Source of the DNA: an uncultured Gammaproteobacteria bacterium | GTDB taxonomy: Bacteria > Patescibacteriota > Patescibacteriia > UBA9934 | Assembly (NCBI GenBank): GCA_964401485.1 | Contig: CAYNYL010000003.1 | Location: 18,365-82,364, forward strand | Direction of reading: 5' to 3' | DNA length: 64,000 bases | In this document: piece by piece, positions 1 through 64,000 of the stretch | How positions within the stretch are numbered: the stretch's first letter is position 1 | How the letters are laid out: each line of letters opens with the position of its first letter | Program-made: the position numbers and the translations under genes | Notes under the pieces: model-generated | What the model saw: the letters and a program-made list of their open reading frames with translations, nothing else | Told to the model about the DNA's origin: nothing | The model's database searches: none

Positions 1-1178
1 TTGGGTCGCGCTACGAGAACGATGCGGTTTGGGGCGGATCACACTTTATCGAGCACTTGATGTTTAAGGGGACGGAAAAACGCCCGACAACACTTGATAT
101 TTCAAAGACACTTGATCGCTATGGTGCGCAATACAATGCCTATACCGGAAAAGATATTACCGGTTACTGGGTGAAGATCGAGGCGGGAAAGCTTCCGGTT
201 GCGGTTGATCTTCTTGCCGACATGATGTTCTTCTCGAAATATGATCCGGAAGAGATGGAGCGAGAGAAGCAGGTCATTATCGAAGAAATTAAGATGTACG
301 AGGAAAACCCGATCATGCACCTTGACGATCTTCTCGAGGATGCGCTTTTTGAGGGAACGCGTCTTGGAAAGAATATTGCCGGAACGGCAAAGTCGATGTT
401 AGACATGAAGCGGGAAGACGTGATCGCGTATCGCGACGAGTACTACACGCCGGAGCGAACCGTGATTGTTATCGCAGGAAAAGTGGATGAGAGCATTTTG
501 GAGACGCTTGAATCGACGTTTGGAACGGTGAATACGAAAGCGGATTCGAAGAACTTTGCGCCTGTCGCGCTCGAAAGTCGAACGGGGCGAAAAGTTGGAC
601 TACAAACAAAGTCGGTGGAGCAGATTCAATTCGGACTCGCGTTTCCAATGGTTGGAAAGGATCACCCGGATCTTCCAGCGATCGGGCTATTGTCGACGAT
701 TCTTGGTGGCGCTATGAGCTCACGCCTCTTTGTCGAGGTACGGGAACGTCGAGGACTTTGCTATACGATTCGATCGAGTGCGGAGACGTACGAGGATGTT
801 GGGATGTTTACGGTTCGTGCGGGACTCGACGCGAAGCGACTCTCCGAAGCGGCGAAAGTTATTTTTGCCGAGCTTGAAAAAATGAAAACCGAGGGAGTGA
901 CCGAGGAAGAATTGCAATATGCTAAAGATCATATCGAGGGGTCCCTCAACCTTAGCCTCGAGGACTCGGCGGACATGGCGGAGTTTTACGGAAAGCAGGA
1001 GCTCTTCCTTCAAAAAATCGAACTTCCGAGTGAGCGTGTGGCAAAGTATCGCGCTGTAACGCGTGAGGACATCCGACGTGTTGCGAGCGAGATCTTTGAC
1101 ACGAATCGGATGGCGGTGGCGGGTATCGGTCCTTACGACTCGAAAGAGGCTCTCCTTAACGAAATCGGACTAAGCTAA
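1..1178 (+). CDS. M16 family zinc peptidase (pitrilysin-like), 5' end truncated by window edge
   Basis: Frame is open from nt 1. N-terminal FIEHLMFKGT fits the HxxEH inverted zinc motif context. Rest matches the M16 core and C-terminal inactive domain (ORF 57..1178 extended upstream). Confidence 0.8.
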   Translation, partial: GSRYENDAVWGGSHFIEHLMFKGTEKRPTTLDISKTLDRYGAQYNAYTGKDITGYWVKIEAGKLPVAVDLLADMMFFSKYDPEEMEREKQVIIEEIKMYEENPIMHLDDLLEDALFEGTRLGKNIAGTAKSMLDMKREDVIAYRDEYYTPERTVIVIAGKVDESILETLESTFGTVNTKADSKNFAPVALESRTGRKVGLQTKSVEQIQFGLAFPMVGKDHPDLPAIGLLSTILGGAMSSRLFVEVRERRGLCYTIRSSAETYEDVGMFTVRAGLDAKRLSEAAKVIFAELEKMKTEGVTEEELQYAKDHIEGSLNLSLEDSADMAEFYGKQELFLQKIELPSERVAKYRAVTREDIRRVASEIFDTNRMAVAGIGPYDSKEALLNEIGLS

Positions 1179-1179
1179 T

Positions 1180-1929
1180 ATGAAATATCTTCTCGCGAAT
1201 TGGAAAATGCATCTCGGGGTGCGTGAATCGGTTGCGCTCGCGAGAACGGTACTTCGGGAACTTCGGGGACAGGATGTTAACCCGACGATTCTTCTCGCGC
1301 CCTCGTTTACAGCGCTTACCGAGGTGAAGAAGGTGGTCGCAAGAAGTTCGATCGCGCTCGTCGGGCAGTCCGTCGCGAGCGAGAAGGTTGGTGCGCTTAC
1401 CGGTGAGATCTCTTCGGTGCAACTTGAGGACGTGGGGGCAACCTATGCGATTATTGGTCACCCTGAACGCATGGCGTTTGGTGAGGATGAGGCGCTTGTC
1501 CGTCGAAAGCTCGCGCATCTTCTCGCAACACCGGTGACTCCGATTCTTTATCTTGGAAAGGATGCGACTGTGCCCGGCGAGGGTCGAGCGGTCGTCTCTG
1601 AGTTTTCTCGACTCCTCAAGGGCGTTGAGATTAAGCGAGGGAAACGACTCTTGGTCATTGTCGAGCCGGCCCATGTTAGAACGCGCGGCCGATCCGCGGA
1701 CCCGGAGGAGATCGTTGAAGTAATCGAGTCGCTTCGGGCTTCTGCCGACAAGCTCGGGCTTCCAAAGATTGCGATCAGTTATCTGTATGCTGGACATGTT
1801 GCCGCCCAAAACGTCCACGATTATTTGCGAGAGCCGACGATTGACGGGGTTGCCGTTGGCGCCTCGAGCTTGAAATTACAGCAGTTTATAGGCATTATGG
1901 AGGAAGCGCGGGATGTGATGCGCGCCTAA
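1180..1929 (+). CDS. tpiA: Triosephosphate isomerase (divergent)
   Basis: N-terminal ANWKMH matches the TIM NWKMN motif. IIGHPERM matches the GHSERR region. Size 249 aa. TAATATG stop-start junction with the upstream gene. Confidence 0.7.
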   Translation: MKYLLANWKMHLGVRESVALARTVLRELRGQDVNPTILLAPSFTALTEVKKVVARSSIALVGQSVASEKVGALTGEISSVQLEDVGATYAIIGHPERMAFGEDEALVRRKLAHLLATPVTPILYLGKDATVPGEGRAVVSEFSRLLKGVEIKRGKRLLVIVEPAHVRTRGRSADPEEIVEVIESLRASADKLGLPKIAISYLYAGHVAAQNVHDYLREPTIDGVAVGASSLKLQQFIGIMEEARDVMRA

Positions 1930-1932
1930 CCT

Positions 1933-2712
1933 ATGATGACGATTATTCTCTTGATCGCGCTTGGCCTTGGAATCCTTCTTTTTGGATTTGTCGTTTGGCG
2001 CAAGCTCCCACAGCTCCGCATTGTTGATCCGCTTTCTTCACAAGAAGAGCAGGCGAAGCAATTAAAAAATGAACTTGTCCGACAGCGGATTGAGCGAACA
2101 ACAAAGAAGCCGTTCCAAGAACTTCACCGTTCGGTGGTCCTCCCATTTGGAGCGAAGATTCAAGAAACGGTCCGAAAGATGGCCGGGAAGCTCGTCGCCG
2201 CGGAAAAGAAATACAAAGAAAAACAAAAGCAAGAGGTGGCCGGAGGGATGAATGAGGAGATGGCGGACGAGATGCTCAAGGAGGCGAAGGGCCTTCTCGA
2301 CGAAGGGTGGTTTGATCGCGCCGAGAAAAAATACATCGAGGTCATTTCCGCAATGCCGAAATATGTAAAGGCGTACGAAGGGCTCGGTCGACTCTACCTC
2401 CAAAAGAAGGAGTACGATTCGGCATTTGAGACGTTTACGTTCCTCTCGAAACTTTCAAAAGATGACCCGTCCGTTATCGCGAGCCTTGGAGAAGTCGAGG
2501 AGCTTCGCGGGAATAAAAAGAAGGCCTTCGAGTTCTTCGAGCAAGCCTACAAGCTTTCCCCGAAAAATCCGAAGTATCTCGATTTCTATATTGATTCTTG
2601 TATCGAGAACGGTGACAAGCATTCGGCAATGACAACGATTGACGAATTGCGAGAGGTAAACCCGGAGAACGCAAAGATCGAAGAGTTCGAAGAGCGCCTC
2701 AAGGCCATGTAA
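1933..2712 (+). CDS. Membrane-anchored TPR-repeat protein
   Basis: N-terminal hydrophobic helix, a charged coiled-coil stretch, and C-terminal TPR-like repeats (AYEGLGRLYLQKKEYDSA, AFEFFEQAYKLSPKNPKY). Confidence 0.55.
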   Translation: MMTIILLIALGLGILLFGFVVWRKLPQLRIVDPLSSQEEQAKQLKNELVRQRIERTTKKPFQELHRSVVLPFGAKIQETVRKMAGKLVAAEKKYKEKQKQEVAGGMNEEMADEMLKEAKGLLDEGWFDRAEKKYIEVISAMPKYVKAYEGLGRLYLQKKEYDSAFETFTFLSKLSKDDPSVIASLGEVEELRGNKKKAFEFFEQAYKLSPKNPKYLDFYIDSCIENGDKHSAMTTIDELREVNPENAKIEEFEERLKAM

Positions 2713-2717
2713 ACAAA

Positions 2718-2736
2718 AAGCCCGCGAATTGCGGGT
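2718..2736. terminator. Bidirectional intrinsic terminator hairpin (CCCGC-GAATT-GCGGG) between the TPR gene and rpmG
   Basis: Perfect 5-bp GC stem flanked by an A-run on one side and a T-run on the other. Confidence 0.6.
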
Positions 2737-2891
2737 TATTTTGTTTCTTTGTGGTTGGTGTGGTTGCCACACTTTGCGCAGTGCTTCTTGAGCTCGAGGC
2801 GTCCTTGGAGCTTGCGCTTGTTCTTTCGCGAGTGGTAGTTGACCGTTTTGCAGTCGGTGCACTCGAAGTGGATCATGTTATCTTGCGACAT
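2736..2891 (-). CDS. rpmG: 50S ribosomal protein L33
   Basis: 51-aa minus-strand ORF, absent from the track because it is under 60 aa. Translates to MSQDNMIHFECTDCKTVNYHSRKNKRKLQGRLELKKHCAKCGNHTNHKETK, with the L33 C4 zinc-ribbon pattern CxxC...CxxC. Confidence 0.85.
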   Translation of the reverse strand: MSQDNMIHFECTDCKTVNYHSRKNKRKLQGRLELKKHCAKCGNHTNHKETK

Positions 2892-2973
2892 AGGGGGGAT
2901 TCATTTACCAAGGTAGTTTAGGGAAAACGGGGGTTTTTGTCAAGGAGAGTGTGGATTTGCTATAATTTTCGAT

Positions 2974-5598
2974 ATGGAGCATTCGCGCGGGCGTGGAGCG
3001 GGGCCGGCTTTAGATAAGGAGAGTCTTGGGCGGGTGGAAGTGGGCCACGATCCGGAAATAACCGTTGAGTCCCGGGAGACGCCTAGTGGACCAGCTATTG
3101 ATGTTGCTCGATTTGTTGAGATTCTCGACGAATACGGGGAAATAAAGGAGGTTGAGGTGCTTCCGGAGCAAACGACGAGAAAGGCGGTTATTCTCGATTT
3201 CATGCGTAACAAGGTTCCAAAGGAGCTTCTGTTGTCCGCAGTCGCGCATGGGATTATCACTCAGCAATTGTCCTCACATGTAGATTTCGAGAATGGAAAA
3301 TACACCTGTATCGAGACGGAAGAGGACGCGGGTCCCGAGCGCGTGCGGGAGCTTATTGGGGAGTGGAGAGAAACGCAGGAAAAGCGCGAAGCGATTAAGG
3401 CGGAACTGCAGGAGGATTACAAGGGCGAGATTGAGAGGATGTATGAGCGGTTATTTCCAGAATCGATTGACGCACCGTTTTCTGAACTGATTCCGACAAT
3501 CGGGGATTACGCAACGATTGACGCGTACTCGTCGGTACTCGGCGTCGTTGGTGTGACAAGTGACCTCAAGAGCCCTGAGTATTTTGAACGCGAAGTAGCG
3601 ACGAAAAAGAATGAACTAACGGACCTCTATTCAATTAAGCTTAACGAACTTATTTACGAGGCGGGGGATCAATTTACGGGCGACGTTGAAAGAGATTTAA
3701 CGCTCCTTCAAGAGCACTTCTATTTTGGTGATTACCCGTTTATCGCAAATGGCCGCGCGAGCGAACGTCAGATTATCTATAATAAGGAAGCGAAGTCACC
3801 GATGGCCCAAATTGAATATGGAGTTGTAAATTGCACCGTTGCACAATTATTCCCCGTGATTTTGCGTGATGTTTATAAAGCAAAAGGAATCGATCTTGCG
3901 AATCTTGATGGAGTTGGAGCTGCGGTTTGGGAGGATCACGTTGAAGTCGGGCTCGATGTCGGGGAAGACTATCATCGATTTAGTCCGCTTGAACTCGCTC
4001 AACCAATTTCAGATACATTAGAGAGTGAAGACCGTGAGGCCCTCTTTTTACCTCCAAACCATTTTGTCCGCTCCCTCTATGGATCGTTTGAGTCCGCGGA
4101 TCCTAGCGCTGATCTTTTGGGAAAAGAGTGGACCGAACGATGGTTTGAGGAACATGGAGAGGGCACGCCTTCTGGTGCTCGGGTGAGACTTGAGGGGGAG
4201 CGGCCACTCCGTGTTGATACAATTTCGGGGGAGCGATATTTGGATGGACTGATTCCGGTTGGGACGCGGTACTTGTCCGCGACGGAATCGTTTGAAGAAG
4301 GGGTGGAGGCTAGAGTAAATACGGCGGAAGAAGAGCGCTTCGATGAAGAGCGCCTCTGGAGGACGCTTGAACGGTATCGACTCAATTACCGGTCGGCATA
4401 TAGCGGAGCCCCAGCCGAAGGCGCATTCGCCATCTTTTTACCGAGGTGGTTTAACGATCCCGAAGAAACACGGGTATTTCTCGCGACCGCCGAGGAAATC
4501 GGTCCATCAAGGGAGATGATTCTGGATGCGTATCTCCACGATCAGTTTGCAAAAGACCGAGAGCCAATTGCGCCGAAGCTTGAATCGGCTTGGATTGCGC
4601 ATCTCTCGGAAACGAAATCAAAAACAATCGGAGCAAGTGTAATCGGGGGCGTTGCGGATCTTCCGTTTGCCCAAGCGTACATGGATGAAAATCCTTCGAT
4701 TGTTCCGATTATTGCCGGTGAGCAGAGTCCTCAAGATATACGCATCGAAGCGCTAAGTGCTGTCGCGGAACGTCTGACGCGAGAGGAGCTCTCGAATTTT
4801 ACTTATCACGCCGAGTATCTTGCGAATAAAGAGGCGATTGATCGAGATCCATACGAATGGATCCGAGCGGGGGACTACCCTGGCGCTCCAACGAGCGAGC
4901 TGCGGGCCAGGCTGGTGCAGTATGGGTCGCCTTTTTTTAGGCGCGACCTCGCGCTTCGTCAGAGAATTTTGTTTCGATTTGAAATTACTGAAAAAGGACT
5001 TTCTGAATTATCGGATAAAGAACTCCTTTCTGGTGTTGAATATAATATTGGATTTGAGCAATTCCCCTCCGAATATCGAGAGGAGCTTCAAGGCCGTTTG
5101 CGTAGCTATATTTTGAGGAGCTCCGAGCTTGAAAGTTGGGATCAGTATAGTCTTCGCAGATTTGTGTGTTCCTTGCCTGACGCGGATTTCGCACTTGTTC
5201 GAGAAAGCGTTGCGGCGAGCGGTTTGCTTTCTCTTGAGCAAATTGCTGCGCGTGATATCGAAGATCCATCGCTTCTCTCAAGTGAACACATTTTCCTTTA
5301 CGGGGAACGTTTTTATAGGTACGACGGAATTGACGAGCTCTTTATTGAACGATACCGCGCTTCGGATCGGGATTCGAGAGCGCAAGCGATTCGCGATTTG
5401 GTTAGATACGCGGCGGAAGTAGTTAATATGGGTATTGCGCGTGATGTGAATCACACGTCTCGAGCATTATCACAAGAAGAATTATTCGAGATAAGACTTT
5501 ATAGTGGTAATCCGCGGTTTGGCGAACTGATGTCGGATGAAGGGAAAGATTTCGAGCAAACGATCAAACTCCTTGATTTACAAGAAGCTGAACGATAG
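2974..5598 (+). CDS. Large acidic hypothetical protein (874 aa), no domain recognised
   Basis: Long uninterrupted ORF with host-like composition and ATG start. No motif I can assign. Confidence 0.6.
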   Translation: MEHSRGRGAGPALDKESLGRVEVGHDPEITVESRETPSGPAIDVARFVEILDEYGEIKEVEVLPEQTTRKAVILDFMRNKVPKELLLSAVAHGIITQQLSSHVDFENGKYTCIETEEDAGPERVRELIGEWRETQEKREAIKAELQEDYKGEIERMYERLFPESIDAPFSELIPTIGDYATIDAYSSVLGVVGVTSDLKSPEYFEREVATKKNELTDLYSIKLNELIYEAGDQFTGDVERDLTLLQEHFYFGDYPFIANGRASERQIIYNKEAKSPMAQIEYGVVNCTVAQLFPVILRDVYKAKGIDLANLDGVGAAVWEDHVEVGLDVGEDYHRFSPLELAQPISDTLESEDREALFLPPNHFVRSLYGSFESADPSADLLGKEWTERWFEEHGEGTPSGARVRLEGERPLRVDTISGERYLDGLIPVGTRYLSATESFEEGVEARVNTAEEERFDEERLWRTLERYRLNYRSAYSGAPAEGAFAIFLPRWFNDPEETRVFLATAEEIGPSREMILDAYLHDQFAKDREPIAPKLESAWIAHLSETKSKTIGASVIGGVADLPFAQAYMDENPSIVPIIAGEQSPQDIRIEALSAVAERLTREELSNFTYHAEYLANKEAIDRDPYEWIRAGDYPGAPTSELRARLVQYGSPFFRRDLALRQRILFRFEITEKGLSELSDKELLSGVEYNIGFEQFPSEYREELQGRLRSYILRSSELESWDQYSLRRFVCSLPDADFALVRESVAASGLLSLEQIAARDIEDPSLLSSEHIFLYGERFYRYDGIDELFIERYRASDRDSRAQAIRDLVRYAAEVVNMGIARDVNHTSRALSQEELFEIRLYSGNPRFGELMSDEGKDFEQTIKLLDLQEAER

Positions 5599-5609
5599 AA
5601 TAGGGCTAT

Positions 5610-6338
5610 ATGAATACTACACTCGGAATTGGGCTCGTTTTACTTGGATTCTCGGTTATTACGGTTTTGCTCTATTTAAAGCAGAAAAAGACGGTTGCCG
5701 AGATTTCGGGGCTAAAGGAAATTCCAATGAGCGAGGCGGTTCCGGGGGCTCGCGGTATCTTCAAAGGCGAGGTTGGGGGAGTGTCGGCGACGGTGCCGTA
5801 CTCGGATAAGCCGGTTGCGTACTACGAGTTTGAGCTTGACGAGGAGGTGGTAATTGAAAAAGACGGACGAAAAGTGAGACGGTTTAAGCGTGTAAAAGAC
5901 GGAAAGTCAAAGGCACCGATTGAACTCTCTGCTGGCGGAAAGAAGCTTCTTCTTAATCCGAGGGACTTCCCGATGCATCCGCTTGAGATCCATAATGGTC
6001 GTGCAATCGGGCTTAATAGCGACATGCTTAAGGCGATGGACTTTATCGGTTCCGGTGAATCGCTCTTCGCACGACAAGATCTTCTTACAAAGAACCTCAA
6101 GCTCCATCTTTATGGACTTCCGGTTGGAACGCCGGCACTTGCGATCGGGGAGGTGAAGGATGAGGGAAATGGCTCTCTTACGCTTATTCCGCTTGGTGGA
6201 GGAATGAGCTTCTACCCAACTCATGACGTCGCGATGGTTGTCGGAAAGGCAAATCGTGCGGTAACGATGTATCTTGTTCTCTCGATTGCCCTCGTTGTCG
6301 CGGGAGTCGGAGCGATAATTGCAGGACTTGTTTCCTAA
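5610..6338 (+). CDS. Hypothetical membrane protein with N- and C-terminal TM helices around a soluble beta-rich domain
   Basis: Hydrophobic helices at both ends (LGIGLVLLGFSVITVLLYL and LVLSIALVVAGVGAIIAGLV). Lies 12 nt after the 874-aa ORF. Confidence 0.55.
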   Translation: MNTTLGIGLVLLGFSVITVLLYLKQKKTVAEISGLKEIPMSEAVPGARGIFKGEVGGVSATVPYSDKPVAYYEFELDEEVVIEKDGRKVRRFKRVKDGKSKAPIELSAGGKKLLLNPRDFPMHPLEIHNGRAIGLNSDMLKAMDFIGSGESLFARQDLLTKNLKLHLYGLPVGTPALAIGEVKDEGNGSLTLIPLGGGMSFYPTHDVAMVVGKANRAVTMYLVLSIALVVAGVGAIIAGLVS

Positions 6339-6345
6339 AGAAAAG

Positions 6346-6369
6346 ACGGCCTCCGGGCCGTTTTTTTGT
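6346..6369 (+). terminator. Intrinsic terminator (ACGGCC-TCCG-GGCCGT followed by a T-run)
   Basis: 6-bp GC stem followed by TTTTTTTG directly after the 5610..6338 stop. Confidence 0.65.
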
Positions 6370-6387
6370 TGACAAAAACGCCTAAAT

Positions 6388-9300
6388 ATGCTAAAAAACG
6401 GGCTTACTATGCCTATCTACGAACAACTCGCCCGCTTCTTATTCCGTAATGGAAAATTGATCTTTTTCGCTTTTGCTCTTCTTGTGGGGCTTGGATCATT
6501 TGCCCTAACGCAAATCGAACGACAGGGATTCCCTGCGATCTTAGTTAACGTTGCCTCTGTCCAGGTCGTTTATCCGAACGCTGACGCTGAAACCGTTGAG
6601 CGTGAGATTTTGATTCCGCTTGAGGCGGAAATCGAAGCGATTGATACGGTTCTTGAATATCAAGGATCGGCGGGAGATAACTTCGGACTTTTAATCGTTA
6701 CGTTTGATCAAAACGCGGATATTGACGAGGCGGTTGCGGAGCTCCGTAACTCGGTATCGAGCGTTACGCTTCCTTCTGGCGCAAAAGAAGCTGAAGTTGA
6801 GTTGTTTTCGGTTAATGGCGTTGGAGAGTTTATTGTTGCGTTAACGGGCGACGGAGATCCGATGCGACTCTACGAAAAAGGACTTGAATTTGAGACCTCG
6901 CTTCAGGGAGTTGATGGAGTAAAGAAGGTGACAGCCATGAACCCGCTTACCCCGGAGATTCGGATTACGTTTGACGGAAAGGCGCTCGCGGAGGCTGGTC
7001 TTACGCGAAGTGCCGTTGAGGCGCAACTTCAGGGCGCAAATTTCGTTGCGCCTGCCGGATCAATTATTGAGGACGAAACGCAAGTGAATATTGCCGTTGC
7101 GAGCCGGCTCACGACTCTCGGCGAGCTCAAGGCGTACACGCTCGCTCCAGGCGTCACTCTTGATGACGTTGCGAAAATTGAAGAAGTTGTAAACAACAAC
7201 GATTACTATAACCGTGTTGGTATTGAGTCGAAGAAGGGAGATGTCGCTGTTTCCCGTGCTCTTCTTTACGGTATTGCGATTGACGCGGATGCCGATATTC
7301 TTACGGTTGATGAGTCGCTTAAAACGGCGCTCGAAACGGTGCGAGACAATGAGCCAAAAAATTCGAAGTACGGCTACGAGATTGTGTACTCGCAGGCTGA
7401 TTCGACACGACAACAAATTTCGGAAATCTCACAAAGTATGTTTGGTGCGCCGATTGATGCGTTCGGACCGCTCGCGTTCCTCGGATACATTTTTGGTGGA
7501 CTTCTTCTCGTTGTCATCATGCTTTTTGTACTGATGAACCTTCGTGTTGCGATTCTCGCAGCGCTCGCGATCCCGCTTTCGCTTTTCGCGACGCTAGGCT
7601 ACTTGTATTTCGTAGGCATTGATCTTAATACGCTCGTTCTTTTCTCAATGGTGCTCGTCATCGGTCTCGTTATCGATCCAACGATCGTATTCATGGAGTC
7701 GATGCAACGCTATATCGATGAAGGAATGTCGCCAGAGGACGCGGGAATTAAGACCCTTAAAACGGTTGGACTCGGAGTATTTCTCGCTGTGGCGACGAAC
7801 GCGATCGTCTTTATTCCGTTTGGAGTTGTTTCTGGATTCTTCGGAGAAATTATTAAATATATTCCAGCGACCGTTATCCCTTCGATGATTGCAAGTATCG
7901 TAATTCCGGTCTTGTTCTTCATCCCGATTGGAGCGAAAATTCTCCGTCCTCGAAAGGGTGTGGTTGATGTTGACGGTAGTCTTTCGACGACGTGGGCGGT
8001 TAGCCGTGGTCTCAAACGCCTCCTCGACGGTCTCCTCAAAAAAGGAAAACTTGCCGGCGCGATTCGAGTTGTCGTCTTTGTTGGACTTATGGCGCTTCCG
8101 CTTGTTGTCGGAGGTGTCATGATTCAAACGAAAACGGTTGAAGTTGTGCAATTTGCGGCAACGGACGATTCGGATTTCATGACGATTTCGGGAGATCTTC
8201 CGGATGAATGGTTGTTTGATAAATCGGTGTACGAGGTTGTGGTTCCGGTTCAAGACATTGTTGCTGAGTACGAGGAAGTTCAATCGTTCTTCTACTACGA
8301 ACAGCGTGGAAATGATTTTACCCTCTTTGTTACGCTCGATCCGATCAAGGAGCGACAAGACGCGGAACTCATGACGGCGACAGAGCTTGCCGAGGCGCTC
8401 AACAAGGACTTTGCGTCTCAAAAATTTGACGCCGAAATTAAGGCAGTTGTTTCAAGCGATGGACCTCCTCAAGAGCAGTTCCCAGTTAAACTACGCGTCT
8501 ATCTTGACGACGAAGCGACTCTTGCTGATACGGTCGAGGCGATGCGTTCATATCTTTCGGATGTCGAAGGAGTGGATGTTGTAAACGATACGCTATCAAA
8601 GAAAACAACCGGAGGAACGGTTGTCTACGAGGTTGATTCTGCGAAGGGTGTGCCGGCCGGTCTTGTGTACGGCGCGCTTGCTGAGCGAATTGCGGATCGA
8701 GAACTCGGGGAGCTTACGCTTGGATCGACGAAGTATGAAATTCATTCGCAATATACGGGCGAAAAAGTAAATGATTTCTTGGAACTCGAAGTACTTCCGG
8801 GCCTTCCGCTTGGCGCGGTTGCGACCGAAACGACGCTTGAGTCAAAGACAATTGCTCGATCGAACGGAAAGCGTTACGCGGAAATTTCCGCCTCAGTTCT
8901 TAAGGACGCCGATTCTGCGTTAATCCAGGCAGAGTTTAAGGAGTTTGCGGAGCAGTACGCAAAAGAAAATGACCTTCCGCTGAACGCGCTCGACTTTAAG
9001 GGGGAAGCGGATTCGATCGCCGAGTCGTTCAACGATTTGTTCGTAGCGCTCGCGATTGCCATCTTTATCATGTACGCGCTCCTCGTAATCTTCTTCCGTT
9101 CATTCTTCGAGCCGTTCATCATTCTCTTCGCGATCCCGCTTGGACTTGTCGGTGTATTCCTTGCGATTGGTGCAACGACGGGCCAACTTGGATTCCTCGA
9201 GCTTCTCGGAGTTGTAACGATGACGGGAATTGTTGTAAACGTAACGATCCTCATTATCGACTACGCGAACCAGCTCAAACGAGAAGGGAAGTCGGTTGAA

Positions 9301-9543
9301 GAAGCAATTTCTACGGCAATCGCTCTTCGATTCCGACCGATCGTGCTTACACAGATGACGGCGTTTGGAAGTCTAATCCCGCTCGTGTTCCTTTCGCCGT
9401 TCTGGCAAGGGCTCGCCGCGTCGATTATCTTCGGTATCATTTTCTCCGGACTTCTCTCGCTTATCTCGACGCCGATCCTATACCTCTGGGCCTACTCGGT
9501 GCCGGAGATGGCAAGAAACCTTATTCGAAGATTCCGATCCTAA
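6388..9543 (+). CDS. RND superfamily efflux transporter permease (AcrB-like, 12 TM)
   Basis: 1051 aa with two large periplasmic loops and two TM bundles. The second bundle has an RND-like pattern (FAIPLGLVGVFLAIGATTGQLGF...VVNVTILIIDYANQ). Confidence 0.8.
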   Translation: MLKNGLTMPIYEQLARFLFRNGKLIFFAFALLVGLGSFALTQIERQGFPAILVNVASVQVVYPNADAETVEREILIPLEAEIEAIDTVLEYQGSAGDNFGLLIVTFDQNADIDEAVAELRNSVSSVTLPSGAKEAEVELFSVNGVGEFIVALTGDGDPMRLYEKGLEFETSLQGVDGVKKVTAMNPLTPEIRITFDGKALAEAGLTRSAVEAQLQGANFVAPAGSIIEDETQVNIAVASRLTTLGELKAYTLAPGVTLDDVAKIEEVVNNNDYYNRVGIESKKGDVAVSRALLYGIAIDADADILTVDESLKTALETVRDNEPKNSKYGYEIVYSQADSTRQQISEISQSMFGAPIDAFGPLAFLGYIFGGLLLVVIMLFVLMNLRVAILAALAIPLSLFATLGYLYFVGIDLNTLVLFSMVLVIGLVIDPTIVFMESMQRYIDEGMSPEDAGIKTLKTVGLGVFLAVATNAIVFIPFGVVSGFFGEIIKYIPATVIPSMIASIVIPVLFFIPIGAKILRPRKGVVDVDGSLSTTWAVSRGLKRLLDGLLKKGKLAGAIRVVVFVGLMALPLVVGGVMIQTKTVEVVQFAATDDSDFMTISGDLPDEWLFDKSVYEVVVPVQDIVAEYEEVQSFFYYEQRGNDFTLFVTLDPIKERQDAELMTATELAEALNKDFASQKFDAEIKAVVSSDGPPQEQFPVKLRVYLDDEATLADTVEAMRSYLSDVEGVDVVNDTLSKKTTGGTVVYEVDSAKGVPAGLVYGALAERIADRELGELTLGSTKYEIHSQYTGEKVNDFLELEVLPGLPLGAVATETTLESKTIARSNGKRYAEISASVLKDADSALIQAEFKEFAEQYAKENDLPLNALDFKGEADSIAESFNDLFVALAIAIFIMYALLVIFFRSFFEPFIILFAIPLGLVGVFLAIGATTGQLGFLELLGVVTMTGIVVNVTILIIDYANQLKREGKSVEEAISTAIALRFRPIVLTQMTAFGSLIPLVFLSPFWQGLAASIIFGIIFSGLLSLISTPILYLWAYSVPEMARNLIRRFRS

Positions 9544-9611
9544 ATCAAGAGCGCTCCTTCCGGGGCGCTTTTGACTTTGGCTAAAATGAGCTTATTTTAT
9601 ATCATTTTACC

Positions 9612-9640
9612 TTGACTTTTTGGCCACAATATGCTATATT
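9612..9640 (+). promoter_or_regulatory. Sigma70-like promoter for the DGR target gene (TTGACT-17-TATATT, with extended -10 TGC)
   Basis: cTTGACTttttggccacaatatgcTATATT. Perfect 17-nt spacer. Confidence 0.55.
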
Positions 9641-9775
9641 AACTCCTGTACTTTTCATCTGCGCTAAGATTGGTTATAGCAAAAAGTGGCTTGATAATAG
9701 GCTATTTCTCGCTATGACCAATTCGGTCTACAGCTCCACCTCGGATAGAGGGATGCTAGAAAAAAGGATGACGCC

Positions 9776-10399
9776 ATGACCCAGATCATGACCCCATCGA
9801 AGACCACGACCGACGGCCAGATCATCAAGGCCACCGCGAACTTCCGAGCCATGCTCGAGAAGCATGCGGGGGAGTTCTCCGCCGATGCCGTGCAAACGGT
9901 GCTCGGCGATCCGGGACTTGCTGGCGAGATGCTCGCGGTGCTTCGTAGACGTGTCGAGGCCATCTCGAACATCATCGTTCGCAAGGTCACGGTGAATCGC
10001 ACCCGCTCCGCGCAGGATGCCCTCAAGGCCACGGGTCGTGTCATGTACACAGACTCCGCAGTCGTGGAAGCGGTGCCGAGCGGCGAGGGCGAGGAGGCGG
10101 AGATCTGCCTCTTCAAGCTCGACCTGTCGAAGCGCGGCGGATGGATCTCGGATGACGATCTCGAGAAAGAGTTCGATCTCCGAGGCCTGAAGCCCGTCGA
10201 CCCGTTCGCGCTCGCTGCGCTGAACGAGGCCGATCCGGCCTTCGCTGACGAGAAGCCGAACGCGACCCACTGGAAGGATGTGCAGGGCGACTGGTGCTAT
10301 GCGGTCTTCTACGGGTGGTTCGGCGAGCGCCGGGTTTCTGTCAACCGTCACGACTACGATTGGTACGGCAGCTGCTGGTTCGCCGGCGTCCGCAAGTAG
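9776..10399 (+). CDS. DGR variable (target) protein with C-terminal VR, likely CLec-type fold
   Basis: 207-aa ORF, markedly GC-rich and GC3-biased. Its last ~35 codons (DWCYAVFYGWFGERRVSVNRHDYDWYGSCWFAGVRK) form the VR that pairs with the downstream AAC-rich TR. Confidence 0.8.
   Translation: MTQIMTPSKTTTDGQIIKATANFRAMLEKHAGEFSADAVQTVLGDPGLAGEMLAVLRRRVEAISNIIVRKVTVNRTRSAQDALKATGRVMYTDSAVVEAVPSGEGEEAEICLFKLDLSKRGGWISDDDLEKEFDLRGLKPVDPFALAALNEADPAFADEKPNATHWKDVQGDWCYAVFYGWFGERRVSVNRHDYDWYGSCWFAGVRK
10290..10395 (+). repeat. DGR variable repeat (VR) at the 3' end of the target gene, ending in a GC-rich IMH-like segment
   Basis: About 105 bp aligned to TR at 10724..10828. 18 mismatches, 17 of them where TR has A. 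The last ~20 bp (ggttcgccggcgtccgcaa) are identical. Confidence 0.85.
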
Positions 10400-10449
10400 C
10401 CCTTCGCTCTCGAGTTCTAGGGGCTTTTGTCCCTTTGGACTTAGCTCTT

Positions 10450-10489
10450 GGCCCCGTTCCGATTCCTCGGGACGGGGCCTGTGTTTTTC
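10450..10489 (+). terminator. Hairpin downstream of VR (GGCCCCGT...ACGGGGCC plus T-run): target-gene terminator and/or DGR homing-associated stem-loop
   Basis: 8-bp perfect GC-rich stem followed by tgtgtttttc, about 50 nt after the stop. Confidence 0.55.
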
Positions 10490-10723
10490 AAATTAAGTTA
10501 TAATAACTTTGGTAGTAGGTGAGTAGGCGAACGGTCAAGGCTTTTCGCTACCGAATCCAGTATCCATGCGTTTCGAGTATTCGCGGCTATGGTTTCGAAT
10601 AGAGTGTCGCATGCAGACTCTTCAAAAATGAAGCTACTTGGTACGGGATTTTATGGTATTGTGATGCCGAATGCGATTCAGCTTCGAGAAATTCTAGGGG
10701 CGGTGGCACAGAAGGAATCCTGT

Positions 10724-10828
10724 ACAAATGCTATGCGATCTTCAACAGGTGGAACGGCGAGCGCCAGGTCAATGTCAACCGTAACGACAACGATTGGAAC
10801 GACAACTACTGGTTCGCCGGCGTCCGCA
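10724..10828 (+). repeat. DGR template repeat (TR)
   Basis: Invariant copy of VR. In the VR frame it encodes KCYAIFNRWNGERQVNVNRNDNDWNDNYWFAGVR. It is very rich in AAC (Asn) codons, the DGR hallmark. Confidence 0.85.
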
Positions 10829-10835
10829 ACTCGCT

Positions 10836-11237
10836 TCATTTCTCTCCGGCGTTTGTCGGAGAGTTTTGTTTGGTGAGTTGGCCGTTCCAACCGCCCAGCA
10901 TTTTGCCGACCTCATCTAGTTTGATCGAAAGAGCGATATATTTCTTATTGTCGAGCGACTTTGTCTCCCAGAGAATTAAAATCAGGACGCGTAGAGTGTC
11001 CATCTTTTTAATAGCGAGGCGCACATAAGGGTGCTTTTCGATAGGTGAGAGAAAACTGGCGGCAGATAGCGCTTCTATCGTCTCAATGAATAAAATGTCG
11101 ACCCGCTGACCGAGCGAGTGTCGGTGAGTCTTTGGGAGTTCGCGGTGATAGTTGTGCCAAATGATGTAGGACTCCTTGGTTTTACTTAGGACTGGCAAAA
11201 TTTTGTAAGGGGGGGGTACTATAGGGGTACGATTCAT
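10836..11237 (-). CDS. avd: Accessory variability determinant (Avd)-like four-helix-bundle protein
   Basis: 133 aa. YHRELPKTHRHSLGQRVDILFIETIEALSAASF matches the 4HB/Avd pattern. C-terminal LDEVGKMLGGW resembles the Bordetella phage Avd EVGRILGSW. Lies between TR and RT but on the opposite strand. Confidence 0.7.
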   Translation of the reverse strand: MNRTPIVPPPYKILPVLSKTKESYIIWHNYHRELPKTHRHSLGQRVDILFIETIEALSAASFLSPIEKHPYVRLAIKKMDTLRVLILILWETKSLDNKKYIALSIKLDEVGKMLGGWNGQLTKQNSPTNAGEK

Positions 11238-12224
11238 ATGCGTTTTGATTGTCCTTATGATGATATCATTTTAGTCGAAAATCTTCTTGAGGCATGGAAA
11301 GAATTTGTTCGGGGAAAGCGGTCGCGAGAGGATATCTTGCGGTTCGAGCGGGACCTCATGGGAAATATTCTTTTGCTTCACGATGAACTTAAAGCGAAGA
11401 CTTACACCCACTCCCCGTATCACCACTTTAAAATCACGGATCCAAAATTAAGGGATATTCACAAGGCTTCTGTTCGGGATCGGCTTTTACATCACGCGAT
11501 TCACCGTAAGTTGTCTCCCTTTTTTGAGAAACGATTTATTTCGGATTCGTATTCTTGCCAGAATGACAAAGGAACGCATCGTGCTTTACGGCGATTTAGA
11601 AAATTTGTAAACAAATGCTCTAAAAACTCAACGAAGACGGTTTGGGTTTTAAAATGCGATATTCGGAAGTTTTTTGCGAGCATCGATCAAAGGAGACTGC
11701 TGACGATCTTGGAAAGGACGATTGAAGATAAGGAATTACTTTGGCTGATTGCTCGGGTTGTTCGAAGTTTTTATGTTACGACCCCGGGTATCGGACTACC
11801 GCTCGGCAACCTCACCTCGCAACTATTTGTGAATGTGTATATGAACGAATTTGACCGGTTTGTAAAACATCATCTAAAGGCTCGCTACTATATTCGCTAT
11901 GCGGATGATTTCGTTGTGCTTGATACCGATCGTTTTAAATTGATCGAGACGCTGTTGAAAATGAACACATTTCTTAATGAAGAGTTGGAACTGTCACTTC
12001 ATCCGAATAAGACGTTTATCCAAACCGTCGCGTCAGGTGTGGATTTTCTTGGGTGGGTACATTTTTCTGATCATCGCGTCGTTCGTGGCACAACAAAACG
12101 GAGAATGCTTTCTAAGCTTCGGGATGGTGTGAAAAATGAAACACTACAGTCGTATCTTGGACATTTACGGCATGGAAATAGTCGGAAATTACTCGCGATA
12201 CTTCAAGATCGATTTATTTCTTGA
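11238..12224 (+). CDS. DGR reverse transcriptase
   Basis: YADDFVV catalytic motif. GLPLGNLTSQLFVNVYM is the DGR-specific IGxxxSQ-type motif. FKITDPKLRDIHKASVRDRLLHHAIHRKL, SYSCQNDKGTHRA and CDIRKFFASI align with bRT-like RT motifs 1 to 3. Confidence 0.9.
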   Translation: MRFDCPYDDIILVENLLEAWKEFVRGKRSREDILRFERDLMGNILLLHDELKAKTYTHSPYHHFKITDPKLRDIHKASVRDRLLHHAIHRKLSPFFEKRFISDSYSCQNDKGTHRALRRFRKFVNKCSKNSTKTVWVLKCDIRKFFASIDQRRLLTILERTIEDKELLWLIARVVRSFYVTTPGIGLPLGNLTSQLFVNVYMNEFDRFVKHHLKARYYIRYADDFVVLDTDRFKLIETLLKMNTFLNEELELSLHPNKTFIQTVASGVDFLGWVHFSDHRVVRGTTKRRMLSKLRDGVKNETLQSYLGHLRHGNSRKLLAILQDRFIS

Positions 12225-12867
12225 GAAATGGCCAGTCGGGTTTTGCTTCGAGGGTGATCCGTTCGTCGCCGACGACGGTGGTAAAGGAAAGTTTGTGGGC
12301 GAAGAGGGCGATTTGGCGACCGATGTCTTTGTTCGCGCCGTATTTTTTGTCGCCGACGATTGGGGTTTTGAGGGACTTCATTGCTACGCGGATTTGGTGT
12401 GAGCGTCCCGTAATCGGTTTCACTTCGACAAGCGAAATGCCGTCCTTTGTAGAGAGGGTTTTGTAGGTCAGCTCCGCGTACTTCGATCCCGGGACTTCCG
12501 TATTGTGGTAGGTTGCGAGATTTGTTCGCTTATTCTTTGAGAGCCAGTGTTTTACCGAGCCTTCTTTCGGTTCGGGAGTGCCCTCGACGGCCGCGAGATA
12601 GATTTTCTCAACGGTCCTTAGGCGGAACTGTTCGGAAAGACGCGTCGCGCCTTTTGATGTTTTTGCGAAAAGAACAATACCGCCGACCGGTCGGTCTAGG
12701 CGATGAACGAGGCCAAGGAATACCGCGCCCGGCTTTTGGTACTTCTCTTTAAGATAGTCTTTGACCATGTCCATTAAGGACGGATCGCCGGTTTTATCGC
12801 CCTGGACCGGAATCCCTGCCGGCTTTACGACGGCGATGGCATGGTTATCCTCGAAAAGAATGATCAT
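12214..12867 (-). CDS. RluA-family pseudouridine synthase
   Basis: VHRLDRPVGGIVLFAKTSKGA contains the HRLD...T motif of the RluA family. The 3' end overlaps the RT stop convergently. Confidence 0.8.
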   Translation of the reverse strand: MIILFEDNHAIAVVKPAGIPVQGDKTGDPSLMDMVKDYLKEKYQKPGAVFLGLVHRLDRPVGGIVLFAKTSKGATRLSEQFRLRTVEKIYLAAVEGTPEPKEGSVKHWLSKNKRTNLATYHNTEVPGSKYAELTYKTLSTKDGISLVEVKPITGRSHQIRVAMKSLKTPIVGDKKYGANKDIGRQIALFAHKLSFTTVVGDERITLEAKPDWPFLKK

Positions 12868-13700
12868 AGTACAAGACGGATCGTAATCCCTCCCGGAACG
12901 ACAAAGGCGCGGTCGGTTTCTTCCGTGAGGTGGAGCTCAACCGACTCGATACTTTCGACTTTGCCGAAGACGTCGCGCGCGGTTTGCTCGACAACCGTTT
13001 GTGAAAATCCCATCGAATAGGCGTTGATAAGGACGCGCGAGCCCTTTTTCGTAACCCTCTTGACAGCGACAAGGAGCGCGCGGAAATGATCCTCAAACTG
13101 CCAGACCTCTTTATTTGGCCCACGACCAAAGGCCGGTGGGTCCATCACAACGACGTCGTACAGGTTGCCACGGCGACCTTCACGTTCAATGAATTTCATC
13201 GCGTCGTCCTCAATCCAGCGCACGGGTTTCTCGATAAGCCCGGAGAGCTCGGCGTTTTTCTTCGCGCCAAGGATTGCCGGCTTACTCGCGTCAACGTGAA
13301 CGACTTCCGCTCCCGCTGAAAGTCCCGCGAGCGTCGCTCCTCCCGTGTAGCCGAAGAGATTGAGCATTTTCATTCCCGGGCGAACGTGATCTTTAAGATA
13401 GCGCCAGTTGTGTGACTGCTCCGGGAAGATGCCAACATGCTTAAACGAGTAAAGCTTGAGGCCAAAAACGAGGTCGTCAAACGCCACACGCCAATCCTCG
13501 CCCGGTTTTTTCGCCGTCTTCCAATCGCCGTCTTCACCCTTTTGCACAAACTCAATATCGGCCGATTTCCAAGCATTTGGGTCATTTTTCGCCCAAAGAG
13601 CTTGCGGTTCGGGCCTCGCGACAATGAACCGACCGAAGCGCTCGAGTTTGTAGCGGTCGCCGGAGTCAAGAAGGGCGTAAGAGTTCGACATATGGTTCAA
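12864..13700 (-). CDS. Class I SAM-dependent rRNA methyltransferase, RlmI/RlmK-like methyltransferase domain without PUA
   Basis: LNLFGYTGGATLAGLSAGAEVVHVDASK (SAM-binding fold) and DVVVMDPPAF (the DPP motif) resemble the RlmI C-terminal domain. Confidence 0.7.
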   Translation of the reverse strand: MNHMSNSYALLDSGDRYKLERFGRFIVARPEPQALWAKNDPNAWKSADIEFVQKGEDGDWKTAKKPGEDWRVAFDDLVFGLKLYSFKHVGIFPEQSHNWRYLKDHVRPGMKMLNLFGYTGGATLAGLSAGAEVVHVDASKPAILGAKKNAELSGLIEKPVRWIEDDAMKFIEREGRRGNLYDVVVMDPPAFGRGPNKEVWQFEDHFRALLVAVKRVTKKGSRVLINAYSMGFSQTVVEQTARDVFGKVESIESVELHLTEETDRAFVVPGGITIRLVL

Positions 13701-13713
13701 ATCATAGCGAACA

Positions 13714-13742
13714 TTGACGAAAATGCCAAAAAATGCTAGTAT
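13714..13742 (+). promoter_or_regulatory. Promoter for the DEAD-box helicase gene (TTGACG-17-TAGTAT, extended -10 TGC)
   Basis: caTTGACGaaaatgccaaaaaatgcTAGTATtt. Confidence 0.5.
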
Positions 13743-13810
13743 TTAGCCATTGACTCGACCTTGGTTGCATTAGCGACATGAAAGAAGGATCGTGTCGCTA
13801 AAATTCAATT

Positions 13811-15133
13811 ATGCATCCACAAGATGAACAAAAGCCAAGCTTTTCTACGCTTGGATTGTCCCCGAAATTGCTCGAGAAACTAACGAAGCTTGGATTTACT
13901 ACCCCTACGCCGATTCAGGCGAAGGCGATTCCTGTCGCTCTAGAAGGGAAGGATATCATTGGTATCGCGCAAACCGGAACGGGAAAAACGTTCGCGTTTT
14001 CGCTTCCGATGATGCAGGCGATTGCCCGCGAGAAGAAGATTGGACTTGTCCTTCTTCCGACCCGCGAGCTCGCGCTTCAAGTTGAAGAAGAGATTATGAA
14101 AGTTGGTGGAAGCCTCGGCGTAAAGACTGCGGTCTTGATCGGAGGAGCGTCGATGTACCTCCAAACGCAAAAACTCCGTGCGCGACCACATATTATTATC
14201 GCAACCCCTGGACGTTTGATCGACCATCTCGAGCAGAAAAATGTTTCGCTTGCGGGACTTGGAGTTCTTGTTCTCGACGAAGCGGACCGCATGCTTGATA
14301 TGGGATTCGCTCCGCAAATTAACCGTATTCTTGAAAACGCTCCAACGGAGCGACAAACACTTCTTTTCTCGGCGACGATGCCACCGGAAATTTTGACGAT
14401 GACAAAGAAGTACATGAAGTCGCCGGAGCGTGTCGAGATCGAGCGTGCGGGAACGGCGGGATCAACGATTACGCAATCTGGATATGCCGTTGAAAAGCAA
14501 GATAAGGCGAAGCTTCTTCATCATGTTTTGAAGACAACCGAAGGAACGACGCTCGTGTTCACACGAACAAAGCACGGTGCGCGAAAGCTTAGCGACGTGC
14601 TTAACCAAATTGGTCACCGCAGTGCGGAGATCCACTCGAACCGTTCGCTTGCGCAACGTAAGGAAGCGCTTGCTGGGTTCAAGTCTGGAAAGTATCGAAC
14701 GCTTATTGCGACCGATATTGCTTCGCGCGGAATCGACGTAAACAATATCCGACTTGTCGTTAACTTCGACTTGCCGGAACATGCTGACGATTACATTCAC
14801 CGTATTGGACGAACTGGACGTGCTGGAAAGGACGGTCACGCGATTTCGTTCGTCTCTCGAGATGAGCGACGCGGACTTCGAAATATCGAGCGCTTGATGC
14901 GACGACAACTTGATATTAAGCCAACACCAAAACTCGAAGATCTTCCGTCCTACCGAAAGCCGGAACACCAAGAGCACGGATTTCAAACGGGTGGTCACCG
15001 AGGGCAGCCTCGAGGACGCGAGTCACGTAGCGGTCGGCCGGAAGGCTACCGTGCGGATCGCGGACCACGCGGATTCGGAACGCGCGCGCGACGCCCTGCG
15101 TCCCGCTCACGCTCCGCTCACCGTTCAGCCTAA
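13811..15133 (+). CDS. DEAD-box ATP-dependent RNA helicase with Arg-rich C-terminal tail
   Basis: Q-motif region TPTPIQ, motif I AQTGTGKT, DEAD box VLDEADRM, SAT, and motif VI HRIGRTGRAG. Confidence 0.9.
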   Translation: MHPQDEQKPSFSTLGLSPKLLEKLTKLGFTTPTPIQAKAIPVALEGKDIIGIAQTGTGKTFAFSLPMMQAIAREKKIGLVLLPTRELALQVEEEIMKVGGSLGVKTAVLIGGASMYLQTQKLRARPHIIIATPGRLIDHLEQKNVSLAGLGVLVLDEADRMLDMGFAPQINRILENAPTERQTLLFSATMPPEILTMTKKYMKSPERVEIERAGTAGSTITQSGYAVEKQDKAKLLHHVLKTTEGTTLVFTRTKHGARKLSDVLNQIGHRSAEIHSNRSLAQRKEALAGFKSGKYRTLIATDIASRGIDVNNIRLVVNFDLPEHADDYIHRIGRTGRAGKDGHAISFVSRDERRGLRNIERLMRRQLDIKPTPKLEDLPSYRKPEHQEHGFQTGGHRGQPRGRESRSGRPEGYRADRGPRGFGTRARRPASRSRSAHRSA

Positions 15134-15151
15134 ATATAACAAGAGGCGCCC

Positions 15152-15185
15152 TTTGCGGGCGTCTTTTGTGTTTTGGCGGGGTGAG
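15152..15185 (+). terminator. Putative intrinsic terminator after the helicase gene
   Basis: GCGCCC-tttgc-GGGCGT hairpin followed by CTTTTGTGTTTTGG. Confidence 0.45.
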
Positions 15186-15322
15186 GGTCTCCCGGGTGAA
15201 GGAGGGGATGTGGTCACAGATGTTGTAAAAACATGCAAATTTCCCAACAAAACAGGGCATATTTTTAAGATCTGTGACCGCATGGTCGGTTTGAACAGGA
15301 GGGATATACCAGGGATCTGTAT

Positions 15323-15351
15323 TTGACGGCGCGGGTAAAAAATGCTATATT
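15323..15351 (+). promoter_or_regulatory. Promoter (TTGACG-17-TATATT, extended -10 TGC) upstream of 15484
   Basis: tTTGACGgcgcgggtaaaaaatgcTATATTg. Shares aatgctatatt with the DGR target promoter. Confidence 0.5.
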
Positions 15352-15454
15352 GTAAGGTCGCACTTTGCGATAGGAGGTGAGCCATGATCCACATGACGTA
15401 GCGAGCGCATTTACCGTCAGCGCGCTCCAAACGTAAGAGCATGAGGCTCCCATG

Positions 15455-15472
15455 TTGGTGCGCATGCACCAA
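15455..15472. promoter_or_regulatory. Perfect 18-bp palindrome TTGGTGCGCATGCACCAA between the promoter and RBS, candidate operator
   Basis: Exact inverted repeat 12 nt upstream of the AGGAG RBS and the ATG at 15484. Confidence 0.4.
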
Positions 15473-15483
15473 CAGGAGACCTA

Positions 15484-15858
15484 ATGATCTACATCCATCA
15501 AGTTCAGTGTCACGCCCTCGAGGAATTCTCGGCGGGATTCGAAGCCCTTCCCAAGTCGCGGGCGTACTGGTTACGCCACGAGCTTAGGGAGAAGGTGCGC
15601 GAGGTAACTCTTGAGCGAACGGATCCGTATCCGTGCATCGAGGACTTCGTCCTTGCGTCCCTCGTTCCGGAGTGCGAAGCGTCCTGCTACGCATTCGCAA
15701 ACGGGACGGGGGTCGGTATCACCGTTCGGTACAGCGATGCGGAACTCGCGCAGATTGACGAGGCGCTTCTGTGGCGACTCCGACTTCTGCGAAAAGTACC
15801 GCTCAATCTCTGTCCGGAGTGGTGGATGGTGCGCGATACCATCCTGACGCTCACGTAA
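15484..15858 (+). CDS. Hypothetical GC-rich protein (124 aa)
   Basis: ORF with an AGGAG RBS, GC3-biased codons, and Cys pairs (CHALEE...CIEDF...CEASC). No assignable family. Confidence 0.5.
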   Translation: MIYIHQVQCHALEEFSAGFEALPKSRAYWLRHELREKVREVTLERTDPYPCIEDFVLASLVPECEASCYAFANGTGVGITVRYSDAELAQIDEALLWRLRLLRKVPLNLCPEWWMVRDTILTLT

Positions 15859-15907
15859 ACCTCGCCCCACCGACGAACATCCCATCGATGTGTCGGTGGG
15901 GTGTTTG

Positions 15908-16816
15908 TTATTCGGGCTTTACGATTTTGGCGATGAAAAATCCTTCGGATTGTTCTGACGGGAGGACGGTAATTGTTTGATTGGCGGTCTTGCGGGCGTT
16001 TGCGATTTGGGGGTCGATCGGTGACGACTTGAGTTCGGGAAATTCTGATAATAGCCAGGAGATCATTTCTTCATTTTCCTCGGGGGCAAGGGTGCAAGTC
16101 GAATAGACGAGGGTCCCGCCTGGTTTAAGTACCTGGACGGCGCCACGTAATAGACGCCGTTGAAGTTTCGCATGTGTTGCGATATTTTTTTCATTCCAGA
16201 ATTTGTAGGACCGAGGATCATGCAAATTAATCCGGCCTTCGGCGGAACAGGGAACATCCGCAAGGATTTTATCGAAGCGGAGGTCGGTGTGTTTCGTCCA
16301 AAGAGTTGCATCGGTGTGAATCGCGGTGACGCTTGTGGCGCGTTGTACCTTTAAGCTATTTTCAAGGCGCTCGAAACGAATCACGTTTTCCTCGAGCGCA
16401 GCGATATGCGCTTGGTTCCCGGTGAGACTCGCGATCTGCGTCGTCTTACTTCCAGGTGCTGCGCAAAGATCAAGAATCGTCTCGCCTGGCTTTGGATCAA
16501 GAATAAGGGGCGGGATCATTGAAGAAAGGCCCTGGAGATAGATCGCTCCGGATTTTGCGAGAGGATGCGCGAGGAGTTCTTGGCTCGTTCGATTTTTAAT
16601 ACGAAACGCATGTGGAATATCCTTTACGCGCTCGAACTGGATCGCGCTTTCGCGAAGCGCACCCATAACCGCGTTGTCGTTTGATTTAAGCGTATTAACC
16701 CGAAAACTCGGCAGGCGCTCGGTATCGAATGCCCGAAGTATTTGTGTAAATATTGAAAGGCCAAACTGCCGTTTTAGGCGCTCGGCGAGAGGCTCTGGAA
16801 GGGAGGGGCGTGCCAC
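15908..16816 (-). CDS. RsmB/RsmF (NOL1/NOP2/Sun) family rRNA m5C methyltransferase, catalytic domain only
   Basis: ILDLCAAPGSKTTQIA (SAM-binding) and DVPCSAEGRI (catalytic PC and TC regions). Confidence 0.8.
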   Translation of the reverse strand: MARPSLPEPLAERLKRQFGLSIFTQILRAFDTERLPSFRVNTLKSNDNAVMGALRESAIQFERVKDIPHAFRIKNRTSQELLAHPLAKSGAIYLQGLSSMIPPLILDPKPGETILDLCAAPGSKTTQIASLTGNQAHIAALEENVIRFERLENSLKVQRATSVTAIHTDATLWTKHTDLRFDKILADVPCSAEGRINLHDPRSYKFWNEKNIATHAKLQRRLLRGAVQVLKPGGTLVYSTCTLAPEENEEMISWLLSEFPELKSSPIDPQIANARKTANQTITVLPSEQSEGFFIAKIVKPE

Positions 16817-16855
16817 ATTGATTCGTTAACGTGATTAGTATATCATAGGGCAACT

Positions 16856-17785
16856 ATGATAACGGTGGAAAACATCAAGAAAAGCTTTAAATCATTTGAA
16901 GCCCTCAAGGGCATTGACCTTCACGTTGAAAAAGGGAAGGTGATGGCGCTTCTTGGTCCAAACGGTGCGGGTAAAACGACGCTTGTACGGATCATGTCGA
17001 CGCTCCTTAAACCGGATTCAGGAGAGATCATGATTAACGGAATCGACGCGCTTAAGGATGAGACGAAGCTTCGAAAGTCGATTGGACTTACCGGTCAGTA
17101 TTCGGCCGTTGACGAAGGGCTTACGGGGTATGAAAACCTCGTCATGTTCGGACGTCTTTATCATCTTTCAAAGGCGGACGCGCATAAACGAGCGGTCGAG
17201 CTTCTCGAGGATTTTTCACTCACCGAGGCGGCGCACCGTTTCGCAAAAACCTATTCGGGAGGGATGCGACGACGCCTTGATCTTGCGGCGAGCCTTATCG
17301 TTCATCCGCCGGTCATTTTCCTTGACGAGCCGACGACGGGACTCGACCCAGCGGCACGCCAGGAGCTTTGGCAAGTGATTAAGAAACTCGTTGCGGACGG
17401 TGCGACAGTTCTTCTCACGACGCAGTATCTAGAAGAGGCGGACTATCTTGCGGACACGATTACGGTTATTAACCACGGCGAAATTATCGCGCAAGGAACG
17501 GCCGACGAACTTAAGCGACAGATGGGTGGAAGCGTTCTTGAGGTGACGATTAAGCAGGCTGACAAGGTCGTGGAGGCAAAGGCGATTCTTGAGGCGACGA
17601 TTGGAGGAGTTGCGCGCATCGAGGAAGAGCACCGTCATTTGCAGATCGATATTGAAGGCGACGCCGATCTTCTCGTTGGGGTCATTAAAGCCTTCGACGA
17701 AAAGGAGATTTCGATTTCTGACATTCAGCTTCGACGCCCGACGCTCGACGATGTGTTTATCAAGCTTACGAGTAAAAAAGCGTAA
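16856..17785 (+). CDS. ABC transporter ATP-binding protein (ABC-2/DrrA-like exporter)
   Basis: Walker A GPNGAGKTT, signature YSGGMRRRL, Walker B IFLDEPTTGLD. Confidence 0.9.
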   Translation: MITVENIKKSFKSFEALKGIDLHVEKGKVMALLGPNGAGKTTLVRIMSTLLKPDSGEIMINGIDALKDETKLRKSIGLTGQYSAVDEGLTGYENLVMFGRLYHLSKADAHKRAVELLEDFSLTEAAHRFAKTYSGGMRRRLDLAASLIVHPPVIFLDEPTTGLDPAARQELWQVIKKLVADGATVLLTTQYLEEADYLADTITVINHGEIIAQGTADELKRQMGGSVLEVTIKQADKVVEAKAILEATIGGVARIEEEHRHLQIDIEGDADLLVGVIKAFDEKEISISDIQLRRPTLDDVFIKLTSKKA

Positions 17786-17786
17786 T

Positions 17787-18554
17787 ATGAATCTTCTCCA
17801 AACTCTTTCGGATACCGTTGTAATGACGAAGCGTAACCTTACGCACTACCGACGCGTTCCGCTTCTTATTTTCTTCTCGACGGTGCAACCAACAATGTTC
17901 CTTCTCCTCTTTACCTTTGTTTTTGGAGGGGCTATTCAAACCGGAACAGGGTCGTACATCGCGTATCTTCTCCCAGCGATTCTTGTGCAAACGGTGATCT
18001 TTGGATCGATGAACACGGCGATTGGGCTTTCGGAAGATATGAAAATCGGACTCATCGATCGATTCCGATCGCTCCCTATGTCGCGCTTTGCGGTTCTCGC
18101 GGGACGAACGCTTGCGGACTCGGTGCGAAATATCTTTACGATGTCGATCATGATCGGGGTCGGCTACATTATCGGATTCCGTCTTGAAGTTGGGATTCAG
18201 TATCTTGCGATCGCACTCGCGAGCTCGATCTTCTTTGGATTCGCGCTTATGTGGCTTATGTGTTCGCTCGGACTCTCGACGAAGGATGGGCAGACCGCAC
18301 AAATGGCAGCGATGGTGTTCTCGTTCCCGCTCACGTTCGCGTCAAGCGCCTACGTTCCAACGGAAACAATGCCGTCGGCTCTCAAGCTCTTCGCGAACAA
18401 TAGTCCGGTTACGCATGCAACGGACGCTGCTCGAGAGCTTATTCTCACGGGTACAATGGACGGAAGTTTTACCGCGATGATGATTTGGACAACGGCGATT
18501 TTCCTCGTCTTTGCTCCGCTCGCCGTGCTCCAGTTTAAACGGATGAATCGCTAA
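17787..18554 (+). CDS. ABC-2 family transporter permease
   Basis: Six TM segments. Start re-anchored to the ATG in the TAATATG junction after the ATPase stop (the track start at 17589 overlaps the ATPase). Confidence 0.75.
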   Translation: MNLLQTLSDTVVMTKRNLTHYRRVPLLIFFSTVQPTMFLLLFTFVFGGAIQTGTGSYIAYLLPAILVQTVIFGSMNTAIGLSEDMKIGLIDRFRSLPMSRFAVLAGRTLADSVRNIFTMSIMIGVGYIIGFRLEVGIQYLAIALASSIFFGFALMWLMCSLGLSTKDGQTAQMAAMVFSFPLTFASSAYVPTETMPSALKLFANNSPVTHATDAARELILTGTMDGSFTAMMIWTTAIFLVFAPLAVLQFKRMNR

Positions 18555-18560
18555 TAAAAA

Positions 18561-18592
18561 ACCCGGGGTGTGAGCCTCGGGTTTTTTTGTTA
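18561..18592. terminator. Bidirectional intrinsic terminator (CCCGGGG-tgtga-CCTCGGG with T-run)
   Basis: 7-bp stem with one G.U pair followed by TTTTTTTG. Sits between convergent genes. Confidence 0.65.
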
Positions 18593-18596
18593 TGAG

Positions 18597-19085
18597 TTAG
18601 TTTGGCATTTCTCGATGTCCGTTTGGACGACCGTGATTGCCCTTGCCGATGAACGATCCGAGTGGGATTCCTTGTTCCTCGGCCCATGCTTTGGATTCCT
18701 CCATGTGCGTTTTCATTGCCTCGTGTCGCTCTTCTTCGTCAAGATCCTTAAGGCTTTCTCGAAACGCTTCATTCTCTTCGTGCTTTTGCTTGATCGCTTC
18801 CGCTTGTTCTGCGGTGAGCTTTCCATCTTCGACCGCGATCGCGAGACGCTCCTCGGCTTCGGCTTTCATGCTTTCCGCCATAAGGGCGCGATGCTCTTCG
18901 AATACGGCTTTTACTTCCGCTTCGTTGAGATTGAATCGCTCCGCGATCGCTGTAATTAGGTCGTTCGGGCCCCCACCCTTTGTTTCGTGCATCGCGAACG
19001 TTGTCGAAACACCGACCGCACTTGCGCTTACACCGGCGATAATCGCGGCGGCAGCCAAGATTTTCGGGGGATACTTCATACTCAC
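18597..19085 (-). CDS. Secreted helical LTXXQ-motif protein (CpxP/Spy-like periplasmic stress protein)
   Basis: N-terminal signal/TM (ILAAAAIIAGVSASAVG). LTAEQAEAIKQK carries the LTXXQ motif. Adjacent to a two-component system. Confidence 0.5.
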   Translation of the reverse strand: MSMKYPPKILAAAAIIAGVSASAVGVSTTFAMHETKGGGPNDLITAIAERFNLNEAEVKAVFEEHRALMAESMKAEAEERLAIAVEDGKLTAEQAEAIKQKHEENEAFRESLKDLDEEERHEAMKTHMEESKAWAEEQGIPLGSFIGKGNHGRPNGHREMPN

Positions 19086-19206
19086 ATGAGTTAAGAATTA
19101 AGCAATGCACGGGAGTCGTCGGGATATTTTCAGAGTGCGCGCTCCAAGAAGTCCCGAATCCGTCCTCGTCTTGCATTTAGAATGTACCTCGCGCGCCATG
19201 AAGGAA

Positions 19207-20250
19207 TTATGAAGGCTTGTGGATAGGGAGGATAATCGTGAAAATCGTGCCTTTTCCGACCTCACTTTCGACTGTAATTTCACCGTTTAGGGCGTACACG
19301 CTTTCGCTTACGATTGCGAGTCCGAGTCCGCTTCCGCCTGTCGCACGGTTATGGCTTTCGTCCGCGCGGTAGAAGCGGTCAAAGATCGACGGTAAGTCTT
19401 TTTTTGCGATTCCAATTCCGGTGTCTTTTACGGTAATGACGATCGACTTGCGTCCGGCGGTCGCGGAAAGCGTAACGCTCCCTTCTGGTTTATTATATAA
19501 AATCGCGTTTTGGATCAGGTTTGTAAGCGCTTGCGTAAGGAGTCCCGGGCGCGGTTCGAGAATAAAGAGCGATTCGTCGATCGGTTCGGACGTAAGGGCG
19601 ATCCGTTGTTTTTGTGCCACTCCTTTAAGTCGCGAGACAGAGTCTTCAACGGTTTTCGCGACGGAAGCGGGTTTGCGCGTTGTGCGTTCCTTTGCGTCTT
19701 CAAGCTTTGAAAGCACGAGAAGATTATCGACAAGCGCCGACATTCGATTTACCTCTTCGAGGTGGCTTTCAAGGCGAGATTTATCTTTGTCATCGCCCGT
19801 CAGGCTTTTTTCATGCTCGAGGCTTGTTTTTAAAATTGCGAGCGGAGTTCGGAGTTCGTGTGAGGCGTAACTCAAGAAGCGTTTTTGTTCATTGTAGGCT
19901 CGCTCGATTGGTCGCAGGGTCATTCCGGCAAACCAATAGCTCGCGATTCCGGCAATGATGAGAAGAAAGAGGTTGACGGTCGTAAGGCTTTCCATCATGT
20001 CACGCCTTACATCGCTCACGATCGGTTTAATTCGAAGCTCACCTCCGATAATGACCCCGGTCCATTCGATTTTATCGAAACGGTGGCGGACGCGGTTGAA
20101 GAAAATCGATTGTGTTGCCGAAAGAGAGATAGCAAGAATGACCGACAAAATGAAAATATAGGCGCCTGTAAGAATAAGGCGTGAAGAAACGAAGCGGTTA
20201 GGCGTCGAGCTTGTAGCCCTTGCCCCAAATGGTTTGTATGCGTTTGGCAT
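19207..20250 (-). CDS. Two-component sensor histidine kinase
   Basis: TM helices, H-box SHELRTPL, N and G boxes (NAILYN, DTGIGI, GGSGLGLAIV). Confidence 0.85.
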   Translation of the reverse strand: MPNAYKPFGARATSSTPNRFVSSRLILTGAYIFILSVILAISLSATQSIFFNRVRHRFDKIEWTGVIIGGELRIKPIVSDVRRDMMESLTTVNLFLLIIAGIASYWFAGMTLRPIERAYNEQKRFLSYASHELRTPLAILKTSLEHEKSLTGDDKDKSRLESHLEEVNRMSALVDNLLVLSKLEDAKERTTRKPASVAKTVEDSVSRLKGVAQKQRIALTSEPIDESLFILEPRPGLLTQALTNLIQNAILYNKPEGSVTLSATAGRKSIVITVKDTGIGIAKKDLPSIFDRFYRADESHNRATGGSGLGLAIVSESVYALNGEITVESEVGKGTIFTIILPIHKPS

Positions 20251-20863
20251 AGGATTTTGGCAGTTTCTTACGGAGGTTTTTTAAATGGACGTCGACGACG
20301 TTGCTAAAGGAATCGAACTCGCGGTCCCAAACATGCTCGAGAATATCTTCGCGTGTTACGACCGTTTGCTTGTTGCGAAGGAAATATTCGAGAAGGGCGA
20401 ATTCGCGGAGGGTGAGTGTCAAGGATTTTCCGTCGATCGTGACGGTTTGCGCCTTAGGATCGAGCGTTAGGTTGTCGAGGGTGAGAACGGGTGATTCAAG
20501 AAGATGTGGACGGCGGGTAAGCGACCGGAGACGGGCGGAAAGTTCTTCGAGTGAAAACGGTTTTATGAGGTAGTCGTCTCCTCCCGCATCGAGTCCTTCG
20601 ACGATATCGAGCTCATCGCTCTTTGCCGTTAAAAAGAGAATCGGTGTCGTAACGCCGTGAGCGCGTAGCGCGAGACAAATCGAGAGACCGTCCTTTCCCG
20701 GAAGCATGCGGTCGAGAATGATGACGTCGTAGGGATTGATCCGCGCGAGCGATTCGCCTTCATTTCCCTCGTACGCAATATCAACGACGTGCCCGCGGTG
20801 GCGGAGCGCTTCCGCAAGCGTTAACGCTAGCTTTTGCTCATCTTCGACGAGAAGGAGTTTCAT
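20198..20863 (-). CDS. OmpR-family response regulator
   Basis: Receiver domain (LLVEDE...DVIILDRMLPGKDG) plus a winged-helix trans_reg_C domain (TLTLREFALLEYFLRN...WG). Confidence 0.85.
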   Translation of the reverse strand: MKLLLVEDEQKLALTLAEALRHRGHVVDIAYEGNEGESLARINPYDVIILDRMLPGKDGLSICLALRAHGVTTPILFLTAKSDELDIVEGLDAGGDDYLIKPFSLEELSARLRSLTRRPHLLESPVLTLDNLTLDPKAQTVTIDGKSLTLTLREFALLEYFLRNKQTVVTREDILEHVWDREFDSFSNVVDVHLKNLRKKLPKSYAKRIQTIWGKGYKLDA

Positions 20864-20903
20864 GGGCCCATCCTAGCCGAAAATCAATGAAGAAACAATG
20901 AAG

Positions 20904-21389
20904 TTAGAAAAGAATAACGAGCGTATAGATGAGGAACGCGGTTGCGAGGAGGATGTTGATTCCCATGCCAACGACGACTGCGATCAGTGAAAATGTCGCC
21001 GATTTAAGCGCGGAGAGGTGGTGCTTCATTTGGGCGAGCTCCGCGAGAAGTACGCCGAGGAAAAGGCCGAGGAAAAGGCCGAATGGGGGAAATGAAATAA
21101 GCCCAATAATCATACCGACAAGCCCCGAGATCAGTGACGCTCTATTTGCGCCCCCAAGTTTTGCGCCGATTAGGCCCGAGGAGTAATCGACTGCGATTGA
21201 CGCGAGCGTAATACTCCCGAGCGCCAAAAGTTGCCAGCCATTAAACGTTTGGAATTTATCCGCAACAGCGTAAACGAGCGTTGAGATAAAGAGAAGGGGG
21301 ATTCCGGGCATCGTCGGGATCCAGGTCAAGAGCCAGCCGACGACAAGAATCGGGACGAGGATTGCTTCGGGAGGGATTGTTGGGAACAT
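20904..21389 (-). CDS. DUF456-family small membrane protein
   Basis: GWLLTWIPTMPGIPLLFISTLVYA and LIGAKLGG fit the DUF456 pattern. Four TM helices. Confidence 0.55.
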   Translation of the reverse strand: MFPTIPPEAILVPILVVGWLLTWIPTMPGIPLLFISTLVYAVADKFQTFNGWQLLALGSITLASIAVDYSSGLIGAKLGGANRASLISGLVGMIIGLISFPPFGLFLGLFLGVLLAELAQMKHHLSALKSATFSLIAVVVGMGINILLATAFLIYTLVILF

Positions 21390-21402
21390 AGTGGATAAAG
21401 GA

Positions 21403-21430
21403 TTGACATACCCCTAGGGGGGTGTACGAT
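21403..21430 (+). promoter_or_regulatory. csoR promoter with embedded CsoR-type operator (TACCCCTAGGGGGGTGTA)
   Basis: TTGACA -35 element, then a G/C-tract pseudo-palindrome ACCCCTAGGGGGG in the spacer, then TACGAT. Confidence 0.5.
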
Positions 21431-21437
21431 AGGGGAT

Positions 21438-21710
21438 ATGAAGAAGAAACCAACAAAGGAAGATGGAATTATTCGGCGGTTGAAGATTCTCGAGGGACAG
21501 GTACGCGGATTGCAAGAAATGGTTGCAAGTGGCGCCTACTGTGTAGACATTATCACACAAACCTCGGCTGTAAAAAGCGGACTCTCAAAGTTAGAAGATC
21601 TTCTCCTTGAGGGACATCTTGGACACTGTGTTGTCAATCAAGTCAAGCGCGGGGAAGAGGCGAAGGCGGTTGCGGAAATTCTCAAGGTCTATCAACTTAA
21701 ACGCAAATAA
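21438..21710 (+). CDS. csoR: CsoR/RcnR-family copper-sensing repressor
   Basis: LKILEGQVRGLQEMVASGAYCVDIITQTSAVKSGLSKLEDLLLEGHLGHC matches CsoR including the C-H-C ligand set. Confidence 0.85.
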   Translation: MKKKPTKEDGIIRRLKILEGQVRGLQEMVASGAYCVDIITQTSAVKSGLSKLEDLLLEGHLGHCVVNQVKRGEEAKAVAEILKVYQLKRK

Positions 21711-21711
21711 T

Positions 21712-23877
21712 ATGAAGACGAAAACGCTCGGGATCAAGGGAATGCACTGTGCTTCCTGTGTCATCACGCTCGAAAAAGCGTTGAAAAAGGTGCCTGGAGT
21801 AAAGGAGGCGCGCGTCAATTTTGCGAGTGAGAAGGCTACGGTTGAGGCGGGCGACGAGGTGGAAGATCATGCTCTTCATAGAGCAGTGACCGAGGCGGGT
21901 TACGCGATCGTTGAAGATGCTCCAAAGGGCGGTCATGTTCACGGCGTAGCGAAGGAGGATTCGCTACATTGGGCTGTTCGCATATCGATCCCGATCGTTG
22001 CGTTTACGATTGCGCTCATGGCGTATGAGATGGCGAGTCGAGCTGGCTGGGTTCCGCTCATGGGACCGAAGGTAGAGGATTTTGTCCATCACCTTCTCCC
22101 GGTTTTTGCCACCTACATGCTGTTTGCGGTTGGAGCGCCCTACTTACAGGGGCTTGCTCGGTTCGTGCGGACGGGGCGAGCGGATATGGATGCTCTTGTT
22201 GGGCTTGGAACATTGACCGCGTTTCTTTATAGCTTCTTTGTTTCGGTCTTTGTTGAGGCGGGCATGTTTTACTATGACGTAACAATCGTTGTGGTCGGGT
22301 TCATTACACTTGGAAAATATCTTGAAGCGAAATCGAAGAAGAAAACGGGAGAGGCGATGCGATCCCTTTTGACCTTGCAAGCGAAAACGGCTGTTGTGCG
22401 TCGAGATGGCGTCGAAATGACGATAGGGATTGCCGAGGTGCGAAAGGGGGATCTTGTGGTTGTTAAGCCGGGTCAGAGGATTCCGGTGGACGGTGTCGTT
22501 GCGGAAGGTGTGGCGGTTGTTGATGAGTCGACGTTGACGGGAGAGGCGATTCCTCGAGAGCGTGCGATTGGCGAAACAGTGCGGGCGGGAACGGTGTGTA
22601 CTACGACGTCCTTTGTTATGACGGCGGTTGGGCTTGGTGATGAAACGCTCCTCTCTCGGATCATCGCGCTTGTCGAATCGGCGCAGGGTTCGAAAGCACC
22701 TCTTGAAAAACTCGCGGATCGCGTTGCGTCGGTGTTTGTTCCGGCCGTGCTTGTCGTTGCCTGTATCACGTTCTTTGTTTGGCTGGGATTTGGGACGGTG
22801 GCGCAGGCGCTTACGGCGTTTGTAAGTGTCCTTGTCATTGCCTGCCCGTGCGCTCTTGGGCTTGCGGTACCAACTGCGATGATCGTCGGCGTTGGGCGTG
22901 GAGCGAAGCGTGGGATTTTGATTAAGAATGCAGAGGCGCTTGAGTCGCTCGCGAAGGTCGATGCACTTGTCTTTGATAAGACGGGAACGCTTACGGAAGG
23001 GAAGGCGGAGGTTGTTGCGGAAGCGGTATTTGCCGATTCGGAGCATGTGTATTCGACGCTTCTTGCCATTGAATCGCTTTCGGATCACCCGATTGCAGAA
23101 GCGGTCGTTCGTTACCTTGAGCCAAAGGTGGGGCACAAGTCGAAGGCGACGCATCTTGTAAACACTCCGGGCGTCGGTGTTACGGCGCGTGTTGACGGGG
23201 TTACCTATTTTGTTGGGGGATCGGCACTTCTCTCGTCTCTTGGCCTTACTGACACGGGCAGGGTTAATGGGGCGGTTGTGTACCTCGCGACCGATAAGAA
23301 TATTCTTGCGCGGTTTGTCCTAGAAGATACCGTTAAAGTCGGAGCTAAGGAGGCGATTGCGCGCCTAAAGTCGATCGGTATGCGCCTTGTTCTTGCGAGC
23401 GGGGATCGAGACGAGGTGGCGCAAGCGATTGCGACCGAGCTCGGAATTTCAGAAGTCCTTTCAAGCGTGCTTCCTGATGCAAAGGCGGAAAAAATCCGAG
23501 CGCTAAAGCATGATGGGTATCATGTTGCCATGGTCGGTGACGGAGTAAACGACGCGCCGGCACTAGCGGTCGCAGACGTTTCGATCGCAATGGCAACCGG
23601 TTCGGATATCTCGATTGAAGCGAGCGACCTCATCCTTCTTAACGGTGATATCTCGAAAATAACCGAAGCATTCACGCTTGCTCGCTCAACAAGATCGCTT
23701 ATGAAGCAAAATCTTTTTTGGGCATTTATCTACAATGTCGTTGGAATACCGATCGCTGCCGGAGTTTTGTACCCGGTTTTCGGCCTCCTTCTCTCTCCAG
23801 TTATCGCTGGGTTTGCCATGGCGCTTTCAAGCATCTCGGTAGTTCTCAATAGTTTAAGACTCAGTTATAAACGCTAG
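21712..23877 (+). CDS. copA: Copper-translocating P1B-type ATPase
   Basis: HMA domain GMHCASC, CPC motif (IACPCALG), DKTGTLT, GDGVNDAPAL. Start re-anchored to the ATG in TAATATG after the csoR stop. Confidence 0.9.
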   Translation: MKTKTLGIKGMHCASCVITLEKALKKVPGVKEARVNFASEKATVEAGDEVEDHALHRAVTEAGYAIVEDAPKGGHVHGVAKEDSLHWAVRISIPIVAFTIALMAYEMASRAGWVPLMGPKVEDFVHHLLPVFATYMLFAVGAPYLQGLARFVRTGRADMDALVGLGTLTAFLYSFFVSVFVEAGMFYYDVTIVVVGFITLGKYLEAKSKKKTGEAMRSLLTLQAKTAVVRRDGVEMTIGIAEVRKGDLVVVKPGQRIPVDGVVAEGVAVVDESTLTGEAIPRERAIGETVRAGTVCTTTSFVMTAVGLGDETLLSRIIALVESAQGSKAPLEKLADRVASVFVPAVLVVACITFFVWLGFGTVAQALTAFVSVLVIACPCALGLAVPTAMIVGVGRGAKRGILIKNAEALESLAKVDALVFDKTGTLTEGKAEVVAEAVFADSEHVYSTLLAIESLSDHPIAEAVVRYLEPKVGHKSKATHLVNTPGVGVTARVDGVTYFVGGSALLSSLGLTDTGRVNGAVVYLATDKNILARFVLEDTVKVGAKEAIARLKSIGMRLVLASGDRDEVAQAIATELGISEVLSSVLPDAKAEKIRALKHDGYHVAMVGDGVNDAPALAVADVSIAMATGSDISIEASDLILLNGDISKITEAFTLARSTRSLMKQNLFWAFIYNVVGIPIAAGVLYPVFGLLLSPVIAGFAMALSSISVVLNSLRLSYKR

Positions 23878-23878
23878 T

Positions 23879-24847
23879 ATGAAAAAAGTCCTTCCGATTC
23901 AGGGAATGCATTGCGCTTCGTGCGAGCTCGTGATTGCCGATGCGGTGCGCGAGTATCGCCCCGATCTTCTTCCAGAAGTGTCCCTTGCGCGAAAAACGCT
24001 TACAATCGAAATAGAAAGCGAGGGCGAGGTGGAGCAGGTTGAGGATCGACTTCGGTCCATTCTTGCGGATGTCGGTTACAAAATTGGAAACGGAGCGAGA
24101 AGCTCATCCGATCTCGTTGGCTCCTTTCTTCTCGCGGTCATTGTTCTCGGTCTCTTTGCGGTTCTTCAAAGAACGGGAGTGTTTGGCGGAATTTCGCTCA
24201 ATGAAATAAACTATCTTACGGCGTTCGTTGTTGGGGTCATTGCATCCTTCTCGACGTGTCTTGTTGTCGTTGGCGGGTTCGTTCTCGCGCTTTCCGCGGA
24301 AGCGTCAACGATTGGGGTAAAAACGCGTTCGATCGCTCTTTTTCATTTCAGTCGCCTCGCCTCCTTTACGGTTTTTGGCGGGCTTCTCGGGTTGATTTCA
24401 AAGTCGATCCAGCTCTCCGCGACCGGTGCGACCGTAATGCAGATTGTGGTTGCTATCGTTCTCCTCCTTCTTGGTCTCAACCTGCTTTCTGTTACGACGA
24501 AGATGATTCGCTTTCCGATCAAAATTAAACAAGCCTTTGATGGATCGCGACTTGCTGTCGGAACATTTGCTCCGATTGCCGTTGGAGCCATTACGTTCTT
24601 CCTTCCGTGTGGCTTTACGCAATCAATGCAAGTCTACACCCTAACGACGGGAAGTTTTGTTGCGGGAGCGTTAACGATGCTTGCGTTTGCGCTTGGAACA
24701 CTTCCGGTTCTTCTTGTGTTATCTTACGGTGGGTACCGGCTTGTTCAATCAAAACGTAAGGAGTTCTACTACCAAACGATCGGTTTCGTTGTTATTGGAT
24801 TTGCCCTCTTTACTCTTATAAGCGCTCTTCGCCTTTTCCTTCTATGA
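23879..24847 (+). CDS. HMA-domain protein fused to a polytopic membrane domain (DsbD/CcdA-like, Cys in TM segments)
   Basis: N-terminal GMHCASCELVIADAV, then about 6 TM helices with SFSTCLVVVGG and FFLPCGFTQS. Confidence 0.55.
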   Translation: MKKVLPIQGMHCASCELVIADAVREYRPDLLPEVSLARKTLTIEIESEGEVEQVEDRLRSILADVGYKIGNGARSSSDLVGSFLLAVIVLGLFAVLQRTGVFGGISLNEINYLTAFVVGVIASFSTCLVVVGGFVLALSAEASTIGVKTRSIALFHFSRLASFTVFGGLLGLISKSIQLSATGATVMQIVVAIVLLLLGLNLLSVTTKMIRFPIKIKQAFDGSRLAVGTFAPIAVGAITFFLPCGFTQSMQVYTLTTGSFVAGALTMLAFALGTLPVLLVLSYGGYRLVQSKRKEFYYQTIGFVVIGFALFTLISALRLFLL

Positions 24848-25230
24848 AAACAGCTCTCTATTTTGTTGCGATGATTGCAATCGTCGCTATTGCCGTGATT
24901 CTTGGAGTGCCAAAAAATCAGGTTGCCACAGATTCATCCGTTGTTATCGAAGGCGGAAAACAAACGATCTATCTTACGGCGAAAGAGGGTTATTTTCCTC
25001 AAGCTATTACCGCGACGAGCGGGCTCCCGACGACACTTGTTGTTAAAACCCGGGGCACCTATGACTGCTCCGCGAGCCTCGTCATCCCCGCGTTACGGAC
25101 ACAAATGATTCTTCCTCCAAGTGACGAAACGATTATTCCGATTCCGGACGCGCAAACCTATGGTGTGCTAGAAGGAGCCTGCAGTATGGGGATGTATCGA
25201 TTTACGATCGACTTCACGACATCATCGTAA
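24844..25230 (+). CDS. Membrane-anchored small cupredoxin-like protein (putative Cu-binding CxxxxxxxxC...CSMGM)
   Basis: N-terminal TM. YFPQAITATSGLPTTLVVKT beta-strand pattern and C-terminal CSMGMYRF. ATGA overlap with the upstream gene. Confidence 0.4.
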   Translation: MKTALYFVAMIAIVAIAVILGVPKNQVATDSSVVIEGGKQTIYLTAKEGYFPQAITATSGLPTTLVVKTRGTYDCSASLVIPALRTQMILPPSDETIIPIPDAQTYGVLEGACSMGMYRFTIDFTTSS

Positions 25231-25971
25231 GTAGCCGGCAATGACGTTTGGCACGTCGGCGGAATAGAGATCAAAGTCACCGTTTTTCCGCGCGAGGGAA
25301 AGGCCGGTTGATGGACCTCCGTCGAGATTCCCCGCAATATCAAACTCCTCTGGTTGAATCGAGAGCCACTGCGCCATCTCAAAAAGGGACGCTTCGCCAC
25401 GTTTGGTTAAGATGACATAATCCTGACCGTTCTTATCTTCGGCGAGAACTGTGCGGGAGGCGTATCGGCGAGAATCCTCGGAGATTAATGTTTCACCGTT
25501 AAAGAGGAGGGTTGGGAAGGATAGAAGCGCATCGCCCGACGGTTCTGTTTGCGGTTCTTTTGGAAGATAGGAGAGGTCGAGGCCTGTTTCGTTGACTCGC
25601 ACGAGGAAGGTGTAGCTCGCTTTATCTGCTTGTGCGGTAGGCGACGGCCACGGCGTGATCCCGGCCTTACCATTGTCATTTAAATAACCGGTCGGCTCAT
25701 CTTGCTCGTCAAAATAGGAGCCGTTAATCACAAAACTTGCGTCGAGAGCTTCCCGCCACTCCTTTACGGACTTTGGATTCTTTGGATCGTTTTCGAGCGA
25801 GAATCTTGTTGCGTAGTCGTTCAGGGGAAGGACGGTGAAGACAACCGTTCGATCACCAAATGTCATCTTTCGATGGTCGAGAGATTTTGGAAGCGCGATG
25901 AGGTAGAGGGCGAGCGCTAAAATCGGAAGGAGAAACACGAATTTTTTCATGACGTTTTCTTTAAGAGGCAA
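25222..25971 (-). CDS. Phosphodiester glycosidase family protein (DUF2233), secreted
   Basis: Signal peptide. INGSYFDE and AGNLDGGPSTGLS match the NGGFF...LDGGGS pattern. Confidence 0.6.
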   Translation of the reverse strand: MPLKENVMKKFVFLLPILALALYLIALPKSLDHRKMTFGDRTVVFTVLPLNDYATRFSLENDPKNPKSVKEWREALDASFVINGSYFDEQDEPTGYLNDNGKAGITPWPSPTAQADKASYTFLVRVNETGLDLSYLPKEPQTEPSGDALLSFPTLLFNGETLISEDSRRYASRTVLAEDKNGQDYVILTKRGEASLFEMAQWLSIQPEEFDIAGNLDGGPSTGLSLARKNGDFDLYSADVPNVIAGYLR

Positions 25972-26690
25972 ATCAGGTGTGGACGGAAAAGTCCGAGAGG
26001 GATTTTTGCGAGAAGTGCAGAGAGTTTATAGGTTCCACGGTTGAACGAAGTATACGATGGATCCGGATTTGCGCGAAGAAAGGTGACTTCAAGACCCGCT
26101 CGACGTGCAAGGCGGACAATCTTTCTTCGTGCATTTGTGCGGTAGTAAACAGGAAAGACGTCATCAGCTTCTCGGGCGTAGAGAATTCGAAGAAGCGTAT
26201 TCGCGACTGCTTGCGTCATCATTCTTCGAGCAAGAATAAGAAAGCTATTGCGATTTGGCGTGACGAAGGCAAATGTTCCACCGGGTTTTAAGACGCGTGT
26301 AATCTCACGAAGAGTTACGTCCGGTGCTTTCACATGTTCAAACACCCAAAGCGAAAGGACGAGATCGAATGTTTTGTCCGGAAAGGGGAGGAGCTCATCG
26401 TTTGAGATGACGACCTGGTTCACGGAGATGTTGCCCGTCGTTGCTTCTTTATCGACGTCGAGCCCGATCGCGTTTGAAAATGAACCCTTGAGCTCGTCAA
26501 TGACGAAGTTTCCACGGCCACAGCCGTAATCGAGTACAGTGGCGTTTTTTAGGTTAAGACGAGAGACTTGGTCTCGCAAAAGAATCATCGAGTCATCCCA
26601 ATCGGGATTCTCCGTTTTAAACAGACGTTTATATTCGAGTTGTCGACGCTCTTTTGGATGGAGGTCGGTATATTCAGAGATGTACGCCAT
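25947..26690 (-). CDS. Class I SAM-dependent methyltransferase
   Basis: VLDYGCGRGNF (motif I) and LKPGGTFAFVTPN (post-II). Confidence 0.75.
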   Translation of the reverse strand: MAYISEYTDLHPKERRQLEYKRLFKTENPDWDDSMILLRDQVSRLNLKNATVLDYGCGRGNFVIDELKGSFSNAIGLDVDKEATTGNISVNQVVISNDELLPFPDKTFDLVLSLWVFEHVKAPDVTLREITRVLKPGGTFAFVTPNRNSFLILARRMMTQAVANTLLRILYAREADDVFPVYYRTNARRKIVRLARRAGLEVTFLRANPDPSYTSFNRGTYKLSALLAKIPLGLFRPHLICLLKKTS

Positions 26691-26725
26691 ATCGGGGAGG
26701 ATAGCATTTTGCTATACTTATTCAT

Positions 26726-27181
26726 ATGGTACGTGAACTTCCCCGCGGACGCGAGGTCCAATTCGATCAAGCGGTAAAACCGTTGCCGGAGAGTGCAATT
26801 CGTCCAATCAAGGCGACGGAGCGAGTTTCGGATTACTCTGATGTTCTCGCGGAATTTGGTGGTGATCCGGGGCGCATTACGTCGATTCACGGTGGGGAAC
26901 GGAAGGCGTATCTTGAGCGTCCGAGGTCGCTTGAAGCAACGGAGCGGACGTTTATGCGGTTTCTTGAAGAGGCTTACCGAACCGGTCGAATTGAGCTTAC
27001 CCCGGCCACGCAAAGAATGCTTGAGAAGGCTGTGTTGCAAAAAAGTCAGCTTGAGGCACTTCGAACTCTGAGTGATTATGAACTTGAGAGGTACGCCGAT
27101 GAGCTCGTTGCCGTTTGGGGCCAGAAGCAAAAAATTTGGGAGCGGGCGGAGCGGAGTGAGGGGCGACTCGCGGCAAAATAA
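26726..27181 (+). CDS. Hypothetical protein (151 aa)
   Basis: ORF followed by a strong hairpin terminator. No family assigned. Confidence 0.45.
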   Translation: MVRELPRGREVQFDQAVKPLPESAIRPIKATERVSDYSDVLAEFGGDPGRITSIHGGERKAYLERPRSLEATERTFMRFLEEAYRTGRIELTPATQRMLEKAVLQKSQLEALRTLSDYELERYADELVAVWGQKQKIWERAERSEGRLAAK

Positions 27182-27185
27182 GACG

Positions 27186-27213
27186 AGGGGACCTATTCGT
27201 GGTCCCCTCGCTG
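27186..27213. terminator. Bidirectional terminator hairpin (GAGGGGACC-tattcgt-GGTCCCCTC)
   Basis: 9-bp perfect stem between convergent genes. Confidence 0.6.
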
Positions 27214-27218
27214 AGTTA

Positions 27219-27941
27219 CTAACGGACGTCCTTGAAGGCGGACTGGAGCAAGCCCTGTAAGGCGATCGCGATGTTCGAGGCGAGCTCCTCTCTGCGCGCT
27301 GGGTCTTTGCGTAGTGAGGCGTGGATCTCGAGTTGGACCGCATCGAGTCCCGCCTCGCCGTACTTGTACCCGAATGACCGGACGATGTACCCACCTCGAA
27401 AACTACTCTTCACGCCGAGCATCTCATCGGGCGAGTAGGCGATCGTGTAGTCGGTTTTCAGTGGGGCGGCGAGGAGGTAGTCGAGGTGGTTTGGCGCCGT
27501 TCGGCCCTGATCCGTCCCAAAGATCAGTTGCAACCCTCGAGGCGTTGTCGTTGGTTCGTTCGCAAATCCGTGGATGTCGAGCAAGAACGCGAATCCGTGG
27601 TTACGGATTGTGCGTTCGATCTGGGCGGAGAGAACTCCGTGGTACTCGCGCCAACTTCCCTCGAACCCCTCGACCCATGCCTGCGGGCCGGGCTTGCGAT
27701 TCGGGTCGGCGTGCCGTCGATCAAGGGTGAAGCTGACAAGCGTCGGAGTGATCTCTCGCTTGTGAAGTTCTTCCATGACCGAGAACGTGAGTTCTCGCGT
27801 ATGGTCGTCGAGCCCGGTTCCTCCCTCCGCAATCCACTTTGCGACATGCGGGAGAATTGGCTTGTCATCGAATCTCTCCGTCCCATCGTGCGGAACGGAC
27901 AGGACGATCGGGCACGAGCCCTCTAAAAGAACGGTATGCAT
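27219..27941 (-). CDS. N-formylglutamate amidohydrolase (FGase)-family zinc hydrolase, GC-rich
   Basis: LSVPHDG near the N-terminus and AFLLDIHGF resemble the FGase PHxG/LLDLHS motifs. Confidence 0.5.
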   Translation of the reverse strand: MHTVLLEGSCPIVLSVPHDGTERFDDKPILPHVAKWIAEGGTGLDDHTRELTFSVMEELHKREITPTLVSFTLDRRHADPNRKPGPQAWVEGFEGSWREYHGVLSAQIERTIRNHGFAFLLDIHGFANEPTTTPRGLQLIFGTDQGRTAPNHLDYLLAAPLKTDYTIAYSPDEMLGVKSSFRGGYIVRSFGYKYGEAGLDAVQLEIHASLRKDPARREELASNIAIALQGLLQSAFKDVR

Positions 27942-27989
27942 CGGATCCTCCGAATTGAAATGCTAAAAAAACGTAGCAGAAGTAGCGAA

Positions 27990-28475
27990 TTAGTTCAATT
28001 CGGCGATGTATGGGGCAAGGGTTTCATTGCCCGTTAAAAAATATTCCGCAACGATCTCGCACTGTTCTTCGATATCATATTCACGAAAGGATTTTGCCTC
28101 GTCGAAATTGACCGAGTAGGCGTTACGTTCGGTTAGTGTTTCTAAAAGCGCTCGTGGAATATAGCCAAGGCCAAAATTCTGATATTGCCAAATATGACAG
28201 CCTTCATGTACTAGGAGCGCTTGCTTTTTTAGGGTATCGGCCTCCCAGTGTCTTGGAAATGTAATCGTATTACCGATCGTCAGCCCTGGATAAATGATCA
28301 TTAGGATTCCACCGTGCTTAATCCGCACCTCGTCGTAATTAATGCTCTCGCCATACAGTTTTTCCAAAATCGTGCGCTCCCCATCCGTTAGTGTTCGTCG
28401 ATTGATAAACATCGGCACAAAAATGATCGAAAATGCTATACACCCTGTAAGTAAAGCGACGATAAATTTCCGCAT
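27990..28475 (-). CDS. Membrane-anchored putative zincin-like metallopeptidase (HExxH)
   Basis: N-terminal TM. LLVHEGCHIWQYQ carries an HExxH motif. Confidence 0.4.
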   Translation of the reverse strand: MRKFIVALLTGCIAFSIIFVPMFINRRTLTDGERTILEKLYGESINYDEVRIKHGGILMIIYPGLTIGNTITFPRHWEADTLKKQALLVHEGCHIWQYQNFGLGYIPRALLETLTERNAYSVNFDEAKSFREYDIEEQCEIVAEYFLTGNETLAPYIAELN

Positions 28476-28573
28476 AGTTGATTGAGCTTATCCTAGCATA
28501 ATCAATCGAAATTCGCATGGAGGCAGTCACCAACTAAAGCATGAAGACCGCCGGGAGGGCGGTCTTACGTAGG

Positions 28574-29071
28574 CTAGTGCGTCGTGCGACGCGGAGGTCC
28601 CATCGGGACGGTGATGCCGAGAAGGATTCCGGCGCCACCACCGGCCATCAAAAGATTGCCGGTCATGGCGTATGGCTCGAGGTCGTGGCGGTACTGCCAC
28701 TGTTCGAGCTCGGAGAGCGTGGTGGCCTCGGCGCGGTACTTGAGCTGGGCGCTGGCCGAGAGGGCAAGGCCCGTGATGAACGCGGCGCCGGAGACGGCCG
28801 TGACGACGCGGTTCGTTCGGCCTATCCGGTACGGCTCGCTTTCGGGGCCGACCTCGACGAGGCGGGGGACGAGCGCCCAGTCTTCGCTGGCGCAGATCAC
28901 GGTCCTTCCGGTCCAAGCCACCGTTTCACCCGTCTCGAGTTGCTGGACGGCCGGTTCGAGCTGGAGCTCGGGACTCGCGAGGGCTGGGGTGGCGAAGAAC
29001 ACGGAAAGGAGCGTGACGAACAGATAAGCGGGCATGAAAGCTCCAATACTTAGTCTTTGGCGGAATACCAA
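28574..29071 (-). CDS. Hypothetical secreted/membrane protein in a GC-rich island
   Basis: Signal-like N-terminus (MPAYLFVTLLSVFFATPALA) and a C-terminal hydrophobic stretch. The choice of strand and frame among several GC-driven ORFs is uncertain. Confidence 0.35.
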   Translation of the reverse strand: MVFRQRLSIGAFMPAYLFVTLLSVFFATPALASPELQLEPAVQQLETGETVAWTGRTVICASEDWALVPRLVEVGPESEPYRIGRTNRVVTAVSGAAFITGLALSASAQLKYRAEATTLSELEQWQYRHDLEPYAMTGNLLMAGGGAGILLGITVPMGPPRRTTH

Positions 29072-29121
29072 AAAGACTCACCAGTCTATCACGGATGAGC
29101 CTTTTTGTCTATTAAAGGCCT

Positions 29122-30819
29122 CTAATTCTCTAACAGGTCTACGCGACGACGCAGGGAGGATGTGTCTACGGCGAGGTCACTCGCGTTCTCAAGGGCGGTT
29201 CCAAACGACAGGCGTGACCAAGTCGTTGGCGGAAGATCGATGACGTAATCTGCCCAGCTTGGCCCATAGAGCGACCTTGCGAGGCCTTCGCTCGTAATCC
29301 AACGGAATATTGGAGCCTCGGGCGTCCCGTCTATGGCAAAGACGTCCGGAACGGACTGGATTTTTACGAGAACGGTACCAGCTTTTGGAAGAAGCGTCGG
29401 GCCAAGAGGGATAGCTTGCAATGATTCTTCGTCGATCACTGATACTTCATTGAAAGACGTGGCCCAGGTGAAGAAGGTTTGTTCGTCGGGAATCGGGCGA
29501 CGACGATTTGACGAATCGAGGAGATAGATCGTGGAAGTCGAAGCAGAGCGTACAAATGTTTGTGACTGCTCGACGGGCCATTTCATTACTAAGGATTCAG
29601 CACTACCTAGTTGTACCGCGAGGTCGGTTGATTCAACGAAAAAGGTGACATCTTGATTTTTATACGATGCCGGAAGATTGCCGGACCAAGCGCCAAGTAG
29701 CGGTACAGCGCTTGAAAGCGGAACGGCGACTCCGTCCTCTCCCTTTACAAAAACGCGAACGTACCGCACGTCGTTTCCCGAGCTCCAGGTTAGGCGAGTG
29801 AACCCCGAGGAATCAATCGTGGCATTCACGTTTGAAATGGAATAATCCACTACTGGTTTTTTTATCACGACATTTGAGCTCGTGTTCATTGTTGTGAAAT
29901 TCCATGTTGTTTGCGACGAGATTCCGGCGAATGGATTGCTCCACGCGTCAACGAACGCACCCTCGTCGATCGTGATATGGTAGGGGGTATTTGAGAGAAG
30001 GTGGTTTGGTAGGCTGACGGTAATCGTGTTTGTGCCGGACCCCGTAACCTCGTCACCTGTTACATCGATTGTTGCGGAGGCGGTGGAATTGGCGGTTTGT
30101 ACAACGGTGATATTTCCCGTTCCAACGGTAACCGCTTCGCTAAACGTGAGCGTTAACTCTGGTCGAGTTGAAACACCGAATGAATTGTCGATTGGCGAAA
30201 TTGCTGTGAGTATTGGGTCAGCGTCGTCGGCAATAGTAAGAACGAATTCATCAAACGATGCTCCGTGGTTACCGGGAAGTCCTGCAGAATCGGTCGTTGT
30301 TGCGATAACGCGAATATAGCGCATTCCTGGGCCGTAGCTTCCAAGTCCAAGCGTTCTTTGCGTCCATTCGGCGGAAGCAGTGTGCGGATCCGGGAGCGAG
30401 GTAATCGCCATTGCTCCAAGTCCTGAGCCAAGCATCTGAAGGCCAACATCGTAGGTATCATTCTCTCCGTCGTCATCGTTTCCCTTTACATAGACCGAAA
30501 GCGAGATCCCTGTAATCGAATCGAGTTGCGCTTCGGTGTAGCCGAGATCTAAGAGATCAACGGTTTGGGTAAGCGTGCTTGTTGCATTTCCACCACGAAA
30601 ACTATACGTACCGGCATAGGCGCCGGTCGCAGGAGTTGTCCACGCTTCACCGGTGACTTCGGGAGTCCATCCATCCAGGCTTCCGAGTTCCGCACCGGGG
30701 TTTGTGAGATTCGAAGGGGGAAGAGCAAAAGCTGGAAGCGCCCCTATGAACACTAGGAGGAGAAAAACAACAAAAGTCGGGTTCAGTTTAAGGCGCATAG
30801 TTCTATCCAAGTATAGCAA
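29122..30819 (-). CDS. Secreted cell-surface protein with bacterial Ig-like domain(s)
   Basis: Signal peptide. Middle segment DPILTAISPIDNSFGVSTRPELTLTFSEAVTVGTGNITV fits an SbsA/BIG-type Ig-like domain. Thr/Ser-rich. Confidence 0.55.
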   Translation of the reverse strand: MLYLDRTMRLKLNPTFVVFLLLVFIGALPAFALPPSNLTNPGAELGSLDGWTPEVTGEAWTTPATGAYAGTYSFRGGNATSTLTQTVDLLDLGYTEAQLDSITGISLSVYVKGNDDDGENDTYDVGLQMLGSGLGAMAITSLPDPHTASAEWTQRTLGLGSYGPGMRYIRVIATTTDSAGLPGNHGASFDEFVLTIADDADPILTAISPIDNSFGVSTRPELTLTFSEAVTVGTGNITVVQTANSTASATIDVTGDEVTGSGTNTITVSLPNHLLSNTPYHITIDEGAFVDAWSNPFAGISSQTTWNFTTMNTSSNVVIKKPVVDYSISNVNATIDSSGFTRLTWSSGNDVRYVRVFVKGEDGVAVPLSSAVPLLGAWSGNLPASYKNQDVTFFVESTDLAVQLGSAESLVMKWPVEQSQTFVRSASTSTIYLLDSSNRRRPIPDEQTFFTWATSFNEVSVIDEESLQAIPLGPTLLPKAGTVLVKIQSVPDVFAIDGTPEAPIFRWITSEGLARSLYGPSWADYVIDLPPTTWSRLSFGTALENASDLAVDTSSLRRRVDLLEN

Positions 30820-30890
30820 ACTTTCTTTTGAGTTCCTGTGAGCGTTGATGCTGTAAACAAAAATCCCTGCTGTTTAAGCAGAGACGTTTG

Positions 30891-30966
30891 TGGCAGGGGC
30901 GACAGGATTCGAACCTGCGACCAACGGTTTTGGAGACCGCTACTCTACCAGCTGAGCTACACCCCT
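30891..30966 (-). tRNA. tRNA-Trp (anticodon CCA)
   Basis: Cloverleaf folds. Acceptor AGGGGTG/CGCCCCT, anticodon loop CUCCAAA, CCA end encoded. Confidence 0.8.
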
Positions 30967-31040
30967 ATGCTAGGGTAGGATACAGTAAATGGCCATTATT
31001 TACAAGTTTTTTTCCGCGTGGTACAGTGTCGCCACAAAAT

Positions 31041-31117
31041 GCCAATGTAGCTCAGTTGGTTAGAGCAGCTGTTTTGTAAACAGCAGGTCATCGGTTCGAA
31101 TCCGATCATTGGCTCCA
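31041..31117 (+). tRNA. tRNA-Thr (anticodon TGT)
   Basis: Acceptor GCCAATG/CATTGGC, anticodon stem GCTGT/ACAGC with loop TTTGTAA, short variable arm, CCA encoded. Confidence 0.8.
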
Positions 31118-31120
31118 GAC

Positions 31121-31206
31121 GGGTCGGTACTCAAGCGGTCAACGAGGGCAGACTGTAAATCTGCTGGCATTCGCCTACGGGGGTTCGAGTCCCTCCCGGC
31201 CCACCA
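31121..31206 (+). tRNA. tRNA-Tyr (anticodon GTA), class II with long variable arm
   Basis: Acceptor GGGTCGG/CCGGCCC, anticodon loop CTGTAAA, 14-nt variable arm, CCA encoded. Only 3 nt after tRNA-Thr. Confidence 0.8.
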
Positions 31207-31209
31207 AAA

Positions 31210-31240
31210 ATCCATCGTGGAAACACGGTGGTTTTTTGTT
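31210..31240 (+). terminator. Intrinsic terminator after the tRNA cluster (CCATCGTG-gaaa-CACGGTGG plus T6)
   Basis: 8-bp stem (one U.G) with a GNRA-like loop, followed by TTTTTTG. Confidence 0.6.
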
Positions 31241-31281
31241 GTAAACGAAACACGGCCCGAGGGGGCCGTGTGAGAGGATGC

Positions 31282-32577
31282 CTACCAAAGCGCTTCCACG
31301 AAATCCGCCCAGGGGATTCCGAGTGCGCGACAGGCTTTTTGCGCCTGCATGCGCAGAATGTGCGTGTCAATTTGGTGGGGGTTACTGAAGCGAACCGTTT
31401 TGCCCTTGTGGGAGATCATCGTGTGGTGTGACCGGAACACGAGTGCCCCAAGGCGAACGAATGCGTTCACCGCTTTCCGATACGTGAGGCTGCGAACATA
31501 AAAGGTCTCGCGACGTTCTCTGGTCGCTGGTTCGTGGTTTGCCTCTTCATCCTTATGCTCGGCCCCTTCATCCGAAGCGAAGGTTTCCTCTGGAATATCT
31601 TCAGTTAAGTTTTCCAGGGGATCGCCACGGGGTACGATTTCTCCATCCATGGCCTTTTCGGGCCCAGGCGTTCCAAATACGAGTGCTCCGTCCAGGATTG
31701 CCGACCGGATCAGTTCCTCGGCTGTTTCGAGGAGAAAGTCGTAGAGGTCTTCTACGGCGTAGACCCGGAAGCCTGCTCGAAGACTGTATAGTGGTGAAAA
31801 AATGGAGAGCGTCCGGGTCGTGAGCGAGTAGTTCGCTTGGAAGTGGTATCTCGAGGGTGTCGCGAGATCGAACGTGACAAAGTCGGTACTTACGCCTTCC
31901 TCGGGTGTCACAATGGACCAGCGTACAACACTGCTTACCGCCTCAAAGAACGCATTTGGTTGTTTGTCGTACACTAGACTATCGTTTGCCCGGATGTACT
32001 CTTCCGCGTTTGTACCGGGGAGAAGGTGTGTGCTCGAGAAGCGTCGAAGAAACCGATAGGCTTCATCGCTACGATTCCTGAATCGAGCCCTTTCCTCTTG
32101 CGTCATCCTACTCGTCGTGATGCCGAGGTACTTACAAAAGGTTGCCCAGTTTGTTGATGGATGGCGCTCGGTAGGATCCCAGGTCGGATCGGTGAGTACG
32201 CCGTCTCGAATTGGAGTGTGCGCAATGCTTGCATGCTCGATCAGCATGATGCCGTGGAGGGCAAGCACTCGGTTTTGCGCGGCCACTCGATCGAACCATT
32301 CGTGCAGTACGCGCGAGTCTCTTTCGAGAGATTTTGCGGTACGGTATTTTACACCGGTGATAAGATCATTTGTGAGACCAGCTCCAGCTTCGTCGATTCG
32401 ATCTTCGAACCCATCTGCGCGAAGGATTCTGATCGCTTCGATGAAGTCATCGCTTGAGTCGACGACTTCTTCATATTGGTCCATTCTCGTAAGGATATCG
32501 ATGAACCGCTGACGCGTTTGACGTGAGACGATATTTCGGATGGTAAGGAGCTTTGAAAAGTCCGGTTGACTCGACAT
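31282..32577 (-). CDS. Hypothetical protein (about 431 aa from the internal AGAGG-preceded ATG; the track ORF extends to 32715)
   Basis: Long ORF. Start chosen at MSSQPDF, which has an AGAGG SD. No family recognised. Confidence 0.45.
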   Translation of the reverse strand: MSSQPDFSKLLTIRNIVSRQTRQRFIDILTRMDQYEEVVDSSDDFIEAIRILRADGFEDRIDEAGAGLTNDLITGVKYRTAKSLERDSRVLHEWFDRVAAQNRVLALHGIMLIEHASIAHTPIRDGVLTDPTWDPTERHPSTNWATFCKYLGITTSRMTQEERARFRNRSDEAYRFLRRFSSTHLLPGTNAEEYIRANDSLVYDKQPNAFFEAVSSVVRWSIVTPEEGVSTDFVTFDLATPSRYHFQANYSLTTRTLSIFSPLYSLRAGFRVYAVEDLYDFLLETAEELIRSAILDGALVFGTPGPEKAMDGEIVPRGDPLENLTEDIPEETFASDEGAEHKDEEANHEPATRERRETFYVRSLTYRKAVNAFVRLGALVFRSHHTMISHKGKTVRFSNPHQIDTHILRMQAQKACRALGIPWADFVEALW

Positions 32578-32939
32578 GGTAACCTCTGGGTTGTGAAGGG
32601 ACGGGGTAAAATAATAGTGCAAAAAGGCTTGTTTGTCAACCCAAAACGGGTACAATGAACCTGTAATTCTTAGCCCATTTGTTATGCAATGGTATTCGTA
32701 TTCGCTCGGGGTCACGTCGAGAAATGATATTGAGAACGCTTGCTCGTCGGCCGGAATGTCCTCGTTTTCGCCGGAGATGCCGTTTTATTTCGGGTATCAG
32801 GACGCGCAGGGTCGGCAGGTAAAAGTCGGGCCAGAAGGAATTGAAGACAAAGTGTACATTGGAATTCCAGACGGTGGAGCGATCGCGGTAGAGGAGGCGC
32901 TTCGAGAAGTCGCAGGGGCAATCGGACTTTCGATATAAT

Positions 32940-33482
32940 ATGAAGGGCATACCGGAAATTGCGGTGTTTGCGGGAGGATGTTTTTGGTGTCTTGACGCGG
33001 TGTTTCGCGAGCTCAAGGGGGTGACGGGCGTGCAGGCGGGGTATACGGGAGGTGAAATCGAATCGCCAACCTATGACGCTGTCTGCTCCGGCTCGACGGG
33101 TCATGCCGAGGCTGTGCTTGTCGAATATGATCCGGAAGTTTTAAGTTATGACATTTTGCTTAATGTCTTTTTTGCGACCCATGACCCAACGACGCTTAAC
33201 CGTCAGGGAAATGATATCGGGACGCAGTATCGTTCCGCGATTTTTTATCGCAATGACGAACAAAAGAAATCGGCGGAGGAGACGATCAATCGTCTCGAGA
33301 AAGACGGGACCTATTCGAAGATCGTAACGGAGGTTGTTCCGCTTACGACGTTTTACCCGGCCGAGCAGTATCACCAAAATTATTTCGCACGGAATCCAGA
33401 GCAGGGCTATTGTTCCGCAATCATCTCGCCAAAACTCGCGAAGCTCCGCGCGTCGTTTAAGGAGCTGCTTTTGCAGTCTTGA
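32940..33482 (+). CDS. msrA: Peptide methionine sulfoxide reductase MsrA
   Basis: FAGGCFWCLDAVF contains the GCFWC active-site motif. Confidence 0.85.
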   Translation: MKGIPEIAVFAGGCFWCLDAVFRELKGVTGVQAGYTGGEIESPTYDAVCSGSTGHAEAVLVEYDPEVLSYDILLNVFFATHDPTTLNRQGNDIGTQYRSAIFYRNDEQKKSAEETINRLEKDGTYSKIVTEVVPLTTFYPAEQYHQNYFARNPEQGYCSAIISPKLAKLRASFKELLLQS

Positions 33483-34005
33483 GGCGGAAGCCGAGGGAAG
33501 TGACCGTGTGCACGGTAACGAGGATAACGCCGGCGATAAGCGAACCGTAGTCGAGTCCGTCGAGAAGTCCAAGTAACGCAAACCCGAGAACGACCGTTAG
33601 ATGGAGTGTGAGCATCGGTGTAACGAGGTTGTTTTGTTCGAATTCGTCACTTTTGGTTTTGTTGAGCATGGCGAGCTGGAGGAGCTGCGCGCCTGTAACG
33701 AGGAGGATTGGTAGCCGTATTGCCCAGAGGGTTGCACCGATTGAGTCGTCAACGATGCCCATTGAAACGGCAAAAATAAGAAAGAGAGTCGTGAGGATAG
33801 ACATCCAGAACGTGTACACACCGACCATGAACCAATCAATGATTGGCTTCCTTGATATGAGATTATAGGCGATCATGAGCGGGATTAAGATCAGCGCTTC
33901 GGCGAACCAAAGATAGGCGATTTCGACGGGGCTCCATCCGAACGCGAAAATACCGATAAACGGAATCGCGGACGAGGTGATTGCAAGGAGGTAGGAGAAC
34001 ATACG
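33457..34005 (-). CDS. Polytopic membrane protein, paralog of the adjacent gene
   Basis: 5 to 6 TM helices. IPFIGIFAFGW is similar to the neighbour's IPIFGVILFDW. Start re-anchored to MFSYLLA. Confidence 0.45.
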   Translation of the reverse strand, partial: RMFSYLLAITSSAIPFIGIFAFGWSPVEIAYLWFAEALILIPLMIAYNLISRKPIIDWFMVGVYTFWMSILTTLFLIFAVSMGIVDDSIGATLWAIRLPILLVTGAQLLQLAMLNKTKSDEFEQNNLVTPMLTLHLTVVLGFALLGLLDGLDYGSLIAGVILVTVHTVTSLGFRLKTAKAAP

Positions 34006-34006
34006 G

Positions 34007-34570
34007 TTATCGTGATTTGGCAATGTATCCGTTGGTATGGGCAATGTAGAGATGGACGAATGTCGCGAACGAAATGAAAACGAGTCCAATTTGGCTTGTG
34101 TCTGGGAATCTTTCCCAAACGCTAAGCGTCAATCCAAAGCCAATTAAGAGCGTTCCGAGCACCGCGCGTACTTCGTCGTGGATGTACTTTGCATCGTGAT
34201 CGCGAAGTGGTTTCGTAAAGCGCGTGATTCCGAGTGTGAAAACAGCAATCGACGGGACGATGAGTGCTTTTAAAAAATCTGGCTCTGTGAGCTTCGGTTC
34301 GAGGACCGCGAAAACAAGGGTAAAAATTGCGATCGTAGCAAGTAGGATAAAGACTAGCCAGGGGGTGGCAATTTCAGACTTGAGTGTTCCTTTTGGAAAC
34401 GTGGTGAGGCTTATAGTGAAGCACGCTGTGACCGCGAGCGCATCGATAAGCATAAGAACCGGGATTGTCATTGCGTTCCAATCGAAGAGTATGACACCAA
34501 AGATTGGGATAATTCCGGAAAGACAGATCGAGAAAAACGTGCTGATGCGCATATAGAGGGAGTATAACAA
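34007..34570 (-). CDS. Polytopic membrane protein (tandem paralog)
   Basis: 5 to 6 TM helices with motifs shared with the 33457..34005 protein. Confidence 0.45.
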   Translation of the reverse strand: MLYSLYMRISTFFSICLSGIIPIFGVILFDWNAMTIPVLMLIDALAVTACFTISLTTFPKGTLKSEIATPWLVFILLATIAIFTLVFAVLEPKLTEPDFLKALIVPSIAVFTLGITRFTKPLRDHDAKYIHDEVRAVLGTLLIGFGLTLSVWERFPDTSQIGLVFISFATFVHLYIAHTNGYIAKSR

Positions 34571-34598
34571 AACGCTCCCGGGAAGGGGAGCGATTGTT

Positions 34599-36398
34599 TT
34601 AGGCGACGCCGTTGCGTTTGCGGTCGTGCTCTTTTAGGAACTTCTTTCGGAGGCGAACCTTTGTTGGCGTGATCTCGACGTACTCGTCTTTATCGACATA
34701 TTCGAGGGCGCGCTCAAGGTTCATATCAAGGTGCGGGGTAAGTTTTACGGCCATGTCCGCTCCGCTTGATCGCATGTTCGTCAATTTCTTTTCACGGATT
34801 GCGTTAACGGTCATGTTCTCTTTTGACGACGCACCAATGACCATTCCTTCGTAAATATCCTCTCCAGGTCCAACGAAGAGCGTTCCGCGGTCCTCGAGTC
34901 CCTCGAGAGCGTACGGCGTTGTCTTTCCGTCAAAGCCCGAGATAATCGAACCGGTGTTTCGGCGGTCGATATCGCCCTTGTGTGGTCCGTATTTAAGGAA
35001 TTGGTGCGAGAGCGTTCCTTCTCCCTTAGTGTCGGTCAAAAATTCCGTTCGGTAGCCGAGAAGTCCGCGCGTAGGGATTTCGTATTCGAGACGGGTGTAG
35101 CCGTTCTCGGTCGACATGTTCTTCATTTCTCCCTTTCGGCGTCCAAGCTTTTCGATCACGGTTCCTTGTGACTCTTCCGGAACGTCGATGATACAAATTT
35201 CGATCGGCTCGAGAAGCTGTCCATTCTCTTCCTTGAGCGCAACTTCCGGCTGACCAACTTGCATTTCAAATCCTTCACGGCGCATTTGCTCAAGAAGAAT
35301 CGAAAGATGCATTTCTCCGCGACCATGAAGCATAAACGCTTCCGCGGTGTCTGGCATCTCGATTTTAAGTCCAACGTTTGTTTGGAGTTCTTTTTCAAGG
35401 CGTTCGCGGATTTGGCGTGAGGTAACGTAGGTTCCTTCGCGACCTGCAAATGGGGAATTGTTCACGAGAAGTTCCATCTTAAGCGTCGGTTGGTCGATCG
35501 CGATACGCGGAAGTTGTTCTGCGTCATCTTTCTCCGCAACGGTATCTCCTACGGTGATCTCCGGGATTCCGGCAATTTGAACGATGTCTCCGGCTGGCGC
35601 TGATTCAACCTCGACTTTCTTAAGTCCAACGTGCGTAAAGAGTTTTGTAATCTTTTCCTTTCGGCGTTTTCCGGATTCGTCGATAACGGTAACGGTCATT
35701 CCGGATTTGATCGTTCCTTCGTAAACGCGTCCAACGGCAAGACGTCCGATATAATCGTCGTAGAAAAGGTTTGCTGGCTGCATCCGCATTGGGAGCATTG
35801 TTTCCGATTTTGCCGGTTTGACTTCCGAAAGAAGGAGGTCGAAAAGAGGGCGAAGGCTTGTGCTTTCATCCGCAAGGTCGAGTTTTGCGATTCCTTCACG
35901 AGCGATCGCGAAAATATATTTGAAATCGAGTTGCTCGTCGGTTGCTCCAAGTTCAACGAAAAGATCGAATACCATGTTCACAACCTCTTCAGGGCGCGCC
36001 ATCGGTTTGTCGATCTTGTTAATGACGACGATTGGTTTAAGTCCAAGGGCAAGCGATTTTCGAAGAACGAATTTTGTTTGTGGCATCGGTCCTTCGAAGG
36101 CGTCGACAAGAAGGAGAACGGAATCTACCATTCGAAGCACACGCTCAACCTCACTTCCAAAATCGGCGTGTCCAGGGGTGTCGACAATATTAATTTTTTG
36201 ACCGTCGATATTGATCGCGGTGTTTTTTGCGTAAATCGTAATTCCACGCTCTCGTTCGAGCTCGTTTGAGTCCATGACGCGCTCCTCGATAATTTCTCGC
36301 TCGGAGAAGGTTCCGGACTGTTTAAGCATGGCGTCAACGAGGGTCGTCTTTCCATGGTCAACGTGGGCAATAATCGCAATGTTTCGAATATCAGGCAT
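34599..36398 (-). CDS. typA: Translational GTPase TypA/BipA
   Basis: [20 protein letters not shown]1 motif, [13 protein letters not shown]. 599 aa, a typical BipA length. Confidence 0.9.
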
Positions 36399-36472
36399 AA
36401 ATGCTTAAAAATCCGCAAAATTGTACCACGGCGCTCCAAGTTTGGCAATGGGGAAACAGGAGTTGGTTCATT

Positions 36473-36501
36473 TTGACAAAATCAGGGAAAAAGTGTATGA
36501 T
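36473..36501 (+). promoter_or_regulatory. Promoter TTGACA-17-TATGAT for the GC-rich gene at 36541
   Basis: tTTGACAaaatcagggaaaaagtgTATGAT, then a GGAGG RBS 6 nt before the ATG. Confidence 0.5.
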
Positions 36502-36540
36502 TTTCGGTCCGAGTCATTGTGACGCGGATGTTCGTTTCCA

Positions 36541-37992
36541 TTGGAGGTTGTCATGCATAGAGGCTTGTCCCTGGCCGGTTCGACCGGTCGAAGTGGGATC
36601 TCGCGTCCACGAGTGTCGAGATACTCGCTCGCGTCGAACCCGCCCCCATCGCTCGAAGCGGTTCTTCGAGCGATCCTGGAGAAGGATTGCTTCCGCGACA
36701 GTGGGGCGATTCGCTCCTTCGTGCGGAAAATCGAGCGCACGTACGATGAGAAGGGGCCTGCCGACGACCTCGTGCGGTTTCTCTCGAACGAGGGGTTCAC
36801 TTCGAATGTTGCCGAAGGCATTCGTGTACAGCGTGAGAAGATTCGCGCGCATCTCGGGATGCCTGAGCCGAGCTCGGCGTCGCGATCCTCGCGAGCGATT
36901 CCGATCATCCCGTCGGTTCTCGCCAAGGCGGCAGCCGAAGGGGTGCAGAAGCCGAAGGTCGAGCCCGTCGAGAGTCCCGATAGTCAGTCGGGCGGTAGTG
37001 CCGATGGCGCTACCGTTACAACCCCCACTCACCTGTTCTTCTTCACGCCCGGTGAGTATACAGATTTCGAGTTCGTGCGTGACGCGTTCTTCGACGAGAA
37101 GACGCGTCTCGTAACCGTGCCACTTCGCGACGATACGAAGCCCATTCGGTTGTTCGCCGATCGGCTCGTTGACGCCGGCGTGTGCGCTCCCCTTGATCGT
37201 GGGGAGGGCTCCGCGCAGGGTGAGGTCGCGTACGAGGTGCTCGTATCGTTCAAGGCGTGGCACATCGAGCGGATCTCGGAACGTGCGGATCGTGCCGTGG
37301 CGCCGGAGATCCTCAAGGTCTTCAACGCGCTCCACGAGTACGCCTCGCAGGGCCCGTTTCGCTACGCGGATACGCTCGTCAAGCAGATCGCGGAGCGTTT
37401 CGAGATGAAGGAGGGGACCGTTCGAAGTGTCTTCTTCGGCTTCCGGGAACAGCCACTCGTCAGCGAGCCGCACAAGCGACTAGGGGCATTCCTGATCCTC
37501 GACCGTTCGGCACGTGAACAGACGGTCGTCGTGTGCGTCAAGGGTTTCGAGGGCCATCGGTTGGTTCCCGGAACGCAACGGTTTGTGACGAGGAGTCACA
37601 CGGTGCGGTCCACTCCGGCCATTCCCCGATCGGCAAATCCGGTAGTGTCACCTGCGCCGGTCGTCGAATCGGACGACACTGTGGAAGACGAGGGGACGTC
37701 GACGCCGGAACTCGGGCGCCTTCTCGAGGCGCGCCCCGACGTGCGTGAGGCCATCACCGAAGAGGCACTCGCGATTGCGGATCGGATCCGGTCCGGTGGG
37801 GAGCGTACCTATACTCTCGCCGAACTCGTCGAGCGTCGTCGAGTTCTCCTTGGAGGGATCGCCACCCTCAACGAGTTGATCGCTGAGAAGGAGCGCGAGA
37901 TCCGCGAGGAGGAGGCCCGTCTCGAGCGCGAGGAAGCCGAGCTTCTCGCGAGACTCGAGGCCGTTCGTGCGAGGAAGGCGAAGCTCGAGTAG
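36541..37992 (+). CDS. Hypothetical GC-rich protein with C-terminal coiled coil (483 aa)
   Basis: Strong promoter and RBS. GC3-biased. C-terminal EKEREIREEEARLEREEAELLARLEAVRARKAKLE. Several overlapping antisense ORFs were judged spurious. Confidence 0.55.
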   Translation: MEVVMHRGLSLAGSTGRSGISRPRVSRYSLASNPPPSLEAVLRAILEKDCFRDSGAIRSFVRKIERTYDEKGPADDLVRFLSNEGFTSNVAEGIRVQREKIRAHLGMPEPSSASRSSRAIPIIPSVLAKAAAEGVQKPKVEPVESPDSQSGGSADGATVTTPTHLFFFTPGEYTDFEFVRDAFFDEKTRLVTVPLRDDTKPIRLFADRLVDAGVCAPLDRGEGSAQGEVAYEVLVSFKAWHIERISERADRAVAPEILKVFNALHEYASQGPFRYADTLVKQIAERFEMKEGTVRSVFFGFREQPLVSEPHKRLGAFLILDRSAREQTVVVCVKGFEGHRLVPGTQRFVTRSHTVRSTPAIPRSANPVVSPAPVVESDDTVEDEGTSTPELGRLLEARPDVREAITEEALAIADRIRSGGERTYTLAELVERRRVLLGGIATLNELIAEKEREIREEEARLEREEAELLARLEAVRARKAKLE

Positions 37993-38135
37993 TTCGCCAC
38001 TCGTTCGTTAAGCCCGCCGTGGACCAATTGGTTCCGGCGGGCTTTCTGCATCTCAAAAAATTTTGTCAAGGGTCAGGGACTTGAACGGCTCGCCGAAATT
38101 TGTACGAAAAATAAGGCGAAGTTGTGCGAAAAGCA

Positions 38136-38164
38136 TTGACAGGAAAAGGAATAAACCGCATAAT
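38136..38164 (+). promoter_or_regulatory. atp operon promoter TTGACA-17-CATAAT
   Basis: caTTGACAggaaaaggaataaaccgCATAATcac. The -10 lies about 10 nt before the atpZ-like ATG. Confidence 0.55.
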
Positions 38165-38174
38165 CACCCCGTTT

Positions 38175-38396
38175 ATGAGAATCTTTACATGGCAACAAAG
38201 GGTTATCGTCTTCGGGTCAACGCTTTTGACTGTCGGTCTCTTTGTGCTTGCTGGGTACCTTATTGGACGCCTTGTAAATGACGTCCCGCTTCTCATCGCT
38301 CTCTCGGTTCTTGTTTCGTACCCTTTTTCGCAATTTGCGATTATCAAGACCCTAAAAAAGACGAATTACGGCGGCGCGCTTGATAAAACGAAGTAA
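38175..38396 (+). CDS. Small 2-TM protein preceding atpB (AtpZ/AtpI-like)
   Basis: 73 aa with two hydrophobic helices, in the position of atpI/atpZ. The track start (GTG at 38124) would overlap the promoter. Confidence 0.5.
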   Translation: MRIFTWQQRVIVFGSTLLTVGLFVLAGYLIGRLVNDVPLLIALSVLVSYPFSQFAIIKTLKKTNYGGALDKTK

Positions 38397-38397
38397 T

Positions 38398-39189
38398 ATG
38401 GAATTTGCCCTCCCTTCCACGATCTACACAACTATCCTCGGATTTCCAATCACGGATTCGTTTATCGGCGCGTTGATCGTTTCGTTTGTAATGGTTGCCT
38501 CGCTTACTTTTGTTGGATCCAGGGCGAGACTCATTCCATCCCGACTCCAAAGTTTATTTGAGATGGTCACGGAATTTTTGCTCGGACTACTCGAGAATGC
38601 ATTCCGAGACAAGGAAAGGGCACGAGCATTCTTCCCGTTTTTCATGACATTGATGCTATTTATCGCCTTCGCAAACCAAATCGGAGTTGCTCCACTCATT
38701 TTCGAAATTACCTACCGAGGTGCGGATGCGATTCGCCAACCGACATCGGATTTGTCGCAGACTGTCGCTCTTGCGCTCCTTATATTTGTTTTATCAAATG
38801 TCCTCGCGCTTCGTGTTTCTCCTATTAAACACTTGTCCAACTTTATCTCCATCGGTCCGTTGATGCGGGCACGTTCTTTTAAGGCTTTATTCCAAGCCGG
38901 TATCGATATTTTTATCGGAGTCCTAAACATTGTCGGGGAAATCGCAAAGGTGATTTCGCTCTCTTGCCGACTTTTTGGAAATATTTTCGCAGGAAACGTG
39001 ATGATCGCTGTTATTGGAGGGCTTGCCGTTTTTACCTCGGTCATTGTCCCGATCCCATTCATTTTTCTCAGTATTTTCTCGGGATTTGTTCAGGCGTTCG
39101 TTTTTACGCTTCTTGGAATCCAATTCGTTGCCGGAGCGATCGATGGGGCGACTCCTGCGCCGACGGCGGAAGAGCCGGCGCGAGCGTAG
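38398..39189 (+). CDS. atpB: F0F1 ATP synthase subunit a
   Basis: LSCRLFGNIFAGNVMIAVIGG matches the conserved R-containing helix of subunit a. TAATATG junction. Confidence 0.85.
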   Translation: MEFALPSTIYTTILGFPITDSFIGALIVSFVMVASLTFVGSRARLIPSRLQSLFEMVTEFLLGLLENAFRDKERARAFFPFFMTLMLFIAFANQIGVAPLIFEITYRGADAIRQPTSDLSQTVALALLIFVLSNVLALRVSPIKHLSNFISIGPLMRARSFKALFQAGIDIFIGVLNIVGEIAKVISLSCRLFGNIFAGNVMIAVIGGLAVFTSVIVPIPFIFLSIFSGFVQAFVFTLLGIQFVAGAIDGATPAPTAEEPARA

Positions 39190-39267
39190 TGAACCCTGCG
39201 CCCTTTGTCTTTTTGGACGAAGAGCGGAGTGTTTACTCACATAATTCATTATTCATTAATTCATAGT

Positions 39268-39498
39268 ATGGAATTAGAAGCAGCAAAAGTGATCGCGGCG
39301 GGAATCGTTATGGGGCTTGGAGCTATTGGTCCAGCCGTTGGTGAAGGGTACGTTGGAGGAAAGACCATGGAGGCGATCGGCCGAAACCCATCGGTAGCGG
39401 ATAAGCTCGTACCAAACATGGTTGTCGCTATGGCGATTACCGAGTCTACGGGTATTTATTCGCTTGTTATCGCGCTTATCATCTTGTTCGTTGCTTAA
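39268..39498 (+). CDS. atpE: F0F1 ATP synthase subunit c
   Basis: MELEAAKVIAAGIVMGLGAIGPAVGEG...ITESTGIYSLVIALIILF is a two-helix hairpin with the conserved carboxylate (E). Confidence 0.85.
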   Translation: MELEAAKVIAAGIVMGLGAIGPAVGEGYVGGKTMEAIGRNPSVADKLVPNMVVAMAITESTGIYSLVIALIILFVA

Positions 39499-39506
39499 CT
39501 TGAGCT

Positions 39507-40007
39507 ATGGAAGCACTCGCGAATTTAGGAATCGATCTTAAGGGTGTCGTCTTGTATATCGTAAACTTCGGTATCTTGATGGCGCTTCTCTATCGATTTG
39601 CGTACAAGCCTTTGCTCGCGATGCTTGATAAGCGACGCGACATTATTCGCGACAATATCGAAGAGGCCGAGCGACTTCGGAAGGAGTTTGAGACGAAGGC
39701 GGTCGAGGAGGCGAGTCTTCGAGGAACGCGCGAAGCGGAGCTTGATGCGCGAATCGCGAAAGCAAAGAAAGTCGCGAAAGATGACGCCAAGAAATTGATC
39801 TCGGACGCGCAAGCACAGCGAGATGCAATGCTTGCGGCTGCAAATAAAGCCGTCGAAGAAGCAATGAAAAACACGATCAAAGGTTCCGAAGAGGAGATTT
39901 TGAAGCGTGTGCGTGCAGTTGTTTCTTCGGTACTTCAGGGTGGAGTTTCGGAGGCGGAAATTAAGAAGAGTGTAGACGAAAGCTGGAAGAAGCTTGCGAA
40001 GGTTTAA
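39507..40007 (+). CDS. atpF: F0F1 ATP synthase subunit b
   Basis: N-terminal TM then a long charged helix, in operon position. Confidence 0.75.
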   Translation: MEALANLGIDLKGVVLYIVNFGILMALLYRFAYKPLLAMLDKRRDIIRDNIEEAERLRKEFETKAVEEASLRGTREAELDARIAKAKKVAKDDAKKLISDAQAQRDAMLAAANKAVEEAMKNTIKGSEEEILKRVRAVVSSVLQGGVSEAEIKKSVDESWKKLAKV

Positions 40008-40008
40008 T

Positions 40009-40617
40009 ATGATTACGGATCTCTTTCGAGCATCGCTAATCGACCTGGGTAACGCGGTTAAAGACGCGGAGTACTTCTCGCTATCGCAATCCGCTCGCGA
40101 AAAGCGTGTGGGCGAAGTGATGTCAAAAGACTACCCGGCTAACTTGCGAAAAGTTGCATTTTCGATCGATGAATCGGAATTTGTGCGAGAGATGCGCCTT
40201 CTTGGTGGAATCCTCGCTGAATCAAATTCGGTTATTGAGCGTGCGACACTTCTTTCGGGATCCTCCTCAAAGATCTTCGACGCCTTCCTTAAAGACCTGT
40301 CTGCAATTCGTGCGTTCCGGTCGAGAGATTCTGCTCTCGGACGCGCGGTTGGACGGTTCGAAGACGCGGGGCCGCAATACAAAAAGGCTCTTGATCGAGA
40401 ACTTCAACAACTGCTCTTGTTTGCAAAAAATCAAGATTCCCCAATCTATCAAACAGCGTTGCCGATTGAGGCATCGACGGCGGTGAAAGGAGTCGGGGTG
40501 CCGTCGATCGATGTGTCTCGGGCGCTCCTTGGAGGGGCGAGACGGTTCTACGACGGAGAGTTGGTCGACGATAGTTGGCGTGCGAGGTTAACAAGTATTC
40601 TCAAGGTTATTTCATAG
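40009..40617 (+). CDS. atpH: Putative ATP synthase delta subunit (highly divergent)
   Basis: Assigned by position between atpF and atpA. The sequence is not recognisably OSCP-like. TAATATG junction. Confidence 0.45.
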
Positions 40618-40618
40618 T

Positions 40619-42124
40619 ATGAGTGAACAATCATTAAAACAATTTTTTGCCTCGTTTGATTCGGCGCTTCAGTCTGCAGACTTGCGTGAAACAAAGAAGA
40701 AGGCGGGTATCGTTCGATCGGTTAAAGACGGCGTTATCCATATTTACGGACTCCTTGGTCTTCGGATGGGAGAAGTTGTTCACGTTGAAGAGGCGGGAAT
40801 CGACGCGCTCGTCATGCAACTTGACGGACGCAACACTTACGCCGTTCAACTTCAAACCAGCCTTGAGGTAACGGAAGGCCAGGCGGTTGTTACGACGGGA
40901 AACTTCCTTGGAATCAACGTTTCTAAGGCGATTCTTGGACGTGTTGTAAACCCAATTGGAGCTCCGGAAGACGGTCATGGCGAGATTAAGGGAGACGAAT
41001 TCATGCCTCTTGAGCGCATTGCTCCGGGCGTAATGACCCGAGAACCAGTTTCGCAACCGGTGCAAACGGGAATTTTGGCGATTGACGCGATGATTCCGGT
41101 TGGACGAGGACAACGCGAGCTTATTATCGGAGACCGACAAACGGGAAAGACCGCTGTTGCGCTCGACACGATTATCAACCAAAAGGGACAGGACATGATT
41201 TGTGTCTACGTTGCGATCGGTCAACGCGAGTCAAACACGGCGACCGTTGTACGAAAACTTGAGGCGCACGGGGCGATGGACTACACGGTTGTTGTTTCGG
41301 CCGGGGCCTCGTCGTCCGCGGTTATGCAGTTCCTTGCGCCATACGCGGGAGCGGCGATTGGAGAATATTTCATGGGGAAGGGAAAGGATGTGCTCGTTGT
41401 GTACGACGATCTTTCAAAGCACGCGGTTGCCTACCGAGAGCTTTCGCTTCTTCTACGACGTCCACCAGGTCGAGAAGCGTATCCAGGAGACGTATTTTAT
41501 CTCCACTCACGACTTCTCGAGCGTTCCGCGCGACTTAATAAGGAAAACGGCGGAGGATCAATTACCGCGCTTCCGATTGTCGAGACGCAAGCAAACGACG
41601 TTTCGGCCTACATTCCGACAAACGTTATTTCGATTACGGACGGACAGATTTTCCTTGAGTCCGACTTGTTCAATAGCGGAATTAAGCCGGCGATCAACAT
41701 TGGTATTTCTGTTTCTCGCGTTGGAGGTTCGGCGCAAACCCATATCATGAAAAAAGTTTCGGGTTCAGCAAAACTCGATCTTGCGCAGTACTACGAACTT
41801 TCGGCGTTTACGCAGTTCGCGAGCGAGCTCGACGAGGCGACGAAGAAACAATTGACGCGTGGAGAGCGTGTTGTTGAGGCAATGAAGCAAAAAGAAAATA
41901 AGCCTTGGAAACTTTGGCAAGAGGTGGTCATTTTACGCTCGGCAACGGGAGGATTCCTCGATGCTGTTGCGGTTGCGGACGTAAAGAAGACGCTTGAGCA
42001 CGTTCTCTCTATGATCGAAACGGAAGAGAAGGAGCTCGTTGCGTCGATCGAGAAAGAAAAGAAATTGACGGATGAAATCGCGGAAGCGTTAACAAACGCA
42101 ATCAAGAAAGCACTAACCAAGTAA
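40619..42124 (+). CDS. atpA: F0F1 ATP synthase subunit alpha
   Basis: [21 protein letters not shown]-loop, 501 aa. Confidence 0.95.
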
Positions 42125-42125
42125 T

Positions 42126-44391
<2,266 letters not shown>

Positions 44392-44392
44392 T

Positions 44393-44800
44393 ATGCAAAC
44401 ATTTCACGCAACTCTACGGACGCCAACGGCGATTCTCTTCGACGGAGAAGTAGAGTCGTTGAAATTGAAGACGGATTTGGGCCGAATGGAAATTCTCCCA
44501 AACCACGCAACACTTGTTGGAACAATTCTCTATTCGCGCGTGTTCGTTAAGAGCGCCGGAGATGAAAAAGAGTTCATTATCCGGCAAGGGTCGGTTTCGG
44601 TTGACGGTTCGGGAAGTGCCTCTGTTCTTTCCGCAGAAGGTCACGCGGAAGAAACGCTCTCTATCCACGATATCGACGATTACCTTCGTTATATCACCGG
44701 GGTCCTTCACGGCGACAAGCCTCTCAACGACTACCAAAAGAAATTCCTCGAAGAGCAACGGTACGCCTTCGAAGAAACGAAAAAAGAAAAGCAACAATAA
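44393..44800 (+). CDS. atpC: F0F1 ATP synthase subunit epsilon
   Basis: MQTFHATLRTPTAILFDGEVESL is an epsilon-like N-terminal beta sandwich. Start re-anchored at the TAATATG junction. Confidence 0.8.
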   Translation: MQTFHATLRTPTAILFDGEVESLKLKTDLGRMEILPNHATLVGTILYSRVFVKSAGDEKEFIIRQGSVSVDGSGSASVLSAEGHAEETLSIHDIDDYLRYITGVLHGDKPLNDYQKKFLEEQRYAFEETKKEKQQ

Positions 44801-44805
44801 CAAAA

Positions 44806-44826
44806 CCGCCCAATGGGCGGTTTTTG
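44806..44826. terminator. Bidirectional terminator (CCGCCC-aat-GGGCGG plus T-run)
   Basis: aaaaCCGCCCaatGGGCGGttttt between atpC and mscL. Confidence 0.65.
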
Positions 44827-45117
44827 CTAGTTCTTCTTTTTGTCGAGCATGTCGAGTCGAAGTCCTTTAAATCCGAAGTAGACCACTGCGGAGATAATGA
44901 GGAAGTTAATTACGATCGAAATAAACTGACCGTACATAATCGGACCGGCGTGAAGCGAGGCGAGTCCTTCCGCAGAGCCGAAGATGTACCCGATTGCTGG
45001 TTGAATAATATCTTTCACGAGCGAGGCAACGAGTTGTGAAACGGCACCGCCGAGGATAAACCCGATCGCGAGGCCAATTACTCCCTGTTCCCTAATAAAT
45101 TCAATGAATCCTTTCAT
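44827..45117 (-). CDS. mscL: Large-conductance mechanosensitive channel
   Basis: MKGFIEFIREQGVIGLAIGFILGGAVSQLVASLVKDIIQP is the canonical MscL N-terminus/TM1. Confidence 0.9.
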   Translation of the reverse strand: MKGFIEFIREQGVIGLAIGFILGGAVSQLVASLVKDIIQPAIGYIFGSAEGLASLHAGPIMYGQFISIVINFLIISAVVYFGFKGLRLDMLDKKKN

Positions 45118-45176
45118 AGTAACCCTAGGGTAGCATATCGTTCTCCACAGCGTAAGTTCGTGGCGTGGATTAGAAA

Positions 45177-45971
45177 TTGGTATACTTTAGACAAATTTAT
45201 ACTATGACAAAACAGGAGGTTCATTCTAAGATCTTTTGGACACTGCTTATCGCGAGTGTCTTCGCCGCGTTTGCGTCTATTCCGTATACGATGGCGCCGG
45301 GGGGTGGAAGTAGTCTCGCACTTGGCTTGCCGTTCATGATGGTTGCGCAACTACTCGTGTTTGCGGCAGTTTATGCAGTCCTTATCCAGGTCGGACTTCT
45401 TCTTTCTAAGCCGGCGGGACTCGGGACGCCTGCGCTCCAGAAATTGATCGAGGGCAAGCCGTTGAAAAATGTCTTTGCGCCGTTTTTTACGGAGTCGGTG
45501 CTTTACGGTTTTGTGACCGCGGTTTCGGTCTTGATTCTCGAGCTCGTCTTCTTCCTTGCCTTTGATATTCGAGTGATCCAAAGTGCAACGGATATAGGAA
45601 TGGCTGATCGATTTTTTGCCCTATTCACTGGCGCGATCAATGATGAGATCTTCTTCCGACTGTTCTTCATGTCGCTTGTTGCATGGGGACTCGTGAAAAT
45701 ACTTGGTGAAAAGGCATTGAGCCGAGCGCAAATGACGGGTGTCGTAGCGTTTGTAGCGATCGTTGACGCGGCAACCCACCTTCCTTCCGTATTCGCGGTT
45801 CTCGAGCCTTCCCCAATGCTTGTTGTGCGTATGCTCGTGGTCGGCGCTCTTTCCGCAACTGTGTTTGGTGTCATGTATGTACGGCACGGAATCCTCTCCG
45901 CCATGCTTACACACTTTGCCTTCGAATTCTCACTTTTCATTCTCCTTCCGGCGATTGTCGCAATTAGCTAG
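45177..45971 (+). CDS. CPBP-family (CAAX protease/Abi-like) intramembrane protease, putative
   Basis: Polytopic membrane protein with NDEIFFR (EExxxR-like), FxxxH and HFAFE motifs. Confidence 0.45.
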   Translation: MVYFRQIYTMTKQEVHSKIFWTLLIASVFAAFASIPYTMAPGGGSSLALGLPFMMVAQLLVFAAVYAVLIQVGLLLSKPAGLGTPALQKLIEGKPLKNVFAPFFTESVLYGFVTAVSVLILELVFFLAFDIRVIQSATDIGMADRFFALFTGAINDEIFFRLFFMSLVAWGLVKILGEKALSRAQMTGVVAFVAIVDAATHLPSVFAVLEPSPMLVVRMLVVGALSATVFGVMYVRHGILSAMLTHFAFEFSLFILLPAIVAIS

Positions 45972-45979
45972 AATAAAAA

Positions 45980-46010
45980 AACACTCCGCGAAAGCGGGGT
46001 GTTTTTTTGT
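45980..46010. terminator. Bidirectional terminator (CACTCCGC-gaaa-GCGGGGTG plus T7)
   Basis: Hairpin between the CPBP gene and nrdB. Confidence 0.65.
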
Positions 46011-46012
46011 TA

Positions 46013-47050
46013 CTACTCCCAGTTGAGATTTCCACCGGTTTGGTATTCAACGACGCGGGTCTCGAAGAAGTTCTTTTCTTTTCGTAGGTCGATCGCTTCC
46101 GACATCCATGGGAATGGATTTTGGACGTGGAAAATAGGGGCGAGTCCGACCGCTGAAAGGCGTTTGTCGGCGATGTACTGGATGTATTGGAGGAATCCAG
46201 CGGCGTTCATTCCGAAGATTCCGTCAGGGAACACGGTTGACGCGAAGGTGTATTCTAGCGTGACCGCTCGACGAACGAGGTCGGTTGCACGCGCTTGAAA
46301 CTCCGGCGTCCAAAGCTCCGGTTGCTCAGCCTTAATCGTGTTAATAAGGTTGATTCCGAATTGGAGGTGGGCGCTTTCGTCGCGCATGATGTACTGGATT
46401 TGCTCCGCGGATCCGACAAGCTTATTTTGTCGTTGGAATCCAAGCACGACCGCAAAGGACGAGTAGAAGAAGATCCCTTCCATGATGAGCGAGAAAACGA
46501 TCATGTTTTCGAGAAACTTTTGGTCATTCTCAAGCGTCCCCGTCTTAAAGTTCGGATCGAAAATCCCTTCATTGAACGAGAGGATGAACGAATCCTTATC
46601 GTAAATCGCTTTTACCTCGCGATACATGTTAAAGATTTCTCCGTCGTTAAATCCGAGACTTTCGACGATGTGCTGGTAGGCGTGCGTGTGGATTGCTTCC
46701 TCGTAGCCCTGACGAAGGAGGTACATTCGCACCTCCGGCGATGTAACGTGCTTGTAGGTCGCAAGAACAACGTTATTTGCGGCGATCGAGTCAGCGGTCG
46801 TAAAGAAGCCGAGAACGGTTTTAAACGCCTTCTTCTCGTCTTCCGTAAGGCAGTTCGGATCGCGCCACTGCTCAACATCTTTTTGCATGTTGATTTCCGT
46901 TGGAAGCCAGTGGTTCGCGTTTCCGACGTTGTACGCCTCCCATGCGAACAAGTGTCGCATAGGAGAGAGTTGTACAACGTCGCAGTCTGCACCGTTAATC
47001 ACGCGGCGCTCATTTACGTCTGGTCGGCGTGTTGTGAATTCGATAGGCAT
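46013..47050 (-). CDS. nrdB: Ribonucleotide reductase class Ia beta subunit
   Basis: Ferritin-like EEAIHTHAYQHIVESLG and a C-terminal acidic tail, 345 aa. Confidence 0.85.
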   Translation of the reverse strand: MPIEFTTRRPDVNERRVINGADCDVVQLSPMRHLFAWEAYNVGNANHWLPTEINMQKDVEQWRDPNCLTEDEKKAFKTVLGFFTTADSIAANNVVLATYKHVTSPEVRMYLLRQGYEEAIHTHAYQHIVESLGFNDGEIFNMYREVKAIYDKDSFILSFNEGIFDPNFKTGTLENDQKFLENMIVFSLIMEGIFFYSSFAVVLGFQRQNKLVGSAEQIQYIMRDESAHLQFGINLINTIKAEQPELWTPEFQARATDLVRRAVTLEYTFASTVFPDGIFGMNAAGFLQYIQYIADKRLSAVGLAPIFHVQNPFPWMSEAIDLRKEKNFFETRVVEYQTGGNLNWE

Positions 47051-47051
47051 A

Positions 47052-49727
47052 TTATTGGCAAGACTCGCAGGTTGGGTCGTCGAGTCGGCAGAGTTTAATT
47101 TCAGGAGCCGGTTGCTGTACCGGTGTTACAACGTTTGGATAGATCGGAACGGTTGGGGCGGTTTGAAGAGGGGGTACGACTTGCATAATCGGTTGCGGAG
47201 CCGGGGTCGGCGTTGGCGCCGGAGTCGGTTCACTCGCCGGAACCGTGACCGGAATTGGTTGTGGTACGACTTGCTGAACTGGCTCGGGAGTCGGTTCACT
47301 TGTAATCGTTACCGTTTCGAGTACCTGCATCGTGATAGTTTGTGTTGGCGCTTGTTGTTCAGGGGCGGGCGCTTGTTCCGGAGTATTTACCGCGACGGAG
47401 TTTGTTTCGGTGATTGTTGCGCGATCGACTTGTGACGCTCCGATCGTTCGGAGGTAGTACGTCGTCTTAAGTCCCATCTTCCACGCGTAGGTGTAAACAT
47501 CGGAGAAAAACTTTCCGCTCGTATTGTCAGCGAAAATATTGATCGATTGGCTTTGGTCAATCCATTTTCCGCGTACAGCCGCGTGCTTCACAACCCATTC
47601 CGGATGGATCTCAAATACGGTCTTGTAGATTTGCTTCATGTCTGCCGGAATCTCGTCGATGTTTACAATCGTTCCATCTTGAATCTTCATCTTCTCGATG
47701 ATGCTTGGCGTCCAAAGTCCTCGCGCCTTGAGGGCGTCCGCTAGGAAGTCATTGATGACAATGAAGTCTCCGCCATGGTTGGCTTTAACGTAGATGTGCT
47801 TGTAAATCGGCTCGATCGAAGGCGTACAGCCGGCGATGTTTGAGATCGTTGCGGTTGGCGCAATCGCCATACAATTCGAATTACGCATGCCGTATTTGCG
47901 AACGCTGTTACGGACAATTTGCCAATCCATGGTCTCCTCTTTATTAACAGGAATCTCAACGCCACGCTCATGTTCATGCATCTTAAGCGTATCAATAGGG
48001 AAGAGGTTGCGATCCCACTTCGAACCCTTGTAGGTCGCGTAAGCACCCTTTTCTTGCGCAAGTTTTGAGGAGTTAAGAATCGCATGATAGGAAATAAATT
48101 CCATGTTTTCGTCGGAGAAACGAACAGCTTCTTCCGAATCAAACGGGAGCTTAAGTTTGTAGAGTGCCTCTTGGAGACCCATGACTCCAAGTCCAACTGG
48201 ACGGTGTCGAAGGTTTGAAACCTTCGATTCTTTTGTCGGATAGAAGTTGAGATCGATTACGTTATCGAGCATGCGCATCGCGACGGCGACGGTTTTCTCG
48301 AGCTGTGGTCTATCGAATCCATTTTCAGTCGTATGTCGAAGAAGGTTAATCGAACCAAGGTTGCAGACGGCGGTTTCGTCCTTACTCGTATTAAGCGTAA
48401 TTTCCGTACAAAGGTTCGAGCTATGGACGACGCCAACGTGATCTTGCGGGGAGCGAACATTGCAAGGATCCTTAAACGTAATCCAGGCGTGACCCGTCGA
48501 GAAGAGCATTGTCAGCATTTTTCGCCAAAGTTCTTTCGCCTTCACCTTCTTAAAGAGTCGAATCTCACCCTGCGCAGCCATTTTTTCGTACTGCTCATAG
48601 CGAATTTCAAATTCCTTGCCGTAGATGTGGTGGAGTTCTGGGGTTTCGTCTGGTGAGAAAAGGGTCCAGTCTCCGTCATTGATCATGCGCTTCATGAACA
48701 AATCTGGAATCCAGTTTGAGGTGTTTACGTCATGCGTTCGTCGGCGCTCGTCACCGGTATTTTTTCGGAGCTCGAGGAAATCTTCGATATCGTAGTGCCA
48801 TGCTTCAAGGTAGACGCAAGTTGCCCCTCGTCGCTTTCCGCTTCGATTGATCGCGGCGGTTGTTGAGTCGACGATTTTAAGGAATGGAATGACTCCCTGA
48901 CTAAAGACGTTTGTACTCTTAATAAGAGCGCCGGTTGCACGAATATTCGTCCAATCGTTTGCAACACCTCCCGACCACTTCGAGAGCTGTGCGTTATCCG
49001 CATAGTTCTTGAAGATATCAACGAGATCGTCCTCGACCGTTGTAAGGAAGCAAGAGCTCATTTGCGGGTGCGAGGTTCCGGAGTGGAAGAGCGTCGGGGT
49101 TGAAGGAACGTAGTAGAGTTGCGACATGGCGTGATAGAACTCGATCGCGCGGTCCTCTTTTTGGAGTTCTTCAAGCGCAAGACCCATCGCGACACGCATC
49201 CAGAAATATTGTGGAAGCTCGAGAATTTTTTGGCTATGATCCTTTAGGAAATAGCGGTCGTAGAGTGTTTGTGCGCCAAGGTACTTAAAGAGACGATCGC
49301 GTTGCGGTTGAATCGCCGCCGAAATTTTCGCGATATCGAAATGACCAAGTCGTGGATCGAGCCGTCCTGCCTCGATTCCTTTCTTAAGTTGCACGGCAAA
49401 CGTTGTTCGGTACTTTTCTTCAAAGGTCTCGTCTTGATCGCCTGTTTTTAAAATGCCCTTGTACAAGTTGTTGAACATGTAGCGGGCGGCAATATTTGAA
49501 TACGCCGGGTACTGATCCATTCTTCCGCGAAGTGCCATGATAATTGCATCTGTAATCTCTTCGGTCGGCATCTTGTCATACAAGTTCACGAGAACATCGT
49601 TCAAGAGTTCTTGGATGTTGATTTGTTGCGAGTGGTCGGCAGTGAGATAGCGAAGCGAGCGTTCGATTTTTCCGAGATCGAACGGCTGGATATCCCCGTG
49701 GCGCTTTGTAACGTAGGAAATGGTCAT
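47052..49727 (-). CDS. nrdA: Ribonucleotide reductase class I alpha subunit with ATP-cone, plus a Pro/Thr-rich C-terminal linker ending in CxxC
   Basis: ATP-cone VTKRHGDIQPFDLGKIERSL at the re-anchored N-terminus, catalytic core NLCTEI, and a roughly 90-aa PT-rich tail ending CRLDDPTCESCQ. The track start at 49847 is probably too far upstream. Confidence 0.85.
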   Translation of the reverse strand: MTISYVTKRHGDIQPFDLGKIERSLRYLTADHSQQINIQELLNDVLVNLYDKMPTEEITDAIIMALRGRMDQYPAYSNIAARYMFNNLYKGILKTGDQDETFEEKYRTTFAVQLKKGIEAGRLDPRLGHFDIAKISAAIQPQRDRLFKYLGAQTLYDRYFLKDHSQKILELPQYFWMRVAMGLALEELQKEDRAIEFYHAMSQLYYVPSTPTLFHSGTSHPQMSSCFLTTVEDDLVDIFKNYADNAQLSKWSGGVANDWTNIRATGALIKSTNVFSQGVIPFLKIVDSTTAAINRSGKRRGATCVYLEAWHYDIEDFLELRKNTGDERRRTHDVNTSNWIPDLFMKRMINDGDWTLFSPDETPELHHIYGKEFEIRYEQYEKMAAQGEIRLFKKVKAKELWRKMLTMLFSTGHAWITFKDPCNVRSPQDHVGVVHSSNLCTEITLNTSKDETAVCNLGSINLLRHTTENGFDRPQLEKTVAVAMRMLDNVIDLNFYPTKESKVSNLRHRPVGLGVMGLQEALYKLKLPFDSEEAVRFSDENMEFISYHAILNSSKLAQEKGAYATYKGSKWDRNLFPIDTLKMHEHERGVEIPVNKEETMDWQIVRNSVRKYGMRNSNCMAIAPTATISNIAGCTPSIEPIYKHIYVKANHGGDFIVINDFLADALKARGLWTPSIIEKMKIQDGTIVNIDEIPADMKQIYKTVFEIHPEWVVKHAAVRGKWIDQSQSINIFADNTSGKFFSDVYTYAWKMGLKTTYYLRTIGASQVDRATITETNSVAVNTPEQAPAPEQQAPTQTITMQVLETVTITSEPTPEPVQQVVPQPIPVTVPASEPTPAPTPTPAPQPIMQVVPPLQTAPTVPIYPNVVTPVQQPAPEIKLCRLDDPTCESCQ

Positions 49728-49956
49728 AGACGAGTTTGAAGAATAAAAAACCTTCACGCTTTCGGCACGACGACGAGCCGTAAGCTGTAAGAACAAGTAT
49801 ACAAAGGGTCGGGAAAAATAGCCCGTCTCAAGGTGTGGACAAAACATTATCTAGTGCCAAACCATCCACAGCGATACTATATGTTGTAAAAGAAACGAGC
49901 GCCGACTCCTTGTTGGAATCGACGCTCGGAAGAGGCGGCGTGGGAACGATGATCGC

Positions 49957-50940
49957 CTATTGCTTTTTGGCCCGCAAAAGGCGCTTCAGGACCCGCTTGA
50001 ACCACTTCTCGACGGTCAGGCCCTTGCTGTTGAGGACGAGATCGAAGACGAAGTGGACAAAGGTCGGCAAGCTGACGCGGTCAAGGCTCAAGTCGAGTGG
50101 GTTCACGACGCGATGCGTCGTGGGTGCGATCTTGAGTCCGAGCGCCGCGAGTCGCTCGACTACGATCTCGAAGGCGGCGAGCATCATGCCGGTGTTGATG
50201 GCGACGACGTCGGCTCCTTCCGGAATCACGATCCCGCCCCAGACTCTCCGCTTCATGCCGCGACGCGGCAGGAAGAGTTCGAGATCTCTGACGACGGGGA
50301 GTACGGTGAGGACGTTGATGTCTTCGTGCTTCGCGGAGCGTACCGAGCCGGGCTTGACGTTCGGGTACTTGTCGAGGGCCGGGTAGTAGATCGCACGGAA
50401 CACCGTCTCGGCGCCGTAGATCGCATTCGTGAGCAGGCCTCGTTCGAGCTTGAGGAAGACCTCGAAGCACGCGAGAACGCGCTCGCTGACCGCGATCGTT
50501 TGGCGCAGGTACTCAAGCGCGAGATCCTTGAACTCAGACACTTCCTTCGGGAAGATGTTCGGACCGTACACCCAGTTCGCGGGATTCAGGGGGTTGCGCT
50601 CATCGCGCACCATCCAGAATTCCTTGAGATCGGGGCAGTCACTACTTGCTGCGATCTCGCTTCCGTACTCGGCGAAACCGCGTTGCCTCAAGCCATCGAG
50701 GGCGATGTACTGCATCAGGGTGAGGCGCGGAAGCGCCATGACTTTGCGAAAGGCCCTCTCGGTATCGTTGATCAGGGTACGGTCGATCTTGTGGTTTTCT
50801 ACCAGGAGGAATCCATCCTGGCACACGGCACGGACGACCTGTTCACATCGCTCTTCGTTTCCAGGCGCCCACGGGTCGTCGGGAAGGTTGACGACCTGAA
50901 TTTCGTGTTGGAATACGGCGTTTGCTCGGGGAGCGACCAA
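49957..50940 (-). CDS. 2OG-Fe(II) oxygenase superfamily protein (isopenicillin N synthase-like), GC-rich
   Basis: DIOX_N-like N-terminus and KHEDINVLTVL (an HxD Fe-binding motif). The start codon is uncertain, apparently TTG. Confidence 0.6.
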   Translation of the reverse strand: MVAPRANAVFQHEIQVVNLPDDPWAPGNEERCEQVVRAVCQDGFLLVENHKIDRTLINDTERAFRKVMALPRLTLMQYIALDGLRQRGFAEYGSEIAASSDCPDLKEFWMVRDERNPLNPANWVYGPNIFPKEVSEFKDLALEYLRQTIAVSERVLACFEVFLKLERGLLTNAIYGAETVFRAIYYPALDKYPNVKPGSVRSAKHEDINVLTVLPVVRDLELFLPRRGMKRRVWGGIVIPEGADVVAINTGMMLAAFEIVVERLAALGLKIAPTTHRVVNPLDLSLDRVSLPTFVHFVFDLVLNSKGLTVEKWFKRVLKRLLRAKKQ

Positions 50941-51035
50941 GTAACACCTCTCGGCTAGGGTTAAAGGAACCGGGCAAAGTCTATCAAATGGGGATAAAAT
51001 CCGCCAGGAGGAAGGAAAGTCGCTATACTGATTCT

Positions 51036-51632
51036 ATGCAGTTCCCAACCTTTCAAGAAGAGCTCACACTTATCGCCTCGGGTTACCGAGCGATTGCTGG
51101 GGTTGACGAAGCGGGGTGCGGGGCGCTCGCGGGTCCGGTTGTCGCTGGAGCGGTTATTTTGCCAATGGATTTACAAATTGATCGGCTTCGTGATTCGAAG
51201 ATGGTTCCCGAGCACGAGCGCGAGCTTCTTTACGCGATGATTACCGAAAAAGCGGAGGCATGGGCGGTTGGGATAGCACACGTTGAGGAGATAGAGGCGA
51301 TAAATGTCCGCCAAGCGACTTTTCTTGCGATGCGTCGCGCGCTCGAGCAAATCAAGCCAGACTTTGCCCTTGTTGATGCTTGGACGATACCTGGAATCGC
51401 GCACCCACAAAAGGGAATTATTCGAGGGGATGCGCAGGTCATGTCCATTTCCGCCGCTGCGATTATCGCAAAGGTGAGCCGTGACCGTTTTATGCGCAAG
51501 ATCCATGACCTTTACCCGGAGTATGGGTTTATTGACCATAAAGGCTACGGCACACAAAAACACCGTGACGCCATCTCGCGCCATGGTCTTACCGCAATCC
51601 ACCGACCGAGTTTTTGCCGAAATATCGAATAA
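51036..51632 (+). CDS. rnhB: Ribonuclease HII
   Basis: IAGVDEAGCGALAGPVVAGAVIL is the RNase HII DEAGRG motif. Start re-anchored to MQFPTF, which has TGCTATACT 6 nt upstream. Confidence 0.85.
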   Translation: MQFPTFQEELTLIASGYRAIAGVDEAGCGALAGPVVAGAVILPMDLQIDRLRDSKMVPEHERELLYAMITEKAEAWAVGIAHVEEIEAINVRQATFLAMRRALEQIKPDFALVDAWTIPGIAHPQKGIIRGDAQVMSISAAAIIAKVSRDRFMRKIHDLYPEYGFIDHKGYGTQKHRDAISRHGLTAIHRPSFCRNIE

Positions 51633-51662
51633 CAAAAAGCCCCCGCGAAAGCGAGGGGTTTT

Positions 51663-51738
51663 TGGAGCCACAGTCGGGAATTGAACCCGAGACCTCATCC
51701 TTACCATGGATGCGCTCTACCAACTGAGCTACTGCGGC
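51663..51738 (-). tRNA. tRNA-Thr (anticodon GGT)
   Basis: Acceptor GCCGCAG/CTGTGGC, anticodon loop ATGGTAA, CCA encoded. Confidence 0.8.
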
Positions 51739-51810
51739 GGATTGAAAACGGGGCTATCTTATCCACTTTTTGGACGGCCGTCAACCCGCTGAAATGCTAT
51801 ACTTGAGGAT

Positions 51811-52104
51811 ATGGAACATGATGAAGAAGCGTTTGGAGCAATGCTCGCCCTCCTTGTTGCGGGATCAGATTTTACCGATGAGCAAAAAGAGGCGTGGGCG
51901 ACGGTTATTCCGTACATGGAAATCGAGAGCATGGAAAAGCTCGCGACTTTTCTTGCGATGAAAATGAACGAAAAGCTCGAGGCAGAGCTCTCGGGGGCGA
52001 AGGAAGAGATCGAGGCGATGGTAACGAGGAGCGCCAATGAACAGAAAAAGATTAACGAAGCCTTCTTGTCCGGGCTCGCAACTTTAGAAAAAGAACTCGT
52101 TTAG
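51811..52104 (+). CDS. Small acidic helical hypothetical protein (97 aa)
   Basis: Apparently leaderless ATG with TGCTATACT 7 nt upstream. Followed 1 nt later by an 890-aa ORF. Confidence 0.5.
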   Translation: MEHDEEAFGAMLALLVAGSDFTDEQKEAWATVIPYMEIESMEKLATFLAMKMNEKLEAELSGAKEEIEAMVTRSANEQKKINEAFLSGLATLEKELV

Positions 52105-52105
52105 T

Positions 52106-54778
52106 ATGGTGAAAAAAAATTCGCGTGTTAATCAAAATAAACCGGTATCAACGAATGCTTCCGGTGCCGATTCCGAAGATCGCCGAGCGCGAGCACGCAA
52201 GCTTCTCGAGGAACTCGCTGAAAACAATCGAAAGGCATTTAATGATCAGTTAAAAAAACGTTCTGAATTAGATAAAGCCGTTGGGCGAACGTTGATCGAC
52301 CCCTCTGCAAGCCTGGAGGTTCCAAAGATTGATGAGCCTGATCCGATTGAGGTTCAAGCACTCGATGTTCCAAGTATTTCTGCGACGCCGGAGAATTTGC
52401 GTAACGTTGATTTGCCTGTTGAAACGGTGAGCGTAGAGTACGATGACGAAGCGACCGAAGTGGATGCAGGTAGCGAAGGAGCACATGATCCAATAGTTCG
52501 CATGCCACCAGTTGCGGAACCGGTGCCAGATTATGAATACACGGCAAATCGAGATATTAAGTTTTCGTCTACCCCGATAGATCAGTGGAAGGATGTGATG
52601 CAAGCGGGCGCCTCAGACGGGGTGCCGGTCAGTCAGTCCACGAAAGATAGTGTGAAAATGCGGGAGCGAACAAAGCCCGTAACGCCGGCGCCTCCCGCGC
52701 CCGGTACGAAAAAACCATTTGAGCGTGCAAATAAAACCGTCTCTCCCGAGGACGACGGTGTTGCGATTGAGTTGCCGGAAGATCCCGACGAAGCCAAGGG
52801 AGTGGATAGCGGGGTTGAACGCCGTGACACTTGGGAGCAGCCAAAAACGGTTGATGTTTCTTGGACGGAAAAAGAATCAGCGAGGGCTGGCCTATTCGAC
52901 CGAATTCGTAAAAGCGAATTCTGGAGGTACACGGTCCGAGGTGAGGTGATAGAGGATGCGGTAAAAGTTGGAGCCGATGTTCGTGCCGTTGAAAAAACGG
53001 TACTAGTTTCGAAATTGTTCGATTTTGTAGGAACTGTGAGCGGTTCCCGCATCCTTGTCTCAGGCCTCGCGGCACTGTATCAAAAAGGCCTGGTTTCGGA
53101 AGAGCAACGCCGTATCATTGAGGCGACGACAGCTGATGCTCGCGTAGAACTCGATGGGGGTGAGGCGTTATTTGACGATGATGTTATTCACGAGCGGGCG
53201 GAGCGTATTGGGGAGCGGATCGCGCAATCGAAATATTTAACGGCTGATAAAAAGCGACTTCTCGAACTTAAGCTTAAACAACTTGTCGATGCACGAGATT
53301 CGGCTCTTACAAATCTCGAACAGGGAAAAATTAATGAAGAAATCGTCGACATTATTTCGCGGACACTTAAGGCAAGGGAAGATATCACCACGGTTTCACG
53401 CGATGCGATTAACTTTACACTCCAGTATACGGGGTTGTTTGCGTTGCGGCTTGCCGGTTACGGTCTCGCGACCTCATACAAGGCTGTGCGTCGCTGGGAG
53501 GGTGAAGCGAAACTTGGGCTCGCGGAAAGTAAAGGGGCGGCTGCGGCGAAAGAGTTTACCAGCTGGTGGAACAAGCTTCGAGGTAAGGACGAGGGGCGAC
53601 GTTTGAAAGGGATGGCGGAAGCGGTTTTGACTGCGCTCCCGACAGTTGGCGTTGTCTATCAAGCGAGTGATTGGTCGAATCTTTCCGAGATGGAGTTGGT
53701 TCGGAAGCTTATGAGTAAGATTCGGGTTGAAGAGGTTCCGGAGGTCACGCTGCACGGTGTTGCATATTCGAGTGACACGGCGCATGCGTTGAATCAGGGC
53801 GAGGATGCTTGGAGTGGAAATGGCGCTTTTGATAGTGAAGCGCCGGAACCGGAAATTGAATCGTCGCAAGCTGTGACTGATTTGGATGTACAGTCGCAGA
53901 TTGAGGTTCCGGGTGTCGAACTTGAGCAGGTTCCTGAGATCGCAACTGTTCGTTCGGGTGATGGTGTAACGTGGATTTTGATGCGTCAGTTTAAAGATCG
54001 AGCGGATGAGCTTGGGTATGATGCGACGAAAGATGGGGATGTGCATGAATGGGCACGTCAAAAGGCGCTCGCGCTTGCAAGAGCAAAAGGGTATCTCGAT
54101 GAGCATGGATTTGAAACACGGATTAAAGGTGATGCAGTAGGGTCGATCGGCCTTGTGTTGAATGAGGAAGGAGACGGGTTCACAATCGTACAGAAAACCG
54201 GTGAATTGATGAGCGCAGGTCAGCGAGGTCGATTCTTTGAAGACGTCGAGGTTCCGGCGGCCTCTACGCCCGAATTATCCACAACGTCCGAGGAGGTGGA
54301 ATTACCGGTAGATATCGGTACGGAAGCGCCGGACGACGTCGAGCTTCCGGAGCCTGAGCCAGAGGTCGAGCAAGTTACTCAAGCCCCCGAGGTTGAGGCG
54401 CCGACCGGTGTTGCAGAAATTCGCGTCGACTCATATGGAAAAATGAAGGCTTTTGAGACGATCGACGGTCGTTATACACTCGATCTTTCGAAGTTTGAAG
54501 TTCGACGAAGACACTTGGAAATGATGCGAGAATTAGCGATTTCTCCCGACGATATCGATACACCGGAGGAGCGCGCCTTCTTCCAAAAACTATTCGCCTA
54601 CGCGTATACGCTCGACGAGATGCGAAAGCAGGGAGAGGAGGGTGGTCGAGTCTATACCGGACTCGCAAAAGAGGCTAATCGGCTATTTGTTATGTCCTAT
54701 TCTAGAATGGGGGTCGAGGTGAACCCGGGTAACCCGCTTATCCTCCCACTCCTTAAGCCGGAATACCGAATCCGCTAG
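52106..54778 (+). CDS. Large hypothetical protein (890 aa), acidic and low complexity, no domain recognised
   Basis: Long ORF with host-like composition, tightly coupled to the preceding small ORF. Confidence 0.55.
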   Translation: MVKKNSRVNQNKPVSTNASGADSEDRRARARKLLEELAENNRKAFNDQLKKRSELDKAVGRTLIDPSASLEVPKIDEPDPIEVQALDVPSISATPENLRNVDLPVETVSVEYDDEATEVDAGSEGAHDPIVRMPPVAEPVPDYEYTANRDIKFSSTPIDQWKDVMQAGASDGVPVSQSTKDSVKMRERTKPVTPAPPAPGTKKPFERANKTVSPEDDGVAIELPEDPDEAKGVDSGVERRDTWEQPKTVDVSWTEKESARAGLFDRIRKSEFWRYTVRGEVIEDAVKVGADVRAVEKTVLVSKLFDFVGTVSGSRILVSGLAALYQKGLVSEEQRRIIEATTADARVELDGGEALFDDDVIHERAERIGERIAQSKYLTADKKRLLELKLKQLVDARDSALTNLEQGKINEEIVDIISRTLKAREDITTVSRDAINFTLQYTGLFALRLAGYGLATSYKAVRRWEGEAKLGLAESKGAAAAKEFTSWWNKLRGKDEGRRLKGMAEAVLTALPTVGVVYQASDWSNLSEMELVRKLMSKIRVEEVPEVTLHGVAYSSDTAHALNQGEDAWSGNGAFDSEAPEPEIESSQAVTDLDVQSQIEVPGVELEQVPEIATVRSGDGVTWILMRQFKDRADELGYDATKDGDVHEWARQKALALARAKGYLDEHGFETRIKGDAVGSIGLVLNEEGDGFTIVQKTGELMSAGQRGRFFEDVEVPAASTPELSTTSEEVELPVDIGTEAPDDVELPEPEPEVEQVTQAPEVEAPTGVAEIRVDSYGKMKAFETIDGRYTLDLSKFEVRRRHLEMMRELAISPDDIDTPEERAFFQKLFAYAYTLDEMRKQGEEGGRVYTGLAKEANRLFVMSYSRMGVEVNPGNPLILPLLKPEYRIR

Positions 54779-54839
54779 CTTGTTGCAAAAACGGGGAAAT
54801 GCTACACTTTTACCGTTAATTCATTAACTAACTATTGCT

Positions 54840-55127
54840 ATGGAAAAGCGATTAAGCAAGTCACAACTCGTAGCCGCTATGGCGGAAACATGGGGAGTGT
54901 CAAAAAAAGAGGCCGGAGAATACTATGATGCATTCATCGGACTCGTTTACAAAGAAGTAAAGCGAGCCGGAGAGATCATGCTCCCAGGCCTTGGCAAATT
55001 CGCAAAGAAGCGCCGAGATGCGCGAACTGGACGAAACCCACTTACGGGTGCAACGATCCAAATTCCTGCAAAGACGGTCGTGAAGTTCACGGTCAACAAG
55101 GCTGCTAAGGACGCGCTCCTTAAATAG
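54840..55127 (+). CDS. hup: DNA-binding protein HU
   Basis: 95 aa. GLGKFAKKRRDARTGRNPLTGATIQIPAKTVVKF is the HU/IHF arm signature. Confidence 0.9.
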   Translation: MEKRLSKSQLVAAMAETWGVSKKEAGEYYDAFIGLVYKEVKRAGEIMLPGLGKFAKKRRDARTGRNPLTGATIQIPAKTVVKFTVNKAAKDALLK

Positions 55128-55148
55128 TCACCTTGAACCAAAGTCGAA

Positions 55149-55176
55149 AATCCCCACCTGGGGATTTTTGCGTTGT
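55149..55176 (+). terminator. Intrinsic terminator (AAATCCCCA-cct-GGGGATTT plus T-run)
   Basis: Perfect hairpin after the hup stop. Confidence 0.65.
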
Positions 55177-55226
55177 CGCCCCCTGTTCAGAATTTGAAAA
55201 TGGGTATAGTTTAAGAAATTAGGTTT

Positions 55227-56411
55227 ATGTCAAAACTCCGGATAGCCCTTATCGCTCTTCTTGTCAGTATCGCCGGTTTGGTTGTTGTCCTTCTCGCAAC
55301 TTCCTATCTCATGGGAGACGACAGTGCTCTGCAAAAAGATTCAACCGTCGATGAGTTAATTCTTGAGGTCACCCAGCGTCGCCTCCTTGAAGAAGAGGGC
55401 GGAGTTGATTTTGGCACTGAGAAAGAGATCAATGTTCTTCTCATAGGACTAGACCAGCGTAAGGATTGGGATAATCCGCATTGCGATGCAATTCACATGT
55501 TTACGCTTGATCTGGAAAACTGGACAATGGAAATTACGTCGGTTCCTCGAGGAACGTACGCGTACATTCCGCGCTCGCTTCCGGAGACGGAGTACTATCT
55601 TGCTAATACTTGCTCCTACGAAGGGCTCGACTATGGAATTAAGCAAATGGAAAAGATCATTGGTCGACGGGCGGATTACTATGCGACGGTGAACTTTTCG
55701 CAAGTGATTGGGATCATGCGCATGCTTGATCTTCCGACAACAGAGTCGCTTCAATGGCTTCGGCATCGCCAGAGTTACGCTATTGGAGATCCGCAACGAA
55801 GTCATAACCAGGCCGTATTCATGAAGGACTTGATTCTGTCTCAATTTCATCGGTTCGAGGGTGATTTTAGTCTTCCGGTGATGTATGCGATGTTTCAGTT
55901 TATCGATACGGACATGAGCTTCACGACGGCAAAATCGCTTGTCCGCGGATATCTTGAGTCGAAAATTTATGAGCGTCCGGAGGATATTGTGCTTTCGATG
56001 AAGCCGTACCATGAAACGGTTGATTATCATTTCGATCTTGAGAACCCCGATGCTCAAATTGAGGCACTGCTTCGTCGGATTCGGCCCTATTTGTCGGATG
56101 ATGACTTGTCGGACCGTTCACTTGAGGAGGTGCAGGCGGAGCTCGTTGCCTATCTTCAAGAGCAGTTAGAGGGCGATGCGCTGGTAGACTCGATTGTTGC
56201 AAGGTCGCTTTGGATGCAAATTGAAGATGAGGCTGTACGTAATGACCTGCATTATCGCTACGTTGAGGAATACGTATATTCGCTCATTGAGCGTGATCGA
56301 AAAGAGGATGCGATTGAATACCTAACCTCTTATATTATCGAGGTTGAAGCATTCGGGCTCGATTCATATGCGACGCGAGGGCGTGGGCTCATGCAGTACA
56401 TCGCACAGTAG
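55227..56411 (+). CDS. LCP (LytR-CpsA-Psr) family protein
   Basis: N-terminal TM. INVLLIGLDQR...DAIHMFTLD...TSVPRGTYAYIP...YYATVNFSQVIGIM matches the LCP core. Confidence 0.7.
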   Translation: MSKLRIALIALLVSIAGLVVVLLATSYLMGDDSALQKDSTVDELILEVTQRRLLEEEGGVDFGTEKEINVLLIGLDQRKDWDNPHCDAIHMFTLDLENWTMEITSVPRGTYAYIPRSLPETEYYLANTCSYEGLDYGIKQMEKIIGRRADYYATVNFSQVIGIMRMLDLPTTESLQWLRHRQSYAIGDPQRSHNQAVFMKDLILSQFHRFEGDFSLPVMYAMFQFIDTDMSFTTAKSLVRGYLESKIYERPEDIVLSMKPYHETVDYHFDLENPDAQIEALLRRIRPYLSDDDLSDRSLEEVQAELVAYLQEQLEGDALVDSIVARSLWMQIEDEAVRNDLHYRYVEEYVYSLIERDRKEDAIEYLTSYIIEVEAFGLDSYATRGRGLMQYIAQ

Positions 56412-56427
56412 GGTATACTTTCGGTAT

Positions 56428-57261
56428 ATGGAGGTTGTAAAAAATGATGGGGAGCGGGAGGCTTATTCCGAGGAGAAGGTGATACGGAGCATTGTACATA
56501 CGGGGGCGGATGCAAAAACGGCCGGCGATGTGCTTGCGCGCGTGACGCCTAGGGTGACTGACGGGATGACGACGCGGGAGTTGTACGCGATTGTGCGCGA
56601 GGAGCTTAAGAAGACGAACGTGTGTTTTGGGTGTCGCTATGATTTGCGCGAAGCGATTATTCGACTTGGACCAACTGGATTCCCGTTTGAGCGCTACTTC
56701 TCGGCGATTTTGCGCGAGGAGGGATACGATGCGGAGGTTCCTGAGGGCGAGATTCCCGGAGCCTGTGTCATGCATGAAGTGGATGGACTCGCAAAGAAAG
56801 ATGGAAAGCTCCATTTTATCGAGTGTAAGTTTCGGCAAGACGCAACCGACTACGTCGATCTGAAGAATGCGATGGCGACATGGGCTCGCTTCCTCGATCT
56901 TGTTGACGGCTATGCTTCCGGAAAAAATCCGTACCCGATCACTGATCCGTGGCTTGTAACGAACGCTGCGTTTTCAGATCGAGCGGAGCGGTTTGGACGT
57001 TGTAAGGGGATTCGGCTCATTGGTTGGCATCTTCCAAAGGAACGGCCACTCTCGCAAATCGTAAAGGAGCGACGTATGTGGCCAATCACGATTCTCAATG
57101 AGCTGACTCCAAAGGAGATGGAGGCATTCAGTCGCCATGAAATTATGCTCTGTTCAGAGCTTGCGGGTTATGACCCTGACGATCTCGCGGAGCGACTCGA
57201 CCTGTCTCTTGCTCGGGCCGAGGCGCTTATCCGTCACGCGGGGGAAATTATTGGAGAATGA
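56428..57261 (+). CDS. ATP-cone domain fused to a PD-(D/E)xK (Mrr-like) nuclease fold
   Basis: N-terminal VVKNDGEREAYSEEKVIRSIVHTGADAKTAGDVL (ATP-cone). Central VMHEVDG...KLHFIECKF (D...ExK). Start re-anchored to MEVVKN with TATACT 8 nt upstream. Confidence 0.55.
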   Translation: MEVVKNDGEREAYSEEKVIRSIVHTGADAKTAGDVLARVTPRVTDGMTTRELYAIVREELKKTNVCFGCRYDLREAIIRLGPTGFPFERYFSAILREEGYDAEVPEGEIPGACVMHEVDGLAKKDGKLHFIECKFRQDATDYVDLKNAMATWARFLDLVDGYASGKNPYPITDPWLVTNAAFSDRAERFGRCKGIRLIGWHLPKERPLSQIVKERRMWPITILNELTPKEMEAFSRHEIMLCSELAGYDPDDLAERLDLSLARAEALIRHAGEIIGE

Positions 57262-57812
57262 AGCTCCGAGGCCTTACGGCCTCGGTATCTTCTTACAAAA
57301 CAAGCTTCGCTTGTCCGCTCTCCTCCTTGCCTTGGTGTTCTATGTAGGCCTTGATTTGTCGTTCATTTACTCCGACCGTCGACAGGAAGTAGCCGTCACT
57401 CCAGAAGGCGATTTTCTTGCCATACATCGTCTCTACCGCAGGAAACTTCTTTTGCATCACACGGGAGCTATTTGACTTAAGGATGTTAACGGCTTTCGAG
57501 ATACTCCACTTTGGTGGGATAGACATGAGGAGGTGAACATGATCTACATCCGTGTTTGCCTCAAGGAGCATAAGGTCAGGATAGTTTTTGCAGATGCGGT
57601 GGAAGATCCCAATGCAGTACGCTCCCATGTGATGTTTTAGTACGTGGCGTCGATACTTCGTGACGAACACAAGGTGGTAGCGAGTGTAGTAAACAGCCTG
57701 AGCCTGGCGACGATATTCCATACACCTTGGAGCCTAGCACGAAAGACAAGGCGCGTCGTCGAGCGGAGAAGAGGAAGACACGAGGCCTTACGGCCTCGGT
57801 TTTCTTGTAAAT
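57262..57812 (-). mobile_element. IS200/IS605-family element (tnpA only), bounded by near-identical subterminal hairpins
   Basis: CCGAGGCCTTACGGCCTCGG at 57266..57285 and CGAGGCCTTACGGCCTCG at 57781..57798, in the same orientation. Each is followed by a similar tail of about 20 nt. Confidence 0.6.
57293..57721 (-). CDS. tnpA: IS200-like HUH Y1 transposase TnpA
   Basis: YHLVFVTKYRR and DHVHLL are the HUH and catalytic-Tyr context motifs. 142 aa. Confidence 0.85.
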   Translation of the reverse strand: MEYRRQAQAVYYTRYHLVFVTKYRRHVLKHHMGAYCIGIFHRICKNYPDLMLLEANTDVDHVHLLMSIPPKWSISKAVNILKSNSSRVMQKKFPAVETMYGKKIAFWSDGYFLSTVGVNERQIKAYIEHQGKEESGQAKLVL

Positions 57813-57814
57813 AA

Positions 57815-57840
57815 AAAGCACCGCCTTTCGGCGGTGTTTT
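57815..57840 (-). terminator. rpmB terminator (CACCGCC-tttc-GGCGGTG followed by a T-run on the minus strand)
   Basis: Perfect 7-bp hairpin right after the rpmB stop. Confidence 0.6.
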
Positions 57841-57841
57841 C

Positions 57842-58075
57842 TTAGACCATGAGGAGGGTTCGGAGGTCGAAGACCTTTCCGTCCTTCTGCCATTTTGCGA
57901 GAGTTCGCATTCCACGTGTCGAGATCATCACGGTTTCCATGATTCCCGTAGCAGGATTCATCATCCGCTTTTTGTGGAGGTTTGGCATCTGTCGGCGCTT
58001 CACCTTGCGGTTTGAGTGGCTGACGTGGTTGCCGGTAAGTGGCGTTTTTCCAGTTAGTTTGCAAATTTTTGACAT
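57842..58075 (-). CDS. rpmB: 50S ribosomal protein L28
   Basis: [33 protein letters not shown] matches the L28 N-terminus. Confidence 0.85.
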
Positions 58076-58187
58076 AAAAATCGTTCGGGGGAAGTGTACG
58101 GGATTTCTTATATTTCGTCAAGGTTCAGGGAAAAGAGAGCACCCCCGCTCATTCGAGACGGGGGTGCGAGACGTGGGAAGCGAACCT

Positions 58188-59057
58188 CTAGATCAAAACG
58201 GTTGCGTGACCGTAGAAGTCCCGGCGATTGTCGTACGCTGTGTCAGTAAGGGTCACCATTGCGTCTTTACGTCCCGTAACCAGGACGGGTACGTGGTCGT
58301 GTGGCATGGGGCTCGTTCCTGCGGGAAACAGGACTCCAAGTAGCGGGATCGATGGGGCATCTGCCTCTCGACGCCAGTGAATCCATTCCGGGTGCTGTGA
58401 AGCGGCGTATAGCACCTCGAGCCAACTGTGTAGCGTGGGGTTGAGCGCGAGGTCGCCGATTTGTGTCCGGTGGGAGGTGTTTCCAAAGCACACTTTCCGA
58501 ATCGAGAGGGTGTTTGGCACGAACCTCGATTCGGGCATGCTTGGGTTGAGAGCGAGGTCTTCACTCCTCTGCCAAGGATCTCGGGTGTGAAGTAGACTCG
58601 GGTACGTTTCGAGAAACGATTCCCCCCAGCACTTTGAGATCAGGCCAACCGCATATCGATACGTCTCGGTGAGCGTACCGAGCGTCCGAACGATTACCGG
58701 AGTCGCGCACTTCTCGTCGCATTCACCGGTGATCGAAATGCGTGAAGCGGCAAACTGGTATCGATCGCGCATCCGATCAATGTCCTCGCCCCCTACTCCT
58801 TCGTAGTTCCGGACGGTTTGGATAAGATCGTCAAGCGGAGTCCAGCGTCCGTGGACGGCGCGAAACGAGGGTATGGTTCTCGTGAGCTTGAACATGCGTT
58901 CCGCAATGTCAGCTCTATTTGCGATGAGACCGACCATATCGCCGTCGAAGCCCGCGGCCTCGAGTTTGCGTTCGAATTGGTCCCAAGTACCTTTCGGCAC
59001 CTCTGCGAATCGGCGGGCCATGGCGGCGGGCCTCCCTCTGTTGTCACGGGCGGGCAT
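58188..59057 (-). CDS. Hypothetical GC-rich protein (289 aa)
   Basis: GGGAGG RBS, with a TTGACT-17-GATGAT promoter upstream at 59110..59138. No family recognised. Confidence 0.5.
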   Translation of the reverse strand: MPARDNRGRPAAMARRFAEVPKGTWDQFERKLEAAGFDGDMVGLIANRADIAERMFKLTRTIPSFRAVHGRWTPLDDLIQTVRNYEGVGGEDIDRMRDRYQFAASRISITGECDEKCATPVIVRTLGTLTETYRYAVGLISKCWGESFLETYPSLLHTRDPWQRSEDLALNPSMPESRFVPNTLSIRKVCFGNTSHRTQIGDLALNPTLHSWLEVLYAASQHPEWIHWRREADAPSIPLLGVLFPAGTSPMPHDHVPVLVTGRKDAMVTLTDTAYDNRRDFYGHATVLI

Positions 59058-59209
59058 TCTTTACAGCACTATGCTGATTGAACGCGGGCCTAATTGGCGT
59101 GACGGAAAAATCATCCTTGGAAAATGGTAAAAAGTCAATATAAACAAAAGCCCCGACCAATCGAGCTGTCTCGAAGGTCGGGGACGGGTAGGGGGCGGGC
59201 GGGCCGGCT

Positions 59210-59779
59210 CTAGGGGATCACCCACCTTGAGCTACGCTGGTTCCCGATCTGGACGACGATCCCGCGCGATTCGAGCTCACGAAGGATGGCCAGTGTCTCC
59301 GGGTACGGGTGGTCGATCGTTTTCGCGATGGCCGATCCCGAAAGCCCGAGGGCGTCTTTGATCAAGAGATCGACGATCTGTGTTTCGTGGTCGGGGGGCT
59401 TGACCTTGAGGACGAACTTTTCGCGAATCGCGAAGAAGCTCTGCCGTCCCTCGATCGTATCGAACTGGCCGCGACCCGAGGCCTTGATCGCCTCTTGGAT
59501 CGCGGTTCGCGCGATGAAGATGTCGAGCGCTTCTCGCACGTCTTCCTCAAGCGCGTTCGTCAGCTGATTCTGCGCGTTCATGCACAGAAGGTCGTCGAGA
59601 ACCGGGAACAGCCTTGCGACGAACTCGTCAAGAAGGCAGGCCTTCTTGACCGTCGTCCTGACAAAGAGCGCACGAAGCGCTCCATCAGCAACCATTCTAC
59701 GAAGGACGGCAGCTGATTGTGGGAATGCTGTGAGAGCAATCCCGCAAACGCCGTCGACCGTATGGGCGTTGTGAATCAT
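59210..59779 (-). CDS. Hypothetical GC-rich protein with C-terminal winged-HTH-like tail
   Basis: Start re-anchored to MIHNAHT (AGGAGG RBS, TTGACT-17-TAGTTT promoter at 59809..59837). C-terminal LGLSGSAIAKTIDHPYPETLAILRELESRGIVVQIGNQRSSRWVIP resembles a wHTH. Confidence 0.45.
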   Translation of the reverse strand: MIHNAHTVDGVCGIALTAFPQSAAVLRRMVADGALRALFVRTTVKKACLLDEFVARLFPVLDDLLCMNAQNQLTNALEEDVREALDIFIARTAIQEAIKASGRGQFDTIEGRQSFFAIREKFVLKVKPPDHETQIVDLLIKDALGLSGSAIAKTIDHPYPETLAILRELESRGIVVQIGNQRSSRWVIP

Positions 59780-59867
59780 TGATTCCTCCTGTCCAAAAGG
59801 GACCAGATAAACTACCATAAATCACCGAAAAAGTCAATGTTTACGAGGTGTGGTAAAATCGAGCTAC

Positions 59868-61973
59868 ATGAAAGAGTACGTATTACAGCCAAGCGCTCCA
59901 AAGAACCTAAAGATTGATTATGAGCGGGAGCTCAACGCTGAGCAATTTGCCGTTGTGCGAGACGGGGACGGAATGGCTCTTGTTCTTGCTGGGGCGGGGT
60001 CGGGGAAGACGAGGACAATTGTCTACCGAGTTGCCTGGCTTCTCGAGCACGGGGTAGCGCCAAGCGAAATCCTGCTTTTGACGTTTACGAACCGTGCAGC
60101 GCACGAAATGGTTGAGCGGGTTGAAGCGCTTCTTGGGTTTTATCCGGAAGGGCTTTGGGCGGGAACATACCATTCGATCGCAAATCGTCTCCTTCGACGG
60201 TATGCCGACGCGATTGGGTTTCAATCGAATTTTTCGATTCTTGACCAAGAGGATGCTCGGGACTTGATTGCGATGTGCGTAAAAGAATGTGGCGTTGATA
60301 CGACGGGAAAGCGATTCCCGAAATCGACCGTACTTCAATCGATCATTTCCTATTCGCGCAATAGTCGCGCGGGGATCTCGGATACGCTTGAGAAAATGCA
60401 TCCGAAATTCCTTCCGATTCGAAGTGAAATCGAACGGGTGGCGGATCGGTATCGCGACCAAAAGCGTCTCCAAAACGCGATGGATTTTGACGACCTTCTC
60501 GTCCTTCTTCTTGAGCTCTTAACAACAAATCCTGGAATCGCGGAGGTGCTTTCAACGGGATTTCGCTATATTCTCGTCGATGAGTTCCAGGATACGAATA
60601 GCATTCAGGCGGATATCGTAAAGATTTTGGCGCGGGTCCATGAAAATCTTCTCGTGGTTGGCGATGATGCTCAAAGCATCTATTCATTCCGAGCGGCGGA
60701 TATTGCGAATATCCTTGATTTTCCAAAACAGTACGAGCATGTGGCCGTTTATCGTCTTACGATGAATTACCGTTCGACTCCGCAGATTCTTTCGATTGCT
60801 AACTCGGTTATTGCAAATAATACGAAGCAGTTTGAAAAAGAGTTACAATCTATGGCTGGGGGTGGGGCAAAGCCTGAGATGATCCCGACCTCAAGTAGTC
60901 GACAAGAGGCGGAGTTTATTGCGCAAAAGATTTTGGATCTTCGTAACGGCGGGGTTGAGTTAAACGAGATTGCCGTTCTTTTCCGCGCGACCTACCATTC
61001 ACAATCACTCGAATTTGAACTCCTAAAGCGCGACATCCCGTACGATTATCGAGGCGGGCTTCGTTTCTTTGAGCGGTCGCATATTAAAGACGCGGTGGCG
61101 CATGTTCGTATCGCGGAGAACATGAAGGATTTGACCGCCTGGTCGCGTATTCTTCGTATCCACCCTGGGCTCGGGCTTGCTGGCTCGGTAAAGATTGCCG
61201 AAGAGGCATCTCGTTACGATTCGCTTCCAGAGTTTTTTGCGCTCTACGCCCCGAAGGGAAAGCGTGCACAGGCGGGTTTTGCGGGCGCAAAACGGATTTG
61301 CGAGAAAATGCTTCTCGCGGGCGGGACGCCAAGCGAGCGAATTCGGGCGATCGCTTCAAGCGACGATTACCGCGCCTACCTTGAAATGACCTTCCCGAAT
61401 TTCGAGGAGCGAATCGAGGATATCGAGCAATTCGCCCTTTTTGCGGAACAATTTACCGATGCCGAAACATTCCTTGCGACGATCTCGCTTACCGATGAAT
61501 GGGGTGCCGGGTCGCAAAAGCCGGCCTTTGAAGAGGCGCGTGTCGTTCTTTCGACCATCCACCAGGCGAAGGGTCTCGAGTGGCGGGCAGTCTTTGTTAT
61601 GCATCTTGCCGAGGGGATGTTCCCACACTCACGCGCCTACGAAGACGAAGCGCAGATGGAGGAGGAGCGTCGACTCTTTTACGTCGCGGTGACGCGCGCT
61701 CGCGAGAATCTCTATTTAAGTTATCCGGTCACGGCGGGAATGGATCGTGTCGAAATTTGTCAGCCGTCGACGTTTCTCGAAGAGATTCCTTCGCGCCAGA
61801 TTGAAGAAGTTCGGCTTAAATCGGCGCCAAGTTACCAATCGCCGTATAAATCCTTCCACAAGCCAACAACCGATTCTTGGGAGGAGCCTGTGATCGTCCT
61901 AAATGAATTAGGTGATAAAATGGAAGAGCGCCCTATGCCTAAATCATTTTTACGGGGCGGTGACGATTTCTAA
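59868..61973 (+). CDS. UvrD/PcrA-family superfamily 1 DNA helicase
   Basis: LNAEQFAVV, Walker A AGAGSGKT, DEFQDTN, and further SF1 motifs. The start may be the upstream GTG at 59850. Confidence 0.85.
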   Translation: MKEYVLQPSAPKNLKIDYERELNAEQFAVVRDGDGMALVLAGAGSGKTRTIVYRVAWLLEHGVAPSEILLLTFTNRAAHEMVERVEALLGFYPEGLWAGTYHSIANRLLRRYADAIGFQSNFSILDQEDARDLIAMCVKECGVDTTGKRFPKSTVLQSIISYSRNSRAGISDTLEKMHPKFLPIRSEIERVADRYRDQKRLQNAMDFDDLLVLLLELLTTNPGIAEVLSTGFRYILVDEFQDTNSIQADIVKILARVHENLLVVGDDAQSIYSFRAADIANILDFPKQYEHVAVYRLTMNYRSTPQILSIANSVIANNTKQFEKELQSMAGGGAKPEMIPTSSSRQEAEFIAQKILDLRNGGVELNEIAVLFRATYHSQSLEFELLKRDIPYDYRGGLRFFERSHIKDAVAHVRIAENMKDLTAWSRILRIHPGLGLAGSVKIAEEASRYDSLPEFFALYAPKGKRAQAGFAGAKRICEKMLLAGGTPSERIRAIASSDDYRAYLEMTFPNFEERIEDIEQFALFAEQFTDAETFLATISLTDEWGAGSQKPAFEEARVVLSTIHQAKGLEWRAVFVMHLAEGMFPHSRAYEDEAQMEEERRLFYVAVTRARENLYLSYPVTAGMDRVEICQPSTFLEEIPSRQIEEVRLKSAPSYQSPYKSFHKPTTDSWEEPVIVLNELGDKMEERPMPKSFLRGGDDF

Positions 61974-61975
61974 CT

Positions 61976-62572
61976 ATGCGCTATATTACAAGCCATCGAC
62001 AGGTAAAGCGTGCACGGTTTCAAACATATGCAGTGCTTAGTATTGTCGTTTCAGCGTTCGCGATCGTTGTCGTAACGGCACTGCTCTTTAAAAGTTTGCG
62101 AGGCGGGGATAGCGCGGACGCGATTGTGGCGGACCCGGCGGACGAGACCGAGAACGAAGTCGCGACGACGGTGGCGGTGGCGGAAGAGCCTGTTCCCGAG
62201 GTCGTCGTGGCGGAAAAACCCTTCGAAGAAATTACGCTTGGTCCGGCGCCGAGCTATGACGGATTTTCGGGAATTGCACGACGCGGGAGGGAAGGGGATC
62301 TTTATACGCACGTCATTGTTGCGTCCCTTCCTCCAATCGATTCTGCCACGAGCTACTATGAGGCTTGGCTTGTAAAGCCGGGTGTGACCGGATTTTTATC
62401 GGCGGGCGATTTTTTTCCAAGGCAGGATGGAAAATGGGGTCTTCTTTTTGAACAAACGGTTGCGGAGGCTCCGATTGATATTGATGAGTATACGAATGTC
62501 ATCGTGACGATTGAGGCGCGAGACGAGAATCCGGCACCGTCCCCAACACACGTCCTTCGGGGGAGCTTCTAA
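61976..62572 (+). CDS. Membrane-anchored protein with RskA-like (anti-sigma-K C-terminal) domain, putative
   Basis: Single N-terminal TM. YYEAWLVKPGVTGFLSAGDFFPRQDGKWGLLFEQ fits the anti-sigma factor C-terminal domain pattern. Confidence 0.4.
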   Translation: MRYITSHRQVKRARFQTYAVLSIVVSAFAIVVVTALLFKSLRGGDSADAIVADPADETENEVATTVAVAEEPVPEVVVAEKPFEEITLGPAPSYDGFSGIARRGREGDLYTHVIVASLPPIDSATSYYEAWLVKPGVTGFLSAGDFFPRQDGKWGLLFEQTVAEAPIDIDEYTNVIVTIEARDENPAPSPTHVLRGSF

Positions 62573-62624
62573 AACAAAACGCGGGAACATCTTTCGATGT
62601 CCCCGCAGACGCCTGCCCCGGCTT

Positions 62625-62900
62625 CTATTCGCGCCGGTAGCGGACGTACTCCGCATCCGCGAGTCTGTCATCCGGCACGAATCTCGTTCCGGTGATGTGG
62701 TTCATGGCATCGAGTACGTCATTGATCTCGACGTTGGCCTCGAGTTTCAGCTTGTCGTCGTGACCGTGCCAGAGCACGGTGTCGTAGGTGCCGGCTTCGT
62801 TTCGCCGACTCATCGACACGAGATTGCGTTTCGGTTCGAATGTGATCAACCGGACGTTGGTCAGCCCCTCCGCCATGGTTTCTAGCAACTCGTCGAGCAT
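62625..62900 (-). CDS. Hypothetical GC-rich small protein (91 aa)
   Basis: TTGACTTTTT-type promoter at 62936..62963. No family assigned. Confidence 0.4.
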   Translation of the reverse strand: MLDELLETMAEGLTNVRLITFEPKRNLVSMSRRNEAGTYDTVLWHGHDDKLKLEANVEINDVLDAMNHITGTRFVPDDRLADAEYVRYRRE

Positions 62901-62904
62901 CTAG

Positions 62905-64000
<1,096 letters not shown>

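Follow-up and report, generated by a model that had tools for sequence, protein, structure and literature searches.

The DGR in the 64,000-nucleotide stretch of DNA analysed here (the window) is probably organised as separate units within a B3 layout: a terminated template repeat (TR) RNA, divergent promoters for avd and the reverse transcriptase (RT), and a simple repeat that acts as a frame switch on avd. This hypermutable repeat, a G8 tract in the window, would separate the avd start from the avd core and set the reading frame, turning Avd on and off stochastically. On balance we also lean, with more reserve, towards the wider proposal that CPR DGRs carry a heritable and reversible on/off repeat switch of avd inside divergent promoters, together with a new class of structured TR RNA.

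Locus layout and components

Analysis of open reading frames and repeats gives the order target gene with its variable repeat (VR) (+), TR (+), avd (-) and RT (+) in the window (Table 1). The original prediction had pointed to the inversion of avd and to the abutment of the avd and RT start codons within CATATG; both reading frames were confirmed, with no free intergenic space between them. Its description of co-directional avd, TR and RT as the canonical arrangement applies only to the Bordetella-phage type: the order TR-(avd)-RT is Architecture B3 of Wu, Gingery et al. (Nucleic Acids Res 2018; PMC5758913) and accounts for 90% of CPR DGRs. The window locus, with an opposite-strand avd between TR and RT, is a CPR DGR of this already published layout, and the layout alone is ordinary, having been catalogued since 2018. 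As B3 makes up 90% of the CPR set, the inversion is neither unusual for the clade nor a rearrangement. The suggestion that this copy might be a rearrangement artefact likewise fails on comparison with related Patescibacteria loci, since all those with upstream DNA present (78/78) have a minus-strand avd immediately before the RT. The exact CATATG is not general, and candidate avd and RT starts are variably spaced among relatives; the palindrome recurs in the nearest relative (L225) and in L071, with CATG in L036 and L046. Among the 66 relatives with assignable TR and VR, the TR is always on the RT strand, and its end falls between -41 and +42 nt from the stop codon of avd, the commonest distance being 6 nt (20 loci).

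The components are those of a DGR. The RT translation matches RVT_1 (E 3.4e-22), and both YADD and the DGR-typical motif LGNLTSQ can be seen in it. There are 8000 RT homologues at E <= 1e-20, of which the named ones are Patescibacteria, and RT relatives are located in DGR cassettes. Fourteen of the 15 internal TR/VR mismatches are at TR adenines, and differences in 66 related loci are likewise adenine-specific, which indicates past DGR activity. The target gene has no family match in Pfam or NCBIfam, and its GC content is 0.64 vs 0.42-0.50 in the flanks. For Avd, matches to Pfam bAvd PF22296 (37.6 bits, cut-off 40; E 3.4e-09) and NCBIfam DivGenRetAVD NF033474 (56.2 bits, cut-off 80; E 3.4e-15) have significant E-values and bit scores under the curated thresholds. 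The NF033474 alignment joins profile positions 1-102 of 104 to Avd residues 14-117, which form the core four-helix part, and residues 1-13 are an N-terminal extension that holds the repeat tract. Avd has 1910 homologues, with PF22296 carried by those among the matches listed; a PDB sequence search with Avd gave no match. Position agrees with this assignment, as avd adjoins the DGR RT and TR both in the window and in all 78 relatives.

Table 1. Features of the DGR locus, in window coordinates; promoter and terminator entries are predictions.
Feature	Position	Strand	Details
DGR target gene	9776..10399	+	207-aa ORF, VR at 3' end
Variable repeat VR	10295-10395/400	+	Repeat of TR, 3' end of ORF 9776..10399
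Terminator-like hairpin and T-run after target gene	10450..10489	+	13-bp stem, TGTGTTTTTC
-10 box TATAAT, candidate TR RNA promoter	10499..10504	+	Begins at -12 in window
Structured TR RNA leader, 218 nt	10511..10728	+	RNAalifold covariation
Template repeat TR	10729..10829/34	+	Matches VR
avd	10836..11237	-	Minus-strand ORF, 133 aa, between TR and RT
Predicted intrinsic terminator of TR RNA	10842..10871	+	9-bp hairpin CTCTCCGGC/GTCGGAGAG (10842-10863), then TTTTGTTT
G8 homopolymer (C8 on avd strand, Pro-Pro-Pro)	11209..11216	.	avd codons 8-10, abuts RT -10-like hexamer
-10-like hexamer TACTAT, candidate RT promoter	11217..11222	+	Directly after tract; -21 from RT ATG
CATATG, abutting start codons of avd (-) and RT (+)	11235..11240	both	CAT 11235-11237, ATG 11238-11240
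DGR reverse transcriptase	11238..12224	+	328-aa ORF
Extended -10, candidate avd promoter	11260..11268	-	TGATATCAT, inside RT codons 8-11

A probable discrete template repeat RNA

A terminator-like hairpin follows the target gene, and an equivalent element stands in the equivalent place in related loci. The target gene would end in a terminator of its own, and the locus would consist of separate transcription units rather than of one read-through operon. Downstream, the TR appears to be embedded in a discrete non-coding RNA of ~360 nt, made up of its own -10 box, a 218-nt leader, the TR and an intrinsic terminator. In 41/43 relatives, TAnnnT begins 12 or 13 nt before a conserved GGYAGTAGG start. 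RNAalifold analysis of 31 leaders gave 54 pairs, 39 of them with compensatory changes; 97.1% of cells were paired vs 36-49% with the partners slid, and the observed values were reached by none of 500 shuffles. No relevant Rfam match to the leader or to the TR RNA was found in window positions 9300-12600 at E <= 5.

The predicted 3' end of this RNA is marked by a GC hairpin followed by TTTT, present after the TR in 66/66 relatives (median 9 bp, -14.4 kcal/mol) and starting a few nucleotides past it, at 2-16 nt in most of the 66. The inner stems differ between relatives and the hairpin covaries. On its other strand the element encodes the last ~10 avd codons, and codons 122-127 are constrained at synonymous sites. 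A stable GC hairpin, a T-run and a conserved position are what an intrinsic terminator should have, and the element fits that description, termination itself being predicted. The roles proposed for the RNA go a step beyond its observed conservation, covariation and terminator anatomy: it would be the template for reverse transcription, and the leader would have the role of the Bordetella-phage spacer.

Proposed divergent promoters at the avd/RT junction

A candidate avd promoter inside the RT coding sequence, as originally predicted, is supported by comparison. A minus-strand TGnTAnnnT lies at one fixed offset in 65/79 loci, and the RT codons that contain this extended -10 show excess synonymous conservation (+0.43 and +0.44), with synonymous-site peaks at RT codons 5 and 9-12. 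In 42/46 cases an ATG follows the minus-strand element after exactly 7 nt. On the other strand, TAnnnT directly follows the tract in 29/67 loci, and in 18/59 its first base is at -13 relative to the RT ATG, vs 1-5 at other offsets; a -10 at leaderless spacing from the RT is found in only ~1/3 of loci, and ~15 loci are without a canonical RT start downstream of the tract. Scanned for the sigma-70 consensus, the window showed no convincing complete promoter at the junction, and no -35 element was identified, so promoter calls there rest on the comparative conservation of -10 elements, read by rules for promoters and leaderless translation that were taken from model bacteria and may differ in CPR hosts.

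We propose that overlapping promoters drive avd and RT in opposite directions, with the avd -10 in RT codons 8-11 and the RT hexamer in the first avd codons. In most relatives, each -10 is followed by an ATG after 7 nt; this points to leaderless mRNAs that are complementary to each other over their first 24 nt. The window is without both of the start positions (the leaderless ATGs) that are usual in relatives; here both would have been lost and the starts shifted inward to the shared CATATG, giving short leaders of ~8 and ~15 nt. Doubt over the annotated start codons had been raised at the outset, and to that extent was reasonable. The substitute offered, an internal TTG as the avd start, fared less well: at codon 14, which is TTG in the window, many relatives have TTA or some other codon, and this TTG is therefore not a conserved start. 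Several loci have no in-frame avd start at all downstream of the tract.

A polymorphic repeat that probably sets the avd reading frame

The junction holds a simple repeat in 75/79 loci, which is a run of G7-14 in 67 and another repeat in eight: (CTGG)n, (GATT)n, (GGCGGCT)n, (GATTGCT)n, (GT)n or (GA)n. The units of these replacements are 2, 4 or 7 nt long, a multiple of 3 in none of the eight; the repeats span 28-78 nt in L002, L003, L004, L007 and L046, and CTGG is present in 10 copies in L002 and 3 in L081-087. Read from the avd ATG, the frame stays open as far as the tract in 104/104 distinct junctions, vs 12 and 20 for the other two frames; part of this signal arises because the ATG frame is antisense to the RT gene and in register with its codons.

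Length differences can be seen directly between close relatives. Contigs L105 (G10), L111 (G8) and L218 (G9) are otherwise identical over 5.5-7.2 kb, and two A8 runs inside this identical stretch show no length variation. The tract is likewise the only difference between L163 and L181, L186+L196 and L212, L166 and L208, and L169 and L028, making five independent lineages in all. Translated in silico, one length gives a full-length Avd (145 aa from the G9 of L218, 147 aa from the G10 of L181 and 131 aa from the G10 of L186), and at the other lengths in the compared contigs Avd stops after 25-50 aa. The window's G8 is in frame, and both of the window's own contigs (L088 and L089) have G8; its nearest relative, L225, which shares CATATG, has G9 and is out of frame, with only a 55-aa avd fragment called. 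These lengths are assembly consensus values for a kind of run, long G, that is error-prone, and contigs within one study always agreed. The variation was found only by a DNA-pattern scan of metagenomes: contigs encoding identical RT or Avd proteins showed no tract-length variation, probably because the contigs compared stem from the same study or because requiring identical proteins already selects for a single frame.

The features of a contingency locus are present, namely a repeat in the 5' coding region, length polymorphism (in five related lineages) and a change of frame. Switching in vivo, its reversibility and its effect on DGR activity would follow if the tract behaves as such repeats do, and mutagenesis would switch with Avd, since Avd is required for reverse transcription in the DGR system that has been studied. 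The tract may also tune RT transcription, as it forms the spacer that immediately precedes the -10-like hexamer of the RT. Frame counts at the 104 junctions are 22/35/47, with 22 (21%) in frame, which leaves two possibilities: Avd is "off" in most populations, or its translation can also begin past the tract. The possibility that the switch is mostly on was rejected, as upstream ATGs are not enriched in the avd frame (17/16/19 and 22/35/47), as was promoter-spacing compensation, for which tract length and linker length gave r = -0.08.

Alternative explanations

The original prediction held that the RT, with no intergenic space for a promoter, necessarily depends on read-through from upstream across the TR, and that the resulting RNA, which contains antisense avd, could be regulatory. 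Such a model accommodates the lack of free intergenic DNA between avd and RT and the ~15 related loci in which no canonical RT start is seen past the tract; intrinsic terminators are, moreover, rarely fully efficient, and TR and brt are co-transcribed in BPP-1. The necessity of read-through is nevertheless contradicted by the strong hairpin and T-run after the TR in all 66 relatives and by the -10-like hexamer that precedes the RT start, and the TR RNA has a conserved promoter and 5' end of its own. Within avd, furthermore, synonymous-site conservation is seen only at the repeat tract, at codons 13-14 and at terminator codons 122-127. As the body of the gene is without excess synonymous constraint, a functional antisense avd RNA is not indicated and its regulatory role is unsupported; antisense avd as a spacer-like RNA downstream of the TR was rejected on the same pattern. 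Whilst the TR terminator could be leaky and allow some read-through into the RT, the read-through model as a whole is very unlikely. An equally improbable account makes the tract-length differences artefacts of sequencing or assembly, the tract being kept for another reason, for example as a G-rich RT ribosome-binding site or an Avd poly-proline stalling peptide. Homopolymers of 9 or more are indeed hard to sequence, contigs share one length per study, the RT ATG comes 13-25 nt after the G-run, and poly-C encodes PPP in any frame. Error would, however, have to explain why G8 vs G10 (2 nt) is the sole change in 6.5 kb where the A8 runs are stable, why differences recur in five independent lineages, why CTGG copy number ranges from 3 to 10, and why eight loci carry unrelated replacement repeats whose only common trait is repetitiveness.

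Two further accounts accept the tract as real and assign it a different function. It could be a transcriptional element only, as RT promoter spacer, avd 5' UTR or both, with its length a rheostat of promoter strength, Avd starting downstream and the frame of the upstream ATG being incidental. This is unlikely, although it draws on several observations: TAnnnT directly after the tract in 29/67 loci, a distance of 16-20 nt from a conserved TGGCAA-like hexamer to the TAnnnT hexamer, the absence of enrichment for in-frame junctions (22/104), and an NCBIfam Avd profile that begins at residue 14, past the tract. Replacement repeats of 28-78 nt are, on the other hand, too long for a 17-nt promoter spacer, and it would not be expected that no replacement unit is a multiple of 3, that the ATG frame alone is open to the tract throughout, that several loci lack an in-frame start downstream of it, or that codon 14 is so often TTA. 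Alternatively, the DNA tract could be fairly stable, with transcriptional slippage or programmed frameshifting on the C-run giving constitutive low, tract-dependent Avd. In other bacteria RNA polymerase is known to slip on long homopolymers, and this account would reconcile the 79% of junctions that are out of frame with VR/TR differences that are adenine-specific. It is hard to square with tract-length differences seen directly in DNA and with tetra- and heptanucleotide replacement repeats, which are not slippage-prone in transcription, and we consider it rather more doubtful than a purely transcriptional tract; it is compatible with a DNA-level frame switch on avd, and the two could act together.

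Relation to known systems

The window resembles Architecture B3 (PMC5758913) and DGR clade 2, which Roux et al. 2021 give as restricted to Patescibacteria (PMC8144416), in its TR-inverted avd-RT order, its CPR host and an upstream target on the RT strand. The passages of these surveys that were searched describe gene order only, with no mention of a repeat tract, overlapping promoters, an avd-embedded terminator or a structured leader; the word "promoter" occurs zero times in those of Wu et al. (PMC5758913) and "avd" zero times in those of Roux et al. (PMC8144416). A literature search found no paper linking DGRs to repeat-based phase variation, prior mention in Paul et al. 2017 (Nature Microbiology, on CPR DGRs) being possible, and no relevant paper on DGRs with homopolymer, slipped-strand or leaderless features. 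The BPP-1 DGR has the order mtd-avd-TR-spacer-brt, with avd co-directional and upstream of TR and an essential spacer RNA between TR and brt (PMC6182149). The window shares with it RT, Avd and TR/VR, adenine-specific mutagenesis and a structured RNA flanking the TR. Here, however, the inverted avd occupies the spacer position, the TR is predicted to be terminated at once, and the large structured RNA is 5' of the TR.

Terminator anatomy is conventional in its GC-rich hairpin of 7-12 bp, in the T-run directly after it and in its covarying stems. It differs from other intrinsic terminators in that hairpin and T-run lie wholly in the 3' coding end of the convergent avd and dictate its C-terminal peptide (…KQNSP…GEK).

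Poly-G/C tracts in the 5' coding regions of Neisseria and Campylobacter genes and (CAAT)n in the Haemophilus lic genes are familiar contingency loci, and (TA)n stands in the shared promoter of the divergent hifA and hifB. The window tract is like the former in being a homopolymer or non-triplet repeat just past a start codon, length-polymorphic between otherwise identical genomes and frame-shifting, and like hifA/hifB in its place within a shared divergent control region. The general mechanism of phase variation by simple repeats has been described (PMC5084427, PMC8355987). What sets the present case apart is that the switched gene is not a surface antigen but the cofactor of a mutagenic reverse transcriptase, so that the switch would gate another diversity generator, and that the hosts are uncultured CPR bacteria in which switching is predicted from sequence comparison.

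Implications

The separate, terminated TR RNA with its structured 5' leader offers a concrete template for the reconstitution of a CPR DGR. If the proposed organisation is true, this RNA, comprising a 218-nt leader, the TR and an avd-embedded terminator, would stand in for the spacer that follows the TR in the Bordetella-phage paradigm. The RNA also suggests that requirements worked out for the Bordetella phage are not directly transferable to CPR DGRs. For engineered DGR systems, the switch would provide a design rule in which tract length is a tunable gate.

CPR bacteria belong to the taxa with the strongest enrichment in DGRs (PMC8144416). A frame switch on an essential cofactor would explain how an organism with a small genome limits the cost of a mutagenic RT, and would predict mixed on and off subpopulations in metagenomes. 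If this is true, only a subpopulation would run targeted hypermutation at any time, one diversity generator being gated by another.

A complete DGR with a conserved, inverted avd

The window contains a complete diversity-generating retroelement (DGR). Of the 15 internal mismatches between its template repeat (TR) and variable repeat (VR), 14 fall on adenines of the TR. The Avd-like product matches Pfam bAvd (E 3.4e-09, 37.6 bits) and NCBIfam DivGenRetAVD (E 3.4e-15, 56.2 bits, residues 14-117), both below the curated cut-offs. As the ORFs, the Avd and reverse transcriptase (RT) matches, the TR/VR pair and the CATATG junction were all found, the original prediction described the layout correctly: avd lies inverted between TR and RT, its start adjoining that of RT.

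Features of the DGR cassette and its candidate regulatory elements
Feature	Position	Strand	Remarks
DGR target gene ORF	9776..10399	+	3' end is the VR, 10295-10395
TR	10729-10829/34		matches VR
Hairpin	10842-10871		directly after TR; CTCTCCGGC-GTTT-GTCGGAGAG then TTTTGTTT
Avd-like ORF, 133 aa	10836..11237	-	Pfam bAvd and NCBIfam DivGenRetAVD matches
Candidate RT -10	11217-22	+	TACTAT, directly after repeat tract
CATATG junction	CAT 11235-37, ATG 11238-40		avd and RT starts adjoin
RT ORF	11238..12224	+	RVT_1; YADD and LGNLTSQ
Candidate avd extended -10	11268-60	-	TGATATCAT, fixed-offset motif

Homologues of RT and Avd run into the thousands; those that are named belong to Patescibacteria/CPR, whose DGRs appear as a separate clade 2 in Roux et al. 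2021 (PMC8144416). Among 80 related loci, drawn from a scan with one genome per species, all 78 with sequence 5' of RT carry avd immediately upstream of it, on the other strand. A TR/VR pair was found in 70 and assigned unambiguously in 66 of these; in every assigned locus TR and RT share a strand, with the VR upstream and the TR ending a few nucleotides (mode 6 nt) away from the stop codon of avd. Together with the published Architecture B3, TR-(avd)-RT with inverted avd, to which 90% of CPR DGRs belong (Wu et al. 2018, PMC5758913), these counts establish that the inversion is conserved and already known, and not the rearrangement artefact that had been considered.

The cassette is tightly packed among housekeeping genes, the RT 3' end overlapping that of a convergent RluA-type pseudouridine synthase gene (12214..12867, -) by 11 nt (12214-12224). 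GC content of the target gene is 0.64 against 0.42-0.50 in its flanks; across 65 related loci mean GC is 0.58 over the final 600 nt of the target, 0.41 in RT and 0.465 in upstream flanks, with the target differing by >0.05 from RT in 64/65 and from upstream flanks in 50/60. A recurrent feature lies just after the VR (window 10400-10450; the first 50-90 nt in most related loci). Contigs L083-L087 begin within the target gene and L225, the nearest relative, within the TR, which would fit assembly breaks at heterogeneous VRs or collapsed repeats.

A putative self-contained TR RNA

The original prediction had RT transcribed by read-through from upstream, through the TR, but a separate TR transcription unit is better supported. 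A GC hairpin followed by TTTT occurs after the TR in 66/66 relatives (median 9 bp, -14.4 kcal/mol), beginning a few nucleotides past it (2-16 nt in most), and its inner stem sequences vary among loci while pairing is kept. Avd codons 122-127, which lie over it, are constrained at synonymous sites, and no T-run follows the hairpin on the minus strand, as expected of a putative one-way terminator within the last avd codons. The relatives also have in common, upstream of the TR, a terminator for the target gene and, after it, a -10 box: in 41/43 loci TAnnnT precedes the conserved 5' end GGYAGTAGG by 12-13 nt. From this end to the TR runs a leader of about 218 nt (window 10511-10728). RNAalifold, applied to 31 of these leaders, predicted 54 pairs, of which 39 show compensatory changes. 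Pairing holds in 97.1% of cells but drops to 36-49% if the partners are shifted by 1-3 columns, and none of 500 shuffles equalled any measure. No Rfam family matches the leader, which may correspond in CPR to the spacer RNA of the Bordetella phage. Given the terminator, its own -10 and the structured leader, the TR RNA appears to be a separate unit, about 360 nt long and reaching from 10511 to about 10871. Loci L002-L079 carry an equivalent covarying leader directly 5' of the TR, with its own -10 box.

Overlapping candidate promoters at the avd-RT junction

An avd promoter within RT, as originally proposed, gains support from peaks of synonymous constraint at RT codon 5 (His CAT) and codons 9-12 (GAT ATC ATT TC), the latter reading on the minus strand as an extended -10, TGnTAnnnT, found at one fixed offset in 65/79 loci. 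An ATG, the reverse complement of the conserved CAT, sits exactly 7 nt after this motif in 42/46 loci, a spacing that suggests a leaderless avd mRNA and likewise speaks for that proposal. Synonymous-codon analysis detected no excess constraint in the avd body, which argues against the regulatory antisense-avd RNA also envisaged. The plus strand has a TAnnnT hexamer immediately after the repeat tract described below in 29/67 loci; its start lies at -13 from the RT ATG in 18/59, compared with a background of 1-5 at other offsets, apparently leaderless spacing once more if, as assumed here, the promoter rules of model bacteria hold for CPR. Both usual leaderless ATGs are missing in the window (CGA/ACG at the RT position, ACA at that of avd), and its two starts sit together in CATATG, an arrangement common to L225. 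RT starts are irregular in about 15 related loci. Some 15 related lineages have an RT frame with no ATG, GTG or TTG near the conserved N-terminus that is open through the G tract (L015, L018, L023, L028, L039, L040, L050, L062, L066, L068, L070, L074, L079 and L090-L099); read by hand, a GTG on the far side of the tract from RT in the L090 lineage would join the RT frame at a tract length other than that at which avd is in frame.

A length-variable repeat within avd

In 67/79 loci a run of G7-G14 separates the avd start from the Avd core; in that position eight have another repeat of 10-78 nt whose unit is never a multiple of three ((CTGG)n, (GATT)n, (GGCGGCT)n, (GATTGCT)n, (GT)n or (GA)n), and four have no repeat. 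A DNA-pattern scan of metagenomes yielded 17 junction clusters with flanks at least 97% identical, in six of which tract length, taken from assembly consensus, differs. Over 5.5-7.2 kb, contigs L105, L111 and L218 differ in nothing but their tracts (G10, G8 and G9 respectively), two A8 runs in the same alignments showing no length change; the same tract-only variation separates L163/L181, L186+L196/L212, L166/L208 and L169/L028, and CTGG copies number ten in L002 versus three in its relatives L081-087. A G7 junction of this type on a human-gut metagenome contig (L155 and L177) means that such junctions are not confined to groundwater CPR. L105 carries two, at 4768-4831 (G10) and 7150-7213 (G8), about 2.4 kb apart, representing either two DGR cassettes or one duplicated avd-RT module.

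Translated in silico from the leaderless ATG, full-length Avd results at one length (L218 G9, 145 aa; L181 G10, 147 aa; L186 G10, 131 aa) and a 25-50 aa product at the others in these clusters. All 104 distinct junctions (104/104) have the ATG frame open as far as the tract, against 12 and 20 for the other two frames, a signal due in part to codons aligned antisense to those of RT; only a minority, 22/104, are in frame with the Avd core. The window, with G8, has avd in frame; in L225, with G9 and the same CATATG, it is out of frame, and the one avd call is a 55-aa fragment.

A model for B3-type CPR DGRs

The literature searched, which did not extend to Paul et al. 2017, the main paper on CPR DGRs, yielded no link between DGRs and repeat-mediated phase variation and nothing on DGR leader or terminator organisation. 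The best-supported reading of these sequences is that a B3-type CPR DGR would combine a self-contained TR RNA, overlapping divergent promoters for avd and RT, and a slipped-strand repeat that gates Avd; the same repeat may also tune the RT promoter, whose -10-like hexamer adjoins the tract.

Follow-up and report, generated by a model that had tools for sequence, protein, structure and literature searches.

The nine GC-rich genes of a 64,000-nucleotide stretch of bacterial DNA, here called the window, are best read as a class of flexible or hypervariable genes with high GC, set apart by their composition, by the anatomy of their units, by their variability between close relatives (five of the nine compared) and by a diversity-generating retroelement (DGR) that targets one of them. 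Their GC-richness, chiefly a matter of codons ending in C or G, appears to belong to the gene class as such, and related genes in other CPR genomes, of 35-49% GC, show it again. We think it fairly probable that these genes form a flexible, fast-evolving class of a CPR genome, the units of which are exchanged within the gene pool of the clade. The source genome is small and is that of an uncultured, Peregrinibacteria/Peribacteria-like member of the CPR; the best matches of its TypA were CPR genomes.

By this reading, the units sit in spacers between conserved core genes as autonomous transcription units, and from one close relative to the next they are gained, lost or exchanged for highly divergent alleles, next to flanking genes that are almost unchanged. 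The exchange may proceed by recombination in a pool common to related CPR lineages, and the codon usage of such a pool would be like that of GC-rich members of the clade; the units would not be imports from distant high-GC phyla. Against the shared pool, a donor allele was found nowhere in the searches made.

Composition of the nine genes

The window, with a GC content of 51.45%, was curated by hand to 66 genes, and all per-gene composition ranks are based on this set. The nine genes that a sequence-only reading had singled out as high in GC and biased in GC3, referred to below as islands, are precisely ranks 1-9 of the 66 for GC and also for GC3. Island GC ranged from 0.576 to 0.651 and island GC3 from 0.648 to 0.827 (n=9), while the other genes had a mean GC of 0.504 (sd 0.028, max 0.559) and a mean GC3 of 0.538 (sd 0.048, max 0.633). 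Per-gene statistics, which the reading had named as the deciding check, do separate the islands from the core (Mann-Whitney p = 9e-7 for GC, likewise for GC3), in a test that is post hoc because the genes had been picked by eye. GC2 did not differ between islands and other genes (p = 0.06).

When GC3 was fitted with an unsupervised mixture, two components beat one (BIC -129 vs -116) and eight of the nine islands were recovered, with 58188-59057 as the borderline case; the binomial z of island GC3 was 3.7-9.0. For total GC, two components were not favoured over one (BIC -198.2 vs -198.6), and the separation of the islands therefore lies chiefly at third codon positions. Mean GC was 0.42-0.48 over the 100 nt 5' of the start codon, 0.56-0.63 within the gene, and back to 0.45-0.52 from ~50 nt past the stop codon. 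The rise begins with the start codon and stops shortly past the stop codon. Four long antisense ORFs, a feature also pointed out earlier, lie in the islands at 9728-10351 (-), 28541-29053 (+), 36514-37473 (-) and 49960-50958 (+). Independent assemblies from three sequencing runs contain the islands at 100% identity, which ruled out an assembly artefact as their source.

Most islands had been described as hypothetical, and seven of the nine have no Pfam match. The other two are the only products that had been recognized, an FGase-like hydrolase of the N-formylglutamate amidohydrolase family (gene 3, 27219..27941, minus strand, 240 aa; PF05013, E = 1.4e-14; GC 0.593, GC3 0.718) and a 2OG-Fe(II) oxygenase-like protein (gene 6, 49957..50940, minus strand, ~327 aa; 2OG-oxygenase N-terminal domain DIOX_N, E = 6.5e-12; GC 0.599, GC3 0.787). 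Gene 4 (28574..29071, ~165 aa with an approximate start codon, no family; GC 0.651, GC3 0.789) was placed on the minus strand by its GC3 > GC1 > GC2 pattern, and the version with one candidate start had no match in the protein collection. By eye, its product has an N-terminal hydrophobic leader and a hydrophobic segment at the C-terminus.

The base-composition-normalised dinucleotide signature (Karlin delta*) placed the islands at a distance of 124 from the core, while random core subsets differed from the remainder by 34 +/- 11 (max 70). A composition and signature so unlike the core would suit ordinary recent transfers out of unrelated organisms of high GC, such as the host bacterium of this episymbiont, with donor composition kept. 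We nevertheless consider such transfers improbable, and the codons are one reason. Leucine in the islands is dominated by CTC (CTC 0.54, CTG 0.15; island C3 0.417), as it is in the resident genome, while distant high-GC phyla typically favour CTG. Both CTC-dominated leucine and C3 > G3 are common to the islands, the core and the GC-rich same-clade relative L006 (CTC 0.55, CTG 0.21; C3 0.494), and the island codon dialect resembles that of the clade's GC-rich members. The genome of Ca. Peribacter riflensis has 58.5% GC (PMC4736985). Against a GC-rich variable class, however, stands the delta* of 105 between the islands and the sole GC-rich relative tested, a distant signature.

The DGR unit and its GC-rich target

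The unit at 9578-12223 is predicted to be a complete DGR with a variable repeat (VR), a template repeat (TR), a protein like the accessory variability determinant (Avd) and a reverse transcriptase (RT). Gene 1 (9776..10399, plus strand, 207 aa; GC 0.631, GC3 0.827) encodes the putative variable (target) protein; the sequence-only reading rightly counted it among the nine, although it lies outside the range of 15140-62900 over which the pattern had been placed. The VR, at about 10292-10397 (+), occupies the 3' end of the gene and runs to the stop codon, and the TR is at 10726..10831 (+), with 17 of its 30 adenines substituted in the VR. Over 106 nt, the pair agrees at 87 positions, and of its 19 mismatches 17 fall at TR adenines and 2 elsewhere; no further VR for this TR was found within the window. 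The bAvd-like accessory protein (10836..11237, minus strand, opposite to the RT; 133 aa, GC 0.470) matched PF22296 with E = 3.4e-9 and 37.6 bits against a 40-bit cut-off. The reverse transcriptase (11238..12224, plus strand, 328 aa; RVT_1, E = 3.4e-22) has the lowest GC of any gene in the window (0.417), and its relatives (45-62% identity) adjoin A-mutated TR/VR pairs. About 50 nt past the VR lies a 13-bp GC-rich hairpin (10450..10479, +), either a terminator or an inverted repeat; a GC-rich inverted repeat following the VR has been described for DGRs (PMC5758913). A single-sequence AlphaFold model of gene 1 had a pLDDT of 39.8, too low to assign the C-type lectin or Ig fold that displays the VR in DGR variable proteins. 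By eye, the C-terminal sequence of gene 1 is like small targets in L109 and L112.

Target and RT of this one cassette differ by 0.41 in GC3, and such opposite composition inside a single unit argues against foreign transfer. The closest related DGRs repeat the contrast of GC-rich target and AT-rich RT in backgrounds of 35-49% GC. Target GC was 0.608 against a background of 0.327 in L112, 0.592 against 0.440 in L117 and 0.60 against 0.47-0.48 in L114 and L115, and in the closest related targets the GC-richness extends to the non-VR parts. The gap and its recurrence are also what a locus-specific force might produce, that is, a force that keeps the islands GC-rich irrespective of donor composition. 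Candidates are GC-biased gene conversion (gBGC) at often-recombining loci and selection that favours adenine-poor codons ending in G or C where a gene is hypervariable or the target of a retroelement. This explanation is possible, though we rate its chances as low: the targets of distant DGRs are not GC-rich, and the island shift of +0.2 GC3 looks larger than that known for bacterial gBGC.

DGRs are common in CPR (PMC5758913), and gene 1 is like the targets of their cassettes in being a bona fide target that has a VR and is accompanied by a TR, an RT and a candidate Avd; the difference is that a single island out of the nine is tied to a TR within the window. The same survey noted atypical GC for whole DGRs only and does not mention an excess of the target over its own RT in GC3.

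Unit anatomy and variability between close relatives

In promoter/terminator and hairpin scans, an island was a self-contained single-gene unit with its own sigma-70-type promoter-like site and hairpin terminator. The claim that each island has its own promoter was confirmed by a promoter-like site upstream of each gene. The islands are flanked by typA, the atp operon, uvrD, rsmB and an RND efflux-pump gene. The exact 10-mer TTGACTTTTT occurred four times in the window, each time just upstream of an island gene (9776-10399, 58188-59057, 59210-59779 and 62625-62900), and was absent from the rest of the window; the promoter form with this 10-mer is near-consensus. The site of gene 1 (9612..9640, +) reads TTGACT-17 nt-TATATT, with TG before the second hexamer, and includes TTGACTTTTT; over ~50 nt, this promoter shares roughly 80% identity with that of an unrelated GC-rich gene on another CPR contig, L089. 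Gene 2 has TTGACG-17-TATATT at 15323-15351 (+). The 10-mer promoter of gene 8 is at 59828-59837 (-), a position that supports the earlier coordinates of that gene, 59210-59779, and that of gene 9 is at 62954-62963 (-), upstream of 62625-62900, with a terminator at 62580-62607 (-) in the terminator scan. The island promoters are of the type native to this lineage, which again argues against foreign transfer.

We compared the window with two relatives, in which five of the nine islands were comparable (9776, 15484, 36553, 58188 and 59210). Three of the five (9776, 15484 and 58188) were absent from a relative as precise single-unit indels. The relative L107 (GCA_964491425.1) has 8 nt in place of the whole DGR unit 9578-12223, and 17 nt in place of 15315-15923, which consists of promoter, 5'UTR, gene and terminator of gene 2 (15484..15858, plus strand, 124 aa, no family; GC 0.584, GC3 0.704). 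Strain L088 (~96% identical) is without 58165-59190, the unit of upstream hairpin, TTGACTTTTT promoter and gene 7 (58188..59057, minus strand, 289 aa, rare family). The indels are unpolarised, and each could be a gain or a loss. Precise indels against close genomes would also fit foreign transfer. The earlier proposal of single-gene acquisitions thus holds for at least three single-unit gains or losses, but not for import from a high-GC donor.

Among 42 comparable genes, four of the five islands were variable, compared with four of the 37 others (Fisher p = 0.0029), so that the presence/absence survey suggested by the reading shows a strong enrichment of the five comparable islands among variable genes. 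Variable genes with ordinary or low GC also exist, namely an IS200 transposase, a 477-aa gene and several L105-specific genes; they speak both against a GC-rich variable class and against a locus-specific force.

Gene 5 (36553..37992, plus strand, 479 aa, no family; GC 0.628, GC3 0.73) lies between typA and the atp operon, and its start was corrected from 36541. In the same slot, the relative L105 has a 482-aa gene (GC 0.647, GC3 0.816) with 34.6% protein identity (E = 4e-52), while the neighbouring TypA and AtpA are 98.8% and 99.0% identical. The homology is collinear along the protein, and nucleotide similarity returns at 37695, with a conserved 3' end. Gene 5 is therefore a putative hypervariable positional homologue with two alleles. 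A GC-rich positional homologue in a second genome is difficult to reconcile with foreign transfer. For a locus-specific force it counts in favour, since two alleles with 35% identity, a divergence at which saturation of synonymous sites is expected, both have a high GC3 (0.73 and 0.82) in ~50% GC genomes.

Gene 8 (59210..59779, minus strand, 189 aa, no family) differed from its counterpart in strain L088 by 0.0985 nonsynonymous codon differences per codon, compared with 0.0028 for the adjacent UvrD, 0 for AtpD and 0-0.011 for five core genes. Its amino-acid divergence is ~35x that of its neighbours, and at synonymous sites it diverges 2.5-5 times as much as UvrD and AtpD. The gene has equal GC in both strains (0.586 here, 0.589 in L088), and its AT<->GC differences are balanced (22 vs 20). 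The equal GC and the raised synonymous divergence would again be consistent with a locus-specific force, as would the higher GC3 that genes which recombine have in most bacteria studied (PMC4450053).

Two homologues of gene 7 are likewise GC-rich single genes (0.573 vs 0.33-0.50 in L089; 0.667 vs 0.43-0.55 in L092). The family member in L093, not GC-rich against the short flanking stretch compared, is an exception that counts against a GC-rich variable class. The gene 7 protein had weak matches to the C-type-lectin fold.

Donor searches and known systems

The sequence-only reading had considered an accessory pool from a high-GC donor. We found no donor lineage or close homologue for the three island proteins searched (genes 5, 6 and 7), and its other suggestion, a distinct gene class, fits better than donor import while falling short of proof. 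Among 5.8 billion proteins, the 479-aa protein of gene 5 matched only itself; the word-indexed search missed its 35%-identical positional homologue and therefore excludes close relatives only. The best matches of the oxygenase in the same collection were 35-36% identical. An exhaustive HMMER search of 1.8 billion representatives returned ten remote relatives of the 289-aa protein of gene 7, at 21-32% identity. The self-match of gene 5, within the reach of that search, and the best oxygenase match of 36% weigh against foreign transfer, while the location of the nearest oxygenase homologues in non-CPR contexts weighs for it.

Phage morons are promoter-gene-terminator units, and the islands are like them in having their own promoter and terminator, in lying between genes that are adjacent in relatives, in being missing from close relatives (three of five comparable islands) and in having a composition unlike their neighbours. 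The islands might accordingly be moron-like cargo of phages or of other CPR mobile elements, or remnants of these. The oxygenase matches phrog_30382 (E = 2e-14), relatives of the DGR RT occur on IMG/VR contigs, and an IS200-like element, itself not GC-rich, lies 470 nt from one island. We consider this origin very improbable, however. No island protein had a match in 50,697 phage genomes, searches of IMG/VR contigs with the 289-aa family, the oxygenase and the 479-aa protein were negative, and PADLOC (anti-phage defence) gave no matches. Phage integrase, structural and replication genes were not seen near the islands; unlike morons, the islands lie among chromosomal housekeeping genes, not in a prophage.

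The islands share a deviant composition and a variable presence (three of five comparable islands) with classical genomic islands, but not the mobility genes, flanking repeats, tRNA sites or identifiable donor (three of nine proteins searched). No integrase was seen in the window, no tRNA gene adjoins an island, and the sole flanking direct repeat is that of the IS200-like element. Flexible-genome islets similarly vary in presence from strain to strain at fixed sites among syntenic core genes, and are atypical in composition and mostly hypothetical in their products; the islands differ in being single genes without integrases or adjoining tRNA genes. Daubin et al. are said to have found in 2003 that ORFans and genes gained by transfer usually have a higher AT content than the host, whereas the islands here are GC-richer. 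Gene 5 is like the hypervariable positional alleles of surface-antigen or specificity loci in its 35% identity amid 99%-identical flanks and its conserved 3' end; it differs in that its variation comes from two alleles. Gene 9 (62625..62900, minus strand, 91 aa, no family; GC 0.576, GC3 0.783) has variants of 97-99% identity in other samples.

Composition and transcription signals of the GC-rich genes

We compiled a list of 66 genes from the ORF table, the Pfam and NCBIfam matches and the gene calls on identical public contigs. Nine isolated genes that a sequence-only reading had singled out as GC-rich (9776-10399, 15484-15858, 27219-27941, 28574-29071, 36553-37992 with its start moved from 36541, 49957-50940, 58188-59057, 59210-59779 and 62625-62900; here called islands) were the top nine of the 66 by GC and by GC3 alike. 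In the window, which has 51.45% GC overall, the GC of the islands was 0.576 to 0.651 and their GC3 0.648 to 0.827 (n=9), while the non-island (core) genes had a mean GC of 0.504 (sd 0.028, maximum 0.559) and a mean GC3 of 0.538 (sd 0.048, maximum 0.633). For these genes chosen by eye, the Mann-Whitney p value was 9e-7 for GC and likewise for GC3; GC2 did not differ between the islands and the other genes among the 66. Since the choice had been made by eye, GC3 was modelled with an unsupervised mixture as well. Two components beat one (BIC -129 vs -116), and the high-GC3 component contained eight of the nine islands, with 58188-59057 borderline. A two-component mixture was not preferred for total GC, indicating that the signal lay mainly at third codon positions. 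The base-composition-normalised dinucleotide signature (Karlin delta*) was 124 for islands versus core, and 34 +/- 11 (maximum 70) for random core subsets. The per-gene composition check named in the sequence-only reading, extended by delta*, therefore separated the islands from the core, and the long antisense ORFs it had described in the islands were found in the ORF table.

The gene for a 479-aa protein (36553-37992) occurred in identical context at 100% identity in assemblies from three separate runs, and the other island proteins present in the protein collection were on two or three contigs each. An assembly chimera was ruled out by the same island context in independent assemblies.

The third positions of the islands were C 0.417, G 0.322, A 0.121 and T 0.140, vs C 0.259, G 0.273, A 0.206 and T 0.262 in the core. 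The shift was mostly from T to C and from A to G, inside the genome's own preferences: leucine was still CTY-dominated (CTC 0.54, CTG 0.15), arginine codon choice was nearly unchanged and NCG codons were still high. The GC-rich relative L006, one of the two nearest genomes by TypA, had the same dialect (CTC 0.55, CTG 0.21, C3 0.494). CTG-type leucine usage is usual in distant high-GC phyla, and the CTC-dominated dialect argues against such donors. Plain import of the islands from distant high-GC donors has little support and appears improbable, which weakens the earlier idea of a high-GC donor pool, since the dialect is that of the resident genome and of L006. Judged by codons, the dialect would fit a pool common to GC-rich relatives, or a force that raises GC in place.

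The GC content stepped up at the start codon and down about 50 nt past the stop, at the terminator hairpin; the hairpin and terminator scans found a stable hairpin after every island. The promoter regions of the islands had a GC of 0.42-0.48. An exact 10-mer, TTGACTTTTT, was present in four copies in the window, with about 0.1 expected, and all four lay 49-164 nt upstream of island starts (9776, 58188, 59779 and 62900). In the scan, a second hexamer followed 16-17 nt after three of the four copies; the copy upstream of 59779 failed. Islands 15484 and 36553 had TTGACG/TTGACA promoters, recognized by eye or scan. Since TTGACTTTTT also precedes ordinary genes in other CPR loci and in metagenome contigs, it is probably a strong promoter of the kind usual in this lineage and not a foreign element, used within the window by islands only. 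The term host-like promoter in the sequence-only reading was therefore fair. An extended TTGACTTTTT pattern occurred on nine metagenome contigs, before ordinary and GC-rich genes, and on no viral contig; a mobile promoter module was ruled out by this ordinary-gene use and by the absence from viral contigs.

The promoter module ACCTTGACTTTTTGGC...TGCTATA(A/T)T...TCCTGT was about 80% identical over about 50 nt between window 9606-9652 and 7811-7857 of L089, a contig with a homologue of the 289-aa protein encoded at 58188-59057. The genes that it fronts are unrelated and belong to separate CPR genomes: the target gene of a diversity-generating retroelement (DGR) in the window and the 289-aa homologue in L089. 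About 180 nt of non-coding sequence (15134-15314) separate the DEAD-box helicase gene from island 15484, in a stretch that aligns at 83.5% identity to L107, a locus of the relative GCA_964491425.1. This block contains the inverted repeat GGTCACAGATG...ATCTGTGACC and could be a small RNA; the Rfam search gave no credible match (best E = 0.039, a mammalian lncRNA model).

The islands in two close relatives

Two useful relatives were reached by exact-protein look-up. One is a close strain (L088), about 96% identical to the window at the nucleotide level. The other is GCA_964491425.1 (loci L107 and L105 of a 40,698-bp contig), with 81-93% nucleotide identity and core proteins mostly 75-99.8% identical.

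Window 58165-59190, which holds the gene 58188-59057 with its promoter and upstream hairpin, was absent from L088, where the neighbour gene runs directly into the hairpin that serves the island gene as terminator in the window. Island 59210-59779 was present in L088, but its protein was only about 90% identical. Per codon, this gene had 0.118 synonymous codon differences and 0.0985 nonsynonymous ones; the corresponding values were 0.048 and 0.0028 for UvrD and 0.024 and 0 for AtpD, and nonsynonymous differences were at most 0.011 per codon in three further core genes. The GC of 59210-59779 was equal in the window and L088, with AT<->GC differences balanced (22 vs 20).

In L107, 8 nt stood in place of window 9578-12223, the entire DGR unit including island 9776-10399, and 17 nt in place of 15315-15923, which comprises island 15484-15858 with its promoter and terminator. 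None of the 15 genes of L107 was a GC-rich outlier. At the junctions, the inserted units lay directly beside resident terminators or stop codons; each may be a gain in the window or a loss in the relative.

In the typA-atp operon slot, L105 carried a 482-aa gene in place of the 479-aa island. The two proteins were collinear homologues with only 34.6% identity (E = 4e-52), while the neighbouring TypA, AtpA and AtpD were 98.8%, 99.0% and 99.8% identical; nucleotide similarity was back over the gene's last 300 nt. The L105 gene had a GC of 0.647 and a GC3 of 0.816 in a 50% GC locus.

We scored a gene as variable when it was absent or below 60% identity. Among 42 comparable genes, four of the five islands and four of the 37 other genes were variable (Fisher p = 0.0029). 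The presence/absence survey proposed in the sequence-only reading thus found three islands absent from relatives and two diverged, over the five of nine islands that were comparable (27219, 28574, 49957 and 62625 fell outside). The variable non-islands were the DGR avd, the DGR RT (reverse transcriptase), the transposase of an IS200-like element and a gene encoding 477 aa. The association runs one way only: each testable GC-rich gene was variable or fast-evolving, and some variable genes were not GC-rich.

The islands are real, self-contained transcription units, variable or fast-evolving wherever testable, and one of them is a DGR target. We favour the reading, reasonably probable as a whole, that they are variable GC-rich units that recombination would exchange inside a gene pool at the level of the clade. 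The main rival holds that a locus-specific force, e.g., GC-biased gene conversion (PMC4450053) or codon selection, keeps the islands GC-rich. It is a more direct account of the two 35%-identical alleles that are both GC-rich, and we regard it as possible, if doubtful.

The lineage showed frequent small indels. At 31239-32647, the 477-aa gene (31282-32715, minus strand, GC 0.524, no Pfam match) adjoins a three-tRNA cluster and is missing from L105. That locus in turn carries genes that the window lacks, encoding proteins of 78, 213 and 182 aa, followed by a NUDIX protein and one of 173 aa. The IS200-like insertion sequence (57262-57832), with the hairpin CGAGGCCTTACGGCCTCGG directly repeated at its flanks, encodes a Y1 transposase (57293-57721, minus strand; PF01797, E = 9.5e-34). 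L088 lacks this element, whose GC of 0.48 is ordinary and which is about 470 nt away from island 58188-59057. A 181-aa ORF at 57576-58121 was spurious: it overlaps rpmB (ribosomal protein L28, 77 aa; 57842-58075, minus strand), and the Ribosomal_L28 gene call at the matching L088 position ruled it out. Between islands 27219-27941 and 28574-29071 lies a 161-aa gene (27990-28475) of unusually low GC (0.436), with no Pfam match and no known variant of at least 90% identity.

Composition contrast within retroelement cassettes

The sequence-only reading had missed the DGR. From its parts, 9578-12223 is predicted to be a complete cassette: the target gene (9776-10399) with the variable repeat (VR, about 10292-10397) at its 3' end, the template repeat (TR, about 10726-10831; a copy 434 nt downstream of the VR), a bAvd-like gene (10836-11237, minus strand; E = 3.4e-9, slightly under the Pfam cut-off) and the RT gene (11238-12224, plus strand; RVT_1, E = 3.4e-22). 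The 106-nt VR-TR repeat had 19 mismatches, 17 of them at TR adenines, so that 17 of the 30 TR adenines were substituted in the VR. No further VR for this TR and no other A-biased repeat pair was found in the window. A structure prediction for the target gave an unusable model (pLDDT 40).

The target had a GC of 0.631 and a GC3 of 0.827, and the RT had the window's lowest values (0.417 and 0.413); the two genes of opposite composition nevertheless lie in one indel relative to L107. The closest RT relatives (45-62% identity) were on IMG/VR contigs. Among contigs with related DGRs, the target in L112 (153 aa, 3612-4073) had a GC of 0.608 and a GC3 of 0.83, where the background values were 0.327 and 0.30; this 35% GC contig is the extreme case, with a sharp GC step about 600 nt wide. 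The target GC was 0.592 vs a background of 0.440 in L117 and 0.60 vs 0.47-0.48 in L114/L115, and the target GC3 in L109 was higher by 0.12 to 0.15. The close RT relatives L110 and L116 and distant DGRs (about 29% RT identity) showed no target contrast. The non-VR parts of related targets were GC-rich as well, indicating that adenine mutagenesis of the VR is not the direct cause of target GC.

Donor composition by itself does not readily account for the contrast between target and RT inside single cassettes, so the data bear on what sets bacterial GC: mutation, gene conversion or selection. A locus-specific force would account for this contrast more directly than exchange within the clade-level pool. 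A broader proposal, speculative and rather unlikely, is that hypervariable 'interaction' genes, DGR variable proteins among them, make up a gene class of their own in the clade, whose G/C-ending, adenine-poor codons would be kept at any background (35-51% GC) by a locus-specific process. This process would be either GC-biased gene conversion at hot spots of recombination or selection connected with mutagenesis by retroelements.

Organism, significance and homologues of the island proteins

The best TypA relatives were in CPR/Patescibacteria genomes that carry the label Peribacteria, Peregrinibacteria or Gracilibacteria. The nearest two TypA proteins (76% and 74%; L005 and L006) came from MAGs deposited as 'uncultured Gammaproteobacteria', a label that is probably wrong, since all next-best TypA matches are CPR. 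The long conserved genes of the window read through with the standard code. Because none of the 80 GTDB loci fetched through TypA, including the nearest genomes, had gene order in common with the window, these loci bear on taxonomy and background outlier rate only and carry no presence/absence information. GC-rich outlier ORFs numbered about 6 in about 900 around typA in these loci, vs 9 of 66 genes in the window. L006 is itself GC-rich (0.58-0.64), and the genome of Ca. Peribacter riflensis has 58.5% GC, with 29% of its genes without database match (PMC4736985).

Islets made of one flexible gene are known, as are moron-like units and the DGRs of CPR bacteria; the islands differ from known islets by their GC-rich bias. 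As a rule, ORFans and transferred genes are richer in AT than their host, and the direction of bias found here, with flexible genes GC-richer than the core, is unusual. Two further unusual points are how tightly GC is linked to hypervariability in this CPR genome and how target and RT contrast inside single DGR cassettes. In the uncultured CPR bacteria, a large share of the genes is without known relatives; a simple composition signal for strain-variable, fast-evolving genes would point to the likeliest host- or phage-interaction proteins, and here it also led to the DGR target. If the broader proposal of a distinct gene class is true, GC3 outliers could be a sequence-only marker of host-interaction or conflict genes in the uncultured bacteria of this clade.

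Valid homologue searches were obtained for three of the nine islands: the 479-aa protein, the 2OG-Fe(II) oxygenase-like protein (49957-50940) and the 289-aa protein. A word-indexed search among 5.8 billion proteins returned the 479-aa protein itself only; the same search overlooked the 35%-identical L105 homologue, so this result excludes close relatives only. The best matches of the oxygenase were 35-36% identical and in non-CPR contexts. PDB sequence searches with three island proteins gave nothing significant. Searches of phage genomes (tblastn), PHROGs, PADLOC and IMG/VR returned nothing informative for island proteins, the oxygenase having one PHROG match of unknown function. That the islands are phage cargo has little support from these phage and IMG/VR libraries and is very improbable.

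Among 1.8 billion representatives, the 289-aa protein matched ten distant relatives, at 21-32% identity. The relative in L089 is a lone GC-rich gene (GC 0.573, GC3 0.654) on a CPR-like contig of 44% GC, and a second, in L092, has a GC of 0.667 with flanks of 0.43-0.55; a third was not GC-rich relative to its short flanks. Counterparts with the same GC excess thus exist in other CPR genomes. Homology of this family to DGR targets was rejected: phmmer found nothing, and hhalign gave N-terminal similarity only, at 9-23% probability, which was not significant. The 3' UTRs of the homologues in L089 (8838-8950) and L092 (1447-1540) both start with TAGGTACTTGG and contain a CTTGG motif that recurs at a spacing of about 15 nt, ahead of the terminator hairpin.

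Follow-up and report, generated by a model that had tools for sequence, protein, structure and literature searches.

An ATP-cone fused to a predicted AF1548-type nuclease: a candidate nucleotide-gated endonuclease of Patescibacteria, DPANN archaea and other lineages

RESULTS

The locus and its inheritance

The window analysed here, a 64,000-nucleotide stretch of DNA, carries a complete gene for a predicted three-domain nuclease, which is followed by an IS200-like insertion and a hairpin terminator (Table 1). The gene lies within a longer, TTG-started open reading frame on the same strand (56344..57261); since the N-termini of the homologues coincide with the ATG at 56428 (MEVVK...), the boundaries given in an initial annotation of this DNA, 56428-57261, are right. 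A LytR_cpsA_psr-family gene directly upstream is a probable co-transcription partner of the nuclease gene, and the order HU, LytR, ATP-cone nuclease is repeated in the relatives L001-L004. The neighbours in the window are housekeeping genes whose order is kept in relatives: HU is a direct or close neighbour, RNase HII is located ~5 kb upstream of the nuclease gene, and UvrD lies within 2.6-5 kb of it, as is also the case in L001-L004, at the P0013 locus and in L094; in addition, dnaN/dnaA are found near the nuclease gene in L092. The position among HU, LytR, L28 and UvrD is kept down to 48% protein identity, in Uhrbacteria-like relatives, and dN/dS against the 84%-identical orthologue in L001 is 0.07. 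These sequence comparisons indicate that the nuclease gene is chromosomal, vertically inherited and under strong purifying selection. The low dN/dS, the many homologues and the match to a solved structure (see below) also show that the reading frame is no product of chance.

The initial annotation had placed the end of the gene 5 nt before an IS200-like hairpin, and this spacing is correct, the stop codon ending at 57261 and the stem starting at 57266. The 8-bp hairpin was detected by folding (-11.8 kcal/mol, z -5.0), by the terminator scan and by blastn. A link between the nuclease gene and the element did not hold: in the closest relative, L001, the IS200-like segment is missing and an equivalent terminator hairpin directly follows the nuclease stop codon. 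Judged by this comparison, the element is a recent, lineage-specific insertion between the nuclease stop codon and the native terminator, which it now separates in the window. A functional tie between the element and the nuclease gene was rejected because of its absence from that relative.

Table 1. Coordinates of the features at the nuclease locus (positions in the window)
Feature	Position	Strand	Remarks
LytR_cpsA_psr-family gene, upstream	55227..56411	+	Pfam; 16 nt to nuclease start codon
ATP-cone / PD-(D/E)xK / (HhH)2 gene	56428..57261	+	ORF list; complete, 277 aa, stop codon included
ATP-cone domain, aa 1-80	56428..56667	+	beta-hairpin aa 2-12, then helical bundle
Junction motif L-G-P-T-G-F-P-F-E, aa 80-88	56665..56691	+	nearly invariant
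AF1548-type PD-(D/E)xK nuclease core (predicted), aa 81-215	56668..57072	+	catalytic set E88, D119, E132, K134
D119 (in VMHEVDG)	56782-56784		
E132-x-K134 (in FIECKF)	56821-56829		
C-terminal (HhH)2-like helical domain, aa 216-277	57073..57258	+	presumed DNA-backbone binding
IS200-like insertion	57262..57812	-	Pfam Y1_Tnp, E 9.5e-34; adjoins nuclease gene
Identical 20-nt hairpins of the IS200-like element	57267-57286 and 57781-57800		blastn repeat
tnpA of the IS200-like element	57293..57721	-	
Native GC-rich hairpin terminator	57819..57836	.	terminator scan; common to nuclease gene and convergent rpmB

Domain architecture of the protein

Residues 1-80 form an ATP-cone, the ATP- or dATP-binding module of ribonucleotide reductase (RNR) and NrdR, and nucleotide binding is predicted here as well. 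In the AF2 model an N-terminal beta-hairpin 'roof' lies over a four-helix bundle with pLDDT above 90, and a family profile of this region matched NrdD (E 9e-4) and NrdR (E 1.5e-3) in the PDB. The Pfam ATP-cone model (PF03477) covers residues 1-62 at E 2.2e-5 and 25.3 bits, 0.5 bit under its cut-off of 25.8, and precomputed PF03477 matches are present in most homologues. The N-terminal alignment, whose members are only 31-55% identical, shows no variation at K5, K17, T49 and G8, and G8 is nearly invariant in the family as a whole. The modelled fold, the profile matches to NrdD and NrdR and the invariant residues support the proposal that the N-terminus is an ATP-cone. K5 is the counterpart of the beta-hairpin lysine that binds nucleotide phosphates in NrdR and NrdD; this lysine is K50 in Streptomyces coelicolor NrdR, with R51 next to it (PMC9110341), and Lys7 in P. 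copri NrdD (PMC11226230). In the nuclease family the position after K5 is variable (N6 in the window protein; K, R, S, A or H elsewhere), and because the arginine found beside the lysine in RNR and NrdR is therefore not conserved, the ligand preference may differ from ATP/dATP. For the ATP-cones of RNR, binding is reported for ATP and dATP only, with oligomerization as the mode of action (PMC11226230).

The cone is joined to the nuclease through an LGPTGFxFE motif; an alignment of 47 sequences shows G81, P82, G84, F87 and E88 of this motif without exception. In the AF2 model (mean pLDDT 95.1, pTM 0.88; three confident domains) the last cone helix (73-78) runs directly into the first nuclease helix (87-97), which bears E88. 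The nuclease core has the alpha-beta-beta-beta-alpha-beta arrangement of the PD-(D/E)xK fold, and its catalytic motif is spread over helix 1 (E), the beginning of strand 2 (D) and strand 3 ((D/E)xK). The D...ExK pattern that had been pointed out in VMHEVDG...FIECKF corresponds to D119, E132 and K134; together with E88 these residues are invariant in the same 47 sequences, which are 31-84% identical to the window protein, and R154, D157, N179, C113 and C192 are further invariant positions of the core. The closest relative is AF1548 of Archaeoglobus fulgidus (PDB 1Y88; phmmer E 1.9e-26), whose predicted residues D38, E51 and K53 align with D119, E132 and K134. A check for a missing PD-(D/E)xK fold or a broken triad found the fold present and the catalytic residues intact, in agreement with the earlier proposal of a PD-(D/E)xK nuclease. 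The description as Mrr-like stood in part: Pfam Mrr_cat (PF04471) matches residues 84-198 at 22.1 bits, above its cut-off of 21, but the nearest relative is AF1548 and the N-terminal DNA-binding domain of Mrr is absent. A third domain had been overlooked, namely the C-terminal, putatively DNA-binding (HhH)2-like domain, which is matched by Pfam AF1548-like_C (PF22357; residues 219-275) and resembles the RAD51 N-terminal domain in fold comparison. At the level of predicted structure the model confirms an ATP-cone fused to an intact AF1548-type PD-(D/E)xK nuclease, followed by a putative (HhH)2-like domain.

Distribution of the fusion

A word-indexed search returned 224 homologues, and a profile search returned 2069 representative clusters at E <= 1e-3, with 631 of these at E <= 1e-30. 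This census of the architecture, which had been suggested with the initial annotation, arrived at no fewer than 631 clusters (50% identity) and a presence in at least 583 species genomes, with hosts among Patescibacteria and DPANN archaea, whose genomes are reduced, Chlamydiota and many cultured Flavobacteriaceae, including the marine genera Dokdonia, Polaribacter, Maribacter and Tenacibaculum. Protein length is 266-305 aa in 147 of the 150 best cluster representatives, nearly all of which align to the profile over its whole length as a single segment; as far as these alignments go, the fusion architecture is fixed across the family. No copy was found in 50,697 phage records, and only two of 72,556 plasmids had one.

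Gene neighbourhoods in other lineages

A comparison of neighbourhoods across genomes, proposed earlier with defence islands in mind, revealed stress, salvage, repair and housekeeping neighbours and no defence context at the loci examined. Of the 65 Bacteroidota loci, 55 have a same-strand beta-CASP/RMMBL gene as the next gene downstream, the two being separated by a median of ~3 nt. The Bacteroidota clusters are rich in Usp and HSP20 genes, carry a response-regulator/cNMP-binding/Crp-type regulator and, at one locus, include a gene for a ribosome-hibernation factor. In Pontibacter (Cytophagia) and Criblamydia (Chlamydiota), two distant lineages, the ATP-cone nuclease stands in a same-strand, operon-like row with genes for an MBL/beta-CASP protein, a member of the archaeal-type thymidine/AMP-phosphorylase family and PRPP synthase. 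These raw counts overstate the number of independent observations: most of the Bacteroidota loci come from a single family, Flavobacteriaceae, and one gene cluster recurs as copies in the Criblamydia-type contigs L014, L020 and L091. Genes for beta-CASP, phosphorylase, PRPP synthase, phosphoketolase, GlgP and acetate kinase were found neither in the 64-kb window nor at the 17 Patescibacteria/DPANN loci examined.

A different setting was found in Paceibacterota, where a gene for a Cas4-like PD-(D/E)xK protein follows the nuclease gene at five loci, and at three of these genes for an MGMT-type DNA-binding protein and a uracil-DNA glycosylase come next. In L093 an integrase/primase element adjoins the nuclease gene. 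When the neighbours were searched with PADLOC, nothing emerged but a generic similarity of UvrD to GajB; Gabija was rejected, since GajA is not present and the helicase is syntenic in relatives.

DISCUSSION

A proposed regulated first cut in nucleic-acid turnover

We incline to the reading that the protein is an adenine-nucleotide-gated endonuclease which, during energy or nucleotide stress, makes the initial, regulated incision in the turnover of nucleic acids or the salvage of nucleotides. The activity of a chromosomal endonuclease would be set by the adenine-nucleotide pool: binding of ATP or dATP (or ADP/AMP) to the cone may alter how the protein oligomerizes or where its first catalytic helix lies, and this change would switch nucleic-acid binding and cleavage on or off, as the cones of RNR and NrdR act via oligomerization. 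The (HhH)2 domain would grip the DNA duplex, and DNA is a more likely substrate than RNA. The neighbourhoods in other lineages suggest that the beta-CASP partner, as an exonuclease, would receive the products, as would, in some lineages, an enzyme of the nucleoside/AMP-phosphorylase family and PRPP synthase. In the genome of the window, probably that of a Patescibacterium, housekeeping genes surround the nuclease gene and the salvage partners are not next to it; because these partners are likewise missing at the Patescibacteria/DPANN loci examined, the salvage role is extrapolated to these organisms across ~33% sequence identity.

More tentatively, the nuclease may be the allosteric entry point of an unrecognized catabolism and salvage pathway that is switched by ATP/dATP or adenylate status. 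The order of such a pathway would be endonuclease, beta-CASP exonuclease, archaeal-type nucleoside/AMP phosphorylase and PRPP synthase, possibly followed by phosphoketolase and acetate kinase. If this were true, the pathway would be the degradative mirror image of ATP-cone control over ribonucleotide reductase. Patescibacteria and DPANN archaea are generally held to be dependent on scavenged nucleotides, and in these organisms the nuclease would then gate the DNA or RNA that is cannibalized for balanced (d)NTP pools.

Alternative readings

A possible but less probable reading is that the protein works in DNA repair or as a structure-specific endonuclease resembling NucS/EndoMS or Hjc. It would have the same molecular switch, with dNTP/ATP status as its licence, and would cut damaged, mismatched or branched chromosomal DNA, with no bulk degradation. 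The likeness of the (HhH)2 domain to the RAD51 N-terminal domain is in accordance with such a role, as are the Cas4-like, MGMT-type and uracil-DNA glycosylase genes in Paceibacterota, the presence of UvrD, HU and RNase HII in the window and of dnaN/dnaA in L092, and the name 'Holliday junction resolvase' that JGI gives to some members. However, the repair neighbours are a matter of lineage-specific synteny at three to five related loci, and UvrD and HU are commonplace housekeeping genes in small genomes. The resemblance to Hjc is at the level of fold only, with the Pfam Hjc model (PF01870) scoring 13.6 bits against a threshold of 21.1 (E 0.064); the N-terminal domain and PCNA-binding motif of NucS/EndoMS are absent from the window protein, which adds ATP-cone and (HhH)2 domains that distinguish it from NucS/EndoMS and Hjc alike. 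The strongest and most widespread linkage of the family is to the beta-CASP nuclease in stress clusters and to nucleotide-salvage enzymes, which speaks for turnover or salvage over repair.

It is unlikely that the ATP-cone is a degenerate structural or oligomerization domain with no nucleotide binding, which would leave a constitutive AF1548-like nuclease or a non-catalytic DNA-binding protein. The Pfam score slightly below threshold, the reduction of the canonical Lys-Arg pair to Lys-x and the existence of AF1548 as a stand-alone fold with no ATP-cone are what such a protein might be expected to present. Against this, the invariance of K5, K17 and T49, and nearly of G8, in such divergent sequences would be difficult to account for if there were no ligand site, the cone is modelled with high confidence, and the catalytic residues are themselves invariant.

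The initial annotation had considered a defence or stress effector plausible. An anti-phage or stress effector of the 'abortive' kind would be a nuclease set loose by an infection-induced shift in the ATP/dATP pool, and our results make this a distinctly improbable role. A self-contained single-gene design, the mobile elements that adjoin the gene in the window and in L093, and weak local PADLOC matches to CARF_PDDEXK (56 residues, E 8e-4) and Can1 (25 residues, E 0.012) would be compatible with defence; yet there was no significant whole-protein match to a defence-system model in PADLOC-DB v2, and the insertion sequence is a recent arrival that the nearest relative does not have. Location and distribution among close relatives were neither variable or mobile nor patchy, as the synteny in Uhrbacteria-like relatives illustrates, and the low dN/dS and the near-complete absence from phage and plasmid records likewise argue against defence. 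In addition, the uniform architecture and length of the family are unlike the shuffling that is typical of defence genes. The NCBI name 'restriction endonuclease' would imply a type IV, modification-dependent enzyme similar to Mrr, and this is highly improbable: Mrr_cat scores above its cut-off and the catalytic domains of MspJI and AspBHI are among the fold matches, but the protein has an ATP-cone at its N-terminus and no Mrr_N, SRA or other modification-reading domain (Pfam), the loci examined include no methyltransferase or restriction-modification context, and neither the stable inheritance of the gene in very small genomes nor its linkage to stress and salvage genes fits such an enzyme.

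Relationship to known ligand-gated nucleases and to AF1548

On the modelled structure, an ATP-cone-gated nuclease is best read as adding the ATP-cone to the types of sensor in known ligand-gated nucleases. Can2, Card1, Cdn1 and Can1, of CRISPR type III and CBASS, are similarly ligand-gated PD-(D/E)xK nucleases, but their sensor is a CARF or SAVED domain and their ligand a dedicated second messenger, whereas the presumed ligand of the present family is a primary metabolite, ATP or dATP; moreover, this family has no cyclase or CRISPR partner and stands in a non-defensive context. With the RNR proteins NrdA, NrdB and NrdD and with NrdR the window protein has the ATP-cone in common, and the output differs, being a reductase or a Zn-ribbon DNA binder in those proteins and a predicted nuclease here. 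The fusion would carry the control logic of the ATP-cone from DNA-precursor synthesis over to nucleic-acid breakdown, and the family, once characterized, would offer a simple, single-protein system for studying how a metabolite gates a nuclease outside immunity.

In the databases the family appears only as "ATP cone domain-containing protein" or "restriction endonuclease", and the latter name, like "Holliday junction resolvase", is probably misleading; NCBIfam contains no family-level model that matches the window protein. A full-text literature search, which did not cover the original ATP-cone paper, found no description of an ATP-cone-nuclease fusion, and in the literature searched, experimental work on the ATP-cone concerns ribonucleotide reductases and the repressor NrdR only, in which it ties the synthesis of dNTPs to the ATP/dATP ratio. 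AF1548 combines Mrr_cat with AF1548-like_C and is without an ATP-cone, only ~24 residues of its chain preceding the aligned region; as a structural-genomics 'protein of unknown function', it supplies a fold and not a function. The sole relevant text found was the 2007 GOS paper, in which AF1548 is a predicted endonuclease, and characterization of the present family would give this orphan structure, solved in 2004, a functional context.

Gene, domain architecture and fold

The window gene encodes a PD-(D/E)xK nuclease of the AF1548 branch with a bona fide ATP-cone. The reading frame proposed in the initial annotation is real: its ATG at 56428 (MEVVK...) is the start point of all homologues, the stop codon of the upstream gene lies 16 nt before it, and comparison with the 84%-identical orthologue (locus L001) gave dN 0.12, dS about 1.7 and dN/dS 0.07, indicating strong purifying selection.

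We built an AlphaFold2 model from a 47-sequence alignment (mean pLDDT 95.1, pTM 0.88), and the structure check suggested for the nuclease fold came out positive, with a classic core and intact active-site residues. The ATP-cone recognized earlier was likewise borne out: in addition to the Pfam match, which falls just under its gathering score, the ATP-cones of NrdR and RNR superpose on the model at 1.7-1.9 A over about 79 residues (Foldseek), concordant with the fold matches tabulated below, and a profile of residues 1-80 from 22 family members, searched against the PDB, found the P. copri NrdD ATP-cone (E 9e-4) and E. coli NrdR (E 1.5e-3). The top three matches of that search were designed helical-repeat proteins and were set aside as artefacts. 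Residues 92-276 match AF1548 of Archaeoglobus fulgidus (1Y88; phmmer against the PDB, E 1.9e-26), a structural-genomics protein of unassigned function, for which the 2007 GOS paper (PMC1821046) predicted endonuclease activity, naming D38, E51 and K53 as catalytic. These align with D119, E132 and K134 of the window protein, which lie in the motifs first quoted from the sequence (D119 in VMHEVDG, E132-x-K134 in FIECKF). The C-terminal domain is probably of DNA-binding type.

Coordinates of genes, domains and gene rows (nt in the window or in the locus named; aa in the window protein)
Feature	Position	Strand	Evidence or remark
ATP-cone nuclease gene	56428..57261	+	ORF list; within longer TTG-started ORF 56344..57261
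tnpA of IS200-like element	57293..57721	-	Y1_Tnp, E 9.5e-34
289-aa orphan ORF	58188..59057	-	inside segment absent from L001
ATP-cone	aa 1-62		Pfam, E 2.2e-5; 25.3 bits vs gathering score 25.8
Mrr_cat	aa 84-198		Pfam, 22.1 bits vs gathering score 21
AF1548-like_C	aa 219-275		Pfam, 23.3 bits vs gathering score 23.9
Beta-hairpin and helical bundle	aa 1-78		AlphaFold2 model
Nuclease core, alpha-beta-beta-beta-alpha-beta	aa 87-198		AlphaFold2 model
C-terminal domain, helical	aa 208-275		AlphaFold2 model
Four-gene row, Pontibacter plasmid	L090 1972-6597		
Four-gene row, Criblamydia plasmid	L091 7001-11608		

Fold matches of the AlphaFold2 model
Match	Score	Part matched
1Y88 (AF1548)	19.7 (181 residues, 2.4 A)	nuclease and C-terminal domain
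NucS	10.7	nuclease
NrdR	10.4	ATP-cone
NrdB ATP-cone	10.1	ATP-cone
AspBHI	9.4	nuclease
Card1	8.3	nuclease
RAD51 / RAD51C N-terminal domains, NusA AR domains	about 7-8	C-terminal domain

Family distribution and gene neighbourhoods

The census of this architecture called for in the initial annotation returned 2069 cluster representatives at E <= 1e-3 and 631 at E <= 1e-30 from 1.84 billion representatives; because 147 of the 150 best are 266-305 aa long and nearly all align with the full profile in a single stretch, we regard the three-domain architecture as fixed. Relatives are encoded in at least 583 genomes (one genome scanned per species). The 80 loci listed include many from cultured Flavobacteriaceae (Dokdonia, Polaribacter, Tenacibaculum, Maribacter, Xanthomarina, Lacinutrix and others), which makes the protein readily testable, together with Patescibacteria (Paceibacterota, and contigs labelled Saccharibacteria), Woesearchaeota, other archaea and one Chlamydiae MAG. 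The family is already visible in databases, and the gene itself is therefore no discovery; its names there are generic ('ATP cone domain-containing protein', 'restriction endonuclease', 'Holliday junction resolvase', 'hypothetical'), NCBIfam has no model for it, and the literature open to search yielded neither a publication nor an experiment dealing with the fusion.

Neighbourhoods were compared by calling and clustering ORFs in 90 loci and annotating the recurrent clusters. In Bacteroidota (L005, L008, L016-L089; example L008 1-12500), a beta-CASP/RMMBL metallo-beta-lactamase nuclease gene with sub-threshold matches to aCPSF1 and Cas14 lies directly downstream on the same strand in 55 of the 65 loci with enough downstream sequence, at a median gap of about 3 nt. 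Upstream are tandem-Usp arrays (52 loci; 3-6 Usp genes in the conserved cluster), a PAS histidine kinase, a response regulator that combines cNMP-binding with Crp-type HTH domains, and a conserved 137-aa protein weakly similar to eRF1 domain 2; downstream are a 147-aa coiled-coil protein and HSP20, and in the Polaribacter locus L008 a ribosome-hibernation-factor gene is found upstream. The grouping has the look of a cluster for stress or dormancy. Some Flavobacteriaceae carry two paralogues (L052 and L054 in Lacinutrix himadriensis, L065 and L086 in Xanthomarina sp.), one with a beta-CASP partner and the other without.

The plasmid copies span two phyla (Pontibacter actiniarum, Bacteroidota; Criblamydia sequanensis, Chlamydiota), and on both the nuclease gene opens a row of four genes on one strand, the next three encoding, in this order, an MBL/beta-CASP protein, a 'thymidine phosphorylase family protein' and ribose-phosphate pyrophosphokinase. 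The phosphorylase scores above the archaeal-type TIGR02645 threshold and just under that of the AMP-phosphorylase model, and the PRPP synthase belongs to the PRK07199 subfamily. Phosphoketolase and GlgP lie upstream of the Criblamydia row and acetate kinase downstream of it; L014 and L020 duplicate this cluster almost exactly and do not count as independent observations.

The Paceibacterota neighbourhood is small and DNA-repair-flavoured, in the order YceG, MnmA, ATP-cone nuclease, Cas4-like PD-(D/E)xK (PDDEXK_1) gene (L013, L032, L058, L066, L078), MGMT-type DNA-binding protein (L032, L058, L066) and uracil-DNA glycosylase (L032, L066). On other Patescibacteria-like contigs the gene adjoins Ni-SOD and its protease, or lies near dnaN/dnaA, near phosphoketolase, RNase Y and HU, or near glycogen genes and UvrD. 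Neither the window nor the Patescibacteria/DPANN loci examined hold the beta-CASP, phosphorylase or PRPP-synthase partners. On one Patescibacteria contig (L093 7735-12561) the gene has as neighbours a serine recombinase and a Toprim/AAA_25 primase-helicase gene, which probably mark an integrated mobile element.

In the window, RNase HII, tRNA-Thr, an 890-aa orphan gene, HU and a LytR_cpsA_psr gene precede the nuclease gene, which is followed by the IS200-like tnpA (-), rpmB/L28 (-), 289-aa and 202-aa orphans (both -), UvrD (+) and a protein with a weak, below-cut-off Pfam match to the anti-sigma-K factor RskA C-terminal domain. The relative L001 (84% identity) and Candidatus Uhrbacteria contigs (48% protein identity) keep the order HU - LytR - gene ... 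L28 ... UvrD, which is rearranged at one further locus; the host is therefore probably a Patescibacterium of Uhrbacteria type. The L010 / L001 contig (CAZBFR010000015.1), the closest among species representatives, is itself Uhrbacteria-like (Patescibacteria) in gene order and homologues, so that its title, 'uncultured Gammaproteobacteria bacterium', is probably a mislabel; the titles of several further 'binchicken' MAGs (L025, L041, L072, L081) seem just as doubtful. The context of the window gene is housekeeping, not defence.

Proposed mechanism and role

Among 47 homologues with 31-84% identity to the window protein, no variation is seen at K5, G81, P82, G84, F87 and E88 in the cone and junction, G111, C113, E117, D119, E132, K134, R154, D157, N179 and C192 in the nuclease core, and W200, P219 and T221 toward the C-terminus; for G8, K17 and T49 conservation is 90% or higher. 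The DGxxTxxxY segment containing T49 may resemble DGIKTSDIH (T55) in E. coli NrdA; in P. copri NrdD the position aligned to T49 is Val. The cone keeps its key Lys: K5 is the counterpart of the hairpin lysines that contact nucleotide phosphates, K50 in NrdR (PMC9110341) and Lys7 in NrdD (PMC11226230), whereas the position of the adjoining NrdR R51 / NrdD Arg8 is variable in this family (N6 here). Because of the LGPTGFxFE junction, itself nearly invariant, the cone's last helix stands immediately before the helix bearing catalytic E88, an obvious path, we infer, for allosteric coupling. C113 (window 56764-56766) and C192 (57001-57003) both align to Cys in AF1548 and may pair structurally, bind a metal or act as a redox switch.

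Binding of an adenine nucleotide to the cone would switch nuclease activity, probably through oligomerisation, by which dATP inhibits the class I RNRs studied so far (PMC11226230) and NrdR senses nucleotides (PMC9110341). In its logic of sensor plus PD-(D/E)xK nuclease, such a protein may be likened to the CARF-nuclease effectors Can2 and Card1; unlike theirs, its sensor is predicted to be for a primary metabolite. The pairing with beta-CASP genes, the stress-type clusters and the operons shared with phosphorylase and PRPP-synthase genes lead us to favour a part in the regulated turnover of nucleic acids or the salvage of nucleotides when energy or nucleotides are under stress, a role that would extend to the window protein by homology only (about 33% identity).

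The leading alternative, a repair or structure-specific nuclease that nucleotide status would license, is supported by the fold neighbours NucS and Hjc and by the repair genes nearby in Paceibacterota and Uhrbacteria-like genomes. The defence effector initially proposed is less likely, given the conserved housekeeping synteny, no significant PADLOC match for the nuclease or its neighbours except UvrD, and, by tblastn, no copy in 50,697 phage records and copies on only 2 of 72,556 plasmids. Gabija was rejected, the UvrD-GajB likeness being generic and GajA absent. Type IV restriction is also less likely: the 'Mrr-like' label is right insofar as the Mrr_cat match exceeds its cut-off, but the protein is not Mrr, nor Hjc or a known defence protein, because each of these identities fails on a defining feature. 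A cone that is a dead sensor is less likely in view of the invariance of K5 and, in sub-alignments, of K17 and T49.

Variable segments and the IS200-like element

The 890-aa ORF (window 52106-54778) has a sole, sub-threshold match, to DUF3811. The segment between rpmB and UvrD (58172-59510) is variable and orphan, with no counterpart in L001; neither the 289-aa ORF nor the adjoining 202-aa ORF (59210..59818) has a match in Pfam, NCBIfam or PADLOC.

Alignment with L001 also revealed window 57262-57812 as an insertion. In L001 a GC-rich hairpin terminator comes straight after the stop codon, with the end of convergent rpmB next to it, whereas in the window a very small, roughly 550-bp IS200-like element sits exactly between the stop codon and the bidirectional terminator (57819-57836). 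The nuclease gene does end 5 nt before the IS200-like hairpin, as first noticed, but this adjacency is incidental, the insertion being absent from L001 and the coding sequence intact. Both ends of the element carry identical 20-nt hairpins, CCGAGGCCTTACGGCCTCGG (57267-57286 and 57781-57800), with a folding energy of -11.8 kcal/mol (z -5.0).
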